Source: an uncultured Christensenella sp. (lineage in GTDB: Bacteria > Bacillota > Clostridia > Christensenellales > UBA1242). Taken from it: a DNA stretch of 64,000 nucleotides. Made by a program: the position numbers and the translations under genes. The stretch is from assembly GCA_905207515.1 (NCBI GenBank), contig CAJLLK010000001.1:12782-76781 (forward strand). Direction: 5' to 3'. Positions within the stretch are counted from its first letter, which is position 1. Each line of letters starts with the position of its first letter. The notes under the pieces are model-generated. The model saw nothing but the letters and a program-made list of their open reading frames with translations. It made no database searches and had not been told where the DNA came from. Below, one piece after another: positions 1-64,000 of the stretch.

Positions 1-996
1 TTCGAAAAACTTTCTGCCGCACTTGGTGCGTTGGACAGCCAACGAGAAAATGTTGTTTCGCTTTTGTATGAAGCTAAAAACGACCTTTCCAGCTTTTCAA
101 ATTTTAAAAACATTGAAGAATGTCGCGAGCGTTTGGAAAATTGTTATTATGAAGTCAAAGATGTTGTCGATGTTTTGGAAGACATCAAACAAAACACTGA
201 GTTTGACCCGAAAGAGCTGGAACGAATTGACAGTCGTTTGGATTTGATAAAAAATTTGTCAAAAAAATATGGCGACAAAAATGGCACAGAAAAAGAAATT
301 TTAAGCTTTCTTCAAAAGTGCCAAGAACGATTGGAAGAACTTGACAACAGTCAGGTTATGCTCGAAAAACTTCAAAAAGAAAAAGATGAATGCGAACGAG
401 AGCTTTTGGCGTTGTGTCAAACTTTGAGCGAAACTCGAAAGAAATTTGCTGTGACAATGGAAAATCTTTTGACCAAACAACTCGAAGATTTGGAAATGAA
501 AGGCACTTTTTTTAAAGTTGTTTTTGAAAAGTGTGAACCTAACAGAAAAGGCTTTGATGCTGTCAAATTTATGTTTTCGGCAAACAAAGGTCAAGAAATG
601 AAAGACTTACATAAAACGGCTTCGGGCGGCGAACTTTCTAGGCTTTTGCTGGCGTTTAAAAATGTTTTGCTTGACAAAGAAAAAGTTCAAACGGTGGTGT
701 TTGACGAAATCGACGCAGGCATAAGCGGTCACACAGCGGGCAGATTGGCAGAAAAACTTGCAAACATTTCAAAATTTACGCAAGTGATTTGTATCACGCA
801 CACTCCAGTTGTGGCGGCAAAAGCGGACGCCTTTTTGTTGGTAGAAAAGGCGATTGTTTCTGACAGCACAATTTCCACTGTGAAGAGCTTGAACGAAAAT
901 CAAGCGATTTTTGAAGTTGCTCGCTTGATTGACGGCGGAAAAGATGTGTCTGAAACGGCTCTTGAACATTCAAAACGGCTTTTTTCTCAAAAATAA
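1..996 (+). CDS. recN: DNA repair protein RecN, C-terminal part (5' end outside window)
   Basis: Frame open from base 1 (FEKLSAALGALDSQ...). E/K-rich coiled coil, ABC/SMC signature ASGGELSRLLLAFK and Walker B VVFDEIDAGISG. Confidence 0.9.
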   Translation, partial: FEKLSAALGALDSQRENVVSLLYEAKNDLSSFSNFKNIEECRERLENCYYEVKDVVDVLEDIKQNTEFDPKELERIDSRLDLIKNLSKKYGDKNGTEKEILSFLQKCQERLEELDNSQVMLEKLQKEKDECERELLALCQTLSETRKKFAVTMENLLTKQLEDLEMKGTFFKVVFEKCEPNRKGFDAVKFMFSANKGQEMKDLHKTASGGELSRLLLAFKNVLLDKEKVQTVVFDEIDAGISGHTAGRLAEKLANISKFTQVICITHTPVVAAKADAFLLVEKAIVSDSTISTVKSLNENQAIFEVARLIDGGKDVSETALEHSKRLFSQK

Positions 997-1007
997 AAGG
1001 TTGAGCT

Positions 1008-2198
1008 ATGGAGACTGAAAATTTTCAATTTATAGATGATTTTGATGCGAAGAAAAATGCTTTGCAGAGTTTTCTTGTTGAAAAAATGGGCGAACTTCCA
1101 GCTGGCTTTGACGAAGATGTCTTTGTTGATGCGGTTTTGAAAATTCAAGGATTTTTGGAAAATTTGTGTCAAGGCGAAAAAATTGGAATTGGTTATATTC
1201 CTGACGGCAAAAATTTCAAATTTGGAGTGGAAAAAGGAGAGATTTCTGTTTCAAATTTTGTGCTTAACCGAATTGTTAAGAATGTCAAAAGTTTTAAAAT
1301 AAGCCATTCAAAAGACAAGTCAGACGGTAATATGGGTGGAGGTTATAACAAACTTCAAAAAAACATTGTCATACATCCAGACCACGTTTTTAAACTTGCT
1401 AAGCCAAGTTTTGTTTATTACAAACATCTTTTCAGCTCGGAAGAAGATTTTAAAAGGCTGCTGTTTTCGCATATTTGCATTCACGAACTTTTTCATGCCA
1501 TTTGCGACAGTTCGAATGTAAACTTAAAGCAAACTCACGCACCACTGTCGGATGAAGGTTTTGTCGATTATTTGGCGGGGGCGATTTCAGGTTTAAACAA
1601 ATGCCAAGCTTTCCGTCAGTTGAACATCAAGAGCGACACTTCAAAGTTTTTCATCAGAACGACTCCGACTGGCTATTCCATGGAAAAGCCGCTGATTATG
1701 ACCATTTTGAAAACTGTTAAAGACCCGAAAAAAGTGGTTTTGTCTTATCTTTTAAACGAAAAAGTGCTTTCTGAGAAAACGTTTTGGATGGGATTTTTTG
1801 CCGTAAACAAAGTTTTCAAAGACATTCAGACAAACAGCCGTCATCAAATTTTGCCGGAAGAATTTATTCACGACTATATTGACACTCAAAAACAACTTAT
1901 TTCGGTTTTTTACGCAGATAAGGTGATTTTGCAGCAGATGAATTTTATCTTAAATGGCTACAACGCAAAAGATTTCAACAAATTGGCAAAAGACATCAAT
2001 TCAATTGGGCTTTCACTTGTTTTTGAACTTCCGAAGAACAAAAATTTTGAGGAAAAAGAAATTGGTTTGGCACTTTCTGACAGCGAAAAGCTGGATAAAT
2101 TGATTGCAACGAAAAAAATTGTGGAAACTGAAAACGTTTCCGCTTATAAAGATTTGATAGAAAAGTTTGGCGAGCTGAAAAACAACATTGAAAAATAA
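1008..2198 (+). CDS. Uncharacterised protein with gluzincin-type zinc-binding motif (HExxH plus Glu 20 residues downstream)
   Basis: 396-aa ORF with SD-like AAAGG upstream. Motif IHELFHAICD...PLSDEGFVDYLAG has the same HExxH-to-E spacing as thermolysin-type gluzincins. No other family recognised. Confidence 0.55.
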   Translation: METENFQFIDDFDAKKNALQSFLVEKMGELPAGFDEDVFVDAVLKIQGFLENLCQGEKIGIGYIPDGKNFKFGVEKGEISVSNFVLNRIVKNVKSFKISHSKDKSDGNMGGGYNKLQKNIVIHPDHVFKLAKPSFVYYKHLFSSEEDFKRLLFSHICIHELFHAICDSSNVNLKQTHAPLSDEGFVDYLAGAISGLNKCQAFRQLNIKSDTSKFFIRTTPTGYSMEKPLIMTILKTVKDPKKVVLSYLLNEKVLSEKTFWMGFFAVNKVFKDIQTNSRHQILPEEFIHDYIDTQKQLISVFYADKVILQQMNFILNGYNAKDFNKLAKDINSIGLSLVFELPKNKNFEEKEIGLALSDSEKLDKLIATKKIVETENVSAYKDLIEKFGELKNNIEK

Positions 2199-2239
2199 CT
2201 TTTTGTTATTTAACCTTGCAGTCTGACATATAAAAAAGT

Positions 2240-2839
2240 ATGTTAGACTTTTTTTTGCAGATTTTTTCGGACAATCCTGCGCTTGCGGTTGTGCTTGTGG
2301 CAATGTGTCCGACTTTGGAAAGCAAAGTTTCCATTCCGCTTGGACTTTCTGTGCAAATTTGGGGCGAAGCAACTTTAAGCCCATTTCTCTCTTTTCTTCT
2401 CTCGTTTCTTGGCAGTCTGCTGCCGGGAATTATCATCATTTTGGTCGTGAAGTTCATCAAAAAACGAACAAGTGGATTTGTCTGCAACACGCTGCTTGAC
2501 AAATTTATCAAACGTTATGACGGACAATTCAAAAAGCTGAGCGAAAAAAGTTCGACGCTCAAAAAATGTGCATTGCTTGCCACTTTTGTTGCGGTGCCAC
2601 TTCCGCTGACGGGCGTTTACACGGGCAGTTTGATTGCGGGTTTGACTAAACTTAAATTTTGGCAAGGTTTTGTTTCAATCGCAGTCGGCGAACTCGTCTC
2701 TTGCGCCATTGTGCTGCTCTTAAGCACAATAATCGAAAATTCGGCGTTTTATGTTTTGCTGATTTCGCTGGCGCTGATTTTTGTTTATGTTCTTTTCAGC
2801 GTTGTGCTGAGTTTAATAAAAAAGAAAAGAGATGATTGA
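2240..2839 (+). CDS. Small multidrug-export-like membrane protein (COG2426 / Sm_multidrug_ex-like)
   Basis: 199 aa and polytopic. Two family-like segments: CPTLESKVSIPLGLS and FVAVPLPLTGVYTGSLIAGL. Confidence 0.6.
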   Translation: MLDFFLQIFSDNPALAVVLVAMCPTLESKVSIPLGLSVQIWGEATLSPFLSFLLSFLGSLLPGIIIILVVKFIKKRTSGFVCNTLLDKFIKRYDGQFKKLSEKSSTLKKCALLATFVAVPLPLTGVYTGSLIAGLTKLKFWQGFVSIAVGELVSCAIVLLLSTIIENSAFYVLLISLALIFVYVLFSVVLSLIKKKRDD

Positions 2840-2877
2840 TTTGTTCTGCACGAACTAAATTATCTCTTTTCATTTTT

Positions 2878-2908
2878 AAGTTAAGTTTCATGTGTGAAAT
2901 CTTAACTT
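2878..2908. terminator. Bidirectional hairpin between convergent genes
   Basis: AAGTTAAGTTTCA tgtg TGAAATCTTAACTT, a stem of about 13 bp with one bulge, between the stops at 2839 (+) and 2946 (-). Confidence 0.5.
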
Positions 2909-2945
2909 GTTATTATCTTGCGCAAGACTTTTTGAATTATACATC

Positions 2946-4658
2946 CTATTTTGCATATTTTCTATATAAATATTTTTTGGTGTGATAATTGATTGGAAAA
3001 GCCAGCAAAAGTCCGAAAATCGGCACAAGCAGCGACGTCAAAAAGTCGGCGATTGTTTCATATTGCATGCCTGCGATGATGTTTATGACAACGGTGATGA
3101 TGGTCAAAAGACCAAAAACAATCCAATTTGTGGCGCAACCATAAATCAAAGCCGCTTTTTTGCTTGGCATAACTTTGAATTTGACAAATTCGTAAACCAT
3201 TGCCACAAAAAACAAAATTGGCACGGTGTAGAACATGAAATTTGTGGAAGCTTGAAGTTTTCCGGCGGCACTGATAATTCCAAACAGAATTGCACAGCCA
3301 ATTCCTGAAAGCAAAAACAAAATTGTTGAAGCGACAAACTTCAAAAAGTTTGTGTTGTGGTTGCGTTCGACGGTGGTTTTCTTATATTCTTTGAAGTCGA
3401 TATTGTGCGAAGCATAATATTTTTTCAAAGAATTATAGTCGGCAAAGCTTTCAATGTCGTTGTAATTTTGACTTTCTTCAACAGGCGGAACGTAAACTTC
3501 TTCTTTCTTTTCTTTTTTGCGCTCAAACAGTTTTGCCATCATATCTTTGTAGGTTGGTTCGAGATTGCTGTCACGCTTTGGAGCGGGCAGGTTGTCGTCG
3601 TAGATGTTGACTTCGATGTTTGGAGGAGTTATCTTCTTTTGAATAGGAATTTGTGTTTCGTCAATTCGTGGCTCGGTGATAAACCTTGCGTCGTCTTTTG
3701 GCTCGTCTGTTTCTTCCAATTTTTCAAGGTCGACCTGTTCGGTCTTATAGAAAAACGACTTTTCTTCAGGTTTTTCTTCGTTTTCTTCGACTTTTTCGGT
3801 TTCGGCAGGCTTGTTTAAGTTGTAGTTATCGCGAGCGTTCAACATCGATTGTTTAAGCTGCTCGATGCGATTTCTTTGAATTTCTCTGTCTTCAGCATTT
3901 TCATAAACGACCGACATTTCGATTTGATTTTCTGAAAAACTTTTCTTTTTGCGATATTTTTTCAGCTCGGTTGAAGTGTCGTAAATGCGGCGATTTTGTT
4001 CTTCTTGATAAGGCGTGAGCTCAACTTTTTCGGTCTTATCTAAAAATTTTCCGTCGTCTTGCGGAGTCTGGTTGCTTTCCAAAATTGACTGATAATATTG
4101 CATTTTTTCTTGGTCATGCTCTGCATTTTGCTCGCTTTCCAAGTTGTTTTCAGGCGTAGGCATGCTGAAAATGTCGAGCTGGTTGTCCAAAATGTCTGAT
4201 TTTTCTTCTTCGGCTGCAGGAGCAGGCTTTTCTGGCTCTTTGACCAAGTCAAACATATTGTCTTGTTGAAGAAAAACTGGTTTGTTTTCTTCTTGAGCAG
4301 GCTCTTCAACGCTTTCTTTTTCAACTGCTTCGGTTTTGTCGATTGTTTTTGGTTCGTCAGTCATGATTGGCATGTTTTTAAACTCGCGAGCAAGCTCTTC
4401 TAGCGAACGTCGACCGTCGCTTGTGATTGTGTAGTAATGTCGTTTTCCGCCAAGCTCGCTTTCTCCCCAATATGAAGAAGAAACCAAACCTTTCTTTTCC
4501 ATTCTTGAAAGGCAAGAATAAAGAGTTGGCTTTTTCAAGATGTAATTTCCGCCAGATTGTTTTGAAATAAATTCAATAATCTCCAAGCCATATTTGGAGC
4601 CGTCAGCAAGGCTGTCCAAGATTAAATATGAAATCTGACCATTGGAATTGAATGCCAT
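2946..4658 (-). CDS. PadR-family winged-HTH regulator fused to a long acidic linker and a C-terminal 4-TM domain
   Basis: N-terminus YLILDSLADGSKYGLEIIEFI...LKKPTLYSCLSRMEKKGLV...GGKRHYYTITSDGRRSL is PadR-like. It is followed by about 330 aa of E/K/D/N-rich low complexity, then four hydrophobic helices. SD is TAGGAGAA. Confidence 0.8.
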   Translation of the reverse strand: MAFNSNGQISYLILDSLADGSKYGLEIIEFISKQSGGNYILKKPTLYSCLSRMEKKGLVSSSYWGESELGGKRHYYTITSDGRRSLEELAREFKNMPIMTDEPKTIDKTEAVEKESVEEPAQEENKPVFLQQDNMFDLVKEPEKPAPAAEEEKSDILDNQLDIFSMPTPENNLESEQNAEHDQEKMQYYQSILESNQTPQDDGKFLDKTEKVELTPYQEEQNRRIYDTSTELKKYRKKKSFSENQIEMSVVYENAEDREIQRNRIEQLKQSMLNARDNYNLNKPAETEKVEENEEKPEEKSFFYKTEQVDLEKLEETDEPKDDARFITEPRIDETQIPIQKKITPPNIEVNIYDDNLPAPKRDSNLEPTYKDMMAKLFERKKEKKEEVYVPPVEESQNYNDIESFADYNSLKKYYASHNIDFKEYKKTTVERNHNTNFLKFVASTILFLLSGIGCAILFGIISAAGKLQASTNFMFYTVPILFFVAMVYEFVKFKVMPSKKAALIYGCATNWIVFGLLTIITVVINIIAGMQYETIADFLTSLLVPIFGLLLAFPINYHTKKYLYRKYAK

Positions 4659-4678
4659 AGAAATTCTCCTATAAGCAA

Positions 4679-4708
4679 ATTATAATAAAACAAGAAAGAA
4701 ATTGTCAA
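4679..4708 (-). promoter_or_regulatory. Sigma-A promoter of the PadR-TM regulator gene
   Basis: Minus strand: TTGACA (4708-4703), 18 nt, TATAAT (4684-4679), then a leader containing TAGGAGAA. Confidence 0.6.
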
Positions 4709-4718
4709 ACAATTTTAA

Positions 4719-4808
4719 GGTATTATGCAAAAAATTTTTTATTGCATAATATAACAAGATGTATTGCAAAAATATGCATAATACACAACATGTTGTGGTG
4801 TTATGCAA
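4719..4808. repeat. TTGCATAAYAC motif cluster a: four copies forming two imperfect palindromes
   Basis: GGTATTATGCAA (4719-4730, inverted), TTGCATAATATA (4742-4753), TGCATAATACACAAC (4775-4789), GTTGTGGTGTTATGCAA (4792-4808, inverted). Confidence 0.75.
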
Positions 4809-4831
4809 TTTTGACAACATCTTCAAACCAT

Positions 4832-4860
4832 TTGCAAATTTAAATTTTTTGTGATAAAAT
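4832..4860 (+). promoter_or_regulatory. ygjP-like gene promoter placed for a leaderless transcript
   Basis: TTGCAA (4832-4837), 17 nt ending in TGa, TAAAAT (4855-4860), 6 nt (AAAAAT), ATG at 4867. No SD. Confidence 0.6.
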
Positions 4861-4866
4861 AAAAAT

Positions 4867-5496
4867 ATGAAAATTGAAATCATCAAAGAGAAAAGAAAAA
4901 CCATGGTGCTGAAAGTTTTGGATGAAGAACACGCTGTTTTGAAAGCACCAAAGAGTTTTAGTGATGCAAAAATAAAAACATTTTTGGATAGCAAGGCAAA
5001 ATGGCTGCAAAAAACGTGTGACAAGCTTAAATCACGCGATGATTTGGCTGCTAAATTTGACTTTGACAGGTTTGTTTACCTGGATGGCAAACAAATGATG
5101 TCGGTGAACGAAATCGCTTTTGATTTTTCCAAACTTTCTGAAAGCGCCAAGAGAAAAGCGATAAAAAATTATTATAAAACACTGTTTGTGGAAGTGGCTA
5201 AACTGGCAGAAAACCTTTCGGCAGAAACTGGCTTGAAGTTTAAAGAACTGAAAATGACAAATTCGGTCAGAGTTTGGGGGAGTTACAGCTCAAACGGAGT
5301 TATGAAATTGAATTGGAAACTTTTGATTTTGCCGCGCAAGCTCGCAGAATATGTCATCTTTCACGAGTTGTGTCACAGCAGGCACATGAACCACAAACCA
5401 CAATTTTGGCGTGCTGTCGAAAAAGTTTGCCCAGACTATAAGTTGCGAAAGAAAACTTTGAACGATTTTTCTTTTGTTTTAAGGCACGAATTTTAA
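4867..5496 (+). CDS. YgjP-like (DUF45 / M48-like) metal-dependent hydrolase
   Basis: C-terminal motif YVIFHELCHSRHMNHKPQFW and N-terminal EKRKTMVLKV...VLKAP pattern typical of the YgjP family. No SD upstream. Confidence 0.85.
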   Translation: MKIEIIKEKRKTMVLKVLDEEHAVLKAPKSFSDAKIKTFLDSKAKWLQKTCDKLKSRDDLAAKFDFDRFVYLDGKQMMSVNEIAFDFSKLSESAKRKAIKNYYKTLFVEVAKLAENLSAETGLKFKELKMTNSVRVWGSYSSNGVMKLNWKLLILPRKLAEYVIFHELCHSRHMNHKPQFWRAVEKVCPDYKLRKKTLNDFSFVLRHEF

Positions 5497-5507
5497 AGTT
5501 AGCCGCC

Positions 5508-5536
5508 GCATATTTTAAACAAAGTTACAGATACTA
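5508..5536 (+). promoter_or_regulatory. Candidate forespore-type (sigma-G/F-like) promoter of spoIVB
   Basis: GCATA (5508-5512), 17 nt, GATACTA (5530-5536), 7 nt before the ATG region. Compare the sigma-G consensus as I recall it, GHATR-N17/18-CATxxTA. spoIVB is sigma-F/G dependent in Bacillus. Confidence 0.35.
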
Positions 5537-5543
5537 AGGGCAT

Positions 5544-6719
5544 ATGAAAAGGTTTTATGTCACTGTTTTTTCTTTGTTGTTTTTGACTTTTTTATGTCTT
5601 TCGGTTCTCGCTCCGGTTCAGCTTCTCAACCAATTTGAAGGCGGATTTTTGGCTGATTATGACGATGTTGATGTTGTAAACGAAAACAAAACTTTTGGAC
5701 CGCTCATCAAAACCGAATTGAAAGCGAAAGACCAACAAGTTGGCGGGCAGAAAAACAAACAAGGCGAAATTGTTTTCAAACTTTTTGGTTTCATTCCAAT
5801 CAAAAAAGTGGATGTTGTTTTGGCGAGCGATGACGATTATTATGTCGGCGGAGTTCCTGTTGGGCTGGCAATAAACACCGGCGGAGCAATTGTCATTGGC
5901 GACGAAAACGGCAGCGTTTTGAAAGAAGGCGACATTATCACACAAATAAACGGTGTTGAAGTGAAAAATTTGAACCAAATTTCAGAAGTTTTGCAAAATT
6001 GCGGCGAAGAAGTCGAGATTGTATATTTGCGAAAAAATCGACCAATCAAGGCGCTTTTAAAAACTCACAAAGATGATGAAACAGGGCGTTTGAAACTCGG
6101 TCTTTGGGTCAAAGACGACGTCACTGGTGTTGGAACTTTGACGTTTGTCAACAAAACCACTCACAAATATGGCGCTTTGGGACATCCGATTGTCGAAGCC
6201 AACAGCGGAAACACAGTTCCGGTGTCGACTGGGAGTTTGTATGAATGCAACTTGATTGGCATAAACAAAGGCAAGAAAAATGACCCGGGCGAACTGAAAT
6301 GCGTGTTTGTTTCCAATTCAAAAAGCAAGGGCGACATTGAAAGCAACACAAAATTTGGGATAAGTGGCTATTTGAAAGACACAAAGGGTCTTGTTGACGA
6401 AAACTTGACGGCAAAACTCGGCGGCAGACTGGGAGTGAAACTTGGAAAAGCCAAGATTGTTTCCAGCATCAGCGGAATAAGAGAAGAATATGACATCGAA
6501 ATAATCAAAGCCAACTATCAAAAAACCGCAAACGACAAAAGTTTGGTGTTTAGAGTGAAAGATAAACGACTTTTGGAGCTCACGGGCGGAATTGTTCAGG
6601 GCATGAGCGGCTCACCAATCATGCAAGACGGAAAAATCGTTGGCGCGGTCACACACGTCTTTTTAAATGACCCAACAAAAGGCTATGGCGTTTACAGCGA
6701 CTGGATGGTGGCTGAATAA
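5544..6719 (+). CDS. spoIVB: SpoIVB peptidase (S55), stage IV sporulation signalling protease
   Basis: Signal/TM N-terminus, PDZ-like region (GDIITQINGVEVKN), and catalytic region GMSGSPIMQDGKIVGAVTHVFLNDPTKGYGVY. Confidence 0.9.
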   Translation: MKRFYVTVFSLLFLTFLCLSVLAPVQLLNQFEGGFLADYDDVDVVNENKTFGPLIKTELKAKDQQVGGQKNKQGEIVFKLFGFIPIKKVDVVLASDDDYYVGGVPVGLAINTGGAIVIGDENGSVLKEGDIITQINGVEVKNLNQISEVLQNCGEEVEIVYLRKNRPIKALLKTHKDDETGRLKLGLWVKDDVTGVGTLTFVNKTTHKYGALGHPIVEANSGNTVPVSTGSLYECNLIGINKGKKNDPGELKCVFVSNSKSKGDIESNTKFGISGYLKDTKGLVDENLTAKLGGRLGVKLGKAKIVSSISGIREEYDIEIIKANYQKTANDKSLVFRVKDKRLLELTGGIVQGMSGSPIMQDGKIVGAVTHVFLNDPTKGYGVYSDWMVAE

Positions 6720-6725
6720 ATTTTC

Positions 6726-6777
6726 ACTATATTTAGTTGCATAATACTGCATACCACAACTAAATATAGTTTTTTTG
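6726..6777 (+). terminator. spoIVB terminator-like hairpin (14-bp stem, 17-nt loop, T7 tail)
   Basis: ACTATATTTAGTTG (6726-6739) pairs with CAACTAAATATAGT (6757-6770), followed by TTTTTTT. The loop and stem edge carry two copies of the TTGCATAA motif. Confidence 0.55.
6737..6760 (+). repeat. TTGCATAAYAC motif cluster b: two tandem copies
   Basis: TTGCATAATAC (6737-6747) and TGCATACCACAAC (6748-6760), inside the spoIVB terminator hairpin. Confidence 0.65.
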
Positions 6778-6830
6778 TTGAAATAATTTTAAAAATTTCT
6801 GCATTTTTGTTTTGTTTTCTGTTTTGTTTT

Positions 6831-6839
6831 TGTTATACT
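6831..6839 (+). promoter_or_regulatory. Extended -10 element 7 nt upstream of the recombinase ATG (leaderless candidate)
   Basis: TGtTATACT (6831-6839), 7 nt (TATAGAC), ATG 6847. No SD and no clear -35. Confidence 0.5.
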
Positions 6840-6846
6840 TATAGAC

Positions 6847-7881
6847 ATGAAACAACTTTCTTATTACGAAAAGCGTGACCTGAAAAACATGCAGATGATT
6901 GGCAATTATCTTCAAAAATTGCCGACTTATTGTTACGACTTCTTCACTGGCATTGAAAACAACACTTCTTCTTTGACCAGGCTCAATTATGCCATGGATT
7001 TGTCTGTGTTTTTTGATTATTTGGAAAAATATGTTTTCAGAAAGCCAAAAACGGACATTTCTCTGCAAGATTTGGACACTTTGAAAGCCAAAAACATTGA
7101 AAACTTTTTGTCTTATCTTTCTTATTATCAAATTGATGACAAGCTTTTGAAAAACACCGAACGCGGAAAAGCCAGAAAGCTTGCCAGCGTCAGAAGTTTT
7201 TTTAAATATCTTTTCAATCATGACATGCTTATCTCAAACGTGGAAAGCAAGGTTCAAACGCCGAAACTTCACAACAAAGAGATAATTCGTTTGGAAAAAG
7301 ATGAAGTTGACAGAATGCTTGATGCGGTTCAAGCTCCAACAACTTTCACAGAAAGGCAAAAGCACTACAACAAAAACACGCAAGAGCGAGACAATGCCAT
7401 CGTCACACTTTTTTTGGGAACGGGCATAAGAATTTCGGAACTTGTCGGTTTGAATGTCGACGACTTTGACTTTGCGCAATATGCTTTCAAAGTGACCAGA
7501 AAAGGCGGCAATCAGGCGATTTTATATTTCTCTAAAGAAGTGGCTGACGCACTTGAAAAATGGTTGGAAAAGCGAAAGACCTTGAAGCTTGATGAAAATG
7601 AAAAGGCTATGTTTGTTTCGCTTCAAAACAGAAGAATTTGTGTGCGTGCAGTTGAAAATTTGGTTAAAAAATATGCCAAAGAAGGCAGCCCGCTCAAAAA
7701 AATTTCGCCACACAAGTTGCGCTCGACTTTCGGCACAAATCTTTATCGCGAAACAAAAGATATTTACATTGTTGCAGATGTTTTGGGGCACAAAGATGTC
7801 AACACAACCAAAAAGCATTACGCCGCAATCAATGAAGATATGCGAAAATCTGTTGCGGGGAAAGTGAAAATTCATCAATGA
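6847..7881 (+). CDS. Tyrosine site-specific recombinase, XerS/XerC-like
   Basis: RDNAIVTLFLGTGIRISELVGL, TRKGG, HKLRSTFGTNLY and LGHKDVNTTKKHY give the R..HxxR..Y catalytic set. By eye, length and N-terminal layout resemble streptococcal XerS. Confidence 0.85.
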   Translation: MKQLSYYEKRDLKNMQMIGNYLQKLPTYCYDFFTGIENNTSSLTRLNYAMDLSVFFDYLEKYVFRKPKTDISLQDLDTLKAKNIENFLSYLSYYQIDDKLLKNTERGKARKLASVRSFFKYLFNHDMLISNVESKVQTPKLHNKEIIRLEKDEVDRMLDAVQAPTTFTERQKHYNKNTQERDNAIVTLFLGTGIRISELVGLNVDDFDFAQYAFKVTRKGGNQAILYFSKEVADALEKWLEKRKTLKLDENEKAMFVSLQNRRICVRAVENLVKKYAKEGSPLKKISPHKLRSTFGTNLYRETKDIYIVADVLGHKDVNTTKKHYAAINEDMRKSVAGKVKIHQ

Positions 7882-8024
7882 AATTCAAATTTCTGCTTTT
7901 AGAAAAATTCGGAAGCAATAAGACAAAATTCGACAAAATAGGATGAAATATCATGTCAAATATTGTTGCTTTTTAAAAAATGTTGTGGTAGAATTGGATG
8001 ATTTAAACAAACGGAGGTAATTTT

Positions 8025-9275
8025 ATGTTTGAGTTAAAAAAAGAAAAAACGAAGGTTGAGATTTCTCTCTCAATCGACAACGCTGAATGGGAACAAGGTG
8101 TTCAGAAAGTTTATGAGAAAACAAAAGACAAATTTAATGTTGTTGGCTTTAGAAAAGGTCATGCACCAAGAAAGGTTATTGAAAAGCAATATGGCGACAG
8201 CGTCTTTTTTGAAGACACCGTAGAATATTTTGTAAACAAAACTTTGGATGAAGTGCTTTACAAAAATCCAGATTTGGAACCTGTCACGATGCCAAAAACT
8301 CAATTTGACAGCTACACTGTGAAAGACGGGCTCAAAATGAAAATCTTTTTTGATATTGTTCCAGATTTTGAGTTGTGCCAATATAAAGGCGTGAAAATTG
8401 AAGCTCATCACAGCGATGTCAGTGAAAAAGAAGTTGACCACGAAATTCATCACATCTTGGAAGAACACGCAAAATATGAAAGTGTTGACAGAGTGGCAAA
8501 GAAAGGCGACAGCCTTGTGATTGATTTCAAAGGATACATAGACGGTGTGGCATTTGAAGGTGGAGAAGCGGAAAATTATCCACTTGAAATCGGCTCTCAC
8601 ACTTTTATCGACAATTTTGAGGACCAACTTATCGGTCACAAAAAAGGCGAAGAAGTGGATGTCAATGTGACATTCCCAGAAGATTATGCAGCAGAAGAAT
8701 TTAAGGGCAAAAAAGCTCTCTTCAAGGTGACAATCAAAGATGTTAAAGAAATGACTTTGCCAGAATTTAATGACAAATTTGTTTCAGATACGACAGAATT
8801 TGAAACGGTTGACGAGTATAGAAAACACATATCTGCTCATATTCAAACTATGAAAGACAATCAAATGGACCAAGAAATTGAATATAACATTCGAGAATAT
8901 CTTGTTAAAAATACAAATGTTGAAATTCCACAAGAAATGGTGGACGCACAAGTTGAAAGTGATTTGAGAAGAATGAGAGAAACTTTGAAAGGTTATGGCA
9001 TCACTTTGGAAGATTATCTTGGTCAGTCTGGCGTGACACTTGAAGATTATGTTAAGAATGCAAAGATAAGAACTTTAAATGCAATCAAAACAAGATATAT
9101 CTACAGAAAACTTATTGCTGAAAACAACATTGAAGTTTCGGCAAAAGAACTTGAAGAAGCAACCAAAGGCATGACTGACCCACATGATGTTACAAGAAGA
9201 GAAAACGAATTGTTGCTTGAAAAGCTTCATAAATTTTTGAAAGAAAACAATAATATAGAAGTGATTGAAGAATAA
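8025..9275 (+). CDS. tig: Trigger factor
   Basis: 416 aa. FRKGHAPRKVIEKQYG ribosome-binding signature, a central FKBP-like region, and position upstream of clpP-clpX. Strong SD ACGGAGG. Confidence 0.95.
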   Translation: MFELKKEKTKVEISLSIDNAEWEQGVQKVYEKTKDKFNVVGFRKGHAPRKVIEKQYGDSVFFEDTVEYFVNKTLDEVLYKNPDLEPVTMPKTQFDSYTVKDGLKMKIFFDIVPDFELCQYKGVKIEAHHSDVSEKEVDHEIHHILEEHAKYESVDRVAKKGDSLVIDFKGYIDGVAFEGGEAENYPLEIGSHTFIDNFEDQLIGHKKGEEVDVNVTFPEDYAAEEFKGKKALFKVTIKDVKEMTLPEFNDKFVSDTTEFETVDEYRKHISAHIQTMKDNQMDQEIEYNIREYLVKNTNVEIPQEMVDAQVESDLRRMRETLKGYGITLEDYLGQSGVTLEDYVKNAKIRTLNAIKTRYIYRKLIAENNIEVSAKELEEATKGMTDPHDVTRRENELLLEKLHKFLKENNNIEVIEE

Positions 9276-9302
9276 TCACACGTTAAAAGGAGGTGATTTT
9301 TT

Positions 9303-9896
9303 ATGTTAATTCCTATGGTCGTCGATCAAACGGGAGCAAGTGAAAGATCTTATGACATCTACTCCAGACTTTTGGAAGATAGAATTATCTTTTTGACTGG
9401 CGAAATCACCGATGCAACGGCAAATGTTGTTATCGCACAGCTCATTTATTTGGAAGGAAAAAACCCTGACAAAGACATTTATCTTTATATAAACAGCCCA
9501 GGTGGCTCAGTTTCGGCAGGAATTGCCATTTACGACACGATGAACTATATCAAATGCGATGTTTCGACAATCTGTGTCGGACTTGCCGCTTCCATGGGCG
9601 CATTTTTGCTCTCTAGCGGAACAAAAGGCAAACGTTTTGCATTGCCAAACAGTGAAATCATGATTCATCAGCCGCTTGGCGGAGCTCAAGGTCAAGCAAG
9701 CGACATTGAAATTCAGGCAAAGCATATCAAAAAGACCAAAAGCATGCTCAACAGAATTTTGAGCGAAAACACAGGCAAATCTTTGGAAGAAATTGAAAAA
9801 GACACTGACAGAGACAATTATATGACCGCAGAAGATGCCAAAAAATATGGTTTGATTGACAACATCTTTGTCACAAGAAAAGCAAAAAAAGATTAA
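9303..9896 (+). CDS. clpP: ATP-dependent Clp protease proteolytic subunit
   Basis: [29 protein letters not shown] (active Ser), MIHQPLGG (His). Confidence 0.97.
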
Positions 9897-9908
9897 AGGC
9901 GGTTTTGA

Positions 9909-11198
9909 ATGAAAGATATTGAATTTTGTTCTTGTTCGTTTTGTGGTCGTCCACAAAAAGCGGCAAAAAAATTGATTTCCAGTCCAAATGGAGATGCTTT
10001 TATCTGTGATGATTGCATAAGAATTTGTTCTGACATCTTGAAAGAAGAAAGCATGAAACTCAAAGTTTTTCAAGATTTGGTTTTGCCTTCTCCAAAAGAT
10101 ATCAAAAAGAGCTTGGACAACTATGTCATCGGGCAGGAACAGGCAAAAAAAGTGCTTTCTGTTGCGGTTTTCAACCATTATAAGAGAATAAATTACAACT
10201 ATCACAACAAAATCAATGCAACCAAGAAAAGCAAAGAAAATGTCAACAAAGAAAACATTTTGGAACTTGAAAAATCCAACATTTTGATGATTGGTCCAAC
10301 TGGTTCTGGAAAGACCTTGCTTGTCAAAACATTGGCAAAGATTTTGGACGTTCCTTTTGCGTGCGCAGATGCCACAACGCTGACTGAAGCAGGTTATGTC
10401 GGAGAAGATGTCGAAAATGTGCTTTTGAAACTTATTCAAAATGCTGACTATGACATCGAAAAAGCCCAGCGCGGAATAATCTATATCGACGAAATTGACA
10501 AACTTGCAAAAAAGAGCGAAAATCGTTCGTTGACACGAGATGTTGGCGGCGAAGGAGTTCAACAGGCGCTTTTGAAAATCATTGAAAGCACGATTGCCAG
10601 CGTTCCACCACAGGGTGGAAGAAAACATCCGCAACAAGAAATGTTGCAAATTGACACCACAAACATCTTGTTCATCTGTGGCGGAGCTTTTGTCGGGCTC
10701 GACGACATCATCAACAAACGTTTGTCAACAACTTCCATCGGTTTCAACGCCAACATCAAAAACTCGGCAGAAAAAACCAAGTTTGACTATTCAAAAGATG
10801 TTCAACCAGACGATTTGATCAAATTTGGACTTATTCCTGAATTTGTGGGCAGACTTCCTATCATCACTGGGCTTGACGATTTGGATCAAAGCGCACTCAA
10901 AAAGATTTTGGTAGAACCAAAAAATTCGCTTATCAAACAATATAAACAGATGTTCAAAATTGATGGTTTTGACATTGATTTTGACGATGACGCCATTGCT
11001 TACGTCGCCAAAAAAGCGATTGAACTCAAAACGGGCGCAAGAGGCATTCGAACAATCATGGAAACAAAAATGTTGGAGCTTATGTTTGACTTGCCAGACC
11101 CAAAAGTTTATAGCAAAATTGTCATAACCAAAGATTTCATCGAAAAAGGCGAGCCGCCAATTCTTGTGAAAAGGCAGGTTGAGGCTGATTGTGCATAA
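9909..11198 (+). CDS. clpX: ATP-dependent Clp protease ATP-binding subunit ClpX
   Basis: N-terminal zinc ribbon CSFCGR...CDDC, Walker A GPTGSGKT, Walker [10 protein letters not shown]. Confidence 0.97.
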
Positions 11199-11318
11199 AA
11201 TTTTTTAATTATCTAAATTTGATTGACATAAACTTAAAAAAAAGGTAAACTATTCTCAAGTGGTTTGCCTTTTATTTTTCGTCATAAGGGCAACACTTGT
11301 TAAAAGGGGAGAAATATA

Positions 11319-12908
11319 ATGAAAAATTTGATGTTAAGTGTTTCTCCTGCACTCGTATCAGGCTTGGTTGCGGGTATCATTTGTTTGCTTGTCGGCGTTG
11401 CCGTTGGGCTTGTGATATTTAAGGTTTATAGCAGTAAAAAAATTGAAAAAAACAAATCAAATGCTATCAAAATTATTGAAGATGCGTATGCAGAAGCAAA
11501 GACTATCAAGAAAGAAGCAATTTTAGAGAGCAAAGAAAACGCTCAAAAACTGAGAGATGAAGTCGAACAAGAAGTTAAAGAACGCAGAAACGAAGTGGTT
11601 AAACTTGAAGAAAGACTGAACCAAAGAGAAGAATATATCGAGAAAAAAGAACAGGCGGTCGACAAGAAAAGCGACCAGCTTGACGAAGAAAAGAAAGATG
11701 TTGCCACTTTAAAAGAGGCTCTTGAAAAACAAAAGCAAGAAGGCGAAAATTTGAAAGCTCAAATTTTGGAAGAACTTGAGCGTGTGGCAAAACTTTCTAA
11801 ACAAGAAGCCAAAGACATGCTCATTTCAAGCATGAAAAATGACGCTCAAAAAGAAGCTGCGGTCATTGTTAAACAGATTGAAGACGAAGCCAAAGAAAAC
11901 GGCGAAAAGAAAGCTCGCGAAATCATCGGTCAAGCGCTTCAAAGATGTGCAACTGAAACAACCAGCGAAATGACTGTTTCTGTTGTGGCTCTTCCTAATG
12001 ACGAAATGAAAGGAAGAATCATCGGGCGCGAAGGCAGAAACATCAGAGCAATCGAAGCTGCAACAGGTGTGGAACTTATTGTGGATGACACTCCAGAAAG
12101 CATCACAGTTTCGGGTTTTGACCCAATCAGAAGAGAAGTGGCAAGGCTCAGCCTTGAAAAACTGATTTCAGACGGAAGAATTCATCCGACAAGAATTGAA
12201 GAAATTGTCGACAAAATGCAAAAAGAAGTTGAAAAAATCACAAAACAGGCGGGCGAAGAAGCTTGCAACGAAACCGGCATTTTCAACTTAAATCCAGAAC
12301 TTGTCAAGATTTTGGGCAGACTGAAATATCGAACAAGTTATGGTCAAAATGTTTTGAAACATTCCATTGAAACATCAATTATCGCAGGGCTTCTTGCCAG
12401 CGAAATGGGCGCAAATGTCAAAATCGCCAAACGCGGTGGGCTTTTGCATGACATCGGCAAGGCGCTCGACCACGAATTGGAAGGCACTCATGTTCAAATT
12501 GGTGTTGACCTTGCAAGAAAATATGGCGAAAATGAAGCAGTTGTTCATTGCATCGAAGCACATCACTTCAACGTTGAATTTAAAACCATTGAAGCGGTCA
12601 TTGTTCAGGTTGCGGATGCAATTTCAAGTTCTCGACCAGGTGCAAGAAGAGACAGCTTTGAAAATTATATCAAACGTCTTCAACAACTTGAAGAAATCGC
12701 CAATGGCTTTGACGGCGTGGAAAAATCTTACGCTGTTCAGGCAGGCAGAGAAGTGAGAATTATTGTCAAACCAGAACAAATCTCTGACAGTCAGGCGATG
12801 TTTATGGCAAAAGAAATTGCCACAAAAATTGAAAACGAAATGCAGTATCCAGGGCAAATCAAAGTCAATGTCATCAGAGAAAGTCGTTTCACAGAAACAG
12901 CAAAATAG
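11319..12908 (+). CDS. rny: Ribonuclease Y
   Basis: N-terminal TM helix, long coiled coil, KH domain (GRIIGREGRNIRAIE), HD domain (LLHDIGKA). Confidence 0.95.
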   Translation: MKNLMLSVSPALVSGLVAGIICLLVGVAVGLVIFKVYSSKKIEKNKSNAIKIIEDAYAEAKTIKKEAILESKENAQKLRDEVEQEVKERRNEVVKLEERLNQREEYIEKKEQAVDKKSDQLDEEKKDVATLKEALEKQKQEGENLKAQILEELERVAKLSKQEAKDMLISSMKNDAQKEAAVIVKQIEDEAKENGEKKAREIIGQALQRCATETTSEMTVSVVALPNDEMKGRIIGREGRNIRAIEAATGVELIVDDTPESITVSGFDPIRREVARLSLEKLISDGRIHPTRIEEIVDKMQKEVEKITKQAGEEACNETGIFNLNPELVKILGRLKYRTSYGQNVLKHSIETSIIAGLLASEMGANVKIAKRGGLLHDIGKALDHELEGTHVQIGVDLARKYGENEAVVHCIEAHHFNVEFKTIEAVIVQVADAISSSRPGARRDSFENYIKRLQQLEEIANGFDGVEKSYAVQAGREVRIIVKPEQISDSQAMFMAKEIATKIENEMQYPGQIKVNVIRESRFTETAK

Positions 12909-12953
12909 TGAAATTTTGCTTTGACAAAGCATAAAAAATAAAAGGAGAAAATT

Positions 12954-13295
12954 ATGGCTGAAAAGAAAAAAACATCAAGCTCAAGTTCAAACACAAAACC
13001 AAAAAGAACTTGGTCGTCCACAAAAATTTTGGACTGCGTGGCTTATTTTGCAATCATCTTCATTGCAATTGCACTGATTTTTAGATTGGCATTTAAAGAA
13101 CACGCTCCAGAAGTTTCGGGCGCTTTTGCTTCAATCGGCGAATGTTTGGCTTACATTGTCTGCATTTGGCTTGGCTTCTATTGGGTTATGCGAAAAAATT
13201 ATAACGGTTGGAACAAGCACAATGTTTGGTGGCTGATTTGCTGGATTGTGGCAACTGTTGTCATCGTTGTGGTTTATATCTTCGCTTTGATTTAA
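12954..13295 (+). CDS. Small membrane protein, function unknown
   Basis: 113 aa. SD AAAGGAGAA, basic Ser-rich N-terminus, three predicted TM helices. Confidence 0.5.
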   Translation: MAEKKKTSSSSSNTKPKRTWSSTKILDCVAYFAIIFIAIALIFRLAFKEHAPEVSGAFASIGECLAYIVCIWLGFYWVMRKNYNGWNKHNVWWLICWIVATVVIVVVYIFALI

Positions 13296-13305
13296 TGGAG
13301 AAATT

Positions 13306-13674
13306 GTGGCTTATATAATCACCATTGTTGCCGTCGTTTTGGCAGGAATTTTCGCACTTCTCGTGGATGTTTGGGCAAGCTTTGTCTATTTTGTGCTTGC
13401 CATTCTTCTCTTGTTGGCGCTGTTTTGGGGTGGCTGGCTGATTTACAAATATTTCACTGCTTACCAAAAAGAAGTGGAAGACGGTTTTGCTCTTTTCAAA
13501 GCGCAAATCATCAACTCAAAAAACATTTCAACAGAAGAATTTGACGCGTCGCTTGAATATTACAAAAAAGAATACGCCAAAAGCTTGAAAAAAGAGAAGT
13601 TTATGAAATGGCTGGCAATTTGCTTTTGCTTTGCAGTGGCTGCGGCTTTTGTTTTGGGCATGATTTATTATTAA
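13306..13674 (+). CDS. Small membrane protein, function unknown (GTG start)
   Basis: 122 aa. GGAGA SD 5 nt before the GTG. Two N-terminal and one C-terminal TM helices. Followed by a terminator. Confidence 0.5.
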   Translation: MAYIITIVAVVLAGIFALLVDVWASFVYFVLAILLLLALFWGGWLIYKYFTAYQKEVEDGFALFKAQIINSKNISTEEFDASLEYYKKEYAKSLKKEKFMKWLAICFCFAVAAAFVLGMIYY

Positions 13675-13677
13675 ATT

Positions 13678-13707
13678 TAAAAACAGTCAAAAATGGCTGT
13701 TTTTTTA
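13678..13707 (+). terminator. Intrinsic terminator after the two small membrane protein genes
   Basis: AAAAACAGTCaaaaatGGCTGTTTTTTT. Confidence 0.6.
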
Positions 13708-13785
13708 TTGTTTTTTACATAATTGTGTAAATTGTTTTGAATTGTTGTCGCTTTTTGATATAATAATCAAAGTTTAGGGGTTTGT

Positions 13786-15327
13786 ATGTTATCTAAAGTG
13801 AACAGTTTTGGGCTTCTGGGCATAGACGGATTTTTGACGCAAATAGAAACAGATATCGTTGGCGGAGTTCCGCACTTCGAGCTTGTTGGTCTGGGCGACA
13901 CGGCTGTCAAAGAAGCCAAAGAAAGGGTCAAGTCGGCAATCAGAAATTCGGGTTTTGAATATCCTGTCAAACATTACACAATCAATCTTGCTCCAGCAGA
14001 TGTCAAAAAAGAAGGTCCGCTCTATGACCTTGGAATTGCTGTCGGCATTTTGGCAGCATCTGAACAAATTAAAACCAAAAAATATAAAGATTTCATTTTT
14101 TTAGGCGAACTTTCTCTTGACGGTTCGCTGAAAAAAGTGCGTGGTGTTTTGCCAATTCTTATCAGTGCAAGAAATTTGGGCTATCGAAAATTTATCATTC
14201 CAAAGGACAACGCCGAAGAAGCGAAATTTATTTCTGGCATGGAAATTTACGCTTTTTCCAGCCTTAGAGAAGTGGTGGAATTTTTGAACGATGAAAATGT
14301 TGTGCCTGCAGTGAAACTTGAAACAAAAACCTTTGAAGAAGTGACAAAAAATGTCAACAATCGTCTCGATTTTGAAAATGTAAAAGGTCAGGCTTCTGCA
14401 AAAAGAGCGTTGGAAATTGCGGCGGCAGGCGGGCACAACGTTTTGATGATTGGTCCACCGGGAAGTGGGAAAAGCATGCTTGCCAAGTGCTTTTCTGGAA
14501 TTTTGCCAGACCTGACTTTTGAAGAAGCTTTGGAAGTGACAAAAATCCATTCCATTGCAGGCACGCTTGACCTTAAAAAAGGGATTATCACTGAAAGACC
14601 TTTCAGAACGCCACATCACACGGCTTCGGTTGTCAGTTTGACAGGTGGCGGAAATCACAGCAAGCCTGGCGAAATCAGTCTGGCACACAACGGTGTGCTT
14701 TATCTGGACGAATTTCCAGAATACACTCGCTCGCTTATTGAAACTTTAAGACAACCGCTTGAAGACGGCTACATAACTGTTGCAAGAGCCAATCAGACGG
14801 TGACTTATCCGTCAAACTTCACGCTTATTGCCAGCATGAACCCTTGTCCGTGTGGAAATTACGGCTCAAAAGACAGAGAGTGCAAATGTTCGCCGTCTCA
14901 AATTCACAAATATCTTTCAAAGATTTCTGGTCCGATTATGGACAGAATTGACATTCACATCGAAGTCGACAACATTTCTTACAACGATTTGCACAGCGAC
15001 AAAAAAGAAGAGAGTTCGGCTGACATAAAAAAACGTGTTGATAAGGCAAGAAACATTCAACTCGAAAGATTTAAAGGCACAAAAACTTTTTCAAATGCCA
15101 AAATGAGTGTGCCGCAAACGAAAAAATTTTGCAAACTTTCGCCACAGTGCGAACAGCTTCTGGAACAAGCTTTCACAAATTTGAAATTGAGTGCCAGAGC
15201 GCATGACAGAATTTTGAAAGTTGCGCGAACGATAGCCGACCTTGCAGGCGAAGAAGAGATTTTGCCGCAGCACATTGCAGAAGCCGTTTCTTATCGCGGG
15301 CTGGACAGAAAATATTGGAATATTTAA
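13786..15327 (+). CDS. comM: YifB/ComM family Mg-chelatase-like ATPase
   Basis: Lon-protease-like N-domain, Walker A GPPGSGKS, Walker B VLYLDEFPE, C-terminal ChlI-like region. Confidence 0.9.
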   Translation: MLSKVNSFGLLGIDGFLTQIETDIVGGVPHFELVGLGDTAVKEAKERVKSAIRNSGFEYPVKHYTINLAPADVKKEGPLYDLGIAVGILAASEQIKTKKYKDFIFLGELSLDGSLKKVRGVLPILISARNLGYRKFIIPKDNAEEAKFISGMEIYAFSSLREVVEFLNDENVVPAVKLETKTFEEVTKNVNNRLDFENVKGQASAKRALEIAAAGGHNVLMIGPPGSGKSMLAKCFSGILPDLTFEEALEVTKIHSIAGTLDLKKGIITERPFRTPHHTASVVSLTGGGNHSKPGEISLAHNGVLYLDEFPEYTRSLIETLRQPLEDGYITVARANQTVTYPSNFTLIASMNPCPCGNYGSKDRECKCSPSQIHKYLSKISGPIMDRIDIHIEVDNISYNDLHSDKKEESSADIKKRVDKARNIQLERFKGTKTFSNAKMSVPQTKKFCKLSPQCEQLLEQAFTNLKLSARAHDRILKVARTIADLAGEEEILPQHIAEAVSYRGLDRKYWNI

Positions 15328-15339
15328 TTGGAGAAAAAT

Positions 15340-16425
15340 TTGATAACTGAAAAGAAAAAATTGTTGATATTGATGGCAACGTGTGAAATTCCAAACAAAA
15401 AACAAGAACAAATTTTGGAAACTTTGGAAGATTTTGGCGGAGATTTGGATGTTGAAAAAGTTTTAAGAGACAAAAATTTTGAACAGATGTTGTCAACCGA
15501 AGAATTTCACAAAATTCTCAAAACTTATGACCGAAGAACGCTAAATTCCATGGTTGAAAATTTGGAAAAGCAAAATTATAAGATTTTGACAACTGACGAC
15601 AGCGAATATCCGTCGCGTCTTTTGGACTTGCCTGAAAGACCGCTGATTTTGTTTGCAAAAGGCGATTTAAGCCTGACAAACCAAACTTCCGTTGCCATTG
15701 TCGGCACCAGAATGCCGTCAAACTATGGCAAGATTGTCACAGCAAGATTTGCCGAAGATTTGGCACGTGCGGGATTTGTGATTATCAGCGGGTTGTGTTA
15801 TGGCGTTGACGAAATTTCTCATCGCAAAACGCTTGAAGTCGGCGGAAAGACCATTGCGGTCATTGCCAGCGGTTTCAACAACATCTATCCAGCCGAAAAC
15901 ACCAATTTGGCAGAAGAAATCGCCGAAAATGGCTTGATTTTGTCGGAATATCCGCCGTCGTTTAAATCTAAAAGATACACCTTTCCAAAACGCAACAGGA
16001 TTGTTGCGGGGCTTTCTGACGGCGTGCTTATCACCGAAGCCAGCATGAACAGCGGCACAAAACACACCAAAGAATATGCTTTGGAATATGGCAAAGACAT
16101 CTTCGCCGTGCCAGGAAACATCACCAGCAACAAAAGCGAATTGACAAATTTTATCATCAAATCTGGTCAGGCGCAGTGTGTTACAGACGCTGAAGACATC
16201 ATAAGCTATTATGGAATGGAAAAGCGCGCCAAAAAGCAACAGGTCATTTCGCTCAACTTTGAAGAACAGTTGATTGTTGACGCTTTGAAAGACGGCGAGA
16301 AAGATTTTGACTTTTTGACAGAAAAAACTCAAATTCCTGTCAATATTTTGAACAGTTATTTGACAACTTTGGAAATTCGTGGTTTAATAAGAAAGTTGCC
16401 GTCTCAGGTTTACGCTTTAGTTTGA
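15340..16425 (+). CDS. dprA: DNA processing protein DprA (TTG start at 15340 preferred; in-frame TTG also at 15328)
   Basis: VGTRMPSNYG, SGLCYGVDEISHR, FAVPGNITS. GGAG lies 6 nt before the TTG at 15340. Confidence 0.88.
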   Translation: MITEKKKLLILMATCEIPNKKQEQILETLEDFGGDLDVEKVLRDKNFEQMLSTEEFHKILKTYDRRTLNSMVENLEKQNYKILTTDDSEYPSRLLDLPERPLILFAKGDLSLTNQTSVAIVGTRMPSNYGKIVTARFAEDLARAGFVIISGLCYGVDEISHRKTLEVGGKTIAVIASGFNNIYPAENTNLAEEIAENGLILSEYPPSFKSKRYTFPKRNRIVAGLSDGVLITEASMNSGTKHTKEYALEYGKDIFAVPGNITSNKSELTNFIIKSGQAQCVTDAEDIISYYGMEKRAKKQQVISLNFEEQLIVDALKDGEKDFDFLTEKTQIPVNILNSYLTTLEIRGLIRKLPSQVYALV

Positions 16426-16450
16426 TTTTAATTTAAAGGAGTGAAAAAAT

Positions 16451-18526
16451 TTGAAGCTCGTAGTTATTGAAGCCCCAGCAAAAAGGGAAACGTTAAAAAA
16501 ATATTTGGGCAGTGGCTATGAAGTTTTTGCCACCAAAGGTCACATCAGAGACCTGCCAGCAAAGTCTTTTGCCATTGATTTAAACAATAATTTTGAACCA
16601 CATTATGAAAATAATCCTGACAAAAAACAACTTATTGCTGATTTGAAAAAGAAAGCAGCTTCGGCTGAAGAAGTTTTGATTGCAACCGACCCTGACCGAG
16701 AAGGTGAGGCGATTTCTTGGCATGTTGCGCATGTTTTGGGCTTGGACCTAAACACAAAATGCCGAATTCAGTTCAACGAAATTTCGAAAAAAGCCGTTTT
16801 GAAAGCTTTGTCAGAGCCGCGAACGATTGACCTAAACTTGGTCAATGCTCAACAGGCAAGGCGCGTTATGGACAGAATTGTGGGATACAAACTTTCTCCA
16901 ATTCTTTCCAAAAAAATTGCACCAAAACTTTCAGCAGGCAGGGTGCAGTCGGTTGCGCTGAAGCTTGTTGTCGACAGAGAAATTGAAATTGAAAACTTTA
17001 AGCCAGAAGAATATTGGACAGTGTCAGCAATGCACGAAAAAGATGAGGTGAAATTTAAATCCAATTTGACTTCTTTCAAAAACAAAAAAATCAAGATTTC
17101 AAACAAAGAAGAAGTGGAAAAAGTTTTGTCTGACATCAAAGGAAAGCCTTTTGTTGTCGACGAAATCAAGCGAACAAAAACAAAATCTCACGCTTTGCCA
17201 CCGTTCACAACCAGCACCATGCAACAAGATGCGCTCAACAAGCTTGGCATGACATTGAAACGCACAACGGCTTCCGCTCAAGAGCTTTATGAAGGCGTTG
17301 AAGTGAAAGGCGAAGGAAAAATTGCACTTATCACTTACATCAGAACAGACTCCACGCGTGTGGCGGTTGAAGCTCAAAACGCTTGTCGAGATTTTATTGC
17401 CGAAAAATATGGCAAAAACTATGTTCCAGAAAAACCGAACATATATGCCACAAAAAAGAACGCTCAAGACGCTCACGAAGCCATTCGACCTATTTCAATG
17501 CAGATGACGCCAGAAAAGGTTAAAGACAGTTTGAGCAAAGACAATTTCAGGCTCTATAAGTTGATTTACGAGCGTTTTATTGCCAGCCAAATGAGCGAAG
17601 CGGAATATTCCAACGTCAATGTTTCAATCAAAGTGAATGACTACACATTCAAAGCGGTCGGCAAAACGCTGGAATTTGCTGGTTACACGGCGGTTTATAA
17701 AGAATGGACTGATGACGAAAAGCAAGAGATAAGCAAATTGCCAAAACTGGAAGAAAGTGAAGAAATCAAGGTCTTGGAAATCAAAGAAGAACAAAAATTT
17801 ACCAAACCGCCAGCAAGATACACCGAAGCCAGCCTTGTGAAAGCAATGGAAGAAAAGGGCATTGGCCGTCCTGCAACTTACGCCGCAACAATCACCATTT
17901 TGACGGCGAGAAACTATTGCACCAAAGACGGAAGATATCTTGTTCCGACCGAACTTGGCAGAAAAATCACCGCTTATCTTGAAAAGTTTTTCAAGGGCGT
18001 TATCAATGTGAAATTTACCGCTCACATGGAAAACAGACTTGATGACATCGCCGAAAACAAAGATGATTGGCACAGCGTCGTTCAAAGTTTTTGGGACGGC
18101 TTTCACGAACTTCTGGACAAAGCTGGCGCCAGCAACTTGACCATGAAAGCAGAACCAATCGAAACAGATGTTATCTGCGAAAAATGTGGGCATAAAATGC
18201 TTTTAAGAGAGGGGCGTTATGGCAAATTTTTGGGCTGCTCAAACTTTCCAAAATGCCACAATGTCAAACCTTACGAAAGCGAAGAAAAGAAACCTGTTGG
18301 AAAGTGTCCAAACTGTGGAAAGAATGTTTTTGCGCTCAAAACCAAACGTGGCAAAACTTTTTATGCCTGTGAGGACAGAGAAAATTGCAATTTTATGAGT
18401 TGGGACATTCCGACAGGCGAAAAATGCCCAAAATGTGGAAAATATTTGATTAAGAAAGGCAAAAAAATCAAATGTTCTGCTTGTGACTATGAAATTTCGA
18501 CAGAAAATAATGAAAAAATGAATTGA
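16451..18526 (+). CDS. topA: DNA topoisomerase I (TTG start)
   Basis: TOPRIM start VIEAPAKRETLKKYLG, ATDPDREGEAISWH, active-site region ITYIRTDS, C-terminal Cys4 zinc ribbons. Confidence 0.95.
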   Translation: MKLVVIEAPAKRETLKKYLGSGYEVFATKGHIRDLPAKSFAIDLNNNFEPHYENNPDKKQLIADLKKKAASAEEVLIATDPDREGEAISWHVAHVLGLDLNTKCRIQFNEISKKAVLKALSEPRTIDLNLVNAQQARRVMDRIVGYKLSPILSKKIAPKLSAGRVQSVALKLVVDREIEIENFKPEEYWTVSAMHEKDEVKFKSNLTSFKNKKIKISNKEEVEKVLSDIKGKPFVVDEIKRTKTKSHALPPFTTSTMQQDALNKLGMTLKRTTASAQELYEGVEVKGEGKIALITYIRTDSTRVAVEAQNACRDFIAEKYGKNYVPEKPNIYATKKNAQDAHEAIRPISMQMTPEKVKDSLSKDNFRLYKLIYERFIASQMSEAEYSNVNVSIKVNDYTFKAVGKTLEFAGYTAVYKEWTDDEKQEISKLPKLEESEEIKVLEIKEEQKFTKPPARYTEASLVKAMEEKGIGRPATYAATITILTARNYCTKDGRYLVPTELGRKITAYLEKFFKGVINVKFTAHMENRLDDIAENKDDWHSVVQSFWDGFHELLDKAGASNLTMKAEPIETDVICEKCGHKMLLREGRYGKFLGCSNFPKCHNVKPYESEEKKPVGKCPNCGKNVFALKTKRGKTFYACEDRENCNFMSWDIPTGEKCPKCGKYLIKKGKKIKCSACDYEISTENNEKMN

Positions 18527-18641
18527 TTAAAGTTCAATTCTTTTTTTATGTAATCTTTTAAAATGGTTAGGTTATTTGCAAGCTTTTGTGTTATAATTTT
18601 ATTAGGGGTTTTATCCTTTCAAAAAAATAGGAGAAGAAAAA

Positions 18642-19184
18642 ATGGAAGAAACTTTATTTAGAGGCACCACCATTTGTGCAGTCAAACGAAATGGAAAGAT
18701 TGTCGTTGCGGGAGACGGACAAGTTACCATGCAAAACAGCATCATCTTCAAAAGTAACGCAAAAAAAGTGAGAAGAATTTACAACAACAGCGTTGTCATA
18801 GGCTTTGCCGGAAGTGTCGCTGATGCTTTTTCTTTGAGCGAAAAATTTGAAGCTATGCTCAACAAGTTTGCTGGAAATCTTATGCGAAGCGCTGTCGAAC
18901 TTGCGCAAACTTGGCGTGAAGACAAAGCTGTCAGAAAACTTGAAGCGATGATGATTGTTGCAGACAAAAACCATATGCTCATTTTGGACGGAACAGGCGA
19001 TGTTATTGAGCCACAAGATGACGTTTGTGCAATCGGTTCGGGCGGAAATTACGCTTTTGCGGCTGCCAAAGCGCTCATCGAAAACACTGATATGGAAGCA
19101 AAAGAAATTGCTTACAAGGCGCTGAAAATTGCCAGCGAAATTTGCGTTTTCACAAACGATAACATCATTGTGGAAGAATTGTAA
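18642..19184 (+). CDS. hslV: ATP-dependent protease subunit HslV
   Basis: N-terminal [22 protein letters not shown] and [14 protein letters not shown]. Confidence 0.95.
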
Positions 19185-19202
19185 GAGAAAGGAGTTTAAA
19201 TT

Positions 19203-20498
19203 ATGAATTTTACACCTAAACAAATTGTAAATGAATTGGATAAATATATTGTTGGACAAACCAAAGCCAAAAAAGCGGTGGCGGTTGCACTTCGAAATCG
19301 CTATAGAAGAAGCAAGCTTCCTGCTGAAGTTCGCGACGAAATCACACCAAAAAACATTGTTATGAGCGGACCTACTGGTGTCGGAAAGACCGAAATTGCT
19401 CGCCGTCTTGCTAAGCTTGTTGGCGCGCCATTTGTCAAAGTTGAAGCGACGAAATATACTGAAGTAGGCTATGTCGGCAGAGATGTTGAAAGCATGGTCA
19501 GAGATTTGGTTGAAGTCGCTGTCAGAATGGTCAAAGACCGCAAGAAGAAAGAAGTTGAAGACAAAGTTATGCCGATTGTCGAAAGCAAACTTGTCGATGC
19601 CCTTTTCCAAAATCGCAGAGTGACAATGGTTGACGTCAACAGAGACAGCTTGTTTGAAGAACTCCACAGCGGAAAATGCGAAGAGGAGACGGTTGAAGTT
19701 GTTGTTTTGGAAACTCCAAAGCCTATGATGGCTTTTGGCTCGGGCGAAATCAATTTGGGCTCGATGTTTGACAGCCTTGCACCACAAAAACATAAGAAAA
19801 AGAAGATGACGGTCAGACACGCAAGAGAGGTTTTGTTGCAAGAAGAAAGCGACAAGATTATCGACATGGACAACGTCAATGAAGAAGCGATTTCTTTGGC
19901 AGAAGAGCAGGGCATTATCTTTATCGATGAAATCGACAAAATCATCGGAAAAAGCCAGGCGACAAACAGCGCTGATGTTTCGCGAGAAGGCGTGCAAAGA
20001 GACATTTTGCCGATTGTGGAAGGCAGCACCGTTCCAACAAAATATGGCAATGTGAAAACAGACTTCATTCTTTTCATTGCTGCGGGGGCTTTCCATGTGG
20101 CAAAAATGGAAGACATGATTCCTGAACTTCAAGGAAGATTTCCTATCAGGGTGGAACTTGAAAGTTTGACAAAAGAGGATTTCAAAAAGATTTTGAGCAC
20201 TCCAAAAAACGCGGTGACAGTGCAATATTCAAACCTTTTGAAAGTCGACAACATCAATCTTGTGTTTAAAGATGACGCTTTGGACGAAATCGCGGAAATG
20301 GCAGAAAGAGAAAACGAAACAAGCGAAGACTTGGGCGCAAGACGACTTCACACAATCATGGAAGCGCTTTTGGAAGATGTTTCTTTCAATGCCACAGGCG
20401 AACATCCAATGCTTGACATCATTATCGACAAAAATTATGTTGACAATGTTTTCAAAGACAGACAATATAAATTTGATTTGAAGAAATATGTTTTATAA
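19203..20498 (+). CDS. hslU: ATP-dependent protease ATPase subunit HslU
   Basis: TPKQIVNELDKYIVGQ, Walker A GPTGVGKTEIARRLA, Walker B IIFIDEIDK. Confidence 0.95.
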   Translation: MNFTPKQIVNELDKYIVGQTKAKKAVAVALRNRYRRSKLPAEVRDEITPKNIVMSGPTGVGKTEIARRLAKLVGAPFVKVEATKYTEVGYVGRDVESMVRDLVEVAVRMVKDRKKKEVEDKVMPIVESKLVDALFQNRRVTMVDVNRDSLFEELHSGKCEEETVEVVVLETPKPMMAFGSGEINLGSMFDSLAPQKHKKKKMTVRHAREVLLQEESDKIIDMDNVNEEAISLAEEQGIIFIDEIDKIIGKSQATNSADVSREGVQRDILPIVEGSTVPTKYGNVKTDFILFIAAGAFHVAKMEDMIPELQGRFPIRVELESLTKEDFKKILSTPKNAVTVQYSNLLKVDNINLVFKDDALDEIAEMAERENETSEDLGARRLHTIMEALLEDVSFNATGEHPMLDIIIDKNYVDNVFKDRQYKFDLKKYVL

Positions 20499-20506
20499 TC
20501 AAAATA

Positions 20507-20545
20507 TTGTGTATTATGCAAGAAAAATTTTGCATAATACCACAA
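20507..20545. repeat. TTGCATAAYAC motif cluster c: inverted pair with 8-nt spacer
   Basis: TTGTGTATTATGCAA (20507-20521), gaaaaatt, TTGCATAATACCACAA (20530-20545). The right copy ends 13 nt before the tcdA ATG. Confidence 0.75.
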
Positions 20546-20558
20546 GAAAAGGTGTTTT

Positions 20559-21233
20559 ATGTGGACGGATAGAACAAGTGCGTTGATTGGCGAAGAAGGA
20601 CTTGAAAAACTTAAAAACAGTCATGTGGCTGTCGTCGGCATTGGCGGAGTTGGTGGTTATGTTTGCGTTATGCTTGCAAGAGCTGGAGTTGGAAAACTGA
20701 CAATTGTCGATTTCGACAAAGTGGACGAAACCAACATCAACAGGCAAGTTGTTGCCACAACAAAAACAGTTGGAGAATATAAAGTGGATGTTATGGAAAA
20801 AATGTTGAGAGACATTAATCCAAACTGCCAGGTGTGCGCGCTTAAAGAGCGTTTCAACGAAAATTTTGCAAAAACTTTGTTTCAAAACCATTTTGATTTT
20901 GTTGTTGACGCAATTGACAGCGTTTCAGACAAGGTCGAACTCATTTGTTTTTGCAAACAGAATGGCATTGACATTGTTTCTGCCATGGGCGCGGGAAATC
21001 GAATTGACATTCCGCATTTTGAAGTGACTGACATTTTTAAAACGTCAAATGACGGCTTGGCAAAAGTTATGCGAAAGAAATTGCGTGAAAAACAAGTCGA
21101 GAGTTTAGATGTTGTCACAACAACTTCAAAGGCGCTTGCAACAAATGGAAAAATCGGCAGCATTTCATATTATCCTGCGATGTGCGGCTGTGTTTTGAGT
21201 GGTTTTGTTATAAACAAACTGCTGGCAAAATAA
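20559..21233 (+). CDS. tcdA: tRNA threonylcarbamoyladenosine dehydratase (ThiF/TcdA family)
   Basis: VAVVGIGGVGGY nucleotide-binding loop, DFDKVDETNINRQ, DAIDSVSDKVELI; collinear by eye with E. coli TcdA. Confidence 0.8.
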   Translation: MWTDRTSALIGEEGLEKLKNSHVAVVGIGGVGGYVCVMLARAGVGKLTIVDFDKVDETNINRQVVATTKTVGEYKVDVMEKMLRDINPNCQVCALKERFNENFAKTLFQNHFDFVVDAIDSVSDKVELICFCKQNGIDIVSAMGAGNRIDIPHFEVTDIFKTSNDGLAKVMRKKLREKQVESLDVVTTTSKALATNGKIGSISYYPAMCGCVLSGFVINKLLAK

Positions 21234-21254
21234 GTTATTTTAAAAGGAGAATTT

Positions 21255-21563
21255 ATGGAACTTTTAAACGAGAAAAATTTTCAAGAAAAAATCTCTAAAG
21301 GTGTTGTTGTGGTGGACTTTTTTGCAACTTGGTGCGGACCTTGCAGAATGCTGGCACCAATTTTGGAAGATGTTCAAGAAGAGCTAAAAGACCAAGCTCA
21401 CATTTTCAAGGTTGACGTCGACGAAAACGAAAAATTGGCTCGAAGCTTTGGAATTATGAGCATTCCGACAATCATCGTTTTTGTCAACGGCGAAATGAAA
21501 GACAAACGCGTTGGTTTGATGATGAAAGATGAACTTTTGGCACTTGTCAAAAAATATCTTTGA
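21255..21563 (+). CDS. trxA: Thioredoxin
   Basis: 102 aa, WCGPC active site. Confidence 0.95.
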   Translation: MELLNEKNFQEKISKGVVVVDFFATWCGPCRMLAPILEDVQEELKDQAHIFKVDVDENEKLARSFGIMSIPTIIVFVNGEMKDKRVGLMMKDELLALVKKYL

Positions 21564-21614
21564 TTTTTCGGCTTATCAACAACATTTTTGGTGTCAACAA
21601 TTTGATTTTACCTA

Positions 21615-21643
21615 TTGACAATCTCTTTTGTTGGTGTTAAAAT
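21615..21643 (+). promoter_or_regulatory. nifS-nifU promoter
   Basis: TTGACA (21615-21620), 17 nt, TAAAAT (21638-21643); the leader carries SD AAAGGA. Confidence 0.6.
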
Positions 21644-21665
21644 TGAACTATTAAAAGGACGTCTT

Positions 21666-22841
21666 ATGGAAAGAAAAATTTATTTGGATAACGCTTCAAC
21701 AACTTACGTTTCAAATGAAGTTTTGAACGAAATGTTGCCTTGTTTCAATTCCATTTATGGAAACGCTGGCTCATTACATAGTTTTGGCCGCGATGCAATG
21801 GCGATTGTTGACAGAGCAAGAGACAGAGTGAAAGAAGCTATCAACGCCGAAAAAGCCAATGAAATTTATTTCACAAGCGGCGGCACTGAAGCTGACAATT
21901 GGGCGATTTTGGGGGTTGCTCATGCTTACGCAAACAAGGGCAAACACATCATCACAAGCCAAATTGAACACCATGCAATTTTGAACGCTTGCGAACAACT
22001 CGAAAAGGAAGGCTTTGAAGTGACTTATTTGCCAGTTGACAGCACTGGACTTGTTGACATCGCAGAACTTCTGCACGCCATTCGAAGCGACACGACGCTG
22101 ATTTCGGTTATGTCAGTAAACAACGAAGTTGGCACAATTGAAAACATCAAAACCATTGCCAAAATCGCACATGAATATCACATCATTTTCCACACCGACG
22201 CTGTTCAAGCCATTGGAAACCTGAAAATGGATGTTCAAGACATGGAAATTGACCTTATGTCTATGTCTTCTCACAAAATTCATGGGCCAAAAGGCGTTGG
22301 AGCGTTGTATGTTAAAAACGGCATCAACATCGAACCTATCACTTTTGGCGGAATCAACCAAGAGCGTGGCAAACGTGCGGGAACAGAAAATGTTGCTGGA
22401 ATTGCGGGCTTTGGAAAGGCGATTGAAATTGCCACAAGAAATTATGTTATAAACAACAAAAAACTCAGAACAATCAGAGATTATTTCCTGGAAAAATTGA
22501 CCGAAAAAGTGGATTATTTTCAGGTAAATGGTCATCCACAACAAAAATCAAATGCCATTTTAAACATTTCTTTCTATGGCGTTGAAGGAGAATCCATTTT
22601 GATGCTTTTGGACTTGGCAGGAATTGCTGTTTCCACAACATCAGCTTGCACATCAAAGGCAATGCTTCCATCGCATGTTTTGAAAGCAATGGGCGTTCCT
22701 GATGACATTGCTCAAGGCTCAATCAGAATTTCATTCGGCACCAACATTTCTAAGTCAGATGTGGACTATGTTGTAGACGAAATTCAAAAGGTTGTCGCAA
22801 AACTGAGAGCAATTTCACCAATTCAAGCGGGGAGGATTTAA
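21666..22841 (+). CDS. nifS: Cysteine desulfurase NifS (start refined to ATG 21666)
   Basis: MERKIYLDNASTT, SSHKIHGPKG (PLP Lys), SACTS active Cys. The promoter lies inside the longer ORF-track extension. Confidence 0.9.
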   Translation: MERKIYLDNASTTYVSNEVLNEMLPCFNSIYGNAGSLHSFGRDAMAIVDRARDRVKEAINAEKANEIYFTSGGTEADNWAILGVAHAYANKGKHIITSQIEHHAILNACEQLEKEGFEVTYLPVDSTGLVDIAELLHAIRSDTTLISVMSVNNEVGTIENIKTIAKIAHEYHIIFHTDAVQAIGNLKMDVQDMEIDLMSMSSHKIHGPKGVGALYVKNGINIEPITFGGINQERGKRAGTENVAGIAGFGKAIEIATRNYVINNKKLRTIRDYFLEKLTEKVDYFQVNGHPQQKSNAILNISFYGVEGESILMLLDLAGIAVSTTSACTSKAMLPSHVLKAMGVPDDIAQGSIRISFGTNISKSDVDYVVDEIQKVVAKLRAISPIQAGRI

Positions 22842-22843
22842 AT

Positions 22844-23275
22844 ATGTATTACAGCAAAACGGTTATGGATAGATTTCAAAATCCAAGAAATGCAGGTGGC
22901 ATGCACGGCGCAAACGCAATTGGTCAAGTTGGAAATGTTGCTTGTGGCGACATCATGAAGCTTTATTTGAAAATAAACGACAATGGCGTCATTGAAAACG
23001 CGAGATTTAAGACTTTTGGCTGCTGTGTGGCAATCGCTGCAACAGACATCGCTTGTGATTTGGTCAAAGGAAAGACCATTGATGAAGCATTGAAAATTTC
23101 AAACACAGATTTGATGAACATTTTGGGAGAAATTCCTACGCACAAAATATATTGTTGCATTTTGGCTGAAGAAGCTATCAGAGCGGCAATTGAAGATTAT
23201 TATAAAAGACGCGAAAAAGAATCAAAAATGGCAATCAAGAAGTCTATGAAAAATTCTGAAGAGATTGCCGAATAA
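22844..23275 (+). CDS. nifU: Fe-S cluster assembly scaffold NifU/IscU
   Basis: NPRNAG..., VACGDIMKLYL, FKTFGCCVAIA; three scaffold Cys present. Confidence 0.9.
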   Translation: MYYSKTVMDRFQNPRNAGGMHGANAIGQVGNVACGDIMKLYLKINDNGVIENARFKTFGCCVAIAATDIACDLVKGKTIDEALKISNTDLMNILGEIPTHKIYCCILAEEAIRAAIEDYYKRREKESKMAIKKSMKNSEEIAE

Positions 23276-23295
23276 AAAATTGTCAGATAAAAAAT

Positions 23296-23328
23296 AAAAA
23301 GCATCTAAGTTTGAATAGATGCTTTTTT
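23296..23328 (+). terminator. nifU terminator
   Basis: AAAAAGCATCTaagtttgaatAGATGCTTTTTT. Confidence 0.75.
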
Positions 23329-23329
23329 G

Positions 23330-23409
23330 TTGCATAACACCATTTGTTTAAAATGTTGCATAATACCATATTTTGTGTGACTGCTTTTGCATAATACGCA
23401 AGATATAGC
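23330..23409 (+). repeat. TTGCATAAYAC motif cluster d: three direct copies
   Basis: TTGCATAACACC (23330-23341), TTGCATAATACC (23356-23367), TTGCATAATACGCAAGATATAG (23387-23408). Confidence 0.75.
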
Positions 23410-23593
23410 CTATCTCTTCGCAAAACTTGTGTTTTGCGAATAAATTTAAAGCCTTATTTTCTAAAAAATTTTGTTGTCTCCCATAAAATTTTGCCTATAA
23501 AATTATAAAAAGTTGCAAACAAAAAGATTTAATTGAAAGTTTAGAACAGCTTTTCTGACAAATTAGCGCCCAAATTTAAACCAAGCCCAACTA

Positions 23594-25778
<2,185 letters not shown>

Positions 25779-25797
25779 TTTGTTCCTTTTAAAGTCG

Positions 25798-26802
25798 TTA
25801 GCTTTTAGGTGTGTAAGCTATTCCCAAATGATGATAAGCGTTTTCAAGCGCAACCCTTCCTCTTGGCGTTCGAGCGATAAAGCCCAGCTGCAAAAGGTAT
25901 GGCTCATAAACATCTTCAATTGTTCCGGCATCTTCACTGATTGTGGCTGAAAGCGTTTCCAGGCCGACCGGTCCGCCGCCAAATTTGTAGATTATGCTCT
26001 CCAAAATTTTTCTATCGATAAAATCCAGCCCAAGCTCGTCAATTTCCATTTTTGCAAGCGCCTGGTCGGCTATTTCTTTGGTTATTTTGCCAGTTCCCAG
26101 CACTTCGGCATAATCTCTCACACGCTTCAAAAGTCTGTTGGCAATTCTCGGCGTTCCTCTAGAACGTCTCGCGATGTCAAGGCTGGCTTGTTCATCGATT
26201 TCGATGTTCAAAATTTTTGCCGAACGCTTGATGATGATTTGCAAATCTTGGTCGCTATAAAGTTCCAAACGGCAAATCACACCAAATCTGTCTCGCAATG
26301 GGCTTGTCAACATCCCCGCTTTTGTTGTGGCACCAATCAATGTGAAAGGTTGAATTTTCAAACGCATATTTTTGGCAGACGGACCTTTTCCGACAATAAA
26401 ATCAAGTGCAAAGTCTTCCATTGCGGGATACAAAATTTCTTCAACACTTTTGTTTAAACGATGTATTTCGTCGATGAACAACACATCATTTTTGCCCAAA
26501 TTTGTCAAAATTGCCGCAAGGTCTGCTGCGTGTTCGATTGCTGGACCAGATGTAACCTTAAACTGGCTGCCAAGTTCGTTTGCAATGATGTGCGAAAGTG
26601 TGGTTTTCCCAAGCCCCGGCGGACCATACAACAAAACATGGTCCAGAGCGTCTTTTCTGGATTTTGCCGCCTTGATATAAATCTCCAAACTTTGCTTGAT
26701 TTTGTCTTGCCCGACATAATCTTCAAGCCTTGTCGGTCTCAACGAATTTTCAATTTCTGCATCTGTCCAATTTTTTGAACTTGTTATAAATCTATCATCC
26801 AT
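25798..26802 (-). CDS. ruvB: Holliday junction helicase RuvB (ATG 26802 preferred over upstream TTG 26823)
   Basis: [12 protein letters not shown], Walker [10 protein letters not shown], Walker [15 protein letters not shown] lies just upstream of ATG 26802. Confidence 0.93.
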
Positions 26803-26946
26803 AAACTCCTGGGGAGGCACCAAAAGTTTTCAACGGCACACGGCAAAATTGCCTGATGCCTAAACTTTCGGTTCCCCGTCCCAATCTCCCTCCTTTTAAA
26901 GAACAAAACTTGCGTTTTGTTGGTTGATGACGCTTGATTTTGCCGC

Positions 26947-27543
26947 TTATCTTCCAAGTTCTCTCAAAACTTTCAAGATAATCTCTTCAGCGGTCATCTC
27001 TTCGGTCGCCTTGCTTCTTGCAAGCCTGTAAGCTTCATTTTTGTTTACGCCCAGGCTAATAAGGGTTTCAACAGCGTCGTTGAGAGCGGTTTCGTTAAAG
27101 TTTTGAGCAAGGTTTTGGTCAAGAAGTGGAATGCCATTTGAAACAACCTTATCTTTGAGTTCCAAACAAATTCTCTCGGCGCTCTTTTTGCCCAAGCCTT
27201 TGATTTTTGAAAGCAAAACGCTGTCTTCGTTGACAATTGCGACAATCAGGTCAGAAAGTTTTATGCCCGAAAGAATGGTTATCGCCATTTTTGGCCCAAT
27301 GCCTGAAACTGTTATCAGCTTCAAAAACATGGCTTTCTCTTCTTCAGTGGCAAATCCATAAAGGCAAACGCCAGTGTTTTCACTCACTTGCAGATAGGTC
27401 AAAATTTTCGCCGTTTCGCCTTCCATCGGCAGGCTGGCAAGAGTGTTGTTTGAAATTGTCAGCTCATAACCCACTCCGTTGACATCGACAACGAGCAGAT
27501 TTTCTTTTTTTTCTTCGATTGTTCCAACCAAAAACGAAATCAT
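26947..27543 (-). CDS. ruvA: Holliday junction DNA-binding protein RuvA
   Basis: MISFLVGTI...VDVNGVGYEL, HhH motifs VSGIGPKMA and IKGLGKKSAERI. Confidence 0.9.
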   Translation of the reverse strand: MISFLVGTIEEKKENLLVVDVNGVGYELTISNNTLASLPMEGETAKILTYLQVSENTGVCLYGFATEEEKAMFLKLITVSGIGPKMAITILSGIKLSDLIVAIVNEDSVLLSKIKGLGKKSAERICLELKDKVVSNGIPLLDQNLAQNFNETALNDAVETLISLGVNKNEAYRLARSKATEEMTAEEIILKVLRELGR

Positions 27544-27552
27544 GTGTTCTCC

Positions 27553-28041
27553 TTAAATCATGTTGAAATTCAAATTTGGATTTATCTGGCTGTGACAAAG
27601 TGCAACCGCCAAAGCATCAGCCGCATCATCTGGTTTTGGAATTTTTTCCAATCCCAAAATGTTTTTAACCATAAATTGCATCTGTTTTTTATCTGCGCGA
27701 CCGTTCCCCGTCAACGCCTGTTTGATTTGCATTGGCGTATATTCAAAAATGCGTTCACAAAATTTTTCAGCAGTCAAAATAATCACGCCACGTGCTTCAG
27801 CCACCGGAATAACAGTCGTTTGGTTATGAAAATAGAACAATTCTTCAATTGCCACTTCATCTGGTTTGTAAGTTTCAAAAAGCACGCGCAAAGCTTCTTC
27901 AATTCTCAAAAGTCTGACCGGAAAACTCTCTTCTTTTGGCGTTTCAATAACTCCAAAATCGACAACATAGTTGTTTCGATGAGTGTCAATGATGCCATAG
28001 CCGACAATTCCATAACCTGGGTCAATTCCTAAAATTCTCAT
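27553..28041 (-). CDS. ruvC: Holliday junction resolvase RuvC
   Basis: MRILGIDPGYGIVGYGII canonical N-terminus, VAIEELFY, DAADALAVALCH. Confidence 0.9.
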   Translation of the reverse strand: MRILGIDPGYGIVGYGIIDTHRNNYVVDFGVIETPKEESFPVRLLRIEEALRVLFETYKPDEVAIEELFYFHNQTTVIPVAEARGVIILTAEKFCERIFEYTPMQIKQALTGNGRADKKQMQFMVKNILGLEKIPKPDDAADALAVALCHSQINPNLNFNMI

Positions 28042-28047
28042 AAATTT

Positions 28048-28076
28048 ATTTTAAACAATAGGGCGTTTTTTGTCAA
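28048..28076 (-). promoter_or_regulatory. ruvC promoter placed for a leaderless transcript
   Basis: Minus strand: TTGACA (28076-28071), 17 nt, TAAAAT (28053-28048), 6 nt (AAATTT), ATG at 28041. No SD. Confidence 0.65.
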
Positions 28077-28131
28077 ACGAAACACAAGCATTTGCAACAA
28101 AAAAAAGCAGGAAACCTCGCTTTTATTTTCG

Positions 28132-28860
28132 TCACTCTTCTTCTGTAAGGTTGACATTATGATAAACTTCTTGAACATCGTCCAAATCTTCAAGTGCGTC
28201 AATCATTCGCTGGAACTTCGCTTCTTGTTCGGCGTCCAAAGTCACATACATGTCAGGAACGAGTGCTGTTTCAGAAGAGACAATGTTATAGCCTTTCTTT
28301 TCGAGTGTGTCACGCATTTGACCATCTTGATTTGGCTCGGTGATGATTTCAACAGCATCTTCATCTTCCACAACATCCACAGCGCCCGCTTCGATTGCGT
28401 CAAGCATAAGAGTGTCGACGTCGTTGCAATCAACCACAACAACAACGCCCTTTCTTTTGAAAAGATAAGAAACGCAGTTTGTTGAGCCCAAGCTGCCACC
28501 ATGTTTGTCAAAAGCGTGTCTAACGTCGCCAGCCGTTCTGTTTTTGTTGTCAGTTAAGCATTCTACAATCACCGCCGAACCGCCAACACCATAGCCTTCA
28601 TAGGTTGTGGCTTCATAGTTCACGCCACCGAGTTCTCCAGCCGCTTTTTTGATTGACCTTTCAATGTTGTCGTTTGGCATATTGTTTTGTTTTGCTTTTG
28701 CAATGATATCTTTCAATTTGCTGTTGACATTTGGGTCAGAACCGCCCATTTTGACGCAAACTGCAATTTCTCTTCCGATTTTGGTAAAAATTTTGCCTCT
28801 CGCTGCGTCAGTTTTGCCTTTTTTTGCCTGTATATTGTGCCATTTTGAATGTCCCGACAT
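28132..28860 (-). CDS. yebC: YebC/PmpR family DNA-binding regulator
   Basis: [27 protein letters not shown] canonical start; full-length at 242 aa. Confidence 0.92.
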
Positions 28861-28944
28861 TGTTTTTCTCCTTAAAAATTATTCTATTTCTATAATAAAT
28901 CTTATTTTCGCTCTCTGTCAAATTAAATAGCGTCGAAAACAAAA

Positions 28945-29670
28945 TTAAAACAAAGTTTTGTTGATTTCATACATAATAATACTTCCGCTAACGCCAGCGT
29001 TTAGGCTTTCAATGCCTGGCATCATCGGAATTTTTACGCTTTGTTTACACAAATTTGAAATTTCTTTGCTGACACCCTGACCTTCGTTTCCAATCACAAC
29101 GCCCACCTGTTTGTCAGTTTTGAAATTGAAGATGTTTTCTCCATTCATGTCGCATTTCAACAAATTTAAGTTGTTTTTTTGCGAGAAAGCGACAAATTCT
29201 TCTCTTGGAAGCTCAAAAACCTTGCTGTCAAAAACGGCTCCGACAGAACTTCGAATAAGTTTCGCATTAGATTTTTTGACTGAATCGACAAGATAGACAA
29301 ACGAAAAACCGCTTGCAAAAGCACTTCGAATGAGCGTTCCAACATTGCCTGGGTCTTGAAGTCCATCCAAAACAAGAAAATTTGTTTTTGGCGCAACCAC
29401 AACATCTTGTGTGTAGTATGCAACGCATAATACTTTCTGTGGTGTTTTTGTGTCTGAAAGTTGTTCAATTGTTTTGTCGTCAGTCTTAAAAATTTTGCCA
29501 CTAAAATCAAATGGCAGACTGTCTAAACTTGTCAAGATGCAATCAGTTTTGATGGAATTATTTTTTATGGCGTCTTTGATGATTTTGACATTATCCAAAA
29601 AAAGCAAAGACTTGTTTTCTCGTTTTTGCTTTTTAAGTGTCAATATGAAGTTTTTTGTCGCCTTTTCCAT
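28945..29670 (-). CDS. TrmH/SpoU family RNA 2'-O-methyltransferase
   Basis: LDGLQDPGNVGTLIRSA, VVIGNEGQGVS, IPMMPGIESLNAGVSGSIIMYE. Confidence 0.85.
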   Translation of the reverse strand: MEKATKNFILTLKKQKRENKSLLFLDNVKIIKDAIKNNSIKTDCILTSLDSLPFDFSGKIFKTDDKTIEQLSDTKTPQKVLCVAYYTQDVVVAPKTNFLVLDGLQDPGNVGTLIRSAFASGFSFVYLVDSVKKSNAKLIRSSVGAVFDSKVFELPREEFVAFSQKNNLNLLKCDMNGENIFNFKTDKQVGVVIGNEGQGVSKEISNLCKQSVKIPMMPGIESLNAGVSGSIIMYEINKTLF

Positions 29671-30017
29671 TATGCCTTCTTGGCAACTTCAACAAGGTTT
29701 GCAAATGCAGCAGGTTCTCTGACTGCAATATCTGCAAGAACTTTTCTGTTGAGAGTTACGTTGGCTTTTTTAAGTCCGCTGACAAATCTGCTGTAAGAAA
29801 TGTCGTTTTGTCTGCACGCTGCGTTGATTCTTGTTATCCAAAGAGCACGGAAATCTCTTTTCTTTTGTTTACGGCCAATGTATGCATATTGTCCGCTCTT
29901 CATAACTTGTTCTCTTGCTGTTCTGTAAAGCTTACTCTTTGCTCCAAAGTAACCTTTTGCTTGTTTTAAAATCTTTCTACGCTTTTTAACTGCGTTTACT
30001 CCTCTTTTAATTCTCAT
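29670..30017 (-). CDS. rplT: 50S ribosomal protein L20
   Basis: [25 protein letters not shown]. Confidence 0.97.
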
Positions 30018-30030
30018 TTTCCCCTCCTAA

Positions 30031-30225
30031 TTACTTGCAGAGCAGTGTCTTAATGTTGCTAGCGTTCTTTCCAGCAATATAAGAACCTTTTCTGAGTTTT
30101 CTTTTTCTGTTTTTGTTTTTGTTTGTCAAGAAGTGACCCTTTCCTGGTCTTGCATACTTAACTTTTCCTGTTGCAGTGAGTGAAAATCTTTTCTTGACAC
30201 CACTATGTGTTTTTTGTTTAGGCAT
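30031..30225 (-). CDS. rpmI: 50S ribosomal protein L35
   Basis: MPKQKTHSGVKKRF; 64 aa. Confidence 0.95.
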   Translation of the reverse strand: MPKQKTHSGVKKRFSLTATGKVKYARPGKGHFLTNKNKNRKRKLRKGSYIAGKNASNIKTLLCK

Positions 30226-30240
30226 TTTCTTTTTCTCCTT

Positions 30241-30756
30241 TTATTTTGCTTTTTTCGGGTTGATTACGACAAAAACATTTTTGCCCATGATTGCTGGTTC
30301 TTTTTCAACAAAACCATAATCTGCCAAATCTGCCACAAATTTTTTGACAATTTCAACGGCATTTTTTGAGTAAGCTTGTTCTCTGCCTCTCATTCTCAGT
30401 GAGACCTTCACTTTGTCGCCGTCTTGCAAGATTTTTTGAGCGTTTTTAAGCTTGAAGCTGATGTGATAGTCATCAATGCGCATAGAAAGCTGAATTTCTT
30501 TGATTTCGCTTATCTTTTGATTTTTGCGAATCTCTTTTTCTTTTTTCAGCGTGTCAAACTTATATTTTCCGTAGTCCATAAGTTTGCAAACTGGTGGATT
30601 TGCATTTGGCGACATCAAAACCAAGTCCAATCCGCCTTTGTCAGCAATGTCTTGCGCAGCTGTTTTTGAGAGAACGCCAAGCTGTTCTCCTTCTTCTCCA
30701 ATCAATCTAACTTCTTTTGCTGTGATTTGGTCGTTGATTAACAATTCTTTAAAAAT
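30241..30756 (-). CDS. infC: Translation initiation factor IF-3, probable ATT start at 30756
   Basis: IFKELLINDQITAKEVRLIGEEGEQLG matches the IF-3 N-terminus. AGGAG (30766-30770) lies 9 nt before the in-frame ATT. The ORF-track TTG at 30744 has no SD. Confidence 0.9.
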   Translation of the reverse strand: MFKELLINDQITAKEVRLIGEEGEQLGVLSKTAAQDIADKGGLDLVLMSPNANPPVCKLMDYGKYKFDTLKKEKEIRKNQKISEIKEIQLSMRIDDYHISFKLKNAQKILQDGDKVKVSLRMRGREQAYSKNAVEIVKKFVADLADYGFVEKEPAIMGKNVFVVINPKKAK

Positions 30757-30914
30757 GGCCGTAATCTCCTTTTTCTTATTTTATTTTTGTTTTTAAAAAC
30801 AAAAAATTGGTAGGACGCAAAAAGTTCTACCAATCACAAATCAAAAATTATTAAAATTTTTGACCACATCAAAACGAAATTCGATGGGTGAGAAGTGAAC
30901 TTCTGCTTTCTAAC
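30757..30914 (-). promoter_or_regulatory. infC leader (about 158 nt) with internal terminator-like hairpin; candidate L20-responsive attenuator
   Basis: Long 5' UTR between the promoter and the ATT start. Hairpin TTGGTAGaac-loop-gtcCTACCAA (30807-30833) followed on the minus strand by TTTTTTGTTTTT. Context matches the Bacillus L20 leader; I cannot verify the covariance model by eye. Confidence 0.4.
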
Positions 30915-30920
30915 GCTCTT

Positions 30921-30949
30921 ATTTTATCACAACAAAAAAAGCTTGTCAA
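30921..30949 (-). promoter_or_regulatory. infC-rpmI-rplT operon promoter
   Basis: Minus strand: TTGACA (30949-30944), 17 nt ending in TGa, TAAAAT (30926-30921). Confidence 0.65.
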
Positions 30950-31513
30950 TCATTTTTTAGATATTTTTTTCTTTTTCTTCTTTTTCTTTTTAAAAATTGA
31001 AAACGGAGAAGTTTCCAAAATTAGCCCTGTTTTCATGACAACAACATCGCAGTGCTCGACAGAATATCCTTTCATCACTGCTTTGCCGAAAATTGTTAGA
31101 CCTGCAATCAATGAGCTTATCAAACACGTGACAATAAAATATACGTTTGCGTCTTGAATGTTCATGTTCACAACCAAGCTGACGCCGCCCGCACCGCTCA
31201 AAATTCCGCAGATGTCGCCCACAACGTCACCACAAAACGAAGAAACTTTTTCGGTGTTTTCACAAAGCTTTACCGCAGTTTTATAGCCAATTTTGCCCGA
31301 ATATTTTTCAAGTTTTTCAAAATTTATTGAAGTGACCGCTACGCTTATCATGTCGAAAACGACGCTGACAACAATAAAAAAAACAATCACAAAAAGCGAC
31401 AAAAAAACAGGAAGTTTTGGAAACAAACTTTGCGAAAACATGCTGAAAATTATTGACAAGCAAATGGAGAGAATTAAAGTTCGAAATGCCCACATCAAAT
31501 TATTTTTTTTCAT
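30950..31513 (-). CDS. Membrane protein, weakly DUF21/CNNM-TM-like, with poly-lysine C-terminus
   Basis: 187 aa, four TM helices. The segment FDMISVAVTSINFEKLEKYSGKIGYKTAVKL resembles the DUF21 core (weak). Ends in a run of 9-10 Lys followed by ISKK. Confidence 0.5.
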   Translation of the reverse strand: MKKNNLMWAFRTLILSICLSIIFSMFSQSLFPKLPVFLSLFVIVFFIVVSVVFDMISVAVTSINFEKLEKYSGKIGYKTAVKLCENTEKVSSFCGDVVGDICGILSGAGGVSLVVNMNIQDANVYFIVTCLISSLIAGLTIFGKAVMKGYSVEHCDVVVMKTGLILETSPFSIFKKKKKKKKKISKK

Positions 31514-31518
31514 AGATT

Positions 31519-31524
31519 ATTATA
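31519..31524 (-). promoter_or_regulatory. -10 hexamer 5 nt upstream of the ATG of the 30950-31513 membrane protein gene (leaderless candidate)
   Basis: Minus strand: TATAAT (31524-31519), AATCT, ATG 31513. No SD and no convincing -35. Confidence 0.35.
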
Positions 31525-31560
31525 TTTTCCTGCAAAGAAAAATAGGACAAAGACAACAAA

Positions 31561-31586
31561 AAAATCCATGTTTCCATGGATTAATC
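31561..31586 (-). terminator. Terminator retained downstream of the epimerase relic
   Basis: Minus strand: ATCCATGgaaaCATGGATTTTTTTG. Confidence 0.65.
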
Positions 31587-31737
31587 AATTTTAAGTTTTT
31601 TGAAGTTGACAACTTCTGGTTTGTTTTCAATAAACCAATCGACAGCATCACAAATGCTTTCTTCAATGTTCACACAATTTTCTGACCATGACATTTCCGA
31701 TGTGGCTAGTGGCACCTGTGACAATAAATTGTTCCAT
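31580..31737 (-). pseudogene. Relic of an NAD-dependent epimerase/dehydratase gene (N-terminal Rossmann stub plus out-of-frame C-terminal stub)
   Basis: SD GGAG, then ATG 31737: MEQFIVTGATSHIGNVMVRKLCEH-stop (GxxGxxG). The +1 frame continues EESICDAVDWFIENKPEVVNFKKLKID-stop. Followed by the clean terminator ATCCATGgaaaCATGGATTTTTTT. Confidence 0.5.
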
Positions 31738-31784
31738 TAACATCTCCTTTTTATGATATTATGTTTAAAATCAAACAAGATATG

Positions 31785-33503
31785 TCAACTTTCAATCTCT
31801 GCGATTTCGTCATTTATCATAACTTTGAGTTCTGGAATGAGCTCACTGATTGGAATGAAAAGTTTTTCGCCCGTCTCTCTCATTGTGACTTCCGCTTCCG
31901 CATTTGCCATGGTTTTTGGACTGATAATCACACGAATTGGCACACCCATAAGTTCGCTGTCAGTCAGTTTAACGCCGACTGAAACGTTGCGGTCATCATA
32001 CAAGACCTCAATCCCAGCACTTTCCATTTTTTTGTAAAGCTCTTCGCTGACTGCTGAAACGTTTTCGTCGTCCATTCTAAGTGGACAGAAATGCACTTGC
32101 CATGGAGCGATTGTCATAGGCCAAATCAAGCCTTTTTCATCCGCTTTTTCTTCGATGATGCTTGCCAAACTTCTTCCAATGCCGATGCCATAGCAGCCCA
32201 TGATAGGCTCTTTCAAACTTCCATCTGGCATATGAATTTTCAATCCCATTGGTTTGGTATATTTTGTGCCAAGTTGGAAGATGTTTCCGATTTCGATTCC
32301 GCGTTTCAGGTTCAGCGGTTTATGACAAACTGGACACAAGTCGCCTTCTCTGACAAGTGAGATGTCGACAAATTCAGCAGGTTTGACATCTCTGGTTATG
32401 CTGACATTTTTGATGTGAAAATCTTTTTTGTTTGCACCAGTAACAAAATTTTCCAGCCCTTTCAAAGTTTCGTCAAAAAAGACAAAAGAATTTTCTGGCA
32501 GTTTCAAGTTTACACAACCAATGTTTCCAGCTGGCAGCCCAAATTTTCCCACTTCAACTGGATAGAGTTCGCTTTGCACCAATTTTTTGAGTTTAATTTC
32601 GTTCACATCACAATCGCCACGCAGAAAAGCCACAACAAGTTTTTCATCTTGCGTTTGATAACAAACCGCTTTTGCAGTGTGTTTTGCGTCAGTCTCCAAA
32701 AAAGCACAAACTTCTTCGATTGTGTGAGCGTTTCCTGTGAAAACTTCTTCCATTTCGGCAATTTTGTGGTCATTTTCTTCTTTGATAGATGTCGCCACTT
32801 CCATGTTGCTAGAATAGTTGCAAGAAGAGCAAATCACAAGTTTGTCTTCGCCCGCGTCCGTGACAGCCATAAATTCATCTGCAACTTTTCCACCCATCAT
32901 GCCAGTGTCGCTTTTGACCGAGATGAAATTTTTGAAACCAATGCGTTTGTAAATTCTCACGTAAGCATCATAGACTTTTTTGTAAAAACTTTCCAAATCT
33001 TCTTGGCTGGCGTGAAAAGAATATGCGTCTTTCATGGTGAACTCTCTCACTCTTATAAGCCCACCGCGTGGACGCGCTTCATCTCGATATTTTGTTTGAA
33101 TTTGATAAATCATAAAAGGCAGTTGGTCATAACTTTTCACAGTGTTTAAAGCCATGTGAACGGCTGCTTCTTCATGCGTCATGCCCAAAACCATGTCGTG
33201 ACCATTTCGGTCTTTAAAACGCAAAAGCTCTTCTTGAATGGAAGAATAACGCCCGCTCAGCTCCCAAAGTTCTCTTGGCATGACAACAGGAAACAAAACT
33301 TCTTGCCCGCCAAGTTTGTTCATTTCGTCTCTGATGATGTTTTGAATTTTAAGGCTGACCCTTTGCGCTGGTGGCAGCAGAGAAAAAATCCCCGTGCTGA
33401 CCTGTTTTATGTAGCCTGCACGCAAAAGCAAAACATGACTTTTTATTGTTGCTCCATTTGGCGCTTCTTTCAAGCGTTCGCCGACCAATTTGCTCAGTTT
33501 CAT
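31785..33503 (-). CDS. proS: Proline--tRNA ligase (bacterial type with editing insertion)
   Basis: 572 aa. Class II motifs (REFTMKDAYSF, GCYGIGIGR), an internal INS-like domain, and a C-terminal anticodon-binding domain. Confidence 0.95.
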   Translation of the reverse strand: MKLSKLVGERLKEAPNGATIKSHVLLLRAGYIKQVSTGIFSLLPPAQRVSLKIQNIIRDEMNKLGGQEVLFPVVMPRELWELSGRYSSIQEELLRFKDRNGHDMVLGMTHEEAAVHMALNTVKSYDQLPFMIYQIQTKYRDEARPRGGLIRVREFTMKDAYSFHASQEDLESFYKKVYDAYVRIYKRIGFKNFISVKSDTGMMGGKVADEFMAVTDAGEDKLVICSSCNYSSNMEVATSIKEENDHKIAEMEEVFTGNAHTIEEVCAFLETDAKHTAKAVCYQTQDEKLVVAFLRGDCDVNEIKLKKLVQSELYPVEVGKFGLPAGNIGCVNLKLPENSFVFFDETLKGLENFVTGANKKDFHIKNVSITRDVKPAEFVDISLVREGDLCPVCHKPLNLKRGIEIGNIFQLGTKYTKPMGLKIHMPDGSLKEPIMGCYGIGIGRSLASIIEEKADEKGLIWPMTIAPWQVHFCPLRMDDENVSAVSEELYKKMESAGIEVLYDDRNVSVGVKLTDSELMGVPIRVIISPKTMANAEAEVTMRETGEKLFIPISELIPELKVMINDEIAEIES

Positions 33504-33703
33504 ATTTCCTCCTCAACGCTCTCGTCCAAATCTTTTTTGATTTGATAAAGTTTTCCAGTTGCCTTTGAAAGTTCTTCTTGCGCAAATTTTGCCAAAAAAT
33601 TTGCCCTTTCAAAAAGCTCCTGCGCTTTTGCAAGTGGAAGCTGTTCTTTTTCTAAGCGTTCGATGATTTGCTCCAATTCTTTGATTGCGTCTTCGTAATT
33701 CAT
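33500..33703 (-). CDS. xseB: Exodeoxyribonuclease VII small subunit
   Basis: 67 aa, YEDAIKELEQIIERLE; overlaps xseA by 4 nt. Confidence 0.9.
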   Translation of the reverse strand: MNYEDAIKELEQIIERLEKEQLPLAKAQELFERANFLAKFAQEELSKATGKLYQIKKDLDESVEEEI

Positions 33704-34884
33704 TTTTCACTCCTGACTGGTTTTGTGGTCAATTTCCCGTCCACAAAGTTGATTTCAACATTTTCGTTTAAGTTGACTGACGAAAGTTGGTTTATCACCT
33801 TGCCATTTTGTTCTATTTTAGCATAACCCAGTGCCAAAATGTCAAGCGGATTTAGTTTTTTTAGCGTGGCAAGTTTGAGATTGAGTGAATATTCTTTCTC
33901 CAGCACAAAAGCGTTGATTTTGCTGGAAAGAAATTCGCGAATTTTTTCAAGTTTGAGCTGTTTTTCTCTTACAAAGTTTTCTGCCAGAAAAAGCAAATTC
34001 TTTTTGTCGCGGTCAAAAGCAAAATTTTTCTCTGAAACATAACTTTCAAGAAGCCTTGACAGACGAGAAACTTCTCTCTTGAAGCCCATAAGCTGAACTT
34101 GATTGTCTCTGGTCAAAAGTTCGGCTGCGGCACTTGGTGTCGGTGCTCTAAGGTCTGAAACAAAGTCGATGATTGTGAAATCGGTTTCATGTCCGACCGC
34201 AGAAACGATTGGTTTTTGACAGTCATAAGTTGCTCGAGCCACAAGCTCGGTGTTGTAAGCCGACAAATCTTCCAAACTGCCGCCACCGCGCGCAACAATG
34301 ACCACATCCACATTTGGATAGGTCGAAAAAAATTTGATTCCGTTTGCAATTTCTTTTTCGGCGTCTTTGCCCTGAACTTTTGTGTCGTAAAGCACGATGT
34401 CAATCGCTTTGTTTCGACGCCAAGTTACGTTTTTGATGTCTTGCAAAACCGCCCCTTCTTTTGATGTGACCACACCAATTCTTTTGATAGAAAGTGGCAT
34501 TGTTTTTTTGTGTTCGGCGTCAAACAAGCCTTCTTTGGAAAGCTTTTCTTTCAAAAGCAAAAAGTTTTGATAAAGCGCACCTTGCCCATAAGGTTCAACT
34601 TTCGAAACAACAAAATTGAAGCGGCCACTTTTGGCGTAAAAATTTGGTGAACCTGTGAAGACACAAGAAGAGCCCTCTTCAACATCTTTCAAAATTTCGG
34701 TGTTGAAACAAACGCATGGCAGCGAGCTTTCATCGTCTTTTATTGAAAAATAAGTCGCCGTTTTTGAATAAGACATGCCAAAAACTTCTCCAACAATTTG
34801 AATGTTATGGAGAAGTTCTTCTGCATTAAAGATATCTCTAATGATGCAATTAAATTTTGTTACAGTCAGCGTCTGTCTGGTCAT
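33700..34884 (-). CDS. xseA: Exodeoxyribonuclease VII large subunit
   Basis: N-terminal OB fold (VTKFNCIIRDIF...QIVGEV), IGVVTSKEGAVLQD, ARGGGSLEDL. Confidence 0.92.
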   Translation of the reverse strand: MTRQTLTVTKFNCIIRDIFNAEELLHNIQIVGEVFGMSYSKTATYFSIKDDESSLPCVCFNTEILKDVEEGSSCVFTGSPNFYAKSGRFNFVVSKVEPYGQGALYQNFLLLKEKLSKEGLFDAEHKKTMPLSIKRIGVVTSKEGAVLQDIKNVTWRRNKAIDIVLYDTKVQGKDAEKEIANGIKFFSTYPNVDVVIVARGGGSLEDLSAYNTELVARATYDCQKPIVSAVGHETDFTIIDFVSDLRAPTPSAAAELLTRDNQVQLMGFKREVSRLSRLLESYVSEKNFAFDRDKKNLLFLAENFVREKQLKLEKIREFLSSKINAFVLEKEYSLNLKLATLKKLNPLDILALGYAKIEQNGKVINQLSSVNLNENVEINFVDGKLTTKPVRSEK

Positions 34885-35268
34885 CTATTCATTTATTATG
34901 GCAGAAACAATTCCGTTTATAAATCGAGAAGATTTTTCGGTGCTATATTTTTTGGCAAGTTCCAAGCTTTCGTTGATTGCCACCGCTTTTGGAGAACCGC
35001 AAAATTCAATTTCCGTCAGTGCAAGATAAATCAAAGCCAAATCAATCTTGAAAAGTCTGTCATATTCAAAATTTTTGAGATGTTTTTCAATTTGTTCTTT
35101 CAAGGTCTCTTTGTTTGCTTCAAAAGAAGAAAGAATGCTTTCAAAAAACTGTTTGTCTTCTTCTTTTTTAAGCTCAATCAAATTGTCTTTTGAAAGCTCT
35201 TTGTCAAAGTCATGAAAAAGGCTTTCAAAAATCAGCTTAAAAGCGTTTTCGCGTGCGTCTTTACGCAT
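34885..35268 (-). CDS. nusB: Transcription antitermination factor NusB (start refined to ATG 35268)
   Basis: MRKDARENAFKLIFE N-terminus, ELAKKYSTEKSSRFINGIV C-terminal region. Confidence 0.85.
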   Translation of the reverse strand: MRKDARENAFKLIFESLFHDFDKELSKDNLIELKKEEDKQFFESILSSFEANKETLKEQIEKHLKNFEYDRLFKIDLALIYLALTEIEFCGSPKAVAINESLELAKKYSTEKSSRFINGIVSAIINE

Positions 35269-35632
35269 TTTCCACCACCTCTTTGTCGCACTCAACATTG
35301 ATGACGTGAACATTGATTTTGAGTGGCTTCAAAGCAACCATTGTCGCCAGAGAATTTCTTATGTTTTCCTGAACTCTGTAAGCAATGTCAGGCACACTGA
35401 AACCTATGAAAACATTGATAAAAACATCCACTGTCAGAGCGCCATTTTTTTCAAATTTGATTTCCACGCCGTCGTCATAGCGATTGAAAAGTTTTTTATA
35501 CCATGGTCGAGCCGAATTTGTCACGCTCTCAACGCCGCTGATTTCTTTTGCAGCCAAGTTGATGATTGAAACAAGAATTTTTCTATCCAGCGTTATCTTG
35601 CCATTGTTTTTTTCTTGATTTTTTGTTGCCAT
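35261..35632 (-). CDS. Asp23/Gls24 family envelope stress protein (start refined to ATG 35632)
   Basis: KITLDRKILVSIINLAAKEISGV... SD AAGGAGA before ATG 35632. Same position as yqhY in the Bacillus spoIIIA-nusB region. Confidence 0.85.
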   Translation of the reverse strand: MATKNQEKNNGKITLDRKILVSIINLAAKEISGVESVTNSARPWYKKLFNRYDDGVEIKFEKNGALTVDVFINVFIGFSVPDIAYRVQENIRNSLATMVALKPLKINVHVINVECDKEVVENA

Positions 35633-35691
35633 AATTGTCTCCTTGTGTTTCTTTAAAGACATTTTATCACAAGTTGATAAACATTTGCAAA

Positions 35692-36159
35692 TTATTCTGC
35701 TGGAATTATCACAATATTTCTAAGTTCTGTGCCAAGTTGTTCCATAACTGTTGTCGAAATTTGTGCAACTTCATTTTCTGTGAGGGTTGTGCCTTTCACA
35801 ACAACGTTGACTTTTGTGTCAGAAATTGAAATCACACAGTCAGCAAACCCTTGCGCCTTGATAAGCCCTTCAACAGCAAGTTCTTTTTCCATCATTGAAA
35901 TGAGTTCAAGTTTTGCCTCTTCTGCTGCAGCAATGGCAGCTTCGGTTGAAGATGCGCTGTCGATGATGGCATCATAATACAAAATTTCTTGGTCACGTGT
36001 GCTTTCTCTGTCGTTGCGATAAGATGTGAAATAGCTTGTTGTGGTCACATTGGTGTTGGTTTCTTTGACAGAATTGTTTAAAACGATGTTCAAATAGCCT
36101 GTCACTCCCAAAAGCACCACCATAAGTGAAAGAATGATAATTTTTGTTCTTTTTTTCAT
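35692..36159 (-). CDS. spoIIIAH: Stage III sporulation protein AH
   Basis: Last gene of the 8-gene operon. N-terminal TM helix followed by a YscJ/FliF-like soluble domain, size 155 aa. Confidence 0.8.
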   Translation of the reverse strand: MKKRTKIIILSLMVVLLGVTGYLNIVLNNSVKETNTNVTTTSYFTSYRNDRESTRDQEILYYDAIIDSASSTEAAIAAAEEAKLELISMMEKELAVEGLIKAQGFADCVISISDTKVNVVVKGTTLTENEVAQISTTVMEQLGTELRNIVIIPAE

Positions 36160-36186
36160 TTTAAAACTCCTTTTTTTGTTTAATTT

Positions 36187-36705
36187 TTAAGCCAAAACTG
36201 TGATGTTGTTTCTATCGACTTCCAAAACTGTTTCAACAGCGGTCAGAATGTTCATTTTGATGCTAAAATCTTTTGCCCCGTCTGCAACAATCACCACCCC
36301 CTTTACTTTTGGATAAATTTTTTTTACAATCACTGGTTCGTTTGAAACCAAAATAACTGTCTCTGTTGTGATTGTATTTTCTGTGCCACCTGCTGAAGAA
36401 GTCGTTGTTTCTGTATCAGTGGCATATTCGTAAGAAAAGCCACTTTCCAAGGTTATAACCACGCTGACGTTGCCGACATTTGAAATCTTGGACAATACAT
36501 TACATAACTTATTCTCAAGCATGTCCACATATTCCTCTTCAGAAGAATATTCTTCTGTCGAAGTTTCGTTTGAATTGTCAGTTTTTGGCTGATAAACAAA
36601 CATAAAATAAACCGCACACACAACAAGCCCAATCAAAACCGCCAAAATGATTTCATAATGCTTTATTGATTTGAATTTGTCCCAAAAATTTTTAAGCTTG
36701 CTCAT
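36187..36705 (-). CDS. spoIIIAG: Stage III sporulation protein AG (start refined to ATG 36705)
   Basis: TM helix, acidic linker, C-terminal VKGVVIVADGA...ILTAVETVLEV motif typical of SpoIIIAG. Confidence 0.85.
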   Translation of the reverse strand: MSKLKNFWDKFKSIKHYEIILAVLIGLVVCAVYFMFVYQPKTDNSNETSTEEYSSEEEYVDMLENKLCNVLSKISNVGNVSVVITLESGFSYEYATDTETTTSSAGGTENTITTETVILVSNEPVIVKKIYPKVKGVVIVADGAKDFSIKMNILTAVETVLEVDRNNITVLA

Positions 36706-37192
36706 TGAATTGCACCTCCACATCACTTAACATTGAATTTTCTGAAATGATTTCTTTTATTTTTTGTTTTGCACTCACGATATTTTTACTTTCGAAATTT
36801 TCGCCATATTCAAGTTCGCATAAATCGACATAAATGCTGAAAATTTCCAATTTTTCACTCAGGATATTGGCGTTTATCGACACAACAACATTCTTCAGCC
36901 CAACTTCTTCAATCTCTTTCGACAAATCATCACTTAGCGCTGTCAATTTGTCTAAATTCACTTGATAAAGATAATCTTCTTGCAAAACATTTTCTGTTCC
37001 AAAAAATTTGGAAATGTCAAAATCTTTGCCGAAGAGTTTTGGAAGTGGCATGATGATGACCAGCAAAATCACAAATGAAAAAATGACCTTTGTGTATTTG
37101 TTCATCTGCCCTTCAGGCAAAACAAATTCTGCCAAAACGCTCAGAAGAATGACGCCTGTTATCGAAAGCAGCCACGCAGAAACAGCACCCAT
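36692..37192 (-). CDS. spoIIIAF: Stage III sporulation protein AF
   Basis: Two N-terminal TM helices plus a soluble domain; operon position and size (166 aa). Confidence 0.8.
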   Translation of the reverse strand: MGAVSAWLLSITGVILLSVLAEFVLPEGQMNKYTKVIFSFVILLVIIMPLPKLFGKDFDISKFFGTENVLQEDYLYQVNLDKLTALSDDLSKEIEEVGLKNVVVSINANILSEKLEIFSIYVDLCELEYGENFESKNIVSAKQKIKEIISENSMLSDVEVQFNEQA

Positions 37193-37202
37193 AAAAATCT
37201 CC

Positions 37203-38453
37203 TTAAATCACCAAATTTGCACTGCACATGACAAGCCCTGTCAGCACGAGATACATAAACGAAACCGCCACCAGAAGTGCCACAAGCATCGACAAACTTT
37301 TTGACATGTCACTGATGAAGTTGGCAATTTTTTTGTCACCGATTGGTTCAATCAAACCCGCCATAAATTTTAAAAGCAACACAAACACGACCAAATTTAT
37401 CACAGGAGAAAGGACAGTGGAAAGAAGAAGAAAAAGCCCCACACCGCCAACGGCATTTTTGATGAGCATGCTGCTTGCCATGATGATGGAAAGCCCATCA
37501 GAAACATAGCCGCCCACAATCGGGATATAACTTTTTATGGCATATTTGGCGGTTCTGATTGAAAGTCCGTCAAAAGCTCCAGCCATGATGCCTTGAATGC
37601 TGAAAAAGCCCAAAAAAATTGTGAAACATAGCCCGATTGTCCATTTGAAAGTGCCTTGCAAAAACGAAACAAACTTGTCGAGCTTGACATTGTTTGAAAG
37701 ATTTCCAACGAGAGAAAAAACAATGGAAAAGATGAACAGCGGAAGCAAAATATAAGTGATGAGCGAAACAATCAAGTTGCTCAAAAGTGCAATGGCTGGC
37801 TGATAAATTGAAACGGAAACGGTTCCGCCTATTGCCGTGAGAAGTGTGAGCAGAATCGGAAAAATTTGGTCAAACAAATTTTTTATTGTTGTCAGAGTGG
37901 TTGAGGTTGTGCTTATGATTTGCACCAGCGTTGTGCCAAGAAAAATTATGACGACGCCGTAAGTGACAAAGTGAATGATGTTTCCCACCGATTTTCCGTT
38001 TGTGGCAGGCTTGAGATTTGAAATCATTCCGCCCAAAATGGCTATGGAAATGATGCTTGCCATGATGGGTAGAAAGTTTTTCAGACCTTTCCAAAAAATG
38101 GACGTCACCGCCGAGAAGAAACTTTCAGAGCTGTCAGCATATTCTCCAGAAATGACGCTGTTGACCTTATCTAAAAACGAACCCGACGAAAACAACTCTT
38201 TGGCATCTTCAGAAATTCCGCTCAAAATGTTTTCAATTGAGCTGAAATCAAGATTGGAAAGTTGTTTGTCGACTTCTTCTGTAAGTTGCTCTTCAAGTTC
38301 TTGTGCTTCTTCGCTTTCGGCATAAGCAACATCTGGAAAAAATTGAAAACCACGCGTTATATCAAATTTGCCATAAAAACAAGAGACAAAAATAAACAAA
38401 ATCAAAAGATAGACGCTCAGTTTGGGCTTTTTGAGCTTTTTAAACTTTTTCAT
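37203..38453 (-). CDS. spoIIIAE: Stage III sporulation protein AE
   Basis: 416 aa polytopic membrane protein with signal sequence; operon position. Confidence 0.88.
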   Translation of the reverse strand: MKKFKKLKKPKLSVYLLILFIFVSCFYGKFDITRGFQFFPDVAYAESEEAQELEEQLTEEVDKQLSNLDFSSIENILSGISEDAKELFSSGSFLDKVNSVISGEYADSSESFFSAVTSIFWKGLKNFLPIMASIISIAILGGMISNLKPATNGKSVGNIIHFVTYGVVIIFLGTTLVQIISTTSTTLTTIKNLFDQIFPILLTLLTAIGGTVSVSIYQPAIALLSNLIVSLITYILLPLFIFSIVFSLVGNLSNNVKLDKFVSFLQGTFKWTIGLCFTIFLGFFSIQGIMAGAFDGLSIRTAKYAIKSYIPIVGGYVSDGLSIIMASSMLIKNAVGGVGLFLLLSTVLSPVINLVVFVLLLKFMAGLIEPIGDKKIANFISDMSKSLSMLVALLVAVSFMYLVLTGLVMCSANLVI

Positions 38454-38848
38454 TGCGGCAGAAGCTCCATGACAATGTCAAGAATGCTGGTCACAATCGG
38501 AAGTGCCATAACCAAAATGATGATTTTTCCGCCCAACAGGACTTTGTCGCCCAAACTTGAATTTCCTGTGTCGTTGCAGATGCTGGCAGTGAACTCTGTC
38601 AGATAACCTATTCCAATAATTTTAAAAATGACTGAATAAAGCGAGCCGTTCACGCCCGAAACTTGAAAGATGTTGTTGAAGATGTCAAAAATGTTTGTTA
38701 GATATGACAACATGTAAAAAATGATGATAATTCCGCCCACTATGGAAATGAAAATTGCAAAGTCGGGTCGGATAGGTTTGACTATCATACAGGCAATGCA
38801 AGTGATAAGTGCTATGCTGATGATTTTATAAAGCGTATCCATAGCCAA
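38450..38848 (-). CDS. spoIIIAD: Stage III sporulation protein AD
   Basis: 132 aa, four TM helices; operon position; 4-nt overlap with AE. Confidence 0.88.
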   Translation of the reverse strand: MAMDTLYKIISIALITCIACMIVKPIRPDFAIFISIVGGIIIIFYMLSYLTNIFDIFNNIFQVSGVNGSLYSVIFKIIGIGYLTEFTASICNDTGNSSLGDKVLLGGKIIILVMALPIVTSILDIVMELLPQ

Positions 38849-38860
38849 CTCCTTTTTACG

Positions 38861-39055
38861 CTAAAAATTGAAGATTGTTCTGATTGTGGAAAAAAGTTCA
38901 CTTATCATGCCAAGCACCATAAAAAGCACAATCACCACACCTGCCAGTGTTGCCAAAGTGGAAATGTCGTCCTTGCCGCTGTTTTTCAAAATCTGACCAA
39001 TCACAGCCGTCAAAATTCCGATGGCGGCAATTTTGAAAATGATATCAACATCCAT
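38861..39055 (-). CDS. spoIIIAC: Stage III sporulation protein AC
   Basis: 64 aa, two TM helices, IFKIAAIGILTAVIGQILK. Confidence 0.88.
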   Translation of the reverse strand: MDVDIIFKIAAIGILTAVIGQILKNSGKDDISTLATLAGVVIVLFMVLGMISELFSTIRTIFNF

Positions 39056-39067
39056 AGCACGCTCCTT

Positions 39068-39562
39068 TTAAAACATGATAACTGCCCAAAACAGCCCAGC
39101 AACCACTCCCAGTTTCCAAGACAGTGCGCCATATTTTTTTTGTTCGGTGTCGCACTTTGTTTTAAACTCGTTGAAGCGCGCGATAAAACTTTGAATTTCT
39201 TTTGTTTGATTTTCCACGTCACTTCTCCCCAAAGTTTTGAAGAAAAGCAAAATAAAATCTTTTTCTTCTGCTTTCAAAATATCCGCTTTTTTGAAAAGTG
39301 TTTCGTTTGAAAGTTCGCATTTCTTGTCTAAAAACTCAATAAAATTTGCGTCAATGCCGAGCAGATTTTTTTTGTTTGAAGCGTCAAAATTTTCCAAAAG
39401 AACTTTCAATCTTTCTCGTGAGAAATTTATCTCAAGCGCGAGCTTGTCTGCAAGAGCAATCAGACTTTCAAAAAAACGCTTTCGTCTGGTGTATTTGTTT
39501 GAAAACAGAATTCCTACAAATACGCAAAGGCAAAAAACAACAACAATCAAAACATATTTCAT
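39068..39562 (-). CDS. spoIIIAB: Stage III sporulation protein AB
   Basis: 164 aa, N- and C-terminal TM helices flanking a helical domain; operon position. Confidence 0.85.
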   Translation of the reverse strand: MKYVLIVVVFCLCVFVGILFSNKYTRRKRFFESLIALADKLALEINFSRERLKVLLENFDASNKKNLLGIDANFIEFLDKKCELSNETLFKKADILKAEEKDFILLFFKTLGRSDVENQTKEIQSFIARFNEFKTKCDTEQKKYGALSWKLGVVAGLFWAVIMF

Positions 39563-39571
39563 AAAAACTCC

Positions 39572-40468
39572 TTATCTAAAAATTCTGGAAAAGTTTTCGT
39601 CATAAATCCCTTCAAAAGTTCCAGGACCGTTTCGCTTTGAAAGCAAAACAAAACGTTTAAAAATTTTTTCTTTCAAAGTCTTCTCAAAAAGTGGCTTTTT
39701 GCAGAAAGTTTCCATGCTTTCGGCATGAGTGGAAGCAAGAAGTTTGACGCCGCAAGAGCAGGCATATCTGAGCGCTTCAACATCTTCTTCTTGCCCGACT
39801 TCATCCGTCACAATGATGTCTGGCGAAAGCGACCGAATGCCGTTTTCAAACCCCATTTTTTTGGAAGAAAAAGCGATTTTGTCTGTAAAATTTGAATTTA
39901 TTCCGCAATCAAGTTCGCCACGTTCATCCAAAAGCAAAATGTTGTAAGTCAAATTTCTTTGCGAAAGCTGAGAGACAAAATCTCGCAAGAAAGTCGTTTT
40001 TCCACAGCCTGGCGGCGAAATGACAAGTGTGTTTTCGACCCCGTTTTCTGTGACGATAAACGGAAAAGCGGTCAAAGAGCAATTTTTGACCACGTGCGGC
40101 ACACGAATGTTGCAGCTGCAAAAGTTTGTCATGGTTTTGACATGACCGTTTTCTTCAATCAAGTTTCCGCCAATGCCGATGCGCACGGCTTCATCTGTGA
40201 CAATAAAGCCCTTTTTGATTTGTTCGTTCACAGAATAAATCGAACATTCGCTCGCCCTAAAAATGACATCTTCAATGACGATTTTGCTGGCATAAAGCGC
40301 ATTGTGAATGTCTCTTGTCACGCCGTTTTCAGAAAGAAAATAAATTTTTCCGCTCACGTTGACAACAATCGGCTTTTCGGCGCGCAGTCGAATTTCGTTG
40401 ACCGCTTTCATGTTGACTTTTTCAGAAATAATTTTATAAATTTTGTCAGGCAGAATTTTTTCCAACAT
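39572..40468 (-). CDS. spoIIIAA: Stage III sporulation protein AA (secretion-type ATPase)
   Basis: Walker A SPPGCGKTT, Walker B LLLDERGE; first gene of the operon. Confidence 0.9.
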   Translation of the reverse strand: MLEKILPDKIYKIISEKVNMKAVNEIRLRAEKPIVVNVSGKIYFLSENGVTRDIHNALYASKIVIEDVIFRASECSIYSVNEQIKKGFIVTDEAVRIGIGGNLIEENGHVKTMTNFCSCNIRVPHVVKNCSLTAFPFIVTENGVENTLVISPPGCGKTTFLRDFVSQLSQRNLTYNILLLDERGELDCGINSNFTDKIAFSSKKMGFENGIRSLSPDIIVTDEVGQEEDVEALRYACSCGVKLLASTHAESMETFCKKPLFEKTLKEKIFKRFVLLSKRNGPGTFEGIYDENFSRIFR

Positions 40469-40487
40469 AAAAATTTCTCCTTAACGC

Positions 40488-40518
40488 ATTTTATGAACAT
40501 CAAAATTTTGAAAAATGC
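40488..40518 (-). promoter_or_regulatory. Candidate mother-cell (sigma-E-like) promoter of the spoIIIA operon
   Basis: Minus strand: GCATTTT (40518-40512), 16 nt, CATAAAAT (40495-40488), about 20 nt before ATG 40468. The sigma-E -10 consensus is CATACA-T. spoIIIA is sigma-E dependent in Bacillus. Confidence 0.3.
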
Positions 40519-40581
40519 AACAAAAAAACTTTTCTTGACAGATTTTGTCGAGAGAAAGTTTTGAAGAAACGGTTTATTTTC

Positions 40582-40610
40582 TTGACATCTTTTGCTTTTG
40601 GGTTTATAAT
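40582..40610 (+). promoter_or_regulatory. Consensus sigma-A promoter of the SRP RNA gene
   Basis: TTGACA (40582-40587), exactly 17 nt, TATAAT (40605-40610). The predicted start at about 40617 coincides with the terminal helix of the RNA. Confidence 0.8.
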
Positions 40611-40616
40611 ATTAAA

Positions 40617-40886
40617 ACTGGGCTAGATGGGGAGTTAGCGGTGCCCTGTAACCTGCAATCCGCTACAGCAGGGTTGAACGTTTGCCTAGGTGCAGTTTGG
40701 TTGAAGATGTGCACAAGGTTTTGATGTTGAAATCAAGGTCTTATGCAACCAGCTCCTTCGAACCATGTCAGGTCCTGACGGAAGCATCATTAAGAAGATC
40801 AGTTGATGTGCCATGAGGAAGCTTTGATGGAGTTGAAATTTTGTGAGGCAGTCAGTCAAATTGCAACAAAGCATTCGCCCAGCATG
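40617..40886 (+). ncRNA. ffs: Signal recognition particle RNA, large Bacillus type with Alu domain
   Basis: Domain IV core CATGTCAGGTCCTGACGGAAGCA. The 5' segment GGGCTAGATGGGGAGTTAGCGGTGCCCTGTAACC is Alu-like. Terminal helix CTGGGC (40618-40623) pairs with GCCCAG (40877-40882). A perfect promoter lies upstream and a terminator downstream. Length about 270 nt. Confidence 0.88.
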
Positions 40887-40888
40887 AA

Positions 40889-40925
40889 AAAAGCAAGGTC
40901 AATGTCCTTGCTTTTTTGTTTTTTT
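40889..40925. terminator. Bidirectional terminator between the SRP RNA gene and the ytxH-like gene
   Basis: AAAAAAGCAAGGtcaatgtCCTTGCTTTTTTGTTTTTTT; A-run and T-run on both sides. Confidence 0.8.
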
Positions 40926-40929
40926 GAAA

Positions 40930-41109
40930 TTATTTGCTTTGTTGTGGTTTCTTTTGGTCTTTGACCATTTCTTTCATGTTTTCCACTTCTTTTTTGACAG
41001 CTTTTTCGCCTTTGTTGACGAGCTTTTTTGCGTCTTCGCAGTGTTTATAAAGAAGTGCACCTGCCACAAGACCAGCACCAAAACCTACAACCATCCAAAT
41101 TTCTTTCAT
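40930..41109 (-). CDS. YtxH-like small membrane/stress protein (start refined to second ATG 41109)
   Basis: One Gly/Ala-rich TM helix (VVGFGAGLVAGALL) followed by a K/E-rich helix. AGGAGG lies 6 nt before ATG 41109. Confidence 0.5.
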   Translation of the reverse strand: MKEIWMVVGFGAGLVAGALLYKHCEDAKKLVNKGEKAVKKEVENMKEMVKDQKKPQQSK

Positions 41110-41168
41110 TTGCATCCTCCTATTGTTAGGGTTTGCAAAAACGCGAAAAATATACCTTTTTGTCAGGT

Positions 41169-42113
41169 TTAATAAGAAAATCTGCCAAACATTGAAACAA
41201 TTCTGTTGTATTCAACTTGTTCGTTTGCTTTGATGATCAAAGGTTCTTCAAAAATGTTTTTGGAAGTGTCGCAAATCGAACACAACGCTCTCGGATTGGA
41301 AAGATTTATATAATTTATGACATTGACAAAAGTTTTGAAAACATCTTTCTCGTCAAACAACAATTTTGGACAATTATAGACCAAACTTTCCACCAAAATT
41401 TGATTTGGCACTTTGTTGTAGGCCTTTGAATATATGGCGTTTATAAGTTTTATCATTTCCACAACCATCGAGCCACAACTGCCGATTTTTTCGTTTAAAT
41501 TTGCATATCTGCTGCCAAAATCAACGTCAAAAAATTTGTTTTTGTTTTCGTTATACATCTTAAAATGCTTTGTTTTTGAGTTGTAAGCACAGATATAAAT
41601 TTTTATCTTGACATTTGTGCCAAAATCGTCCTTTCCGACAATGGAAATGTGGTCGAGATATTCGTAGACTATGGAAGTTGAAGACAAATAATTTGCCATG
41701 AATTTGACAAGGTCATGTTTGAAGTCGCTGAACTTATATTTTTCAGCAGGCTCATGTGACACGTCCACTTTGTTTTTCTTATATTTCTTTTTGCCAAGCC
41801 TAAACGAAGCTCTAAATTCTCGCCAAAAGATTTTCCAGAGATTTTTTTTGCTCTGCGAGTTATATTCAATTTGCGGATTTTCCACGCCTAAAAAATAGGT
41901 AAATTCTGAAAGTTGTGTAAAAATGCCCAAATAACTTTCGTTTACAGGCAGAAAACAGCATTTTTTCGGCTTTATAAACGGCGATTTTAAAGAAATGTCA
42001 CCCACCGCTTTGGAAACCAGTTCCTGCACAAAACTGTTGACATTTTCACAAAATTCTATGTTGTCGCTTTCGCTCAAGCTTTCAATCAAATCTCGGTTTA
42101 ATTGAGTTTTCAT
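41169..42113 (-). CDS. Hypothetical protein (314 aa), no family recognised with confidence
   Basis: Long ORF immediately after gap. AAGGA SD overlaps the gap stop and lies 5 nt before ATG 42113. C-terminal ILVESLVYNCP... region is reminiscent of nucleotidyltransferase-fold helical domains (weak). Confidence 0.55.
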   Translation of the reverse strand: MKTQLNRDLIESLSESDNIEFCENVNSFVQELVSKAVGDISLKSPFIKPKKCCFLPVNESYLGIFTQLSEFTYFLGVENPQIEYNSQSKKNLWKIFWREFRASFRLGKKKYKKNKVDVSHEPAEKYKFSDFKHDLVKFMANYLSSTSIVYEYLDHISIVGKDDFGTNVKIKIYICAYNSKTKHFKMYNENKNKFFDVDFGSRYANLNEKIGSCGSMVVEMIKLINAIYSKAYNKVPNQILVESLVYNCPKLLFDEKDVFKTFVNVINYINLSNPRALCSICDTSKNIFEEPLIIKANEQVEYNRIVSMFGRFSY

Positions 42114-42121
42114 CGTCATCC

Positions 42122-43904
<1,783 letters not shown>

Positions 43905-43908
<4 letters not shown>

Positions 43909-44348
43909 TTGTTCTCCTTAAGCCCTTCTGAAATTTTTTTCAATCTTCTGGCATGACGACCACCTTCAAAACTTGTTGTCAAAAACACTTTGACGATGCT
44001 TATGGCTTTTCTCTTTTTCAAAAAACTGCCCGGAAGACACAAAACATTTGCGTCGTTGTCTTTTCTTGCAAGCGACGCCATTGTTGGATTGAAACACAGT
44101 GCCGCCCTGATTTTTGGATTTCTGTTTGCGGCAATGCTCATGCCAATTCCCGAGCCGCAAATAAAAATGCCGACATTGTTTTTGTTTTCAAGCACTTTGT
44201 CAACGCCAAGTTTGGCAAAGTCTGGATAATCGACTGGTTCTTTGCTGTAAGTGCCCACATCAATTGTGATGATGTTTTCTTGATTGAAGAAAGTTTTGAG
44301 TTCTTCTTTTAAAGGATAACCGCGATGGTCACTTGCCATGATAATCAT
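43905..44348 (-). CDS. rpiB: Ribose-5-phosphate isomerase B
   Basis: MASDHRGYPLKEEL, ICGSGIGMSIAANR. Confidence 0.92.
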
Positions 44349-44776
44349 AAACCACTCCTTAAGTTTTTGATTTTGTTTAAAAGCACTTCAACGTTCTGTT
44401 CAAGTTGTTTTGCGCACGACAGATAGGTGTTTAAATCTCTGCCGTAAGGGTCAAGAACTTCGCCCGCAAGCTCACTGAAACTGATAACTTTTTTCGAATT
44501 TATAAATCGTTTGTGTTCGTTTGTCACAGCGACGTAGATTGTGTTTGGTTGAATTTTTTTCAGTTTGACACTCTTTCTCTTTCTGCCGTCATAGCCCAAA
44601 GTTTTAAGCGCCAAACATGCGTTTTCTGTGATGTTTTCTCCAGTTGCATAGATGCCCGCTGACGAAAATTTGACATCTTTCAATTTTTTTTCTTTAGCCA
44701 TTTTCTTTGCAATTCTCTCAGCCATAACCGACCGACAAGTGTTGCCTGTGCACACGAAACAAATCTCTATCATCAT
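44345..44776 (-). CDS. Low-molecular-weight protein tyrosine/arginine phosphatase
   Basis: CFVCTGNTCRS P-loop (CX5R-S) at the N-terminus; DP motif (VLDPYG) near the C-terminus. Confidence 0.9.
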   Translation of the reverse strand: MMIEICFVCTGNTCRSVMAERIAKKMAKEKKLKDVKFSSAGIYATGENITENACLALKTLGYDGRKRKSVKLKKIQPNTIYVAVTNEHKRFINSKKVISFSELAGEVLDPYGRDLNTYLSCAKQLEQNVEVLLNKIKNLRSGL

Positions 44777-44874
44777 TCACCTGATTTAAGTATAACCTAA
44801 TTGAAAAAAAATTCAAAACAAATTGCTTTTATTTTTAAAAAAAGAGCCTAAAAAAGCTCTGAAGAATTAAAATT

Positions 44875-45186
44875 TTAAACTACCACCTTTTTTGGTTTGT
44901 AAAGTTTGTCTAAATTATATTTTTCTCGAATTTTTGGCAAGAAGATGTGAAGAGTGAGATGGGCAAAGTCGAAAACAATCCATTCGCCCTTGAAATAGCC
45001 TTCGATTTTCTCGTCATAACCATATTTTTCTGCAATGATATCAGCCATCTTTTTGCTGTCAACAATTTTGTTGGACGTAGATAAAACCACAAACCTTTCG
45101 TCGTCTCCAGCGCCAAGTTTGTAAACAGAAACATTTTTCATTTTGTTGTCTTGCAACAATTTGACAAGCTCTTTGATGTCTATCAT
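44875..45186 (-). CDS. rsfS: Ribosome silencing factor RsfS
   Basis: 103 aa, GEWIVFDFAHLTLHIFLPKIREKYNLDKLY. Confidence 0.9.
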   Translation of the reverse strand: MIDIKELVKLLQDNKMKNVSVYKLGAGDDERFVVLSTSNKIVDSKKMADIIAEKYGYDEKIEGYFKGEWIVFDFAHLTLHIFLPKIREKYNLDKLYKPKKVVV

Positions 45187-45192
45187 GTTTAA

Positions 45193-45221
45193 ATTTTATC
45201 AACAGCAAAAAAATTTGTCAA
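45193..45221 (-). promoter_or_regulatory. rsfS promoter placed for a leaderless transcript
   Basis: Minus strand: TTGACA (45221-45216), 17 nt, TAAAAT (45198-45193), 6 nt (TTAAAC), ATG at 45186. No SD. Confidence 0.65.
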
Positions 45222-45258
45222 GAAAACTCAAAGTTTTTCACAAAAGATTTGTCTAAAT

Positions 45259-46107
45259 TTGAATAAACGCTTTTTTTCTGTCAAAAATCAGTGCATGAGA
45301 AGATTAAACCTTATCTTTCAAGAGATTTTGAAGTTTGTTTTGATATATCTTTTTTTGTTCATTTGGATAAGATATTTTGTTCGAAACCTTCTTCTTGCCG
45401 TTTTGATTTCACTTTTTTCAAGCCTGGCAATTTATCTTGTTTTGTTGTTGTTTAACAGAAAAAAGAAAACTCAATCAGGGCTGAAATTAAAAGAAAAAGA
45501 AGATGCAGAAAACATGTTTCTTTCGCTCGCCTGCCAAAACAATCCAATGGATTTTTTTGTTAAACTCTCTTCAAAAAAACACAAATCAATCGAAAAACAC
45601 AAAACATATTTGACAATAAATCACGAAAAAGAAAAGGTCAAAACACTGCTTTATTTTGACAACTCTTTTGAAGGGCTGAATGTGGCAAGATTTATGGAAA
45701 TTTACAACAAAGTCAAAAAAGAAAAAGCCAGCAAAATTGTCATAGTTTGCAAAACAATTTCTGACAAACAACTTTTTGCTTTCAGCCTGAATTTCAAAGA
45801 AAAATTTTTATTTTTAGACGAATATGAAAGCTACCAAAAGCTCTACAAGTTTTATGACTGCTTTCCTGAGATCACAAACAGCTATAAAAAAGAAAAAAAG
45901 TTGGTTTTCAAAGATTTTTTGGCGTATTCTTTCAACAAAAAAAGAACAAAAGGCTATCTTTTTTCAGCTTTTATTCTTGTGTTAAGCAGTTTGTTTGTCA
46001 GAGCAACAATTTATTATTGCATTGTGGCGTCACTTTTGGTTGTTTTTGCACTCGTTTCGCAGTTCAACCCCTATTTTAACGTCAAAAACGACACAGAAAT
46101 TTTGTGA
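45259..46107 (+). CDS. Hypothetical membrane protein (start uncertain: TTG 45259 or ATG 45295)
   Basis: Two N-terminal and two C-terminal TM helices flank a soluble core of about 130 aa whose beta/alpha pattern (KIVIVCKTISDKQLFAF...FLFLDEYESY) loosely resembles a restriction-endonuclease-like fold. Confidence 0.5.
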   Translation: MNKRFFSVKNQCMRRLNLIFQEILKFVLIYLFLFIWIRYFVRNLLLAVLISLFSSLAIYLVLLLFNRKKKTQSGLKLKEKEDAENMFLSLACQNNPMDFFVKLSSKKHKSIEKHKTYLTINHEKEKVKTLLYFDNSFEGLNVARFMEIYNKVKKEKASKIVIVCKTISDKQLFAFSLNFKEKFLFLDEYESYQKLYKFYDCFPEITNSYKKEKKLVFKDFLAYSFNKKRTKGYLFSAFILVLSSLFVRATIYYCIVASLLVVFALVSQFNPYFNVKNDTEIL

Positions 46108-46404
46108 CTAAGGCAGCTCGATGTGTTTAAAATCTTTTCTGGTCGACTTTTTATATAAAATCATGATGTTTCCAATCACTTGAACGACTTCAGCTTGAAA
46201 TTTTTCAGCAATCAGATTTGCCATTTCTTTAGCTTCCATGTCACAATTTTTCAAAACCTTGATTTTGACAAGTTCTCTTGCTTCCAAAAGAAGATTGACG
46301 CCTGTCAAAACGTTTTCTGAAATTCCATCCTTACCGATTTGCATAACCGGGTCAAGCGCATTGCCAAGACCGCGCAAATATGCCCTTTGTTTTGTTGTTA
46401 TCAT
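46108..46404 (-). CDS. yhbY: Ribosome assembly RNA-binding protein YhbY (CRM domain)
   Basis: TTKQRAYLRGLGNALDPVMQIGKDGISENV...ARELVKIKVL. Confidence 0.92.
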   Translation of the reverse strand: MITTKQRAYLRGLGNALDPVMQIGKDGISENVLTGVNLLLEARELVKIKVLKNCDMEAKEMANLIAEKFQAEVVQVIGNIMILYKKSTRKDFKHIELP

Positions 46405-46424
46405 AGCTCTCCTTTATCAACATT

Positions 46425-46474
46425 TTGTGTATTATGCTTGCATACCACCTTGCATAACACACAAGATATAGTGT
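46425..46474. repeat. TTGCATAAYAC motif cluster e: one inverted and two direct copies, plus an ACAC-N8-GTGT palindrome
   Basis: TTGTGTATTATGC (46425-46437, inverted), TTGCATACCACC (46438-46449), TTGCATAACACACAA (46450-46464), ACACAAGATATAGTGT (46459-46474). Confidence 0.75.
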
Positions 46475-47745
46475 TATTCAACATATTCAAACGAAATGTC
46501 TTTAATCACAACAGTGTCGCCTTCTTTCAAGCCTTTTTCTTTCAACAAGTCAATCACTCCCATCTCTTTGAGCTTGGTCTGAAAATAGGCAAACGAAGCT
46601 TGGTCAGAAACCACAACACCTCTTATCAAATTTTCAATTCTGCCGCCTGAAAGCTCAAAGCTGCCGTCGTCGTGACGTGTGATTTTGATAGATGAAAAAT
46701 CTTTCTTGTCAAAATCGGTTTCTTCAACTGTTAAAGGTGGTTTTTTCGGAATTTTCTTCAAATTTTCCAAAATTTTTCGCTTCAAAGTTTCAATTCCGTC
46801 ACGCGTGTAAGAAGAAATGGTCAGATATTCTTTAATTTTTGTTTTTGTCACAAAATTGTCGATTTTTTGTTTCAACGTTTCCTCATCCAACAAATCACAC
46901 TTTGAAAACACCACAATTTGTTTTGTTTTGGCAAGGTCGGCGTTATATTTTTTCAGCTCTCTGTTGATTGTTTCAAAGTCGCTGACTACATTGCGCCCTT
47001 CGCTTTCAGAAATGTCAATCAAATGCACAATAAGTCGAACGCGTTCCACGTGCTTGAGAAAATAATGCCCCAAACCCAAGCCTTCGCTCGCACCTTCAAT
47101 CAACCCTGGAATATCCGCAACCACAAATGTTTCGCCCAAAACTTCGCACACGCCAAGATTTGGATAAATTGTTGTGAATGGATAGTTTGCAATTTTTGGA
47201 TTGGCATTTGAAATGACTGACAAAAGTGTCGATTTCCCCACGTTTGGAAAGCCAACAAGCCCGACATCTGCAATGGTTTTAAGCTCCAAAACAACTTCTT
47301 TTGTTTCGGTTGTTTCGCCCATTTGAGAAAAACTTGGAGCTTGTTTGATTGACGATTTATAGAAAGCGTTTCCGTGGCCGCCAAAACCGCCTTTGAGAGC
47401 CACAAAAATGGCTCCGTCTTCATTTAAGTCGGCAATAATTTTGTCGGTTTTTGGATTGATTAACACCGTTCCAGTCGGAACAAGAATGATTTCGTCTTTC
47501 CCACTTTTTCCGGTCTGATTTTTCTGATGACCATCTTCGCCATTTTCTGCAACAAACTTTTTCTTATATCTAAAAGGCAAAAGTGTGTTCATTTCGTTGG
47601 TGGCTTTGAAAATTATGTTTCCGCCCTTGCCGCCGTCGCCACCGTCTGGCCCACCATTTGCCGTTTGTGCCGTGCGCAAAAACGATGTCGAGCCTTTGCC
47701 GCCATTTCCTGCTTTTATTGAGATTTTAACTCTGTCTAAAAACAT
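46474..47745 (-). CDS. obg: GTPase Obg/CgtA (start refined to ATG 47745)
   Basis: MFLDRVKISIKAGNGGKG, G1 GFPNVGKST, DIPGLIEGA, C-terminal TGS-like domain. The longer ORF would overlap nth. Confidence 0.95.
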   Translation of the reverse strand: MFLDRVKISIKAGNGGKGSTSFLRTAQTANGGPDGGDGGKGGNIIFKATNEMNTLLPFRYKKKFVAENGEDGHQKNQTGKSGKDEIILVPTGTVLINPKTDKIIADLNEDGAIFVALKGGFGGHGNAFYKSSIKQAPSFSQMGETTETKEVVLELKTIADVGLVGFPNVGKSTLLSVISNANPKIANYPFTTIYPNLGVCEVLGETFVVADIPGLIEGASEGLGLGHYFLKHVERVRLIVHLIDISESEGRNVVSDFETINRELKKYNADLAKTKQIVVFSKCDLLDEETLKQKIDNFVTKTKIKEYLTISSYTRDGIETLKRKILENLKKIPKKPPLTVEETDFDKKDFSSIKITRHDDGSFELSGGRIENLIRGVVVSDQASFAYFQTKLKEMGVIDLLKEKGLKEGDTVVIKDISFEYVE

Positions 47746-47753
47746 ATTTTCTC

Positions 47754-48392
47754 CTATTTTTCTGGTGGAACGCCAATTCTTGAGCTTGGACAAACGGCGT
47801 TAAAGGCGCAATGTTCGCAATCTGGTTTCATGGCTTTGCAAGTGTAGCGCCCAAAAAGCACCATTTGATAATGCAATTTTGACCATGTGTTTTTTGGGAA
47901 AATTTTGCACAGTTCTTCTTCACATTTGTTTGGGGCTTTGGTGTTTACAAGACCCAATCGGTTTGAAACTCTCAAAACGTGCGTGTCAACAGCAAAATTG
48001 TCGCCACCAAAAGCCACCGCCATGACCACATTTGCTGTTTTTCTGCCTACGCCCGCCAAAGTGAGCAAGTCGTCAAAGTTTTCCGGCACTTTTCCGTTGA
48101 ACCTTTCTATTATGTCACGGCTGGCTGATTTTATTGATTTCGCTTTGTTGTGATAAAACCCGCACGAATGAATTTTCTTTTCCAACTCTTCTTGAGAAAT
48201 TTTAACAAAATCTTTGGGCTTGTTATACGTTTTGAAAAGTTCGTCTGTGACTTGATTTACTCGGTTATCTGTGCATTGAGCCGACAAAATGACCGCAACC
48301 AAAAGTTCAAACGGCGATTTATGTTCAAGCTCGCACCTTGGGTTTTCCACCATTTTGTCAAGCCCGTTCATGATAAAATTTTTGTCTAACAT
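47754..48392 (-). CDS. nth: Endonuclease III
   Basis: HhH-GPD LAGVGRKTANVV, Fe-S cluster CKAMKPDCEHCAFNAVC. Confidence 0.92.
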   Translation of the reverse strand: MLDKNFIMNGLDKMVENPRCELEHKSPFELLVAVILSAQCTDNRVNQVTDELFKTYNKPKDFVKISQEELEKKIHSCGFYHNKAKSIKSASRDIIERFNGKVPENFDDLLTLAGVGRKTANVVMAVAFGGDNFAVDTHVLRVSNRLGLVNTKAPNKCEEELCKIFPKNTWSKLHYQMVLFGRYTCKAMKPDCEHCAFNAVCPSSRIGVPPEK

Positions 48393-48403
48393 TTTTCTTC
48401 CTT

Positions 48404-49861
48404 TTATTTCATCAGCGGGAACAAAACAACATCTCTGATGTTTGGACAGTCAAAGATAAATTGCAAAAATCTGTCAATTCCAAAGCCTAAACCAGAAATT
48501 GGCGGCATTCCATGTTCCATTGCAAGCAAGAAGTCTTCGTCAACATCCATTGTTTCTTCATCGCCAGCCTTTTTCTCTTCAAGTTGAAGTTCCAGCGTTT
48601 TTCTTTGAGTGATTGGGTCGACAAGCTCAGAATATGCCTTCACAAGTTCGGCGCCGCCTGCAACCACTTGAAAAACATCGATAATGCGTTCGTCTTTGTC
48701 GTTTCTTCTTGCAAGCGGAATAAGTGAAGCTGGATAGTTGTAAAGAATTGTCGGATTGACAATGTCAGCTCTGATTTTTCGCTTGTAAACATAGTCAATA
48801 AGCGTTCTCACAGTTTTGCATTCTTCAAGTTCGCTGTAGCCAAAAAGTCCGCGTTCAACAACAATCTTTTTGAGTGCGTCAACATCGTCAATCGACAAAA
48901 AGTCGCAACCTAAAAGTTCTCTCATGCGAGCGACATAGTCAATTCTTGGCCATTTTCCGTCAAACTCAATTTCTTGACCTTGATATGTGATTTTGGTGGT
49001 TCCAAGGCACTCTTTCATAAGTTTTACGAGCATGGTTTGGAAAAATTTGATGTTGTCTTCAAAGTTCCAATAAGAAGCATACCACTCAACCTGCGTAAAT
49101 TCTTGAAGATGTGATGGGTCCATGCCTTCGTTTCGGAAATCTTTTCCAAGTTCAAAAACTCTGTCAATTCCAGCACCAATGCACTGCTTCAAGTGGCACT
49201 CTGTGGCAATTCTCAGATTGCAAGTGATGTCGAGAGCATTGTGATGAGTGAAAAATGGCTTTGCGCTTGCGCCAGAAACGCTTGTCTGCAAAATTGGCGT
49301 TTCGACTTCAATAAAGCCGTTGTCTTCGAGATATCTTCTGATAAACGAAACCACTTTGCTTCTTGTCAAAAAGATTTTTCGGCTGTCTTCGTTTGTGATA
49401 AGGTCAAGATAACGCTGACGATATTTGATTTCGGTGTCAGTTATTCCATGAAACTTTTCTGGAAGCGGTCTCAAAGTTTTTGAAAGTAATGTAATTTTCT
49501 CCGCTCTGACAGTCACTTCGCCCGTTTGCGTTTGATAAACTTCGCCTTCCACGCCAATAAAGTCGCCGATGTCAATCATCTTTTTATAAAAATTGTAGTC
49601 CTCTTCTGAAAATTCATTTCTGCCGACAGAAACTTGAATTTTGTCGTAAATGTCTCTGATTTGGCAAAAACCAAACTTACCCATAATTCGACGAAAAACA
49701 ATGCGCCCAGCAATTTTGACGCGTTCGCCCAGTTTTTCTCTTGCCTGTTTGATTGTGCAAGTTCTTTCAAACTTTTCTTTGTATGGGATTTCACCCATTT
49801 TTTTCAGTTCTTCAATCTTTTGTCTTCTGATGTCGATTTCGTTTGATAAATTTTCTTCCAT
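48404..49861 (-). CDS. lysS: Lysine--tRNA ligase (class II)
   Basis: OB-fold N-domain, RQRYLDLI, FRNEGMDPSHLQEFT, GLGFGIDRF. Confidence 0.96.
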   Translation of the reverse strand: MEENLSNEIDIRRQKIEELKKMGEIPYKEKFERTCTIKQAREKLGERVKIAGRIVFRRIMGKFGFCQIRDIYDKIQVSVGRNEFSEEDYNFYKKMIDIGDFIGVEGEVYQTQTGEVTVRAEKITLLSKTLRPLPEKFHGITDTEIKYRQRYLDLITNEDSRKIFLTRSKVVSFIRRYLEDNGFIEVETPILQTSVSGASAKPFFTHHNALDITCNLRIATECHLKQCIGAGIDRVFELGKDFRNEGMDPSHLQEFTQVEWYASYWNFEDNIKFFQTMLVKLMKECLGTTKITYQGQEIEFDGKWPRIDYVARMRELLGCDFLSIDDVDALKKIVVERGLFGYSELEECKTVRTLIDYVYKRKIRADIVNPTILYNYPASLIPLARRNDKDERIIDVFQVVAGGAELVKAYSELVDPITQRKTLELQLEEKKAGDEETMDVDEDFLLAMEHGMPPISGLGFGIDRFLQFIFDCPNIRDVVLFPLMK

Positions 49862-49894
49862 AAATAAGCTCCTTGCTTTTGAATATCAAGATAA

Positions 49895-49923
49895 AATATA
49901 GCATATAAAAATTATTAAGTCAA
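49895..49923 (-). promoter_or_regulatory. lysS promoter
   Basis: Minus strand: TTGACT (49923-49918), 17 nt, TATATT (49900-49895). The short leader carries SD AAGGAG and is too short for a T-box. Confidence 0.55.
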
Positions 49924-50060
49924 ACAAATTATCGTTTGAAAGCAAAAAGCGTTGTCGTCAAATTTCGCAAAGCTTTTTTATGAAAAACTTTAATTTGTTT
50001 GTAAAATTTCACTGTTTGTGTTATTATGGAAAGGTCCAATTTGGATGTTAAGGAGAATTT

Positions 50061-50900
50061 ATGATAAAAATCATTGTAGATAGCACGGCTTACACGCCAA
50101 AAGAATATGCAGAAACAAACGACATCACGGTTATTCCACTCAGAGTTTTGTATAAAGACAAAGAATTTGACGAAGGTTTTCCAGGAACTTATGACGAATT
50201 TTTTGAAGATTTCACAAAGACAAAAGTTTTTCCAAAAACCAGCCAACCTTCGCTCGAAGCTTTCACTGAAGAATATAACAAAGCAATAAAAAACGGAGAC
50301 GAAGTTTTGGTCTTCACAATCAGCAGCACACTTTCTGGCACTTACAGCGTGGCAAACCTTGCAAAAGAGCAGTGCGATGACCCAAGCAAAGTCTATGTTA
50401 TTGACACTTTGGCAAACACTCAAACAATTTTGGGCTATGTTATGGAAGCGGTCAACATGCGCAGTGCTGGCGCAACTTGTGAAGAAATCATCGCAAAAAT
50501 AAACAGCTTCATGGACAACAGCGCCGTTTCTTTCATTCCTGACACGCTGGAATATTTGGCTAAAGGCGGAAGAATTGGAAAAGTCACCGCCACTGTTGGT
50601 TCAATTTTGCAAATCAAACCGATTGTCACCTTCAAAAAAGGTGTTTTGACAAACAAAAAAAGTTTTGGAGTGCAAAAAGCCATCAAAGACTTGATTGCAA
50701 CACTTCCAGAAAAAATCAAAAGACTGTTCATCATTCACATTGCAAACACGAAGTTTTTTGAAATGCTCAAAAAGTTTGTTTACGAATTTTTGAATAAGCG
50801 CAAAGACAAAGATACAATTGAAGTTTATGAAGGCGAAGTTGGCCCTGTCAACGCCACCCATGTCGGCCCTGCAATCGGCTTGGCTTGGGTAGCTGAATAA
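50061..50900 (+). CDS. DegV family fatty-acid-binding protein (FakB-like)
   Basis: MIKIIVDSTAYTPKE, TSQPS, ISSTLSGTY. Confidence 0.9.
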   Translation: MIKIIVDSTAYTPKEYAETNDITVIPLRVLYKDKEFDEGFPGTYDEFFEDFTKTKVFPKTSQPSLEAFTEEYNKAIKNGDEVLVFTISSTLSGTYSVANLAKEQCDDPSKVYVIDTLANTQTILGYVMEAVNMRSAGATCEEIIAKINSFMDNSAVSFIPDTLEYLAKGGRIGKVTATVGSILQIKPIVTFKKGVLTNKKSFGVQKAIKDLIATLPEKIKRLFIIHIANTKFFEMLKKFVYEFLNKRKDKDTIEVYEGEVGPVNATHVGPAIGLAWVAE

Positions 50901-50940
50901 TTTTTGCGCGTCTTAGAAATCTAGATACTGGAGAAGAAAT

Positions 50941-51669
50941 ATGATAAAAAAAACTGTTGTTATAATCGGAGCGTCAAGCGAAATCGGTCTTGAAACAGCC
51001 AAAATTTTTGCTGAAAAAGGCTATAGCTTGGCACTGACTTTCTGTTCAAACGAGATTGACTTTGAAAAAGAACTCAAAATAAAAAATTTCAAAACTTACA
51101 AATTAGATTTGAAACAAAAAGAAAAAATTGCCACTGTTTTCAATCAGATTGGCAAAGATTTTGACTACATAGACAGCCTTGTTTTTGTCGCTGGAAAAGC
51201 TCAAAAGCGAAATTTGATTGTCGATGTCACCGACCAAGAAATCGACGATATCTTTGAAATCAACACCCTTTCTGCAATAAGATGCATCCGAGAATTTTGC
51301 AAGCTGACAGTAAACAAAAATCCGTCAAACATTGTGCTTGTTGGCAGTTTTGTTGAAAAAAATGGTTGCTCTTGCGAAAGCGTTTACACAGCAAGCAAAA
51401 GCGCTCTCACTGGTCTTTGCAAGTCACTTTCGAGCGAACTTGGAAATTTGCAAGTGCGAATAAATGTCGTCGCCCCTGGCTTTATTGACACAAAAATGAA
51501 CAACAACCTTGACCAAGAAGAAAAAGATGAAATTGCATCAATGACTCCAATTCAAAGATTGGGGAAAACAAGTGATGTGGCATCTTTGATTTATTTTTTG
51601 AGCAGTGAAAATTCGAGTTTTATAACTGGTCAAACAATCTGCGTCGACGGCGGTTTGATATTGGAATAG
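50941..51669 (+). CDS. SDR family oxidoreductase (FabG-like)
   Basis: VVIIGASSEIGLE cofactor loop, YTASKSAL (YxxxK), GQTICVDGG. Confidence 0.88.
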   Translation: MIKKTVVIIGASSEIGLETAKIFAEKGYSLALTFCSNEIDFEKELKIKNFKTYKLDLKQKEKIATVFNQIGKDFDYIDSLVFVAGKAQKRNLIVDVTDQEIDDIFEINTLSAIRCIREFCKLTVNKNPSNIVLVGSFVEKNGCSCESVYTASKSALTGLCKSLSSELGNLQVRINVVAPGFIDTKMNNNLDQEEKDEIASMTPIQRLGKTSDVASLIYFLSSENSSFITGQTICVDGGLILE

Positions 51670-51840
51670 CCACCTTTTTAATTCTCAAATTTTTATTCGA
51701 CAACTTTGAAAAATAATTTTAAAAAATAATTATAATTTTGTAAAAAAATCGAAAATTGTCTACTTTTATTTTGTAAATCGAAAATTTTGTGTTATACTAA
51801 AATCAAATTAATTATCTTCAAAAGAAGAAAAGGAGTGCTT

Positions 51841-53025
51841 ATGGCAAAAAAAACTGCTTATGAATTTAAAAACTTGACAAAATCTCAACAAGATTGTTTG
51901 TCTTTGATTGAAACTTTGGGAATTTATGAACTTAGAGCTTTGGCAAGAGTTTTCGGAGACAACTCCCCTACAACTCTGAAAAGAGACGACCATATCAATA
52001 TCGTTATGAACAAAATCATCTCTGGCGAAGATTTGAAACCTATTCCACTCAGACAAGGCCGCCCATATAAAGAATTGTCAAACATTGAAGGCATTTTGGC
52101 AGAACTTTCTCATATCACCGGGAAAGATTATTCTTTGGCAGCAAATCAACAAAAAAACATTTCAAGTGTTCCAAAATTTGTCACATTTAAACAAGTGGAA
52201 GATGAAGTTTTTCAAAAGAAACTCTATCCAATTGAAGCACGCGGCGTGCTTTATGAACGAAACGAAAAAGAATTTGTCTTCTTAAATCAAGACAATCATA
52301 AAAATGTGCTTGTCAAAAAAGATTTAGACACCCGCCTTAAACCTTATGACTATGTGGTTGGCACAGCTGTCATCATGAACGAAGACAAAGAATATATGCT
52401 TGACGAAATCAAATACATAAACTTTCAACCTGTTAAAAGTTATAAAGAAACAATAAACAAATATGGTGACCCAGCTCAACCTTCAAAGAAGATTAAGCTT
52501 GACGGAAAAGAAATTCTTTTGGGCTCAAGATATCTGATTGAAGAAAGCAAATTCACTGACAACATCGAAAAAACAAAGAAGATGCTTAAAGAATTGAAAG
52601 CGCAAAACATCATCACTTTGGGCTTAATTCCAAATGTTATGCAAGAAGACTTGTTGACAATGCAACAACTTGGCTTTTCCAATCTCTTTATCATGAAATA
52701 TGATGAACGTCCATTTGAGTCCTATGAAATCTTGCGAGTGTTTGTAGAATACGTAAATCGTTTGCAAGACATGGGCTTCAGTTTGGCAATTTTTGTTCAA
52801 GATTTGACAACTTTGGCAAACGCTGTTGACTTTGCTTACAAAAACAATGTCAAGGCATTCATGGGGCACACAGAAATCGCCGTTGAAAGCATAAAACAAC
52901 TGATGCTTTTGGCAAAAAATGGTGGAGAAAACAAAACTACAACTCTTTTCACCACTTTGGACGAAGCTGATATGTTTGACCAAATGTATGTTTCGTCAGT
53001 TTACAAAGTTTCTAAAAAATTGTAA
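51841..53025 (+). CDS. Rho-like protein lacking Walker A and the DERPEE catalytic motif (start refined to ATG 51841)
   Basis: Collinear by eye with Rho. Rho_N-like LGIYELRALARVFG...KRDDHINIVMNKI; CSD-like ARGVLYERNEKEFVFLNQ...KPYDYVVGTAV...YMLDEIKYIN; FIMKYDERPFESYEILRVFVEYVNRLQ..LAIFVQDLTTLANAV aligns to [39 protein letters not shown]. The P-loop position reads LIEESKFTDNIEKT. SD is AAAGGAG. Confidence 0.7.
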   Translation: MAKKTAYEFKNLTKSQQDCLSLIETLGIYELRALARVFGDNSPTTLKRDDHINIVMNKIISGEDLKPIPLRQGRPYKELSNIEGILAELSHITGKDYSLAANQQKNISSVPKFVTFKQVEDEVFQKKLYPIEARGVLYERNEKEFVFLNQDNHKNVLVKKDLDTRLKPYDYVVGTAVIMNEDKEYMLDEIKYINFQPVKSYKETINKYGDPAQPSKKIKLDGKEILLGSRYLIEESKFTDNIEKTKKMLKELKAQNIITLGLIPNVMQEDLLTMQQLGFSNLFIMKYDERPFESYEILRVFVEYVNRLQDMGFSLAIFVQDLTTLANAVDFAYKNNVKAFMGHTEIAVESIKQLMLLAKNGGENKTTTLFTTLDEADMFDQMYVSSVYKVSKKL

Positions 53026-53056
53026 AAAGCAAGGCTTGTTCCCTTGCTTTTTTGTT
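53023..53056 (+). terminator. Terminator after the Rho-like gene
   Basis: AAAAAGCAAGGcttgttcCCTTGCTTTTTTGTTT; same stem and tail as the SRP RNA terminator. Confidence 0.8.
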
Positions 53057-53084
53057 TGACTTTTTCGCTCAATGTTCATATACT
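53056..53084 (+). promoter_or_regulatory. lgt promoter
   Basis: TTGACT (53056-53061), 17 nt, TATACT (53079-53084); SD TGGAG. Confidence 0.55.
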
Positions 53085-53102
53085 TAAACTATTGGAGTTT
53101 CA

Positions 53103-53960
53103 ATGGGCGAAATTGTTCTTTCAATCCCAAGCGGATTTGACCTTTTTGGTTTGCACATAAATTTTTACGGCATCACAAGTGCCCTGTCTTATCTCATGGG
53201 CATTGTTATCACCTGCCTGATTGCAAAAAAACGCGGTTTCAAAACCGAAGACATCATCACGCTCGCTTGTTATGTTGTGCCAATGGCGATAATTGGCGCA
53301 AGACTTTATTATGTTTTGTTTAGGCTGGAATATTACACCAACTTTTGGGACATCTTCAAAATTTGGGAAGGCGGACTCGCTTTTTATGGCGGCCTAATTG
53401 GCGGAGCAATTGCCGTTTTGATTTATTGCGCCATTCACAAGAAAAATTTCTTCGCACTTTTGGATATAATTGCCCCATCACTGATTTTTGGGCAAGCCTT
53501 GGGTCGTTGGGGAAACTTTTTCAATCAAGAAGCCTATGGGTTTTATGTCGACAACCCAAATTTGCAGTGGTTTCCGTTTTCAGTTTTTATTGACGACTGC
53601 AACCAACCTGACTGTGCTTGCGGTGGAGCTGGCGGATGGCATCTTGCCACCTTTTTCTATGAAAGCATGTGGAACCTGATAACTTTTGCCATTCTTATGC
53701 ATTTACTTTACAAAGTCAAATTCAAACAAAACGGAATGGTCGCCGCCTACTATCTGATTTTGTATGGAATTGGCAGAATGTTCATTGAGGGCTTGCGAAC
53801 TGACAGCTTATATCTTGGCTCAATCAGAATTTCTCAACTTTTGAGCGTGATTTTTGTTGTTTTGGGAGTTTGCTGGGTTTTGTATTACACCATCAAAAAC
53901 AGAAAACGCAAAGACAGTTTTTCGATTATCATGGATGTTTTGAAAAACGACCTGAAATAA
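53103..53960 (+). CDS. lgt: Prolipoprotein diacylglyceryl transferase
   Basis: YGITSALSYLMG, GARLYYV, GGLAFYGGLIGG, GRWGNFFNQEAYG, PTFFYESMWN-like. Confidence 0.93.
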   Translation: MGEIVLSIPSGFDLFGLHINFYGITSALSYLMGIVITCLIAKKRGFKTEDIITLACYVVPMAIIGARLYYVLFRLEYYTNFWDIFKIWEGGLAFYGGLIGGAIAVLIYCAIHKKNFFALLDIIAPSLIFGQALGRWGNFFNQEAYGFYVDNPNLQWFPFSVFIDDCNQPDCACGGAGGWHLATFFYESMWNLITFAILMHLLYKVKFKQNGMVAAYYLILYGIGRMFIEGLRTDSLYLGSIRISQLLSVIFVVLGVCWVLYYTIKNRKRKDSFSIIMDVLKNDLK

Positions 53961-53970
53961 AATCACATCT

Positions 53971-54489
53971 TTGAGCCATATTAAAAGCATGAATGGCAGA
54001 TTTTGGGGAATAAAAAAAAGCTTTCTTTTGAAAGCACACGCGGTGCTGTCTTTTTTGCTTTTTGTGGCTTTTGTTTTTTTGTCAATCTATCTCTTCAAAA
54101 AACCGACATTGTGGTTTTATAGTTTCAGCCTGTTTTTGGGAGATTTTGAAATTTTTAAAAGCATTTTGTTTAAACTTGACAGTGCTTTCTATCTTGGCGT
54201 CTTGCTGCTTGGAATTGGCATTTCTGGTTTCGTGTTTCTTTACACAAACACAATGTTTTTTGCGCCATTTTACATCAGTTTGGCGTTTATCGTGGCTTCG
54301 CTTATGACCGCGGTGGTTTGCGGACAAAGATTTCACCTGACAATTGCATTTTCGCTAATTTTCGTCACACTTTACGCCTTTTTGTGGACAAAAAATTTGA
54401 TAACTTTGCCGATTTTTATTGCTTTTATAACCCCTTTTCTGATATTATTAATATTAGAAATAATCTTAAATTTGAAACGGAGAAGTTGA
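53971..54489 (+). CDS. Hypothetical polytopic membrane protein (start TTG 53971 or ATG 53989)
   Basis: 172 aa, about five TM helices; no motif recognised. Confidence 0.45.
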   Translation: MSHIKSMNGRFWGIKKSFLLKAHAVLSFLLFVAFVFLSIYLFKKPTLWFYSFSLFLGDFEIFKSILFKLDSAFYLGVLLLGIGISGFVFLYTNTMFFAPFYISLAFIVASLMTAVVCGQRFHLTIAFSLIFVTLYAFLWTKNLITLPIFIAFITPFLILLILEIILNLKRRS

Positions 54490-54490
54490 A

Positions 54491-55123
54491 ATGTTTTCTC
54501 AAGAAATAAATGGCTATAAAAAGACCGAAGTGGACAATTTTATTCAAAGAATGAAAGCCAGCTATGAAGCAAGACTGATGGAAGAAAAATTGAAAGCTTT
54601 GGAAAGCGAAAAAAAAGTTTTGGACCTGAAAAATGAGCGTCTTGTCATTGAAAACAAAGAAAAAAACATCATGACCGCTCTCAATGTCATTGAAAAAGCA
54701 AAAAAATTTAACGAAGAAGGCTCGAACAATTTTTACAAACTTCTGATGGACAAACTTGAACTGCTTGTCAAAGAACTTAACATAAAATATTCTCAACTTA
54801 AGCGCGACCAAAATTTTGCAGATATATTGTCAGAATTTTCAAATATGCTGAAACAGTATAAAGAAAATTTGAAGAAATCCAGCGACATAACCAACCCAAT
54901 TTATTCTGACAACGACAGCATGCGACTTTTGCTCAACAAAATGCAAGACTATAAAAAAGGTCAAGACGCACCAAAAGAAGTGCACATTCAAACAACAAAA
55001 CATATGCCGCCAAAGCCGTCAACCGACCAAAGCGAAAGTGGATTTAGCTTGGAAGAAGCCTTAAATCCAACTGAAGACCTTGAAGAGATTATGAAAGCGT
55101 TTGACTTTTATAATAAAAATTAA
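54491..55123 (+). CDS. DivIVA-domain protein
   Basis: N-terminal FSQEINGYKKTEVDNFIQRM (DivIVA signature F..GY...EVD.F) followed by a coiled coil. Confidence 0.7.
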   Translation: MFSQEINGYKKTEVDNFIQRMKASYEARLMEEKLKALESEKKVLDLKNERLVIENKEKNIMTALNVIEKAKKFNEEGSNNFYKLLMDKLELLVKELNIKYSQLKRDQNFADILSEFSNMLKQYKENLKKSSDITNPIYSDNDSMRLLLNKMQDYKKGQDAPKEVHIQTTKHMPPKPSTDQSESGFSLEEALNPTEDLEEIMKAFDFYNKN

Positions 55124-55138
55124 CAAAGGAGAGAAAAG

Positions 55139-55390
55139 ATGATAGAATACAAATTTGACACCCAACTTTTGCTTGAAGGGAAAAACTTGTCTGATGAAAA
55201 AATCAAACAATATATCACAGACAACATCGAAGGAGATTGTTTGTTGGTGGTTGGCGACGACGAAATGATAAGATTGCATTTTCACACAAACACACCTTGG
55301 AAAGTTTTGGAATATTGTGACTCTCTCGGCGACATTCAAGACATTGTTGTCGAAAACATGGAAAGACAAGCAAACGGCTTGAATGGTTAG
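55139..55390 (+). CDS. Stand-alone 83-aa protein matching the segment just after the Dak2 domain of FakA/YloV
   Basis: GDCLLVVGDDEMIRLHFHTNTPWKVLEYCDSLGDIQDIVVENMERQ mirrors the FakA segment GDSLLVV.DE..VKVHVHT..PG.V......G.L...KVENM..Q. Strong SD AAAGGAGAG. Confidence 0.65.
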   Translation: MIEYKFDTQLLLEGKNLSDEKIKQYITDNIEGDCLLVVGDDEMIRLHFHTNTPWKVLEYCDSLGDIQDIVVENMERQANGLNG

Positions 55391-55403
55391 TTTAAAACAA
55401 AAA

Positions 55404-55430
55404 AAATAAAGCAAAACCGCTTTATTTTTT
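55404..55430. terminator. Bidirectional terminator between convergent genes
   Basis: AAATAAAGCaaaaccGCTTTATTTTTTT. Confidence 0.65.
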
Positions 55431-55443
55431 TATCTAATTTTTT

Positions 55444-56382
55444 CTAAAAGAAGATTGTCAAAAACATGCCTGTCGCCACCCCGATGCAATATTGCAAAAG
55501 CAAAATTCCAAAGTTTTGAAGCATATGTTTTTTGTTTCGGCTGAACAAAATGAACAATCCCACGCCTGCACCCGCAGAAAGCCCTGCAACCAACGCCGGA
55601 AACGACAGCGTTCCATAGATGAACAGTTCCACAAGCAAAACTGAAGATGCACAATTTGGAATGAGCCCAATCAAGCTTGCAATCAAAACCTGAAGATACA
55701 TGTTTGTTGTCAGCAAATTTTCAAGCGCTTCCGTTCCACAATAACCGATAATCAAGTTGATAATTAAAGTCGCCACAAAAATGTAAATCACAATGCTGAA
55801 TGTGTGTTTAAATGCGTCCAAGAAGATGTTGTCTGCGCAGCAATCACCGTGTTCGTGCCCGCAGTCAGATTTACAATGGTCGCAATGCACATGACCGCAC
55901 TCATGTTTGTGACTGTGCGGTTCATTTGAAACCACTTCGACATTGACAGCGTGTTGCTTTTTGCGACTTGAAAAAATCTTGACGCCCAAATCGACCAAAT
56001 ACCCCCAAAAAATGGCAAAAACAATCTTCACGCCAATCAAAATCAGCATATCGATGATGCTGTCTGGGTTTGAAATCATGATTGGAATTGCTTCGTCAGA
56101 TGTTGCCACAAAAACTGCCACCAAAGTGCCGAGCGAGACCTTTTTCTCTGAATAAAGGTCAGCAATCACCGAAGAAAACCCGCACTGTGGCACACATCCC
56201 AAGAAAGCGGCATATAAAACACTGGTTTTTCGGTTTTTAGCCAAAAATCCACTGAATTTGTGGCTGTGGTCATGCGACAAAAAAGAAACCAAAAGGTATG
56301 CCAGAAAAAGAATAGGCAAAACCTTTAAGCAATCCAAAACCGCATCATATAATCTGTCTGCAAAAATTTCCATAACCGCCAT
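55444..56382 (-). CDS. Putative 10-TM heavy-metal exporter (ArsP_2-like); start ATG 56382 or 56373
   Basis: FLGCVPQCGFSSVIADLYSEKKVSLGTLVAVFVATSDEAIPIMIS matches my recollection of the ArsP_2 family core. Central loop HSHKHECGHVHCDHCKSDCGHEHGDCC is His/Cys-rich. Confidence 0.6.
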   Translation of the reverse strand: MAVMEIFADRLYDAVLDCLKVLPILFLAYLLVSFLSHDHSHKFSGFLAKNRKTSVLYAAFLGCVPQCGFSSVIADLYSEKKVSLGTLVAVFVATSDEAIPIMISNPDSIIDMLILIGVKIVFAIFWGYLVDLGVKIFSSRKKQHAVNVEVVSNEPHSHKHECGHVHCDHCKSDCGHEHGDCCADNIFLDAFKHTFSIVIYIFVATLIINLIIGYCGTEALENLLTTNMYLQVLIASLIGLIPNCASSVLLVELFIYGTLSFPALVAGLSAGAGVGLFILFSRNKKHMLQNFGILLLQYCIGVATGMFLTIFF

Positions 56383-56452
56383 TATTATAACACAAGTGAT
56401 AAAAAATGCAAATTTTTTTTATAAATTCTTTAATTTTAAAACAGTCAAAAAG

Positions 56453-56481
56453 TTGACTATTTTGTCAAGCCTATGTAAAAT
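56453..56481 (+). promoter_or_regulatory. ABC transporter gene promoter
   Basis: TTGACT (56453-56458), 17 nt, TAAAAT (56476-56481); the leader carries SD TAGGAG. Confidence 0.55.
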
Positions 56482-56511
56482 AAACTTTATCAAAACATTT
56501 AGGAGTTTTAA

Positions 56512-58623
56512 ATGCAAAACAAAGAACTTGAACTCATCAACGTAAACAAAAAATACAAGCTTTCAAACAAAGAAAGTTTTCAAGCGCTGTATGACATTTC
56601 AATTTCATTTGACAAAGGCGAACTTGTTTCCATTGTCGGCGAAAGCGGAAGTGGAAAATCTACGCTTATGAACCTTATTGGCGGTCTTGACAGCGATTTC
56701 ACTGGCACAATCATCTCTGGCGGAGAAAACTTGGGCAAACTTTCTGACAAACAGCTTGACAAATATCGAAAAAACAAAGTCGGCTTTGTTTTTCAATCGT
56801 TCAATCTGATTTCTCATCTTTCAATTTTGGATAACGTCACCCTTGCTCTCACACTTTCAAATGTTGGAGAAAAAGAAAAAATTTCCCGCGCAACCGAAAT
56901 CTTGAAACGTGTCGGACTTGAAGACCAACTCAAGAAAAAACCGACGCAGCTTTCTGGCGGTCAAAAGCAAAGAGTTGCCATCGCCCGTGCGCTTATCAAC
57001 GACCCTGACATCATCATCGCCGACGAACCAACTGGTTCGCTTGACAGTGGCACTTCCATGCAAATTTTGGAAATTTTGAAAGAGATTGCTGACAGCGGAA
57101 AATTGGTCATCATGGTCACCCACTCAGAAAAAGTGGCTTCAGTTTCTTCAAGAGTGGTCGAAATTTCTGATGGAAGAATAATAAGTGACCACCAAAATCC
57201 AAATTACAAGAAAAACAAACCAAAAATTTTAGAAGAAAAACAAGAAAATTCGACAGAAAACAAAAAACAAGTCAAAAACTTTAAAGAAAAACAAAATCTC
57301 TCAATGTGGTCGGCAATCAAACTTTCTTTTCACAACATGTGGGCAAGCAAAGTGAAAAACTTTCTTATGGCATTTGGCGTTGCCATCGGAATTGGCAGTT
57401 TGATTTTGATGATGTCGTTCAGCTCAGGCATAACAGACTATATCAACAACCTTATGAAATCATATTCCGACCCGACAATTGTGACGATTTCAAAGAAAAG
57501 CGAATCCACCGACCCAATAGAATATTTCAACAATGCTTCTTTTACGGATGAAGAAATTTCAACATTAATAGAAAACATAAACGCTTATCTCGCAGAACAA
57601 AATCTTGATTTTACTGTTGCAAATGGTGAAAATGGCAATGTTGATTATGGATTTGGAATGTTCACAGCTTTGTCAGATGCAAAAGTAAACTTTAGTCCAA
57701 GCGGAAATTATATTCAAAACGAAGAAGACCCTGACTATGACATTGTTTCACAAAAAATTTATTATTTATATTCTATTCCGCCTTATTATACCCAACAAAA
57801 TGTTATAGATGGAGAAATGAGCTCTGCTCCTGTTTTGGACAATGACGGAGACATGATTGGTGGCGGAGGTTTTATGTTTACTCCAACCATTTCAAGGCTG
57901 TTTGGAGAAGATGAAGATATGCTTGGAAAAGAAGTTGAAATTTCATTTACGATAGGTGGAAACAAACTTGATTTTAAAGATACAATTTGCGGTGTTATGG
58001 ACACTTCTGTCATGTCAGGTTTCCTTGTTGTTTATGTTGATTATGACTATTTGCAATATCTTTTCCAACAAAACAACGTAGACTTTGCCCCTACCACCAT
58101 TTACATCCAAACTCCTTCTGAAGAAATCACCAATGCGATAAACAGATATATTTCCACCACCGAAAACTATGTTGGCTCAATTGAAGAACAACTTGCAAAC
58201 ATGTTCAACAACATGCTCAGCATCATCGGAACTTCACTTGTTGTCATTTCATGCATTTCACTTGTTGTTTCCGCAATGATGATTTTGGTGGTTTTGTATA
58301 TGAGTGTCACCGAACGCACAAAAGAAATCGGCGTTCTCAAGTCCATTGGTGCACGAAGAAAAGACATCAAGCGAATTTTCACATCTGAAAGCTTTTTGGT
58401 CGGCGTTTTGAGTGGTGTCTTTGGCATTTTGTTTAATCTGATTTTGACACTGGTGGTTTGGCTTGTTTTGACCAGCACAATTGGCTTGGCGCCGATTTCA
58501 TATCGCTGGTGGTATTTTGTGGTTGCTCTTGGTGTTTCTGTTGTCATAAGCATGCTCGCCGGGCTTTATCCAGCAAGCAAAGCAGCCAAACTTGACCCTG
58601 TTGAAAGCTTAAGAAGAGAATAA
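56512..58623 (+). CDS. Fused ABC transporter ATPase-permease (MacB/FtsX type)
   Basis: N-terminal Walker A GESGSGKST, signature LSGGQKQR, Walker B IIIADEPT. Then a TM helix, a periplasmic-type domain of about 300 aa, and a C-terminal FtsX 3-TM block (ERTKEIGVLKSIGARRKDI). Confidence 0.9.
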   Translation: MQNKELELINVNKKYKLSNKESFQALYDISISFDKGELVSIVGESGSGKSTLMNLIGGLDSDFTGTIISGGENLGKLSDKQLDKYRKNKVGFVFQSFNLISHLSILDNVTLALTLSNVGEKEKISRATEILKRVGLEDQLKKKPTQLSGGQKQRVAIARALINDPDIIIADEPTGSLDSGTSMQILEILKEIADSGKLVIMVTHSEKVASVSSRVVEISDGRIISDHQNPNYKKNKPKILEEKQENSTENKKQVKNFKEKQNLSMWSAIKLSFHNMWASKVKNFLMAFGVAIGIGSLILMMSFSSGITDYINNLMKSYSDPTIVTISKKSESTDPIEYFNNASFTDEEISTLIENINAYLAEQNLDFTVANGENGNVDYGFGMFTALSDAKVNFSPSGNYIQNEEDPDYDIVSQKIYYLYSIPPYYTQQNVIDGEMSSAPVLDNDGDMIGGGGFMFTPTISRLFGEDEDMLGKEVEISFTIGGNKLDFKDTICGVMDTSVMSGFLVVYVDYDYLQYLFQQNNVDFAPTTIYIQTPSEEITNAINRYISTTENYVGSIEEQLANMFNNMLSIIGTSLVVISCISLVVSAMMILVVLYMSVTERTKEIGVLKSIGARRKDIKRIFTSESFLVGVLSGVFGILFNLILTLVVWLVLTSTIGLAPISYRWWYFVVALGVSVVISMLAGLYPASKAAKLDPVESLRRE

Positions 58624-58642
58624 AAATCGAAAAAGGTATCTT

Positions 58643-59296
58643 ATGATAAATGTAAAAAGATTTTTGAAAGAAAACTCTGATTTGCGATATGCCGAATTCA
58701 ATAAAAAATTTATTAACACACGCTATCTTATCATCGGAGTTCGTCTTCCAACATTGCAGAAATTTGCAAAGGAAATTGAGCCTGAATATATTGAATTTGA
58801 TGAAAATTTGTCTCATGAAGAAATCATGTTGTACATTTATTGTGCCGGCTGCTTTAAAACAGAAGATGAACAACTTGAATATCTTCAAAACATCTTGCCT
58901 TACATCGACAATTGGGCAACCTGCGACTGCACAGGAGCATTAAAAAAGTTGAAAGGCGAAAAATCTTTTCAATTCTTTTCCAACCTCATAAAAAGCGATA
59001 AAGAATTTGAAATTAGGGCTGGAATAATTGGTTTCATGAAAAACTTTCTTAAAACAGGAAAATTAAATGAGATTTTGGCTCAAATCAGAGAAGTAAAGTC
59101 AGACGCATATTATGTCAAAATGGGCATTTCATGGTTTTATGCAGAGCTTTGCGCCTTTAACAGTGAACTTGCTGTCGAAGAAATCAAAAACACACAAGAC
59201 AAATTCATAAGAAACAAATCAATTTCAAAAGCCAAAGAAAGTTTCAGAGTCTCTGCCACAACAAAAGCAGAATTGGAAAAACTTAGAATGAAATAA
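58643..59296 (+). CDS. DNA alkylation repair protein (AlkD-like HEAT repeats)
   Basis: FLKENSDLRYAEFNKKFINT...IGVRLPTLQKFAKEI and IDNWATCD resemble the DNA_alkylation family. Confidence 0.7.
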   Translation: MINVKRFLKENSDLRYAEFNKKFINTRYLIIGVRLPTLQKFAKEIEPEYIEFDENLSHEEIMLYIYCAGCFKTEDEQLEYLQNILPYIDNWATCDCTGALKKLKGEKSFQFFSNLIKSDKEFEIRAGIIGFMKNFLKTGKLNEILAQIREVKSDAYYVKMGISWFYAELCAFNSELAVEEIKNTQDKFIRNKSISKAKESFRVSATTKAELEKLRMK

Positions 59297-59335
59297 AATT
59301 TTCAATCAAAAAATTTGCTGATTTTAAACAATAAA

Positions 59336-59367
59336 AAAGAGAGCATCAAACGCTCTCTTTGTTTTTT
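59336..59367. terminator. Bidirectional terminator between the alkD-like gene and rplS
   Basis: AAAGAGAGCatcaaacGCTCTCTTTGTTTTTT. Confidence 0.75.
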
Positions 59368-59716
59368 AGTTGTTGTCAGCTGCTTTAACCTTGGCTGCTT
59401 TGCCAGTGAGTTCTCTGACATAATAGAGTTTTGCTCTTCTTGGCTTACCTTTTCTCACCACTTCAATTTTGGCAATTTTTGGTGAATGAACAGGAAAAGT
59501 TTTTTCAACTCCAACGCCATAAGAAATTTTTCTTACAGTGAAAGTTTCTCTGATTCCGCCATTTTTTCTGGCAATCACAACGCCTTCAAAAGCTTGCAAT
59601 CTTTCTTTGTCGCCTTCTTTGATTGTGACTGTAACTTTCACAGTGTCACCAATGGCGAATTCTGGAACAGATTCTTTCATGTTTTCTCTTTCCAATTGGT
59701 CAATAATATTTGCCAT
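59366..59716 (-). CDS. rplS: 50S ribosomal protein L19
   Basis: [35 protein letters not shown]. Confidence 0.97.
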
Positions 59717-59803
59717 GACTTATCTCCTTTTTTCAGATTTTCGACATGATGCTCATAAAGTAAAAACTAAAGCGGAACACCCGAAGTCTTTTTGATTATA
59801 ACA
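59717..59803 (-). promoter_or_regulatory. rplS extended -10 promoter plus 5' UTR of about 70 nt (candidate L19 leader)
   Basis: Minus strand: TGTGtTATAAT (-10 at 59800-59795), followed by an untranslated leader before SD AAAGGAGA. L19 leaders are known upstream of rplS in Firmicutes; structure not verified. Confidence 0.35.
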
Positions 59804-59853
59804 CAACCAAACACACAAAAACAAGTGTTTTTACAAAAAAATTTGAAAACATT

Positions 59854-60210
59854 TCAAAAAGCGTTTTCAATGTGGTCGATTTGGTCGCCCGAAACTTCAA
59901 TAACATCAAACCGTGTGTCGTTCAGGCTCTTGTTTTTCAGCATAAGATAAACTTCAGCAACTTTTCTGATTTTGTTTTGTTTTTGAGCGTTTACGGCTTC
60001 AATCGGCCTGCCATATGCAAAAGTCGAGCGATTTTTAACTTCAACAAAAACAATAACGCCATCTTTTTCGGCAATGATGTCGATTTCGCCCAGCTTGATT
60101 TTAAAATTTGTCTGCAAAATTTTATATTTTTTCTTTTTCAAAAAATTTGCCGCTAAAATTTCGCCCTTGTCGCCATTTATTTTGTTGTTAATTTTTGCAA
60201 GGTCTTTCAA
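59854..60210 (-). CDS. yraN: YraN family (UPF0102) endonuclease-like protein
   Basis: GEILAANFLKKKKYKILQTNFKIKLGEIDIIAEKDGVIVFVEVKNR. Confidence 0.9.
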   Translation of the reverse strand: MKDLAKINNKINGDKGEILAANFLKKKKYKILQTNFKIKLGEIDIIAEKDGVIVFVEVKNRSTFAYGRPIEAVNAQKQNKIRKVAEVYLMLKNKSLNDTRFDVIEVSGDQIDHIENAF

Positions 60211-60225
60211 AACACTCTCCTTTTG

Positions 60226-61038
60226 TCAATCTAAAGTGATTTTGCCCAGCCTGCCTTTTCGAAAATCGTCGACAACACTTTTTGCTGTGCGTTCAAGGTC
60301 AAGCTCGCCGCCGTTTGTGACAAACTTGCGCAGCGTTGCGATTTCTTCAAGTGTGGTTTTGTTTTCGTATCTTTTTTTGACATTTTCTGGATATTGCTCA
60401 AGTAAAATTTTCAAAAGGTCATTTGCCAAATCGACAAAATCCAAAATTTCATCTCTCACACTGCCGACAAATGCAAGTTTTTTGGCGGTTTCTTGATTTT
60501 CGATGTTTGGATAAAGTGTTCCAGGTGTGTCATAGACTTCAATTCCGCCGCCTATAGGAAGCCAAAGCCCGTGTTTTGTGACGCCTGCTTTGTTCCCCGT
60601 GATTGCCTTGGCTTTTTTGCAGAGATTGTTCACCAAAGTGCTCTTGCCACAATTTGGAATGCCAACCACCATTGTTCTGATGCTTGGTTTAATTCCCTTG
60701 TTTTTATATTTTTCAATCTTTTCAGAAGCAAGCGTTTTAATCTTTTCGACAATCAAATCAGATTTGCCTGAAAGAGTGCTGTTAAACAACAAAAAGTCGC
60801 TTGTCTTTGATTTAAACTGTGGCAAGAGGGCTTTGATTTTCTTTTCGTCTGCCATGTCAATTTTGTTGAAAACATAAAGCACAGGCTTGTTTTGGGTGAT
60901 TTCGTTGAGCGACGGGTTTATCGAAGCCAGTGGAATGCGCGCGTCAAGAATATAAGTGACAACATCGACTTTTTTGAGCTGTTCGCTTATATCTTTCAAT
61001 GCTTTATGCATATGACCTGGAAACCAATTGATTTTCAT
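60226..61038 (-). CDS. rbgA: Ribosome biogenesis GTPase A (YlqF/RbgA); start refined to ATG 61038
   Basis: MKINWFPGHMHKA canonical start, circularly permuted GTPase motifs NKIDM...GIPNCGKST...DTPG. Confidence 0.93.
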   Translation of the reverse strand: MKINWFPGHMHKALKDISEQLKKVDVVTYILDARIPLASINPSLNEITQNKPVLYVFNKIDMADEKKIKALLPQFKSKTSDFLLFNSTLSGKSDLIVEKIKTLASEKIEKYKNKGIKPSIRTMVVGIPNCGKSTLVNNLCKKAKAITGNKAGVTKHGLWLPIGGGIEVYDTPGTLYPNIENQETAKKLAFVGSVRDEILDFVDLANDLLKILLEQYPENVKKRYENKTTLEEIATLRKFVTNGGELDLERTAKSVVDDFRKGRLGKITLD

Positions 61039-61053
61039 ACAATCTCCTATATT

Positions 61054-61092
61054 TTGTGTATTATGCATTGCATATCACACTATATTTGGTGT
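61054..61092. repeat. TTGCATAAYAC motif cluster f: inverted pair, plus an ACAC-N8-GTGT palindrome
   Basis: TTGTGTATTATGCA (61054-61067, inverted), TTGCATATCACAC (61068-61080), ACACTATATTTGGTGT (61077-61092). Confidence 0.75.
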
Positions 61093-61093
61093 A

Positions 61094-61759
61094 TTATTCA
61101 TCCAACAAATCACTTCGCAGAGCTTTTGTTCTTTTCAAACTCTGTTCTTTTCGCCACTTTTCAACTTCTTGATGATTTCCAGAAATCAAAACATCTGGAA
61201 CTTTCAGTCCCATAAATTCTTGCGGTCTGGTGAACTGTGGATATTCCAAAAGACCATTTGAAAAGCTCTCATTTTGCAGACTTTCTTTTGAAATCACTCC
61301 GTCAACAAACCTTGCAAGGCAATCTATGATGACCATTGTCGGAAGTTCGCCACCCGTCAAAATATAGTCACCAATTGAAATTTGTTCGATGTCAAAAAGC
61401 TGAAAAATTCGCTCGTCCACCCCTTCATAATGCCCGCAGACAAAAATCAAATGTTCAAATCTCGACAGTTCTTCGGCTTTTTTTGTGTTTAGCGTTTTGC
61501 CAATTGGCGATGGAAAAATTATCTTGCTTTTTTCTGTGTAAACCGATTTTATGGCGTCAAACAAAGGCTGAACAGTCATCAACATTCCTGCTCCGCCACC
61601 AAAAGGATAGTCATCACACTTTTTGTGTTTATCCTTTGAAAATTGTCTTATGTCAACGACATTGATTTCCAAAATGCCGCTTTCTTCCGCTCTGCCCAAA
61701 ATGCTGGTTTTGAGTGGAGCAAACGCTTCTAGAAACAATGTGAGAATATCTATTTTCAT
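61094..61759 (-). CDS. trmD: tRNA (guanine37-N1)-methyltransferase
   Basis: MKIDILTLF, DDYPFGGGAGM, CGHYEGVDERI, SIGDYILTGGELP. Confidence 0.96.
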   Translation of the reverse strand: MKIDILTLFLEAFAPLKTSILGRAEESGILEINVVDIRQFSKDKHKKCDDYPFGGGAGMLMTVQPLFDAIKSVYTEKSKIIFPSPIGKTLNTKKAEELSRFEHLIFVCGHYEGVDERIFQLFDIEQISIGDYILTGGELPTMVIIDCLARFVDGVISKESLQNESFSNGLLEYPQFTRPQEFMGLKVPDVLISGNHQEVEKWRKEQSLKRTKALRSDLLDE

Positions 61760-62253
61760 TCTTGGCTCACCTTTGCCCCGTCAAATTCTTTTCGGATGCA
61801 ATAAAAACTTCGCCCTACAGTTTTGAAGATGTCTTTTTTGAATGGCACTTCGTAAAGATGACCATCTTCTTTGACAATCAAAATATCATCAAAACCATAG
61901 TCAGTGACATCCATAATCTGCCCGACAAGCTCGTGATTTTCGTCATAGATAAGCATGCCAACCAAATCGTCTATCAAAAATTCGTCAACCGCCAGTTTTT
62001 CAAACTCTTCTTTTGTGATGTAAACCTTTTTGTTGCGATATTTTTCCGCTGTCGTGCGGTCTGGAATTTCTTGAAACATAACATAAGCATAGCCGAGTCT
62101 GAAACTTGCCGACTTGACCACGCTTTCTCGCTTTTCGATATAAAGCTTATGTTTTCCATTAAAAATCGCAGGGATATCAATTGAAGGAAGAATTTTCACT
62201 TCCCCTTTGACACCCTGCGGTTTGATAATTTTTCCTGCGCAAACAAACTCCAT
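61756..62253 (-). CDS. rimM: 16S rRNA processing protein RimM
   Basis: GKIIKPQGVKGEVKI, PRC-barrel C-terminus; 4-nt overlap with trmD. Confidence 0.9.
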   Translation of the reverse strand: MEFVCAGKIIKPQGVKGEVKILPSIDIPAIFNGKHKLYIEKRESVVKSASFRLGYAYVMFQEIPDRTTAEKYRNKKVYITKEEFEKLAVDEFLIDDLVGMLIYDENHELVGQIMDVTDYGFDDILIVKEDGHLYEVPFKKDIFKTVGRSFYCIRKEFDGAKVSQE

Positions 62254-62255
62254 GC

Positions 62256-62486
62256 TCAGTCCTCAAACTTCACGAAAACTTTTTTGTGAGTTTTTGAAGC
62301 AACTGAACGCATGATTGTTCTTATGCTTGTGGCAGTTCTTCCGTTTTTGCCAATAACTTTTCCCAAATCAGAGCTTGCCACTTTGACACGAAAAGTTATT
62401 GTTTTGTCGTCTTCCTGTTTTTCAACTTCAACTGCATCTTCCTGTTCCACCAAAGTTTTAACAAGAAATTTCAACAAATCGTCCAT
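62256..62486 (-). CDS. KH-domain RNA-binding protein (YlqC/UPF0109)
   Basis: 76 aa, DLGKVIGKNGRTATSIRTI. Confidence 0.9.
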   Translation of the reverse strand: MDDLLKFLVKTLVEQEDAVEVEKQEDDKTITFRVKVASSDLGKVIGKNGRTATSIRTIMRSVASKTHKKVFVKFED

Positions 62487-62502
62487 TTCGTTCTCCTAAA
62501 AT

Positions 62503-62760
62503 TTATTTATTTTCTGGATTGATAGCGCCACTCTTAACCAAAATTGATTTGGCAGTTTCTGTTGGAAGCGCACCATTTTTAAGCCATTTTTGAGCTTTTT
62601 CGTTGTCGATTTTGATTTCTGCTGGATTTGTCAATGGATTGTAAGTTCCAAGAAGGTCAATATATTTTCCATCTCTTGGGCTTCTGCTATCAGCAACAAC
62701 AACACGATAAAAAGGTGATTTTTTGTCTCCCAATCTTGTCAATCTAATTTTAACAGCCAT
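62503..62760 (-). CDS. rpsP: 30S ribosomal protein S16
   Basis: [31 protein letters not shown]. Confidence 0.97.
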
Positions 62761-62842
62761 TTTTCTTCTCCTTTTAAATAAATTTTTGAAAGTTGTCTTT
62801 CGTTATATATAAATCAAAATTTGCATTTTGAGTTATACCATT

Positions 62843-64000
62843 TTAAAACATTCCTCTGAAACCCTTTTTGTTTTTCAGTTGTTTCATCATCTCTTTTGAT
62901 TGTTCAAATTGTTTGAGAAGCGAGTTCACTTGTTGGATTGTTGTGCCGCTCCCTTCGGCAATTCGCCTTCTTCGGCTCGCTTTGATGATGTCAGGATTTT
63001 GCCTTTCTTCTTTTGTCATGCTCTGAATGATTGCCTTGTTTATGGCAAGTTGTTTCTCGTCAATATTGACGTTTTTCATTTTTGCAGACATGCCTGGAAT
63101 CATCCCCAAAATGTCGCTCAAACTACCCATTTTCTTCAAGCTTTCCATTTGCGTCAGATAGTCTTCAAACGTGAACGAATTTTCTCTGAACTTTGCCTCA
63201 AGTTTTTTTGCTTCTTCTTCGCTGACCGCTTCTTGTGCTTTTTCAATCAATGAAAGCACATCTCCCATGCCCAAAATTCTGCTGGCAATTCGGTCTGGAT
63301 AGAAAGGTTCCAAATCGCCAATCTTTTCGCCTACGCCAGAAAATTTGATTGGTTTTCCAGTTATCGCCTTGATTGAAAGTGCTGCTCCGCCACGAGTGTC
63401 GCCGTCAAGTTTTGTAAGCACAACGCCTGTGATGTCCAAATCGTTGTTGAAGCTCTCAGCAATTGTCACAGCATCTTGACCCGTCATGGCGTCGACAACA
63501 AGCAAAATTTCCGTCGGCTTGACTTCTTTTTTGATGTCTTTGAGCTCTTGCATCAACTCTTGATTGATGTGGAGTCGCCCAGCCGTGTCGATGATTACCA
63601 CATCATAACCTTGTTTTTTGGCGTGGTCAATTGATTGTTTTGCAGTCTTAACAGGGTTTTGCGTTCCGCGTTCAAACACTTCAACATTAGCCGTCTTTCC
63701 AACCACTTGCAACTGATTGATTGCCGCAGGTCGATAGATGTCGCAAGCGACAAGAAGCGGCTTCTTTCCGCTCTTTTTCAAGTGATAGGCAAGCTTTCCG
63801 CACATGGTTGTCTTTCCAGCACCTTGCAGCCCGCACATCATGATGACAGTCGGTGGATTTGAAGCAATTTGAAGTTTTTGATTGTCAGAAGAGATAAGTT
63901 TTGTCAGTTCGTCTTTGACAATTTTGATGACCATTTGACCTGGCGTCAAGCTTTTCATAACTTGCTCGCCAATCGCCTTTTCAGTGGTATCTGCGACAAA
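62843..64000 (-). CDS. ffh: Signal recognition particle protein Ffh (N-terminus outside window)
   Basis: Frame stays open to base 64000. Walker A GLQGAGKTT, DTAGRL, TKLDGDTRGGAALS, Met-rich M domain at the C-terminus. Confidence 0.95.
   Translation of the reverse strand, partial: FVADTTEKAIGEQVMKSLTPGQMVIKIVKDELTKLISSDNQKLQIASNPPTVIMMCGLQGAGKTTMCGKLAYHLKKSGKKPLLVACDIYRPAAINQLQVVGKTANVEVFERGTQNPVKTAKQSIDHAKKQGYDVVIIDTAGRLHINQELMQELKDIKKEVKPTEILLVVDAMTGQDAVTIAESFNNDLDITGVVLTKLDGDTRGGAALSIKAITGKPIKFSGVGEKIGDLEPFYPDRIASRILGMGDVLSLIEKAQEAVSEEEAKKLEAKFRENSFTFEDYLTQMESLKKMGSLSDILGMIPGMSAKMKNVNIDEKQLAINKAIIQSMTKEERQNPDIIKASRRRRIAEGSGTTIQQVNSLLKQFEQSKEMMKQLKNKKGFRGMF

Follow-up and report, generated by a model that had tools for sequence, protein, structure and literature searches.

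Several described systems share elements with the locus analysed here. AphA of Vibrio belongs to the PadR family. In BcrR of Enterococcus, minimal outside loops connect four C-terminal transmembrane (TM) helices, and sensing takes place within the membrane. In BlaR1/BlaI and MecR1/MecI a zinc metallopeptidase is the partner of a winged-helix repressor, the membrane component taking the signal. The AphA box is ATATGCA-N6-TGCATAT (PMC3440409), and the DNA-binding motif of PadR proteins consists of two tyrosines and a basic residue (PMC5728393). Among transmembrane regulators, PadR-type proteins made up 158 of 50,302 in a census (PMC10269533). NrdR recognizes 16-bp boxes separated by linkers of 15–16 or 26–27 bp, with key positions C4, A6, A8, T9, T11 and G13 (PMC13584703). 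The clamp-binding motif has the form Q-phi-x-[L/M]-[F/L], with the consensus QLDLF, and Ile at position 4 is reported to weaken it (PMC11139829).

In the window, by which we mean the whole 64,000-nucleotide stretch of DNA analysed here, a gene on the reverse strand encodes PadR-4TM, a protein in which a PadR winged helix (residues 4–93) is followed by an acidic tether of about 340 residues and four TM helices. The gene, the parts of its product and its neighbours are as follows.

2240..2839, forward strand: gene for a small Sm_multidrug_ex/VTT-like membrane protein, convergent with the PadR-4TM gene (Pfam PF06695, E=3.9e-21; weak VTT match)
2946..4658, reverse strand: PadR-4TM gene, 570 aa plus stop codon (open-reading-frame listing)
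2949..3353, reverse strand: four-helix transmembrane module, residues 436–570 (hydropathy profile, AF2)
3354..4373, reverse strand: acidic tether with conserved blocks, residues 96–435 (composition, pLDDT, two alignments)
4167..4184, reverse strand: linker motif B, NQLDIF, residues 159–164, resembling a beta-clamp-binding motif
4251..4271, reverse strand: linker motif A, LQQDNMF, residues 130–136
4374..4658, reverse strand: PadR winged helix-turn-helix head, residues 1–95 (PF03551, AF2, Foldseek)
4867..5496, forward strand: YgjP-like zinc metallopeptidase gene, divergent from the PadR-4TM gene (HELCH motif; Pfam PF01863, E=1.2e-40)

The original prediction took PadR-4TM for a single membrane-anchored PadR protein and not two genes, and its homologues bear this out. 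The open reading frame at 2946–4658 is a single frame of 570 aa with an AGGAG ribosome-binding site, an identical protein is recorded in NCBI GCA_902473215.1, and 233 homologues were found, with query coverage of about 92–100% among the 120 matches listed. A frameshift or two-gene artefact is ruled out, because the homologues (more than 200) are full length. The same PadR-plus-TM architecture was recovered in distant Christensenella-like and Onthoplasma homologues. The joining of a PadR domain to a membrane tether had also been called unusual; it is indeed rare, but it had already been counted in the census cited above.

The N-terminal domain models as PadR, as had been proposed. Pfam PadR (PF03551) matches residues 13–88 with E=3e-16 (59.6 bits, the curated cut-off being 27) and is also matched in 67 of 68 distant relatives. 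A phmmer search of the PDB aligned the head to the PadR structure 9qbc (E=8e-16), retaining YG.E, LYS and GG+R+YY. In the AF2 model the head has the PadR fold of three helices, a beta wing and another helix (helices at 5–19, 24–35, 43–55 and 80–93; strands at 59–66 and 72–78), with pLDDT of 81–92 for most of residues 11–90 and 62 across the wing. All of the best 50 Foldseek matches were PadR-type (E down to 5e-6), the top ones being PadR/LmrR structures with a target-normalised TM-score of about 0.7. K22, Y23, Y47, K72 and R73 are invariant in an alignment of 83 sequences; of these, Y23, Y47 and K72 seem, judging by their pattern, to fit the Tyr/Tyr/basic motif.

The four C-terminal helices that had been predicted are likewise supported by hydropathy and by AF2. 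They span residues ~436–464, 474–496, 508–528 and 533–568, all with pLDDT above 90 (87.8 over residues 400–570); the outside loops are very short, polar residues are conserved, and a conserved juxtamembrane block (residues 404–435) lies on the N-terminal side of the module. The positive-inside rule places both termini inside. With a DNA-binding domain predicted to be cytoplasmic and TM segments in one polypeptide, PadR-4TM would be a one-component transmembrane regulator, a variant with a PadR head, for which a replication-linked or chromosome-tethering role is a possibility. A comparison of the TM module with PDB folds gave no match (best E=0.39), and the HAAS families (DUF1700, DUF1129 and DUF1048) gave no Pfam match in PadR-4TM even at E≤1. 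Membership of HAAS or DUF1129 was rejected, since DUF1129 produced only sub-threshold matches, on the TM helices of 2 of 68 relatives (E=2.2e-5 in one and E=0.023 in P0196). Only 95 clusters among 1.84 billion representatives contain the C-terminal module, which is joined to PadR in 67 of 68 cases. This obligate fusion is confined to a Christensenellales-type family that is rare, uncharacterised and found in gut Clostridia.

PadR-4TM also keeps its company. The divergent YgjP-like metallopeptidase, PadR-4TM and the convergent VTT/DedA-type membrane protein form a conserved triad that persists where the remaining synteny is gone. Divergent ygjP-like/padR pairing was found in 49 of 55 loci (L001–L055) and in the distant loci L058, L059 and L061–L063, and the VTT-domain neighbour is retained in distant loci. 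The N-terminus of the YgjP-like protein (MKIEI..) is homologous to the MQIDM.. of L062. The literature on YgjP/DUF45 function yielded nothing useful.

The PadR-4TM and ygjP-like genes are separated by a 208-bp spacer (4659–4866), which holds the following elements.

4679..4708, reverse strand: PadR-4TM sigma-A-type promoter, TTGACA-18-TATAAT (12/12 match; conserved in orthologous promoters)
4715..4730, reverse strand: promoter-proximal motif unit TTGCATAATACCTTAA, at roughly −43 to −58, counted from the padR start site
4742..4757, forward strand: motif unit TTGCATAATATAACAA, forming with 4715–4730 an outward-facing pair, the first palindrome
4755..4772, reverse strand: degenerate fifth unit TTTTTGCAATACATCTTG; orthologues have a TGCATAtCACCAC unit at the same place
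4774..4808, no single strand: inward-facing pair, the second palindrome, with ATGCATAATACACAAC on the forward and TTGCATAACACCACAA on the reverse strand
4832..4860, forward strand: ygjP-like promoter, TTGCAA-17-TAAAAT with a TGTG extension, ending 6 nt before the ATG

Three exact copies of TTATGCAA and one copy with a single mismatch lie at 4720–4808, and two palindromes are evident, at 4721–4734/4738–4751 (93% complementary) and 4770–4784/4798–4812 (80%). The original prediction had described four motif copies in two palindromes; these are real and conserved, but are better described as 16-bp units, four good and one degenerate. It had also placed a TTGACA-18-TATAAT promoter beside the cluster, which holds in full, the proximal unit lying just upstream of the −35 box. 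Because the ygjP-like promoter ends so close to the ATG, which is not preceded by a Shine-Dalgarno sequence, the ygjP-like mRNA is probably leaderless. The array sits between the two divergent core promoters and overlaps neither, so simple occlusion of the promoter, the PadR style of repression, does not suggest itself as the mode of action.

The position of the motif in this promoter is conserved. A TGCATAnYA core lies 8–16 nt upstream of the −35 box in 48 of the 56 orthologous promoters and five of nine distant homologues. Upstream sequences hold 2.68 cores per 250 nt, compared with 0.065 in the background, a 41-fold local enrichment. The architecture of the array is kept upstream of orthologues at 45–62% protein identity, and in distant lineages the arrangement TTGCATA(G/A)TAcc-N-TTGAC persists where the rest of the spacer has diverged. 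By a standard comparative-genomics argument, such conservation of a motif in the regulator's own promoter supports, but does not prove, autoregulation by PadR-4TM.

The same 16-bp unit, TTGCATAAYAC(C)ACAA, is dispersed through the window, alternating in orientation and occurring in two pair geometries. TTATGCAA is present 16 times against 5.07 expected, a threefold enrichment that was reached in 0 of 100 shuffles, and 15 of 20 core matches are intergenic, though only about 11% of the sequence is. The clusters outside the padR/ygjP spacer are listed below.

6724..6772, no single strand: motif cluster in the spoIVB/xerD-like spacer
20497..20555, no single strand: motif pair in the 60-bp hslU–thiF spacer
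23330..23411, forward strand: three direct motif units in a convergent spacer at the GC-skew switch
29397..29435, no single strand: motif pair inside the coding sequence of a SpoU-type methylase
46415..46474, no single strand: motif array in the obg–yhbY spacer
61044..61092, no single strand: motif array in the trmD–rbgA spacer

Cluster density is about 8 per 64 kb; of the 37 spacers that are 40 bp or longer, 6 are occupied. Sites are strongly intergenic and near start codons, and the genes beside them are pheT, a nifS-like cysteine desulfurase gene, thiF, yhbY, rbgA, an xerD-like gene, padR-4TM and ygjP; upstream of orthologous pheT and cysteine-desulfurase genes, the position of the motif is held in about 25 genomes each. 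Many sites occupy short intercistronic spacers without a detectable sigma-A promoter, and none was found in the thiF, yhbY and rbgA spacers. Outward-facing cores are spaced by 0–3, 9–11 or 12–14 bp and inward-facing cores by 20 bp; a spacing of 6 bp never occurs. A metagenome scan with the motif returned 23 matches, of which seven were real arrays, three of these in padR-4TM/ygjP spacers.

An Xer/dif reading of the motif, based on the TTATG common to both, was rejected: the arm spacing is wrong, and the window has only two dif-like matches of at least 19/28, which is the chance level. By-eye comparison with consensus sequences likewise showed a misfit of spacing and sequence to the −35/−10 elements of sporulation sigma F/G/E/K and to the DnaA box. 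The spacer at 23276–23593 yielded no small open reading frame or known RNA, and Rfam found only the SRP RNA in the whole window, which has no tRNAs.

Our preferred reading, to which we give a probability of roughly 0.5, is that PadR-4TM is a membrane-embedded one-component regulator whose head reads this motif and which would control itself, the peptidase and housekeeping genes. The head would bind the 16-bp unit with its TGCATA core, primarily in the array between the padR and ygjP-like promoters; binding to that shared array would therefore let PadR-4TM regulate both itself and the peptidase. Further binding would take place at one to three units just upstream of the ribosome-binding sites of housekeeping genes, putatively pheT, the cysteine desulfurase gene, thiF, yhbY, rbgA and the xerD-like gene. 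We suppose that the four-helix module senses an intramembrane or lipid-related signal. The output may be an altered binding of DNA while the protein stays tethered, as in BcrR, ToxR and CadC, or the tether may be cut, most obviously by the co-conserved YgjP-like peptidase. In favour of this reading are the architecture and its full-length conservation, the intergenic enrichment of the motif, the half-site shared with the AphA box, the steady position of the motif in front of orthologous genes, and the conserved triad. What connects the candidate reader with the motif is conservation of position. Against the reading speak the asymmetry of the unit, which is odd for a symmetric PadR dimer, a spacing that is never the 6 bp of the AphA and Bacillus subtilis PadR operators, an array clear of both core promoters, and a site density that would turn a membrane-tethered protein into a global regulator, with many sites in short intercistronic spacers where no sigma-A promoter was detected.

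In the main rival reading, another factor, most concretely NrdR, would recognise the motif, with PadR-4TM as just one of the targets; we consider this possible, if rather unlikely. The tails of inward-facing units give ACACAAyATrTTGTGT, a look-alike of the NrdR box. At the centre of the inward-facing pair in the padR/ygjP spacer (4783–4798), ACACAACATGTTGTGG has C4, A6, A8, T9, T11 and G13 all in place and matches 14 of 16 positions of the synthetic consensus ACACAACATCTAGTGG. Because facing units form such a palindrome, another protein could read at least part of the array. NrdR-like boxes start at 4783, 20497, 23363, 29397, 46459, 61044, 61077 and other positions of the window, and all of the high-scoring ones lie inside motif clusters. 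Box-to-box start distances peak at 33 bp, about three helical turns, with a minor peak at 43–44 bp, and the linkers in the window measure 16, 17, 17, 17, 27 and 28 bp, about 1 bp longer than is canonical for NrdR. Several observations speak for a reader other than NrdR: there is no nrd gene among the neighbours of the arrays, and no nrd or nrdR gene was found in the 1.2 Mb of DNA examined; two or more boxes occur in only 84 of 366 motif clusters; and the TGCATA core varies less than the centre of the box does. Moreover, the best conserved unit, beside the padR −35 box, has no NrdR-like box, and Christensenella-like genomes have TGCATA(A/G)TAC cores, direct repeats included, without boxes.

A further alternative is that the arrays are not specific operators but REP-like structural repeats, intercistronic RNA hairpins or compact promoters. 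They are imperfect palindromes of alternating orientation in intergenic and intercistronic spacers, inward pairs (TTGCAT-N17/18-TATTAT with TGTG) resemble an extended −10 promoter, and the copy at 6724–6772 is flanked by an 11-bp inverted repeat and then a T-run. Yet the variable dinucleotide was complementary in 10 of 58 inward pairs against 14.0 expected from shuffles and in 29 of 94 outward pairs against 31.6, so pairing is not selected; on this absence of excess complementarity in covariation, RNA hairpins, cruciforms and REPs were rejected. The padR/ygjP array, being upstream of both −35 boxes, is probably not transcribed, and mobile REPs do not behave like these arrays, which have the same sequence at the same positions in genomes that share about 50% protein identity. 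An extended −10 promoter of sigma-A, defined by T-12, A-11 and T-7 in the hexamer after TGn, also failed: about half of the units carry G where the supposed −10 hexamer needs its essential A-11, and AC, CC and TC units (30 of 58, inward pairs) yield TG..AT hexamers that lack A-11. Compact promoters were discarded because the units do not keep one orientation towards the downstream gene and several spacers have no sigma-A match. Taken together, we regard this alternative as very improbable.

The tether bears on what else such a protein might do. The original prediction had described a linker of about 330 residues, rich in E, K, D and N and probably disordered. It is long and acidic (residues 96–440 contain 16% E, 11% K, 8% D and 8% N, with a net charge of −31), but it is not simply disordered: alignments of homologues show about seven strongly conserved blocks, AF2 predicts helices at 177–195, 216–281, 370–379 and 408–417, and pLDDT below 50 is confined to 99–178, 196–207, 282–329 and 384–402. 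A uniformly disordered tether is contradicted by these blocks and helices. Q132 and F136 of motif A are invariant in 83 sequences (family variants QDN[ILM]F), as are N159, Q160, D162 and F164 of motif B (pattern NQ.D.F). The general form of motif B across the family is NQ[ILM]D[ILF]F; QIDIF is the commonest variant, and QLDLF, QIDLF, QIDMF, QYDLF and QFDLF also occur. By its sequence, motif B looks like a beta-clamp-binding motif.

We therefore weighed a third explanation, in which PadR-4TM binds the motif as a chromosome-to-membrane tether or as a DnaN-clamp-coupled replication factor acting through NQ[ILM]D[ILF]F. Outside the folded domains few residues are invariant, and motifs A and B account for some of them; both motifs lie in the low-confidence acidic segment, and in many members motif B fits the definition of a clamp-binding motif (PMC11139829; bioRxiv 2026.05.27.728225). 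There is also a precedent for a clamp-dependent transcription factor, MuC (bioRxiv 2025.01.04.631326). Predicted sites number hundreds per genome, many without a nearby promoter, and the GC-skew switch carries three direct units. On the other hand, the explanation builds on a five-residue pattern, which is missing in about a quarter of the distant members; PadR-4TM itself, in a segment with pLDDT below 50, has QLDIF, with the weaker Ile at position 4 (PMC11139829); and strongly intergenic sites near start codons are what gene regulation would produce. On balance we find it doubtful. An elaborated form, which we think a long shot, makes PadR-4TM a chromosome–membrane connector at dispersed sites, including the replication terminus, that engages DnaN and is reset or released by the YgjP-like peptidase. 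If true, the few hundred TGCATA-core sites and the two tether motifs, both clamp-binding-like, would belong to a connector through which the passage of the replication fork, or the occupancy of the clamp, acts on gene expression or on the attachment of the nucleoid to the membrane.

The preferred reading, PadR-4TM as a motif-reading regulator, speaks to the question of how membrane-fixed regulators find and control chromosomal sites, for which PadR-4TM is an unusually clean case. It combines a known PadR head, a tether with docking motifs and a compact four-helix putative sensor that has no solved relative with a conserved partner peptidase, a VTT/DedA-type neighbour and a sharply defined candidate DNA motif. 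As reader of the motif, it would be a membrane-based global regulator in common, little-studied gut Clostridia (Christensenellales-like, Candidatus Caccovivens). Were the clamp explanation true instead, the protein would connect replication with transcription, or with the anchoring of the nucleoid, by a route undescribed for cellular transcription factors.

Compared with its own family, the head of PadR-4TM is closest to the short, LmrR-like subfamily (PF03551; 9qbc, 3f8b and 1xma), whose winged helix is alike in sequence and fold and likewise has a helix after the wing, where the dimerisation helix begins. Known short PadR proteins are soluble and 100–200 aa long, whereas in PadR-4TM the helix after the wing is short (80–93) and is followed by the tether and the four TM helices. 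The Bacillus subtilis PadR operator is an inverted repeat with a 6-bp spacing, which the candidate operator of PadR-4TM does not have. The AphA half-site TATGCA/TGCATA is the invariant core of the motif associated with PadR-4TM, and AphA controls its own expression from sites that lie upstream of the aphA gene, much as we propose here; however, AphA is soluble, has a 6-bp spacing and comes from unrelated taxa, and the arrays lack the N6 spacing. NrdR boxes are, similarly, 16-bp partial palindromes, paired at a distance of some three or four helical turns (PMC13584703), but the arrays have no nrd neighbours, their 'linker' is the most conserved part (TATTATGCAA..TTGCATAATA) and clusters often contain one box or none.

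Among membrane-bound regulators, BcrR, ToxR, TcpP and CadC carry a cytoplasmic DNA-binding domain and membrane segments in one polypeptide (PMC10269533, PMC3968067), as PadR-4TM does. They differ in the head, which is an XRE domain in BcrR and an OmpR-type domain in ToxR and CadC, and in the tether, which in PadR-4TM is far longer than in the BcrR, ToxR and CadC type and contains conserved short motifs. The HAAS–PadR-like wHTH dyads (PMC11237479) also couple a PadR-type head to a membrane protein, one thought to relay envelope or membrane signals, but they consist of separate proteins with a three-helix HAAS domain, whereas PadR-4TM is a fusion that no HAAS model matches at threshold. BlaR1/BlaI offers, by analogy, a template for putative control by cleavage, with the roles exchanged: in BlaR1 and MecR1 the peptidase itself serves as membrane sensor, next to a soluble repressor, whereas here the regulator is in the membrane and the YgjP-like peptidase is soluble. 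Finally, the predicted number of sites would make PadR-4TM a global regulator and not a local one.

PadR-4TM is encoded by an ORF of 570 residues at 2946–4658 on the minus strand, with AGGAG as its ribosome-binding site, and NCBI assembly GCA_902473215.1 contains an identical protein. The original prediction described an N-terminal PadR winged helix, a probably disordered linker of about 330 residues and four C-terminal transmembrane (TM) helices, and both ends of the protein were borne out. Residues 13–88 match Pfam PadR (E=3e-16, far over the curated cut-off), the sequence of residues 1–100 matches PadR and LmrR proteins of known structure (9qbc, E=8e-16), and an AlphaFold2 model with 83 homologues as input contains a confident winged helix at residues 4–93; the closest solved folds to this head are all PadR-type. 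Hydropathy and the model agree on TM helices at about 436–464, 474–496, 508–528 and 533–568, each with pLDDT >90. Because the loop KFKVMPSKK and the C-terminal tail are basic, both termini are predicted to be cytoplasmic, and the DNA-binding head would therefore lie inside. Modelled separately, the 4TM module reached a pLDDT of 87.8, and a Foldseek search found no relative of solved structure (best E=0.39). Conserved polar and proline residues lie within the TM helices and at their ends (residues 435–559, window 2982–3356), namely HNTN 434–437, FYTxP 476–480, NW 511–512, GMQxE 530–534, P546 and FPxN 554–557. Together with the very short outside loops, these residues point to a possible intramembrane sensing or interaction surface.

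The family is small. Among 5.8 billion proteins searched, 233 relatives were found, and the 120 listed share 50–63% identity with the query (one shares 98%). Because they span about 92–100% of its length, the objection that the ORF is two genes split by a frameshift fails. A profile of residues 400–570 detected the 4TM module in only 95 of 1.84 billion representative proteins; in non-fragment proteins (430–900 aa) it is invariably C-terminal, and 67 of 68 full-length proteins also carry a PadR domain. Matching genomes are those of uncultured gut Clostridia and Candidatus Caccovivens, together with Christensenella-like and Onthoplasma MAGs, and distant members (24–50% identity, 343–631 aa) share the layout of head, tether and 4TM.

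The middle of the protein required a revised description. The tether of about 340 residues is indeed long and acidic (net charge -31), and the model gives low confidence to about half of its length, but it also contains predicted helices and blocks that match the folded domains in degree of conservation in alignments of 18 and 83 sequences.

Conserved blocks of the PadR-4TM tether and juxtamembrane region
Residues 130–136: LQQ[DEG]N[ILM]F (motif A)
Residues 159–164: NQ[ILM]D[ILF]F (motif B)
Around residues 201 and 322: DDA[KV][FL][LI], two copies
Residues 233–248, within predicted helices 216–281: KKYRKKKSFSENQIEM
Residues 337–348: IPxQKKIxPPNI
Residues 356–379: NLPAPKRxSxLEPTYKDMMxKLFE
Residues 405–425, juxtamembrane: FxDYxxLKxYY...IxFKEY

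The dispersed motif, TTATGCAA, has 16 occurrences in the window where 5.07 would be expected, a count reached in 0 of 100 shuffles, and site extension gave a 16-bp unit, TTGCATAAYAC(C)ACAA, one such unit being TTGCATAATACCACAA. Matches to the core pattern are intergenic in 15 of 20 cases, intergenic DNA making up about 11% of the window, and 6 of the 37 spacers that are 40 bp or longer carry the motif. Inward-facing unit pairs have a constant span of 32–33 bp; in outward-facing pairs, the TATGCA/TGCATA cores are separated by 0–3, 9–11 or 12–14 bp. Other readings of the element were disfavoured: as a hairpin or REP on the lack of excess complementarity between variable dinucleotides in paired units (10 observed versus 14.0 in shuffles, and 29 versus 31.6); as a sigma-A -10 element on the G at -11 in about half of the units and a mixed orientation relative to genes; and as a dif/Xer site on the lack of a dif-like site and the wrong arm spacing. 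The 208-bp spacer between the divergent PadR-4TM and ygjP-like genes (4659–4866) holds the array listed here.

Features of the padR/ygjP spacer
4715–4757: outward-facing pair of motif units
4755–4772: degenerate unit
4774–4808: inward-facing pair
4708–4679, minus strand: PadR-4TM promoter, TTGACA-18-TATAAT
4832–4860, plus strand: ygjP-like promoter, TTGCAA-17-TAAAAT with TGTG extension

From these clean promoter matches, the array sits between the two -35 boxes, beginning at about -43 from the inferred PadR-4TM start site. The predicted motif cluster upstream of TTGACA-18-TATAAT is real, and it recurs: across loci of 65 species-level genomes, PadR-4TM orthologues are preceded by the same architecture, in which two or three distal units are followed by an inverted unit and then by TTGCATAATACC 9–11 nt ahead of TTGACA. 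Of 56 orthologous promoters, 48 have the proximal core, and cores number 2.68 per 250 nt ahead of the orthologues versus 0.065 elsewhere. Christensenella-like distant homologues have TTGCATA(G/A)(T/C)Acc directly upstream of TTGAC in an otherwise unalignable spacer, and similar cores occur in further spacers of these genomes.

AphA is a PadR-family protein. Its box, ATATGCA-N6-TGCATAT (PMC3440409), shares the half-site TGCATA/TATGCA with the invariant half-site of the candidate operator, a likeness confined to the half-site. The PadR-4TM head is nearly invariant in the 83-sequence alignment, including the Tyr/Tyr/basic residues described as a PadR DNA-binding motif (PMC5728393). Taking array conservation, the AphA likeness and head invariance together, we favour autoregulation by PadR-4TM through the candidate motif over any other single explanation and judge it about as likely as not. 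The observation behind the original prediction holds, and its interpretation is partly supported.

The main rival is that NrdR reads the element. The paired tails of inward-facing units form ACACAAyATrTTGTGT, and the site at window 4783, ACACAACATGTTGTGG, agrees with the NrdR box at all six critical positions and with a synthetic consensus box at 14 of 16 (PMC13584703). All good NrdR-like boxes of the window lie within motif clusters, where the box-like centres are flanked by TGCATAAT. Distances between box starts are most often 33 bp, with a lesser peak at 43–44 bp; this nearly matches the NrdR pattern, in which 16-bp boxes are separated by linkers of 15–16 or 26–27 bp (PMC13584703). Against NrdR as reader of the entire element, only 84 of 366 motif clusters have two or more boxes, no nrd gene is found among the genes neighbouring the motif, and the most constant part of the element is the TGCATA core. 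The conserved promoter-proximal unit at PadR-4TM lacks a box, and Christensenella-like genomes have cores without boxes.

Motif units also occur at other genes. The motif holds its position in the pheS–pheT spacer and ahead of a cysteine-desulfurase-like gene in about 25 genomes each, and it is also kept upstream of orthologous genes at the obg–yhbY and trmD–rbgA spacers. Within the window, the motif precedes thiF and the xerD-like gene as well; a pair stands ahead of a thiF, small ORF, 408-aa ORF and nifU string (20559–23275). The candidate regulon would consist mostly of sulfur-relay/tRNA-thiolation and ribosome-assembly genes (yhbY, rbgA, pheT). Many motif-bearing spacers are 55–70 bp long and nearly filled by the array, and in many of these no sigma-A-like promoter was found, which would fit a roadblock or a factor-dependent internal promoter. 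At 29397–29435, a full pair, GTATTATGCG-T-TGCATACTACACACAAGATGTTGTGG, lies in frame within a SpoU-type rRNA/tRNA methylase coding sequence, the window's sole good array outside intergenic DNA. Downstream of spoIVB (6712–6780), a perfect 11-bp inverted repeat (ACTATATTTAG / CTAAATATAGT) with a following T-run resembles a terminator, and motif units lie in its 23-nt loop.

We assessed the neighbours of PadR-4TM relatives by tblastn and Pfam on fetched loci. In the window, the divergent gene (4867–5496) encodes a YgjP-like zinc metallopeptidase (PF01863, E=1e-40, HELCH motif) and the convergent gene (2240–2839) an Sm_multidrug_ex protein with a weak VTT-domain match. The YgjP-like gene is present in divergent orientation in 49 of 55 loci (L001–L055) and is likewise kept in the distant L058, L059 and L061–L063 despite lost recN and spoIVB synteny; in these distant loci the convergent neighbour is a VTT/DedA-domain membrane protein. 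This conserved triad argues for a functional module. The YgjP-like peptidase may act on the tether, and the VTT/DedA neighbour makes lipid-carrier or membrane stress a candidate signal. The ygjP-like gene has no Shine–Dalgarno sequence and its extended -10, TGTGATAAAAT, stops 6 nt upstream of the ATG (window 4850–4869), so its mRNA is probably leaderless. Public annotation starts it 12 codons downstream (197 aa), but the N-terminus MKIEI.. is homologous to MQIDM.. of distant loci. Between recN and the Sm_multidrug_ex gene, a 396-aa ORF with a HELFH (HExxH) motif (1008–2198) had no Pfam or NCBIfam match and no tblastn match among 65 related loci, and thus looks like a strain-specific insertion. 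The xerD-like recombinase gene (6847–7881) remains within a few kb of the PadR-4TM locus. Its orientation relative to spoIVB differs among related genomes: plus in L001–L010 and others, minus in L011, L036–L042, L044, L048 and the window. Motif units flank it (for example, L001 6625–6643 and 7811–7860), suggesting that the segment may have inverted between inverted units. Elsewhere, a 523-aa ORF (18654–20225, minus strand) antisense to hslV and hslU (18642–19184 and 19203–20498, plus strand) exceeds both in length; it is almost certainly not a gene and would mislead a longest-ORF caller. The sole Rfam family in the window is a bacterial large SRP RNA (40618–40882, plus strand; RF01854, 155.8 bits), and no tRNA genes were found within the 64 kb.

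The N, Q, D and F of motif B (NQLDIF here; QIDIF, QLDLF, QYDLF or QFDLF in other members) do not vary among 83 sequences, and the motif recurs in most of the distant members. By sequence, it conforms to the motif by which bacterial proteins bind the sliding clamp, Q-phi-x-[L/M]-[F/L] with consensus QLDLF (PMC11139829; bioRxiv 2026.05.27.728225); the frequent Ile at position 4 is suboptimal. Motif A (QDNMF) is similar to QADMF, an internal motif of E. coli Pol III alpha. In phage Mu, a transcription factor that depends on the clamp was newly reported (bioRxiv 2025.01.04.631326). GC skew is about +0.1 at 1–23 kb, -0.1 at 24–50 kb and 0 at 50–58 kb (plus-strand genes). Its cumulative maximum (about 23–24 kb) falls at a 318-bp convergent spacer, 23276–23593, making this a probable replication terminus. 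Three direct motif units (23330, 23356 and 23387) lie there beyond a bidirectional terminator, at the sign change at about 23.4 kb, and no ORF, Rfam family or dif-like site was found in the spacer. Motif B, the high site number and these direct units leave some room for a replication-linked or nucleoid-tethering role, which we regard as improbable.

A census of transmembrane transcription regulators already counts the PadR-type class, with 158 of 50,302 cases (PMC10269533); we found no characterised member in the literature searched. Sub-threshold DUF1129 matches on the TM part of two relatives, below membership, are a faint hint of kinship with the membrane partners of HAAS-PadR dyads (PMC11237479). 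PadR-4TM itself lies outside both those dyads and the BcrR-type regulators: its head domain makes it a PadR-family protein, and its architecture makes it a transmembrane one-component regulator.

Follow-up and report, generated by a model that had tools for sequence, protein, structure and literature searches.

Palindromic or half-dif protein-binding sites that are confined to the replication terminus have been described as matS, which is densest near dif, and as XDS (PMC10945525, PMC11894783). Another terminus factor, the terminator protein RTP, is closely resembled by the PadR-s2 fold and dimer (PMC3506622).

Our analysis of a 64-kb stretch of bacterial DNA, termed the window, concerns a motif whose copies belong to a conserved family of palindromic, composite sites in DNA. 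Judged from their sequence and arrangement, these sites are most likely bound by protein. A sequence-only reading had reported 16 intergenic copies of a dispersed motif at six loci, mostly in inverted pairs. All 16 were recovered at their reported coordinates, and the family was confirmed to be mostly intergenic and mostly inverted. The family is non-random: with up to two mismatches allowed, TTGCATAAYACMCAA has 12 matches in the 64-kb window, versus 1.23 expected and no more than 5 in any of 100 shuffles, and the 9-mer GCATAAYAC occurs 13 times. Alignment of the copies shows that the motif is longer than first described, at about 22 to 25 nt (TTGCATAAYACACAA-rATAT-nG(TGT)), with a high information content of ~29 bits across 22 positions. 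The list of copies is enlarged by extra arms in the obg-yhbY and trmD-rbgA spacers, by a seventh locus inside an rlmB-like ORF, and by one decayed copy. Intergenic DNA makes up 8.1% of the window, and arrays are present in 6 of its 37 gaps of at least 40 bp.

The repeat unit is a 16-bp palindromic box, ACACAAAATATnGTGT, with the flanks TTGCATAAT and ATTATGCAA. What had been read as tail-to-tail pairs of copies is a single 16-bp box with symmetric flanks. Strict boxes number seven in the window versus 0.96 expected, and six of the seven lie at motif loci. Spacing had been thought to vary freely; instead, boxes lie only 32 to 34 bp (six cases) or 43 to 44 bp (three cases) apart, and these two classes differ by about one helical turn. 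The conserved arm TTGCATAAT finds no explanation in any known operator.

The first array (4716..4808) has four copies, at 4716-4730 (-), 4742-4757 (+), 4774-4788 (+), and 4794-4808 (-), with a strict 16-bp box at 4783-4798. The genes padR-TM and a ygjP-like gene diverge on either side of it, and it lies between their promoters. Its last copy abuts the padR-TM -35, and its arrangement upstream of padR-TM is kept in distant relatives (L085-L087 and L100). In the spacer between spoIVB and a Xer-like gene (6727..6769, + strand), two overlapping direct copies (6737-6751 and 6747-6760) lie inside a hairpin with a 13-bp stem, followed by a T-run (fold -13.6 kcal/mol, z -5.1), which looks like the spoIVB terminator. 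Arrays also adjoin the Xer-like gene in L019, L057, and L085. The hslU-tcdA spacer carries a two-box site (20497..20555; fold z -4.2), with box 1 at 20497-20512, a weaker box 2 at 20540-20555, a C4-to-C4 distance of 43 bp, and linker copies at 20507-20521 (-) and 20530-20545 (+). Orthologous sites are found in L020, L030, and L042.

The array in the rlmB-like ORF (29397..29445, amino acids 76-92) consists of the box CCACAACATCTTGTGT and the linker GTAGTATGCAACGCATAATAC. It involves no insertion relative to orthologues, and it is kept through the same codon choices in L013 and L063, and not in L081; synonymous codon choice has preserved this copy in three species. The obg-yhbY spacer array (46413..46482) has arms at 46425-46439 (-), 46438-46449 (+), 46450-46464 (+), and, newly added, 46470-46480 (-), and boxes at 46415-46430 and 46459-46474, 44 bp apart. 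The obg stop codon falls within one of the arms. Seven strains have nearly the same array, with a single SNP in L008, and the relatives L084 and L097 carry it too. In the trmD-rbgA spacer (61044..61101), the arms lie at 61054-61068 (-), 61068-61082 (+), and, also new, 61087-61101 (-), the boxes at 61044-61059 and 61077-61092 are 33 bp apart, and the trmD stop codon falls within one of the arms. In seven species the array is fixed in place behind that stop codon, with a distance to the rbgA start that ranges from 70 to 265 nt. The decayed copy (51777..51799) retains five of six key box positions and has three mismatches to the 15-mer; the relatives L073, L096, and L097 have a full palindrome at this position.

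The hairpin potential that had been proposed for a REP-like element holds for some arrays, whose RNA folds have z scores from -1.5 to -5.1, and the free spacing that formed part of the same proposal does not. It is nonetheless improbable that the arrays act as RNA, in the manner of intercistronic REP/BIME-like stem-loops that affect mRNA stability, processing, or translational coupling. Such a role would suit the several arrays that lie between co-directional genes, those arms that include an upstream stop codon, and the alternating arms, which make alternative hairpins possible in addition to those predicted. However, the arms are conserved in sequence and lack covariation, and the difference between A-type and B-type arms would, from a reading of the sequence, create A·G mismatches and not wobble pairs. 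Moreover, copies in direct orientation, which do not pair, are found where transcription should be low: next to dif, behind a terminator, and upstream of promoters. A search of Rfam gave no match even at E<0.1.

In the window, a Shine-Dalgarno sequence follows three arrays at a distance of 5-20 nt, and the proximal arm of each is directed towards the gene; this placement could reflect gene control. CATAAT lies 20-26 nt before three start codons, where it had been compared with a -10 box, and in the opposite orientation the motif had been likened to an extended -10. It is scarcely credible, however, that the motif is plain sigma-A promoter sequence. No -35 is present 16-18 nt away, the TG is displaced by one base from the required register, and a promoter scan did not call the motif, whereas the genuine promoters of this organism are canonical (TTGACA-17/18-TATAAT). 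Conservation also spans at least 22 positions, including the palindromic partners, and the position of the array relative to rbgA varies. A sigma-70-type promoter was rejected in the same scan, which found at the motif neither -35 and -10 hexamers 16-18 nt apart nor TGn with a -10.

Arrays recur at orthologous spacers even though coding identity between species is merely 65-83%. Among these positions are nifU-tgt, trmD-rbgA, hslU-tcdA, beside xer, upstream of padR, and pheS-pheT. In alignments the motif is nearly invariant and the flanks are unalignable, a pattern that suggests that the sites are maintained by selection.

An exact pattern derived from two sites of this window was used to scan 185,579 species genomes. 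The 75 hits comprise ~43 single hits scattered over unrelated phyla, which matches the chance level, and ~32 hits, or ~1.2 per clade genome, from one clade of uncultured Clostridia of the gut (Candidatus Caccovivens and its relatives), to which the window's own human-gut species belongs. Because the search pattern came from two window sites, 9 of the 32 clade hits are mere orthologues of its source sites. Of these ~32 hits, 30 lie within ~105 kb of a dif-like landmark, described below, and 22 map to the window's 64 kb; the remaining clade hits are ~35, 60, 80-90, and 104 kb from dif. Clusters per ~22 kb number three to five at 10-35 kb from dif and zero at 80-100 kb. Judged by exact-pattern hits and synteny, the family appears to be confined around dif in a matS-like or XDS-like manner, with an assumed genome size well above 0.6 Mb and with all loci that were read directly lying at most 105 kb from dif. 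The window itself has at least seven arrays in 64 kb, or roughly one locus per 9 kb.

Local spread of a mobile, selfish palindromic repeat of MITE or REP-like type could account for the high information content (~29 bits over 22 positions) and for the gain or loss of whole 35-50-bp arrays between species. For example, a ruvA-ruvB array is present in four relatives and absent from the window, and the 51.7-kb site has decayed in the window. We consider this origin quite improbable, because a single consensus is kept across species whose genomic GC ranges from 26 to 43%, the sites occupy orthologous positions, seven strains do not differ in the presence or absence of copies, target-site duplications were not seen, and the copy inside the ORF arose without insertion.

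The landmark is a dif-like core (23413..23444, CTC-TTCGCAAAA-CTTGTG-TTTTGCGAA-TAA) with 9-12-bp inverted arms and a 6-bp centre. The style of its arms resembles that of difSL and difH (PMC5357621). It resides at a sign change in GC skew, between the convergent genes nifU and tgt. Each locus examined, in the window and in 10 relatives, has it once; the window has no XerCD-type dif. The presumed partner of this site is a single Xer-type tyrosine recombinase (6847..7881, + strand), for which the best NCBIfam model is XerS with 183.8 bits, below the XerS cut-off of 267 bits. In L032 and L044 the core is ~1 kb from the Xer-like gene. Inverted arms, a terminus position, and a single linked Xer gene correspond to a XerS/difSL-type module, but the centre here is 6 bp, not 11 bp, and the recombinase falls below the cut-off for XerS.

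The dif-adjacent array (23330..23411, + strand) has three direct copies, at 23330, 23356, and 23387, all oriented towards the dif-like site, and its boxes (23363-23378 and 23396-23411) are 33 bp apart. The nearest copy begins precisely 30 nt ahead of the core in nine species. Copies beside dif are phased mostly at 30-31 bp (26-37), and three species have a mirrored copy. Overall, 49 copies point towards dif and 29 away (27/12 on the left and 22/17 on the right), a bias that comes solely from the dif-adjacent arrays. Because copies away from dif show no polarity, a polar fork trap is unlikely.

Although the motif had been said to fit no regulator consensus, its 3' half agrees with the NrdR box at six of six key positions (consensus from PMC13584703). 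In 37-49 of 49 copies, motif positions 13, 15, 17, 18, 20, and 22 are occupied by C, A, A, T, T, and G, respectively. These bases match C4, A6, A8, T9, T11, and G13 of the NrdR box, and the ACA/TGT flanks match as well. This closeness favors an ordinary repressor. The sites might then be operators of NrdR, or of another ordinary transcription factor, in an expanded regulon located near the terminus by chance; a tetramer on two boxes would repress or roadblock adjacent operons. Spacers here measure 16-18 and 27-28 bp; they overlap the 14-18 and 24-27 bp that NrdR permits and follow the same helical-turn logic, although they sit at the upper edge of the published values (15-16 bp, with 14-18 bp tolerated, and 24-27 bp). 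Also in keeping with operators, the gene-proximal arm faces tcdA, yhbY, and rbgA in the window and ruvB in relatives. However, an RNR gene is beside none of the ~12 recurrent site positions, no nrd gene adjoins any site in the window or in ~40 clade loci, and no NrdR gene or signature was found in the fetched loci. The sites do not overlap -35 or -10 elements, and lie at variable distances from the downstream gene, and some of them are located at dif, within a convergent gap, or within an ORF. Their conserved linker (ATTATGCA-n-TGCATAAT) is foreign to NrdR sites, and regional clustering is unexpected of a regulon. We regard control by NrdR or another ordinary factor as less likely than not.

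The explanation that we prefer, with confidence that stands about midway between doubt and certainty, is that the motif belongs to composite protein-binding sites that are under selection and tied to the terminus/dif region. The sequences themselves show that the sites are real, how they are built, and that they are conserved and regionally clustered, whereas binding by protein, the choice of binder, and the terminus/dif role are inferred. The core box ACACAAAATATnGTGT, with the arm TTGCATAAT or its mirror image, would be a sequence-specific protein-binding site. Boxes usually occur as pairs, and their distances of 32-34 or 43-44 bp fit a single oligomeric protein, or a cooperating pair of proteins, that grips the two boxes on one face of the helix. 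The sites are concentrated within ~100 kb either side of a XerS-type dif (dimer-resolution) site at the replication terminus. Beside dif, two or three phased copies face the core, the nearest at a fixed 30 bp. The sites may mark the terminus region or organize it, and may help or control the Xer recombination that occurs there, with a mode of action like that of matS/MatP, XerD/XDS, RTP/Ter, or cer/psi accessory sequences. Switching of neighboring genes would not be the primary role. The range of contexts argues against a transcriptional one: some sites separate divergent promoters, others follow stop codons, and others lie in a convergent gap or within an ORF.

We infer that the binder is most likely a membrane-anchored PadR/RTP-like protein, with NrdR as the main alternative. 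The candidate is the 570-aa product of padR-TM (2946..4658, - strand), a clade-restricted gene and the sole clade-specific DNA-binding gene in the window, which has a conserved array of three to four copies upstream in five species (four copies in the window). At the N-terminus of the protein, residues 13-88 make up a PadR-s2-type winged helix. A long acidic linker that includes conserved motifs comes next, and four transmembrane helices lie at the C-terminus. The AF2 model of the protein is poor (pLDDT 49).

Like REP/BIME elements, the arrays consist of palindromic units outside genes that alternate in orientation within operons, and as imperfect palindromes they have the potential to fold into stem-loops. 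The REP-like assignment of the sequence-only reading nevertheless fails, because the family is regional, orthologous between species, and phased in two spacing classes. In place of hundreds of copies genome-wide, there are ~1.2 exact-pattern hits per genome, 30 of 32 within ~105 kb of dif. No RAYT/transposase-like product is encoded among the called genes of L003 and L085-L100. NrdR boxes are likewise 16-bp partial palindromes with C4/A6/A8/T9/T11/G13 that occur in pairs at spacings about one helical turn apart. In contrast to them, the sites here are away from RNR promoters, have spacers 1-2 bp longer and a strongly conserved linker, avoid promoter hexamers, and form at least seven arrays in 64 kb near dif.

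Among terminus systems, matS/MatP of the E. coli Ter macrodomain and XerD/XDS of B. subtilis SMC unloading also use palindromic or half-dif sites confined to the terminus. The sites here differ in their unrelated sequence, much higher density, and composite two-box form. MatP is not expected in this organism, and the motif matches neither the matS consensus GTGACRNYGTCAC nor the XerD half-site of dif; by our own reading, its best alignment with the dif arm (8 of 12 positions) is not significant.

RTP/Ter of B. subtilis differs in its unrelated Ter consensus and in its two opposed orientation groups, which are not seen here away from dif, and our candidate protein has, in addition, a 330-residue linker and four transmembrane helices. 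An RTP/Ter fork trap was rejected, as no site groups of opposed polarity flank the terminus. RTP/Ter is similar in that terminus-proximal sites consist of two imperfect inverted repeats, and that a nearby gene encodes a PadR/RTP-class winged-helix protein and has sites upstream of itself. Compared with cer/psi accessory sequences, the site here is chromosomal, not plasmid-borne, has no ARG or ArcA boxes, and shares its motif with many other loci. The likeness to cer/psi lies in phased, here putative, protein-binding sites that flank a Xer core on one side and keep a constant distance from it.

The motif TTGCATAAYACMCAA matches the window 12 times with two or fewer mismatches (≤2), compared with 1.23 matches expected, and none of 100 shuffles reached 12. 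Thus, the dispersed intergenic family proposed in the sequence-only reading is a genuine one that does not arise by chance. The 9-mer GCATAAYAC is present 13 times in the window. All six loci proposed to carry the family were inspected and had been correctly described, although additional arms at 46470-46480 and 61087-61101 were absent from the earlier list. A seventh array resides at 29397-29445 within an rlmB-like ORF, and a decayed copy is found at 51777-51799. Intergenic DNA makes up 8.1% of the window and includes 37 gaps of ≥40 bp, six of which contain arrays.

A position weight matrix built from 49 copies lengthens the motif to TTGCATAAYACACAA-rATAT-nG(TGT), and positions 10-25 of this matrix form a 16-bp palindromic box. 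Apparent tail-to-tail pairs of copies correspond to a single box between TTGCATAAT and ATTATGCAA, a 34-bp palindrome overall, and apparent head-to-head pairs correspond to two boxes connected via the linker ATTATGCA-n-TGCATAAT. The window contains seven strict boxes (0.96 expected), six of which are at motif loci. Adjacent strict boxes, counted over the window plus 38 clade loci, show only two classes of distance: 32-34 bp (six cases) and 43-44 bp (three cases). The freely variable spacing suggested previously is therefore not upheld, and the associated comparison with REP elements is apt for the form of the sites but not beyond it.

To assess conservation, the pattern TTGCATAAYACNCAARATRT was searched in one genome for each of 185,579 species. 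Of 75 matching loci, ~43 are lone matches scattered over unrelated phyla, about as many as chance predicts. The remaining ~32 show the palindromic context of the family and come exclusively from one Clostridia clade, with relatives recorded under the names "uncultured Clostridia" or Candidatus Caccovivens. Twenty-two of these 32 align to the window with 65-83% identity and have the motif in corresponding spacers. The shared spacers are nifU-tgt (eight species), trmD-rbgA, hslU-tcdA, that beside the Xer gene, and ruvA-ruvB, where motif copies are found in relatives and not in the window. When the trmD-rbgA and nifU-tgt spacers are aligned across species, the arrays are nearly invariant and the flanks cannot be aligned. 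The obg-yhbY array (46413-46482) shows one base difference among seven strains of the window species. Across genomes of 26-43% GC the motif consensus stays constant, suggesting that a conserved trans-acting factor selects for it.

A scan of viral contigs produced two matches, both within coding DNA and consistent with chance. The 20-mer involved (7242-7261 of L001 and 861-880 of L002, two related viral contigs) lies within apparently conserved phage coding sequence and, because it lacks a palindromic partner, is probably a chance match. When metagenomes were scanned with an independent palindrome pattern, just five matches resulted: two in the window region, two at recurrent Ter-proximal sites (that at spoIIAA in L094 and pheS-pheT in L093), and one (L095) that is unplaced. 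Human-gut metagenome contigs matching the window at 98.7-100% identity encode proteins identical to its own. These contigs, together with window genes for SpoIVB, the SpoIIIA proteins, HslU, NifS/NifU and a large SRP RNA, indicate that the source is an uncultured, spore-forming gut species of Clostridia.

Arrays are gained and lost between species, and the motif family is not obviously mobile. Neither the strain comparison nor the test within an ORF gave any sign of recent insertion; in the latter, comparison of the rlmB-like ORF with its orthologues was negative for insertion. That array is retained via identical codon choices in two relatives, though not in a third.

The sequence-only reading had also raised the possibility that the motif forms -10 or extended -10 promoter elements. 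A promoter scan fails to pick up the motif, and the true promoters of this organism have the canonical form TTGACA-17/18-TATAAT. The reference for this promoter style was the gene for a large-type SRP RNA (40618-40882, + strand), which has a textbook TTGACA-17-TATAAT promoter. In addition, the trmD-rbgA array (61044-61101) is fixed relative to the trmD stop codon and lies a variable 70-265 nt from the rbgA start across species. On these grounds, the promoter reading is not supported. A known RNA family was rejected, because no Rfam family overlaps any motif site, even at E<0.1. Elsewhere in the window, the region upstream of infC-rpmI-rplT contains a sub-threshold match to the ribosomal protein L20 leader (30793-30914, - strand; 42.7 bits at E 4.6e-05, versus a gathering score of 58.7), probably a real but divergent leader. 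By eye, none of the known boxes considered (sigma-54, sporulation sigmas, DnaA, CodY, Fur/PerR, ARG, PlcR) fits the motif, and literature searches with motif sequence strings returned chance primer matches alone. Sequences resembling ARG boxes (TGCATGAATA...) are found upstream of argR in two distant relatives (L086 14821-14850 and L087 14740-14770) and are distinct from the motif.

At ~23.4 kb, genes converge and GC skew changes sign. A conserved dif-like palindrome, (A/T)CTA-TTCGCAAAA-N6-TTTTGCGAA-TAG(A/T), is located at this switch (23413-23444), between the convergent nifU and tgt genes, and has a 12-6-12 organization when extended. Each locus, in the window and ten relatives alike, has a single copy of its core, TTCGCAAAA-N6-TTTTGCGAA, with arms similar to those of difSL and difH (PMC5357621). 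No XerCD-type dif was found in the window in searches for the E. coli and B. subtilis types and for CATAA-N5-8-TTATG. The sole Xer gene of the window (6847-7881, + strand) is best matched by the XerS model, with a score under the curated cut-off, and in two AT-rich relatives the Xer gene lies ~1 kb from the dif-like site. In this clade, a single-recombinase system of the XerS/XerH style probably uses the palindrome as its site for resolving chromosome dimers, and the analysis supplies a likely dif site and Xer partner for the clade.

Motif copies lie beside this site. The proximal copy begins exactly 30 nt ahead of the dif-like core in nine species, a second copy is mostly 30-31 nt farther away (range 26-37 nt), and three species have a mirrored copy across the core. 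The motif was also compared with the dif arm, and the likeness (8 of 12 positions) was judged not significant. To the right of the core, most relatives share a weakly conserved element, AAAATTTTG..(C/T)C.CC..AAAATTT (23455-23500 in the window), which could represent the terminator of tgt or a further binding site. The Xer gene is co-directional with spoIVB and tig in the window and inverted relative to them in six other loci (L019, L057, L085-L087 and L100); an array separates spoIVB from xer in the window, L057 and L085, but not in L019 or L100.

Beyond the window, motif sites are found between pheS and pheT (~35 kb from dif by contig coordinates), beside serS (~60 kb), upstream of spoIIAA-sigF and after smc in the ftsY-SDR spacer (sigF and smc each being ~80-90 kb away), between mnmA and an rlmI-like gene (104 kb), and at spoVA genes. 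Thus, 30 of the 32 clade matches are within ~105 kb of dif in loci that were read out to 105 kb, and the spoVA pair alone is unplaced. Loci picked independently of the motif are consistent with clustering near dif: at 10-35 kb from dif their density is 3-5 clusters per 22 kb, the 8 kb past the right window edge has a single cluster, and 20.7 kb at 80-100 kb from dif has none. Because one scaffold of the same species is 602 kb, the genome far exceeds the enriched zone. A same-species locus ~47 kb right of dif (L089 1829-1849) has a head-to-head B-type pair, GGTAGTATGCAATGCATACTACG, within the truB ORF, which is a second in-gene copy besides the rlmB-like ORF array. Only in arrays adjacent to dif do copies show polarity relative to it; a fork trap or KOPS-like signal was rejected because orientation lacks polarity elsewhere.

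A candidate binding protein is encoded by padR-TM (2946-4658, - strand). The gene is preceded by an array of 3-4 copies that ends beside its -35 element, a layout kept in five species. The 570-aa product has a bona fide PadR-s2 winged helix at its N terminus, a long acidic linker and four transmembrane helices. The linker is probably disordered and contains short, strongly conserved motifs such as YDTSxELKKYRKxKSFSENQIEM and NLPAPKRxSNLEPTYKDMMAKLFE. Among the best 120 of 233 homologues, all are full-length with 50-63% identity, except for one same-species match at 98%, and the three that have source names are from the clade, to which the protein appears to be specific. An AF2 model (pLDDT 49) was too poor for a fold search. 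PadR-s2 proteins share a common fold and dimer organization with the B. subtilis replication terminator protein RTP (PMC3506622). PadR-family operators consist of 4-bp inverted repeats flanking an AT-rich spacer of 8-12 bp (PMC5050560), and the family member AphA recognizes TGCATAT half-sites (PMC3440409).

NrdR is an alternative candidate binder, because the motif box agrees with the NrdR box in every one of the latter's six highly conserved positions (C4, A6, A8, T9, T11 and G13) and in its ACA/TGT flanks (PMC13584703). The two classes of box spacing also resemble the integer number of helical turns that NrdR requires between its boxes (PMC12051234). However, spacers in the motif sites are 1-2 bp longer, and their linker is conserved, unlike that of published NrdR sites. 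No motif site adjoins a ribonucleotide reductase gene, and a search across all fetched loci found no nrdR gene. NrdR is described in the literature consulted as specific to ribonucleotide reductase genes. Given this specificity, an expanded NrdR-type regulon, although a more modest reading, would also be new and a finding in its own right.

The motif sites are best explained as a selected family of putative protein-binding DNA sites that are tied to the terminus and dif; their candidate binders and their function are inferred. A more speculative proposal, which we consider unlikely, is a novel terminus-organizing system in Firmicutes. In it, a membrane-anchored PadR/RTP-like protein, alone or with NrdR, would bind a few dozen composite palindromes within ~100 kb on each side of a XerS-type dif. 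The terminus region would thereby be tethered or insulated, and the fixed-distance sites beside dif would license Xer recombination. If true, the motif family would provide a dense marker, defined by sequence, for the terminus domain of an uncultured gut lineage, and would come with a testable candidate protein, fixed-distance copies at a single-recombinase dif and a surprising likeness to the NrdR operator. To our knowledge, terminus-specific DNA-binding systems are known in few model bacteria (MatP/matS, XerD/XDS, RTP/Ter and Tus/Ter), and we know of no example in Clostridia.
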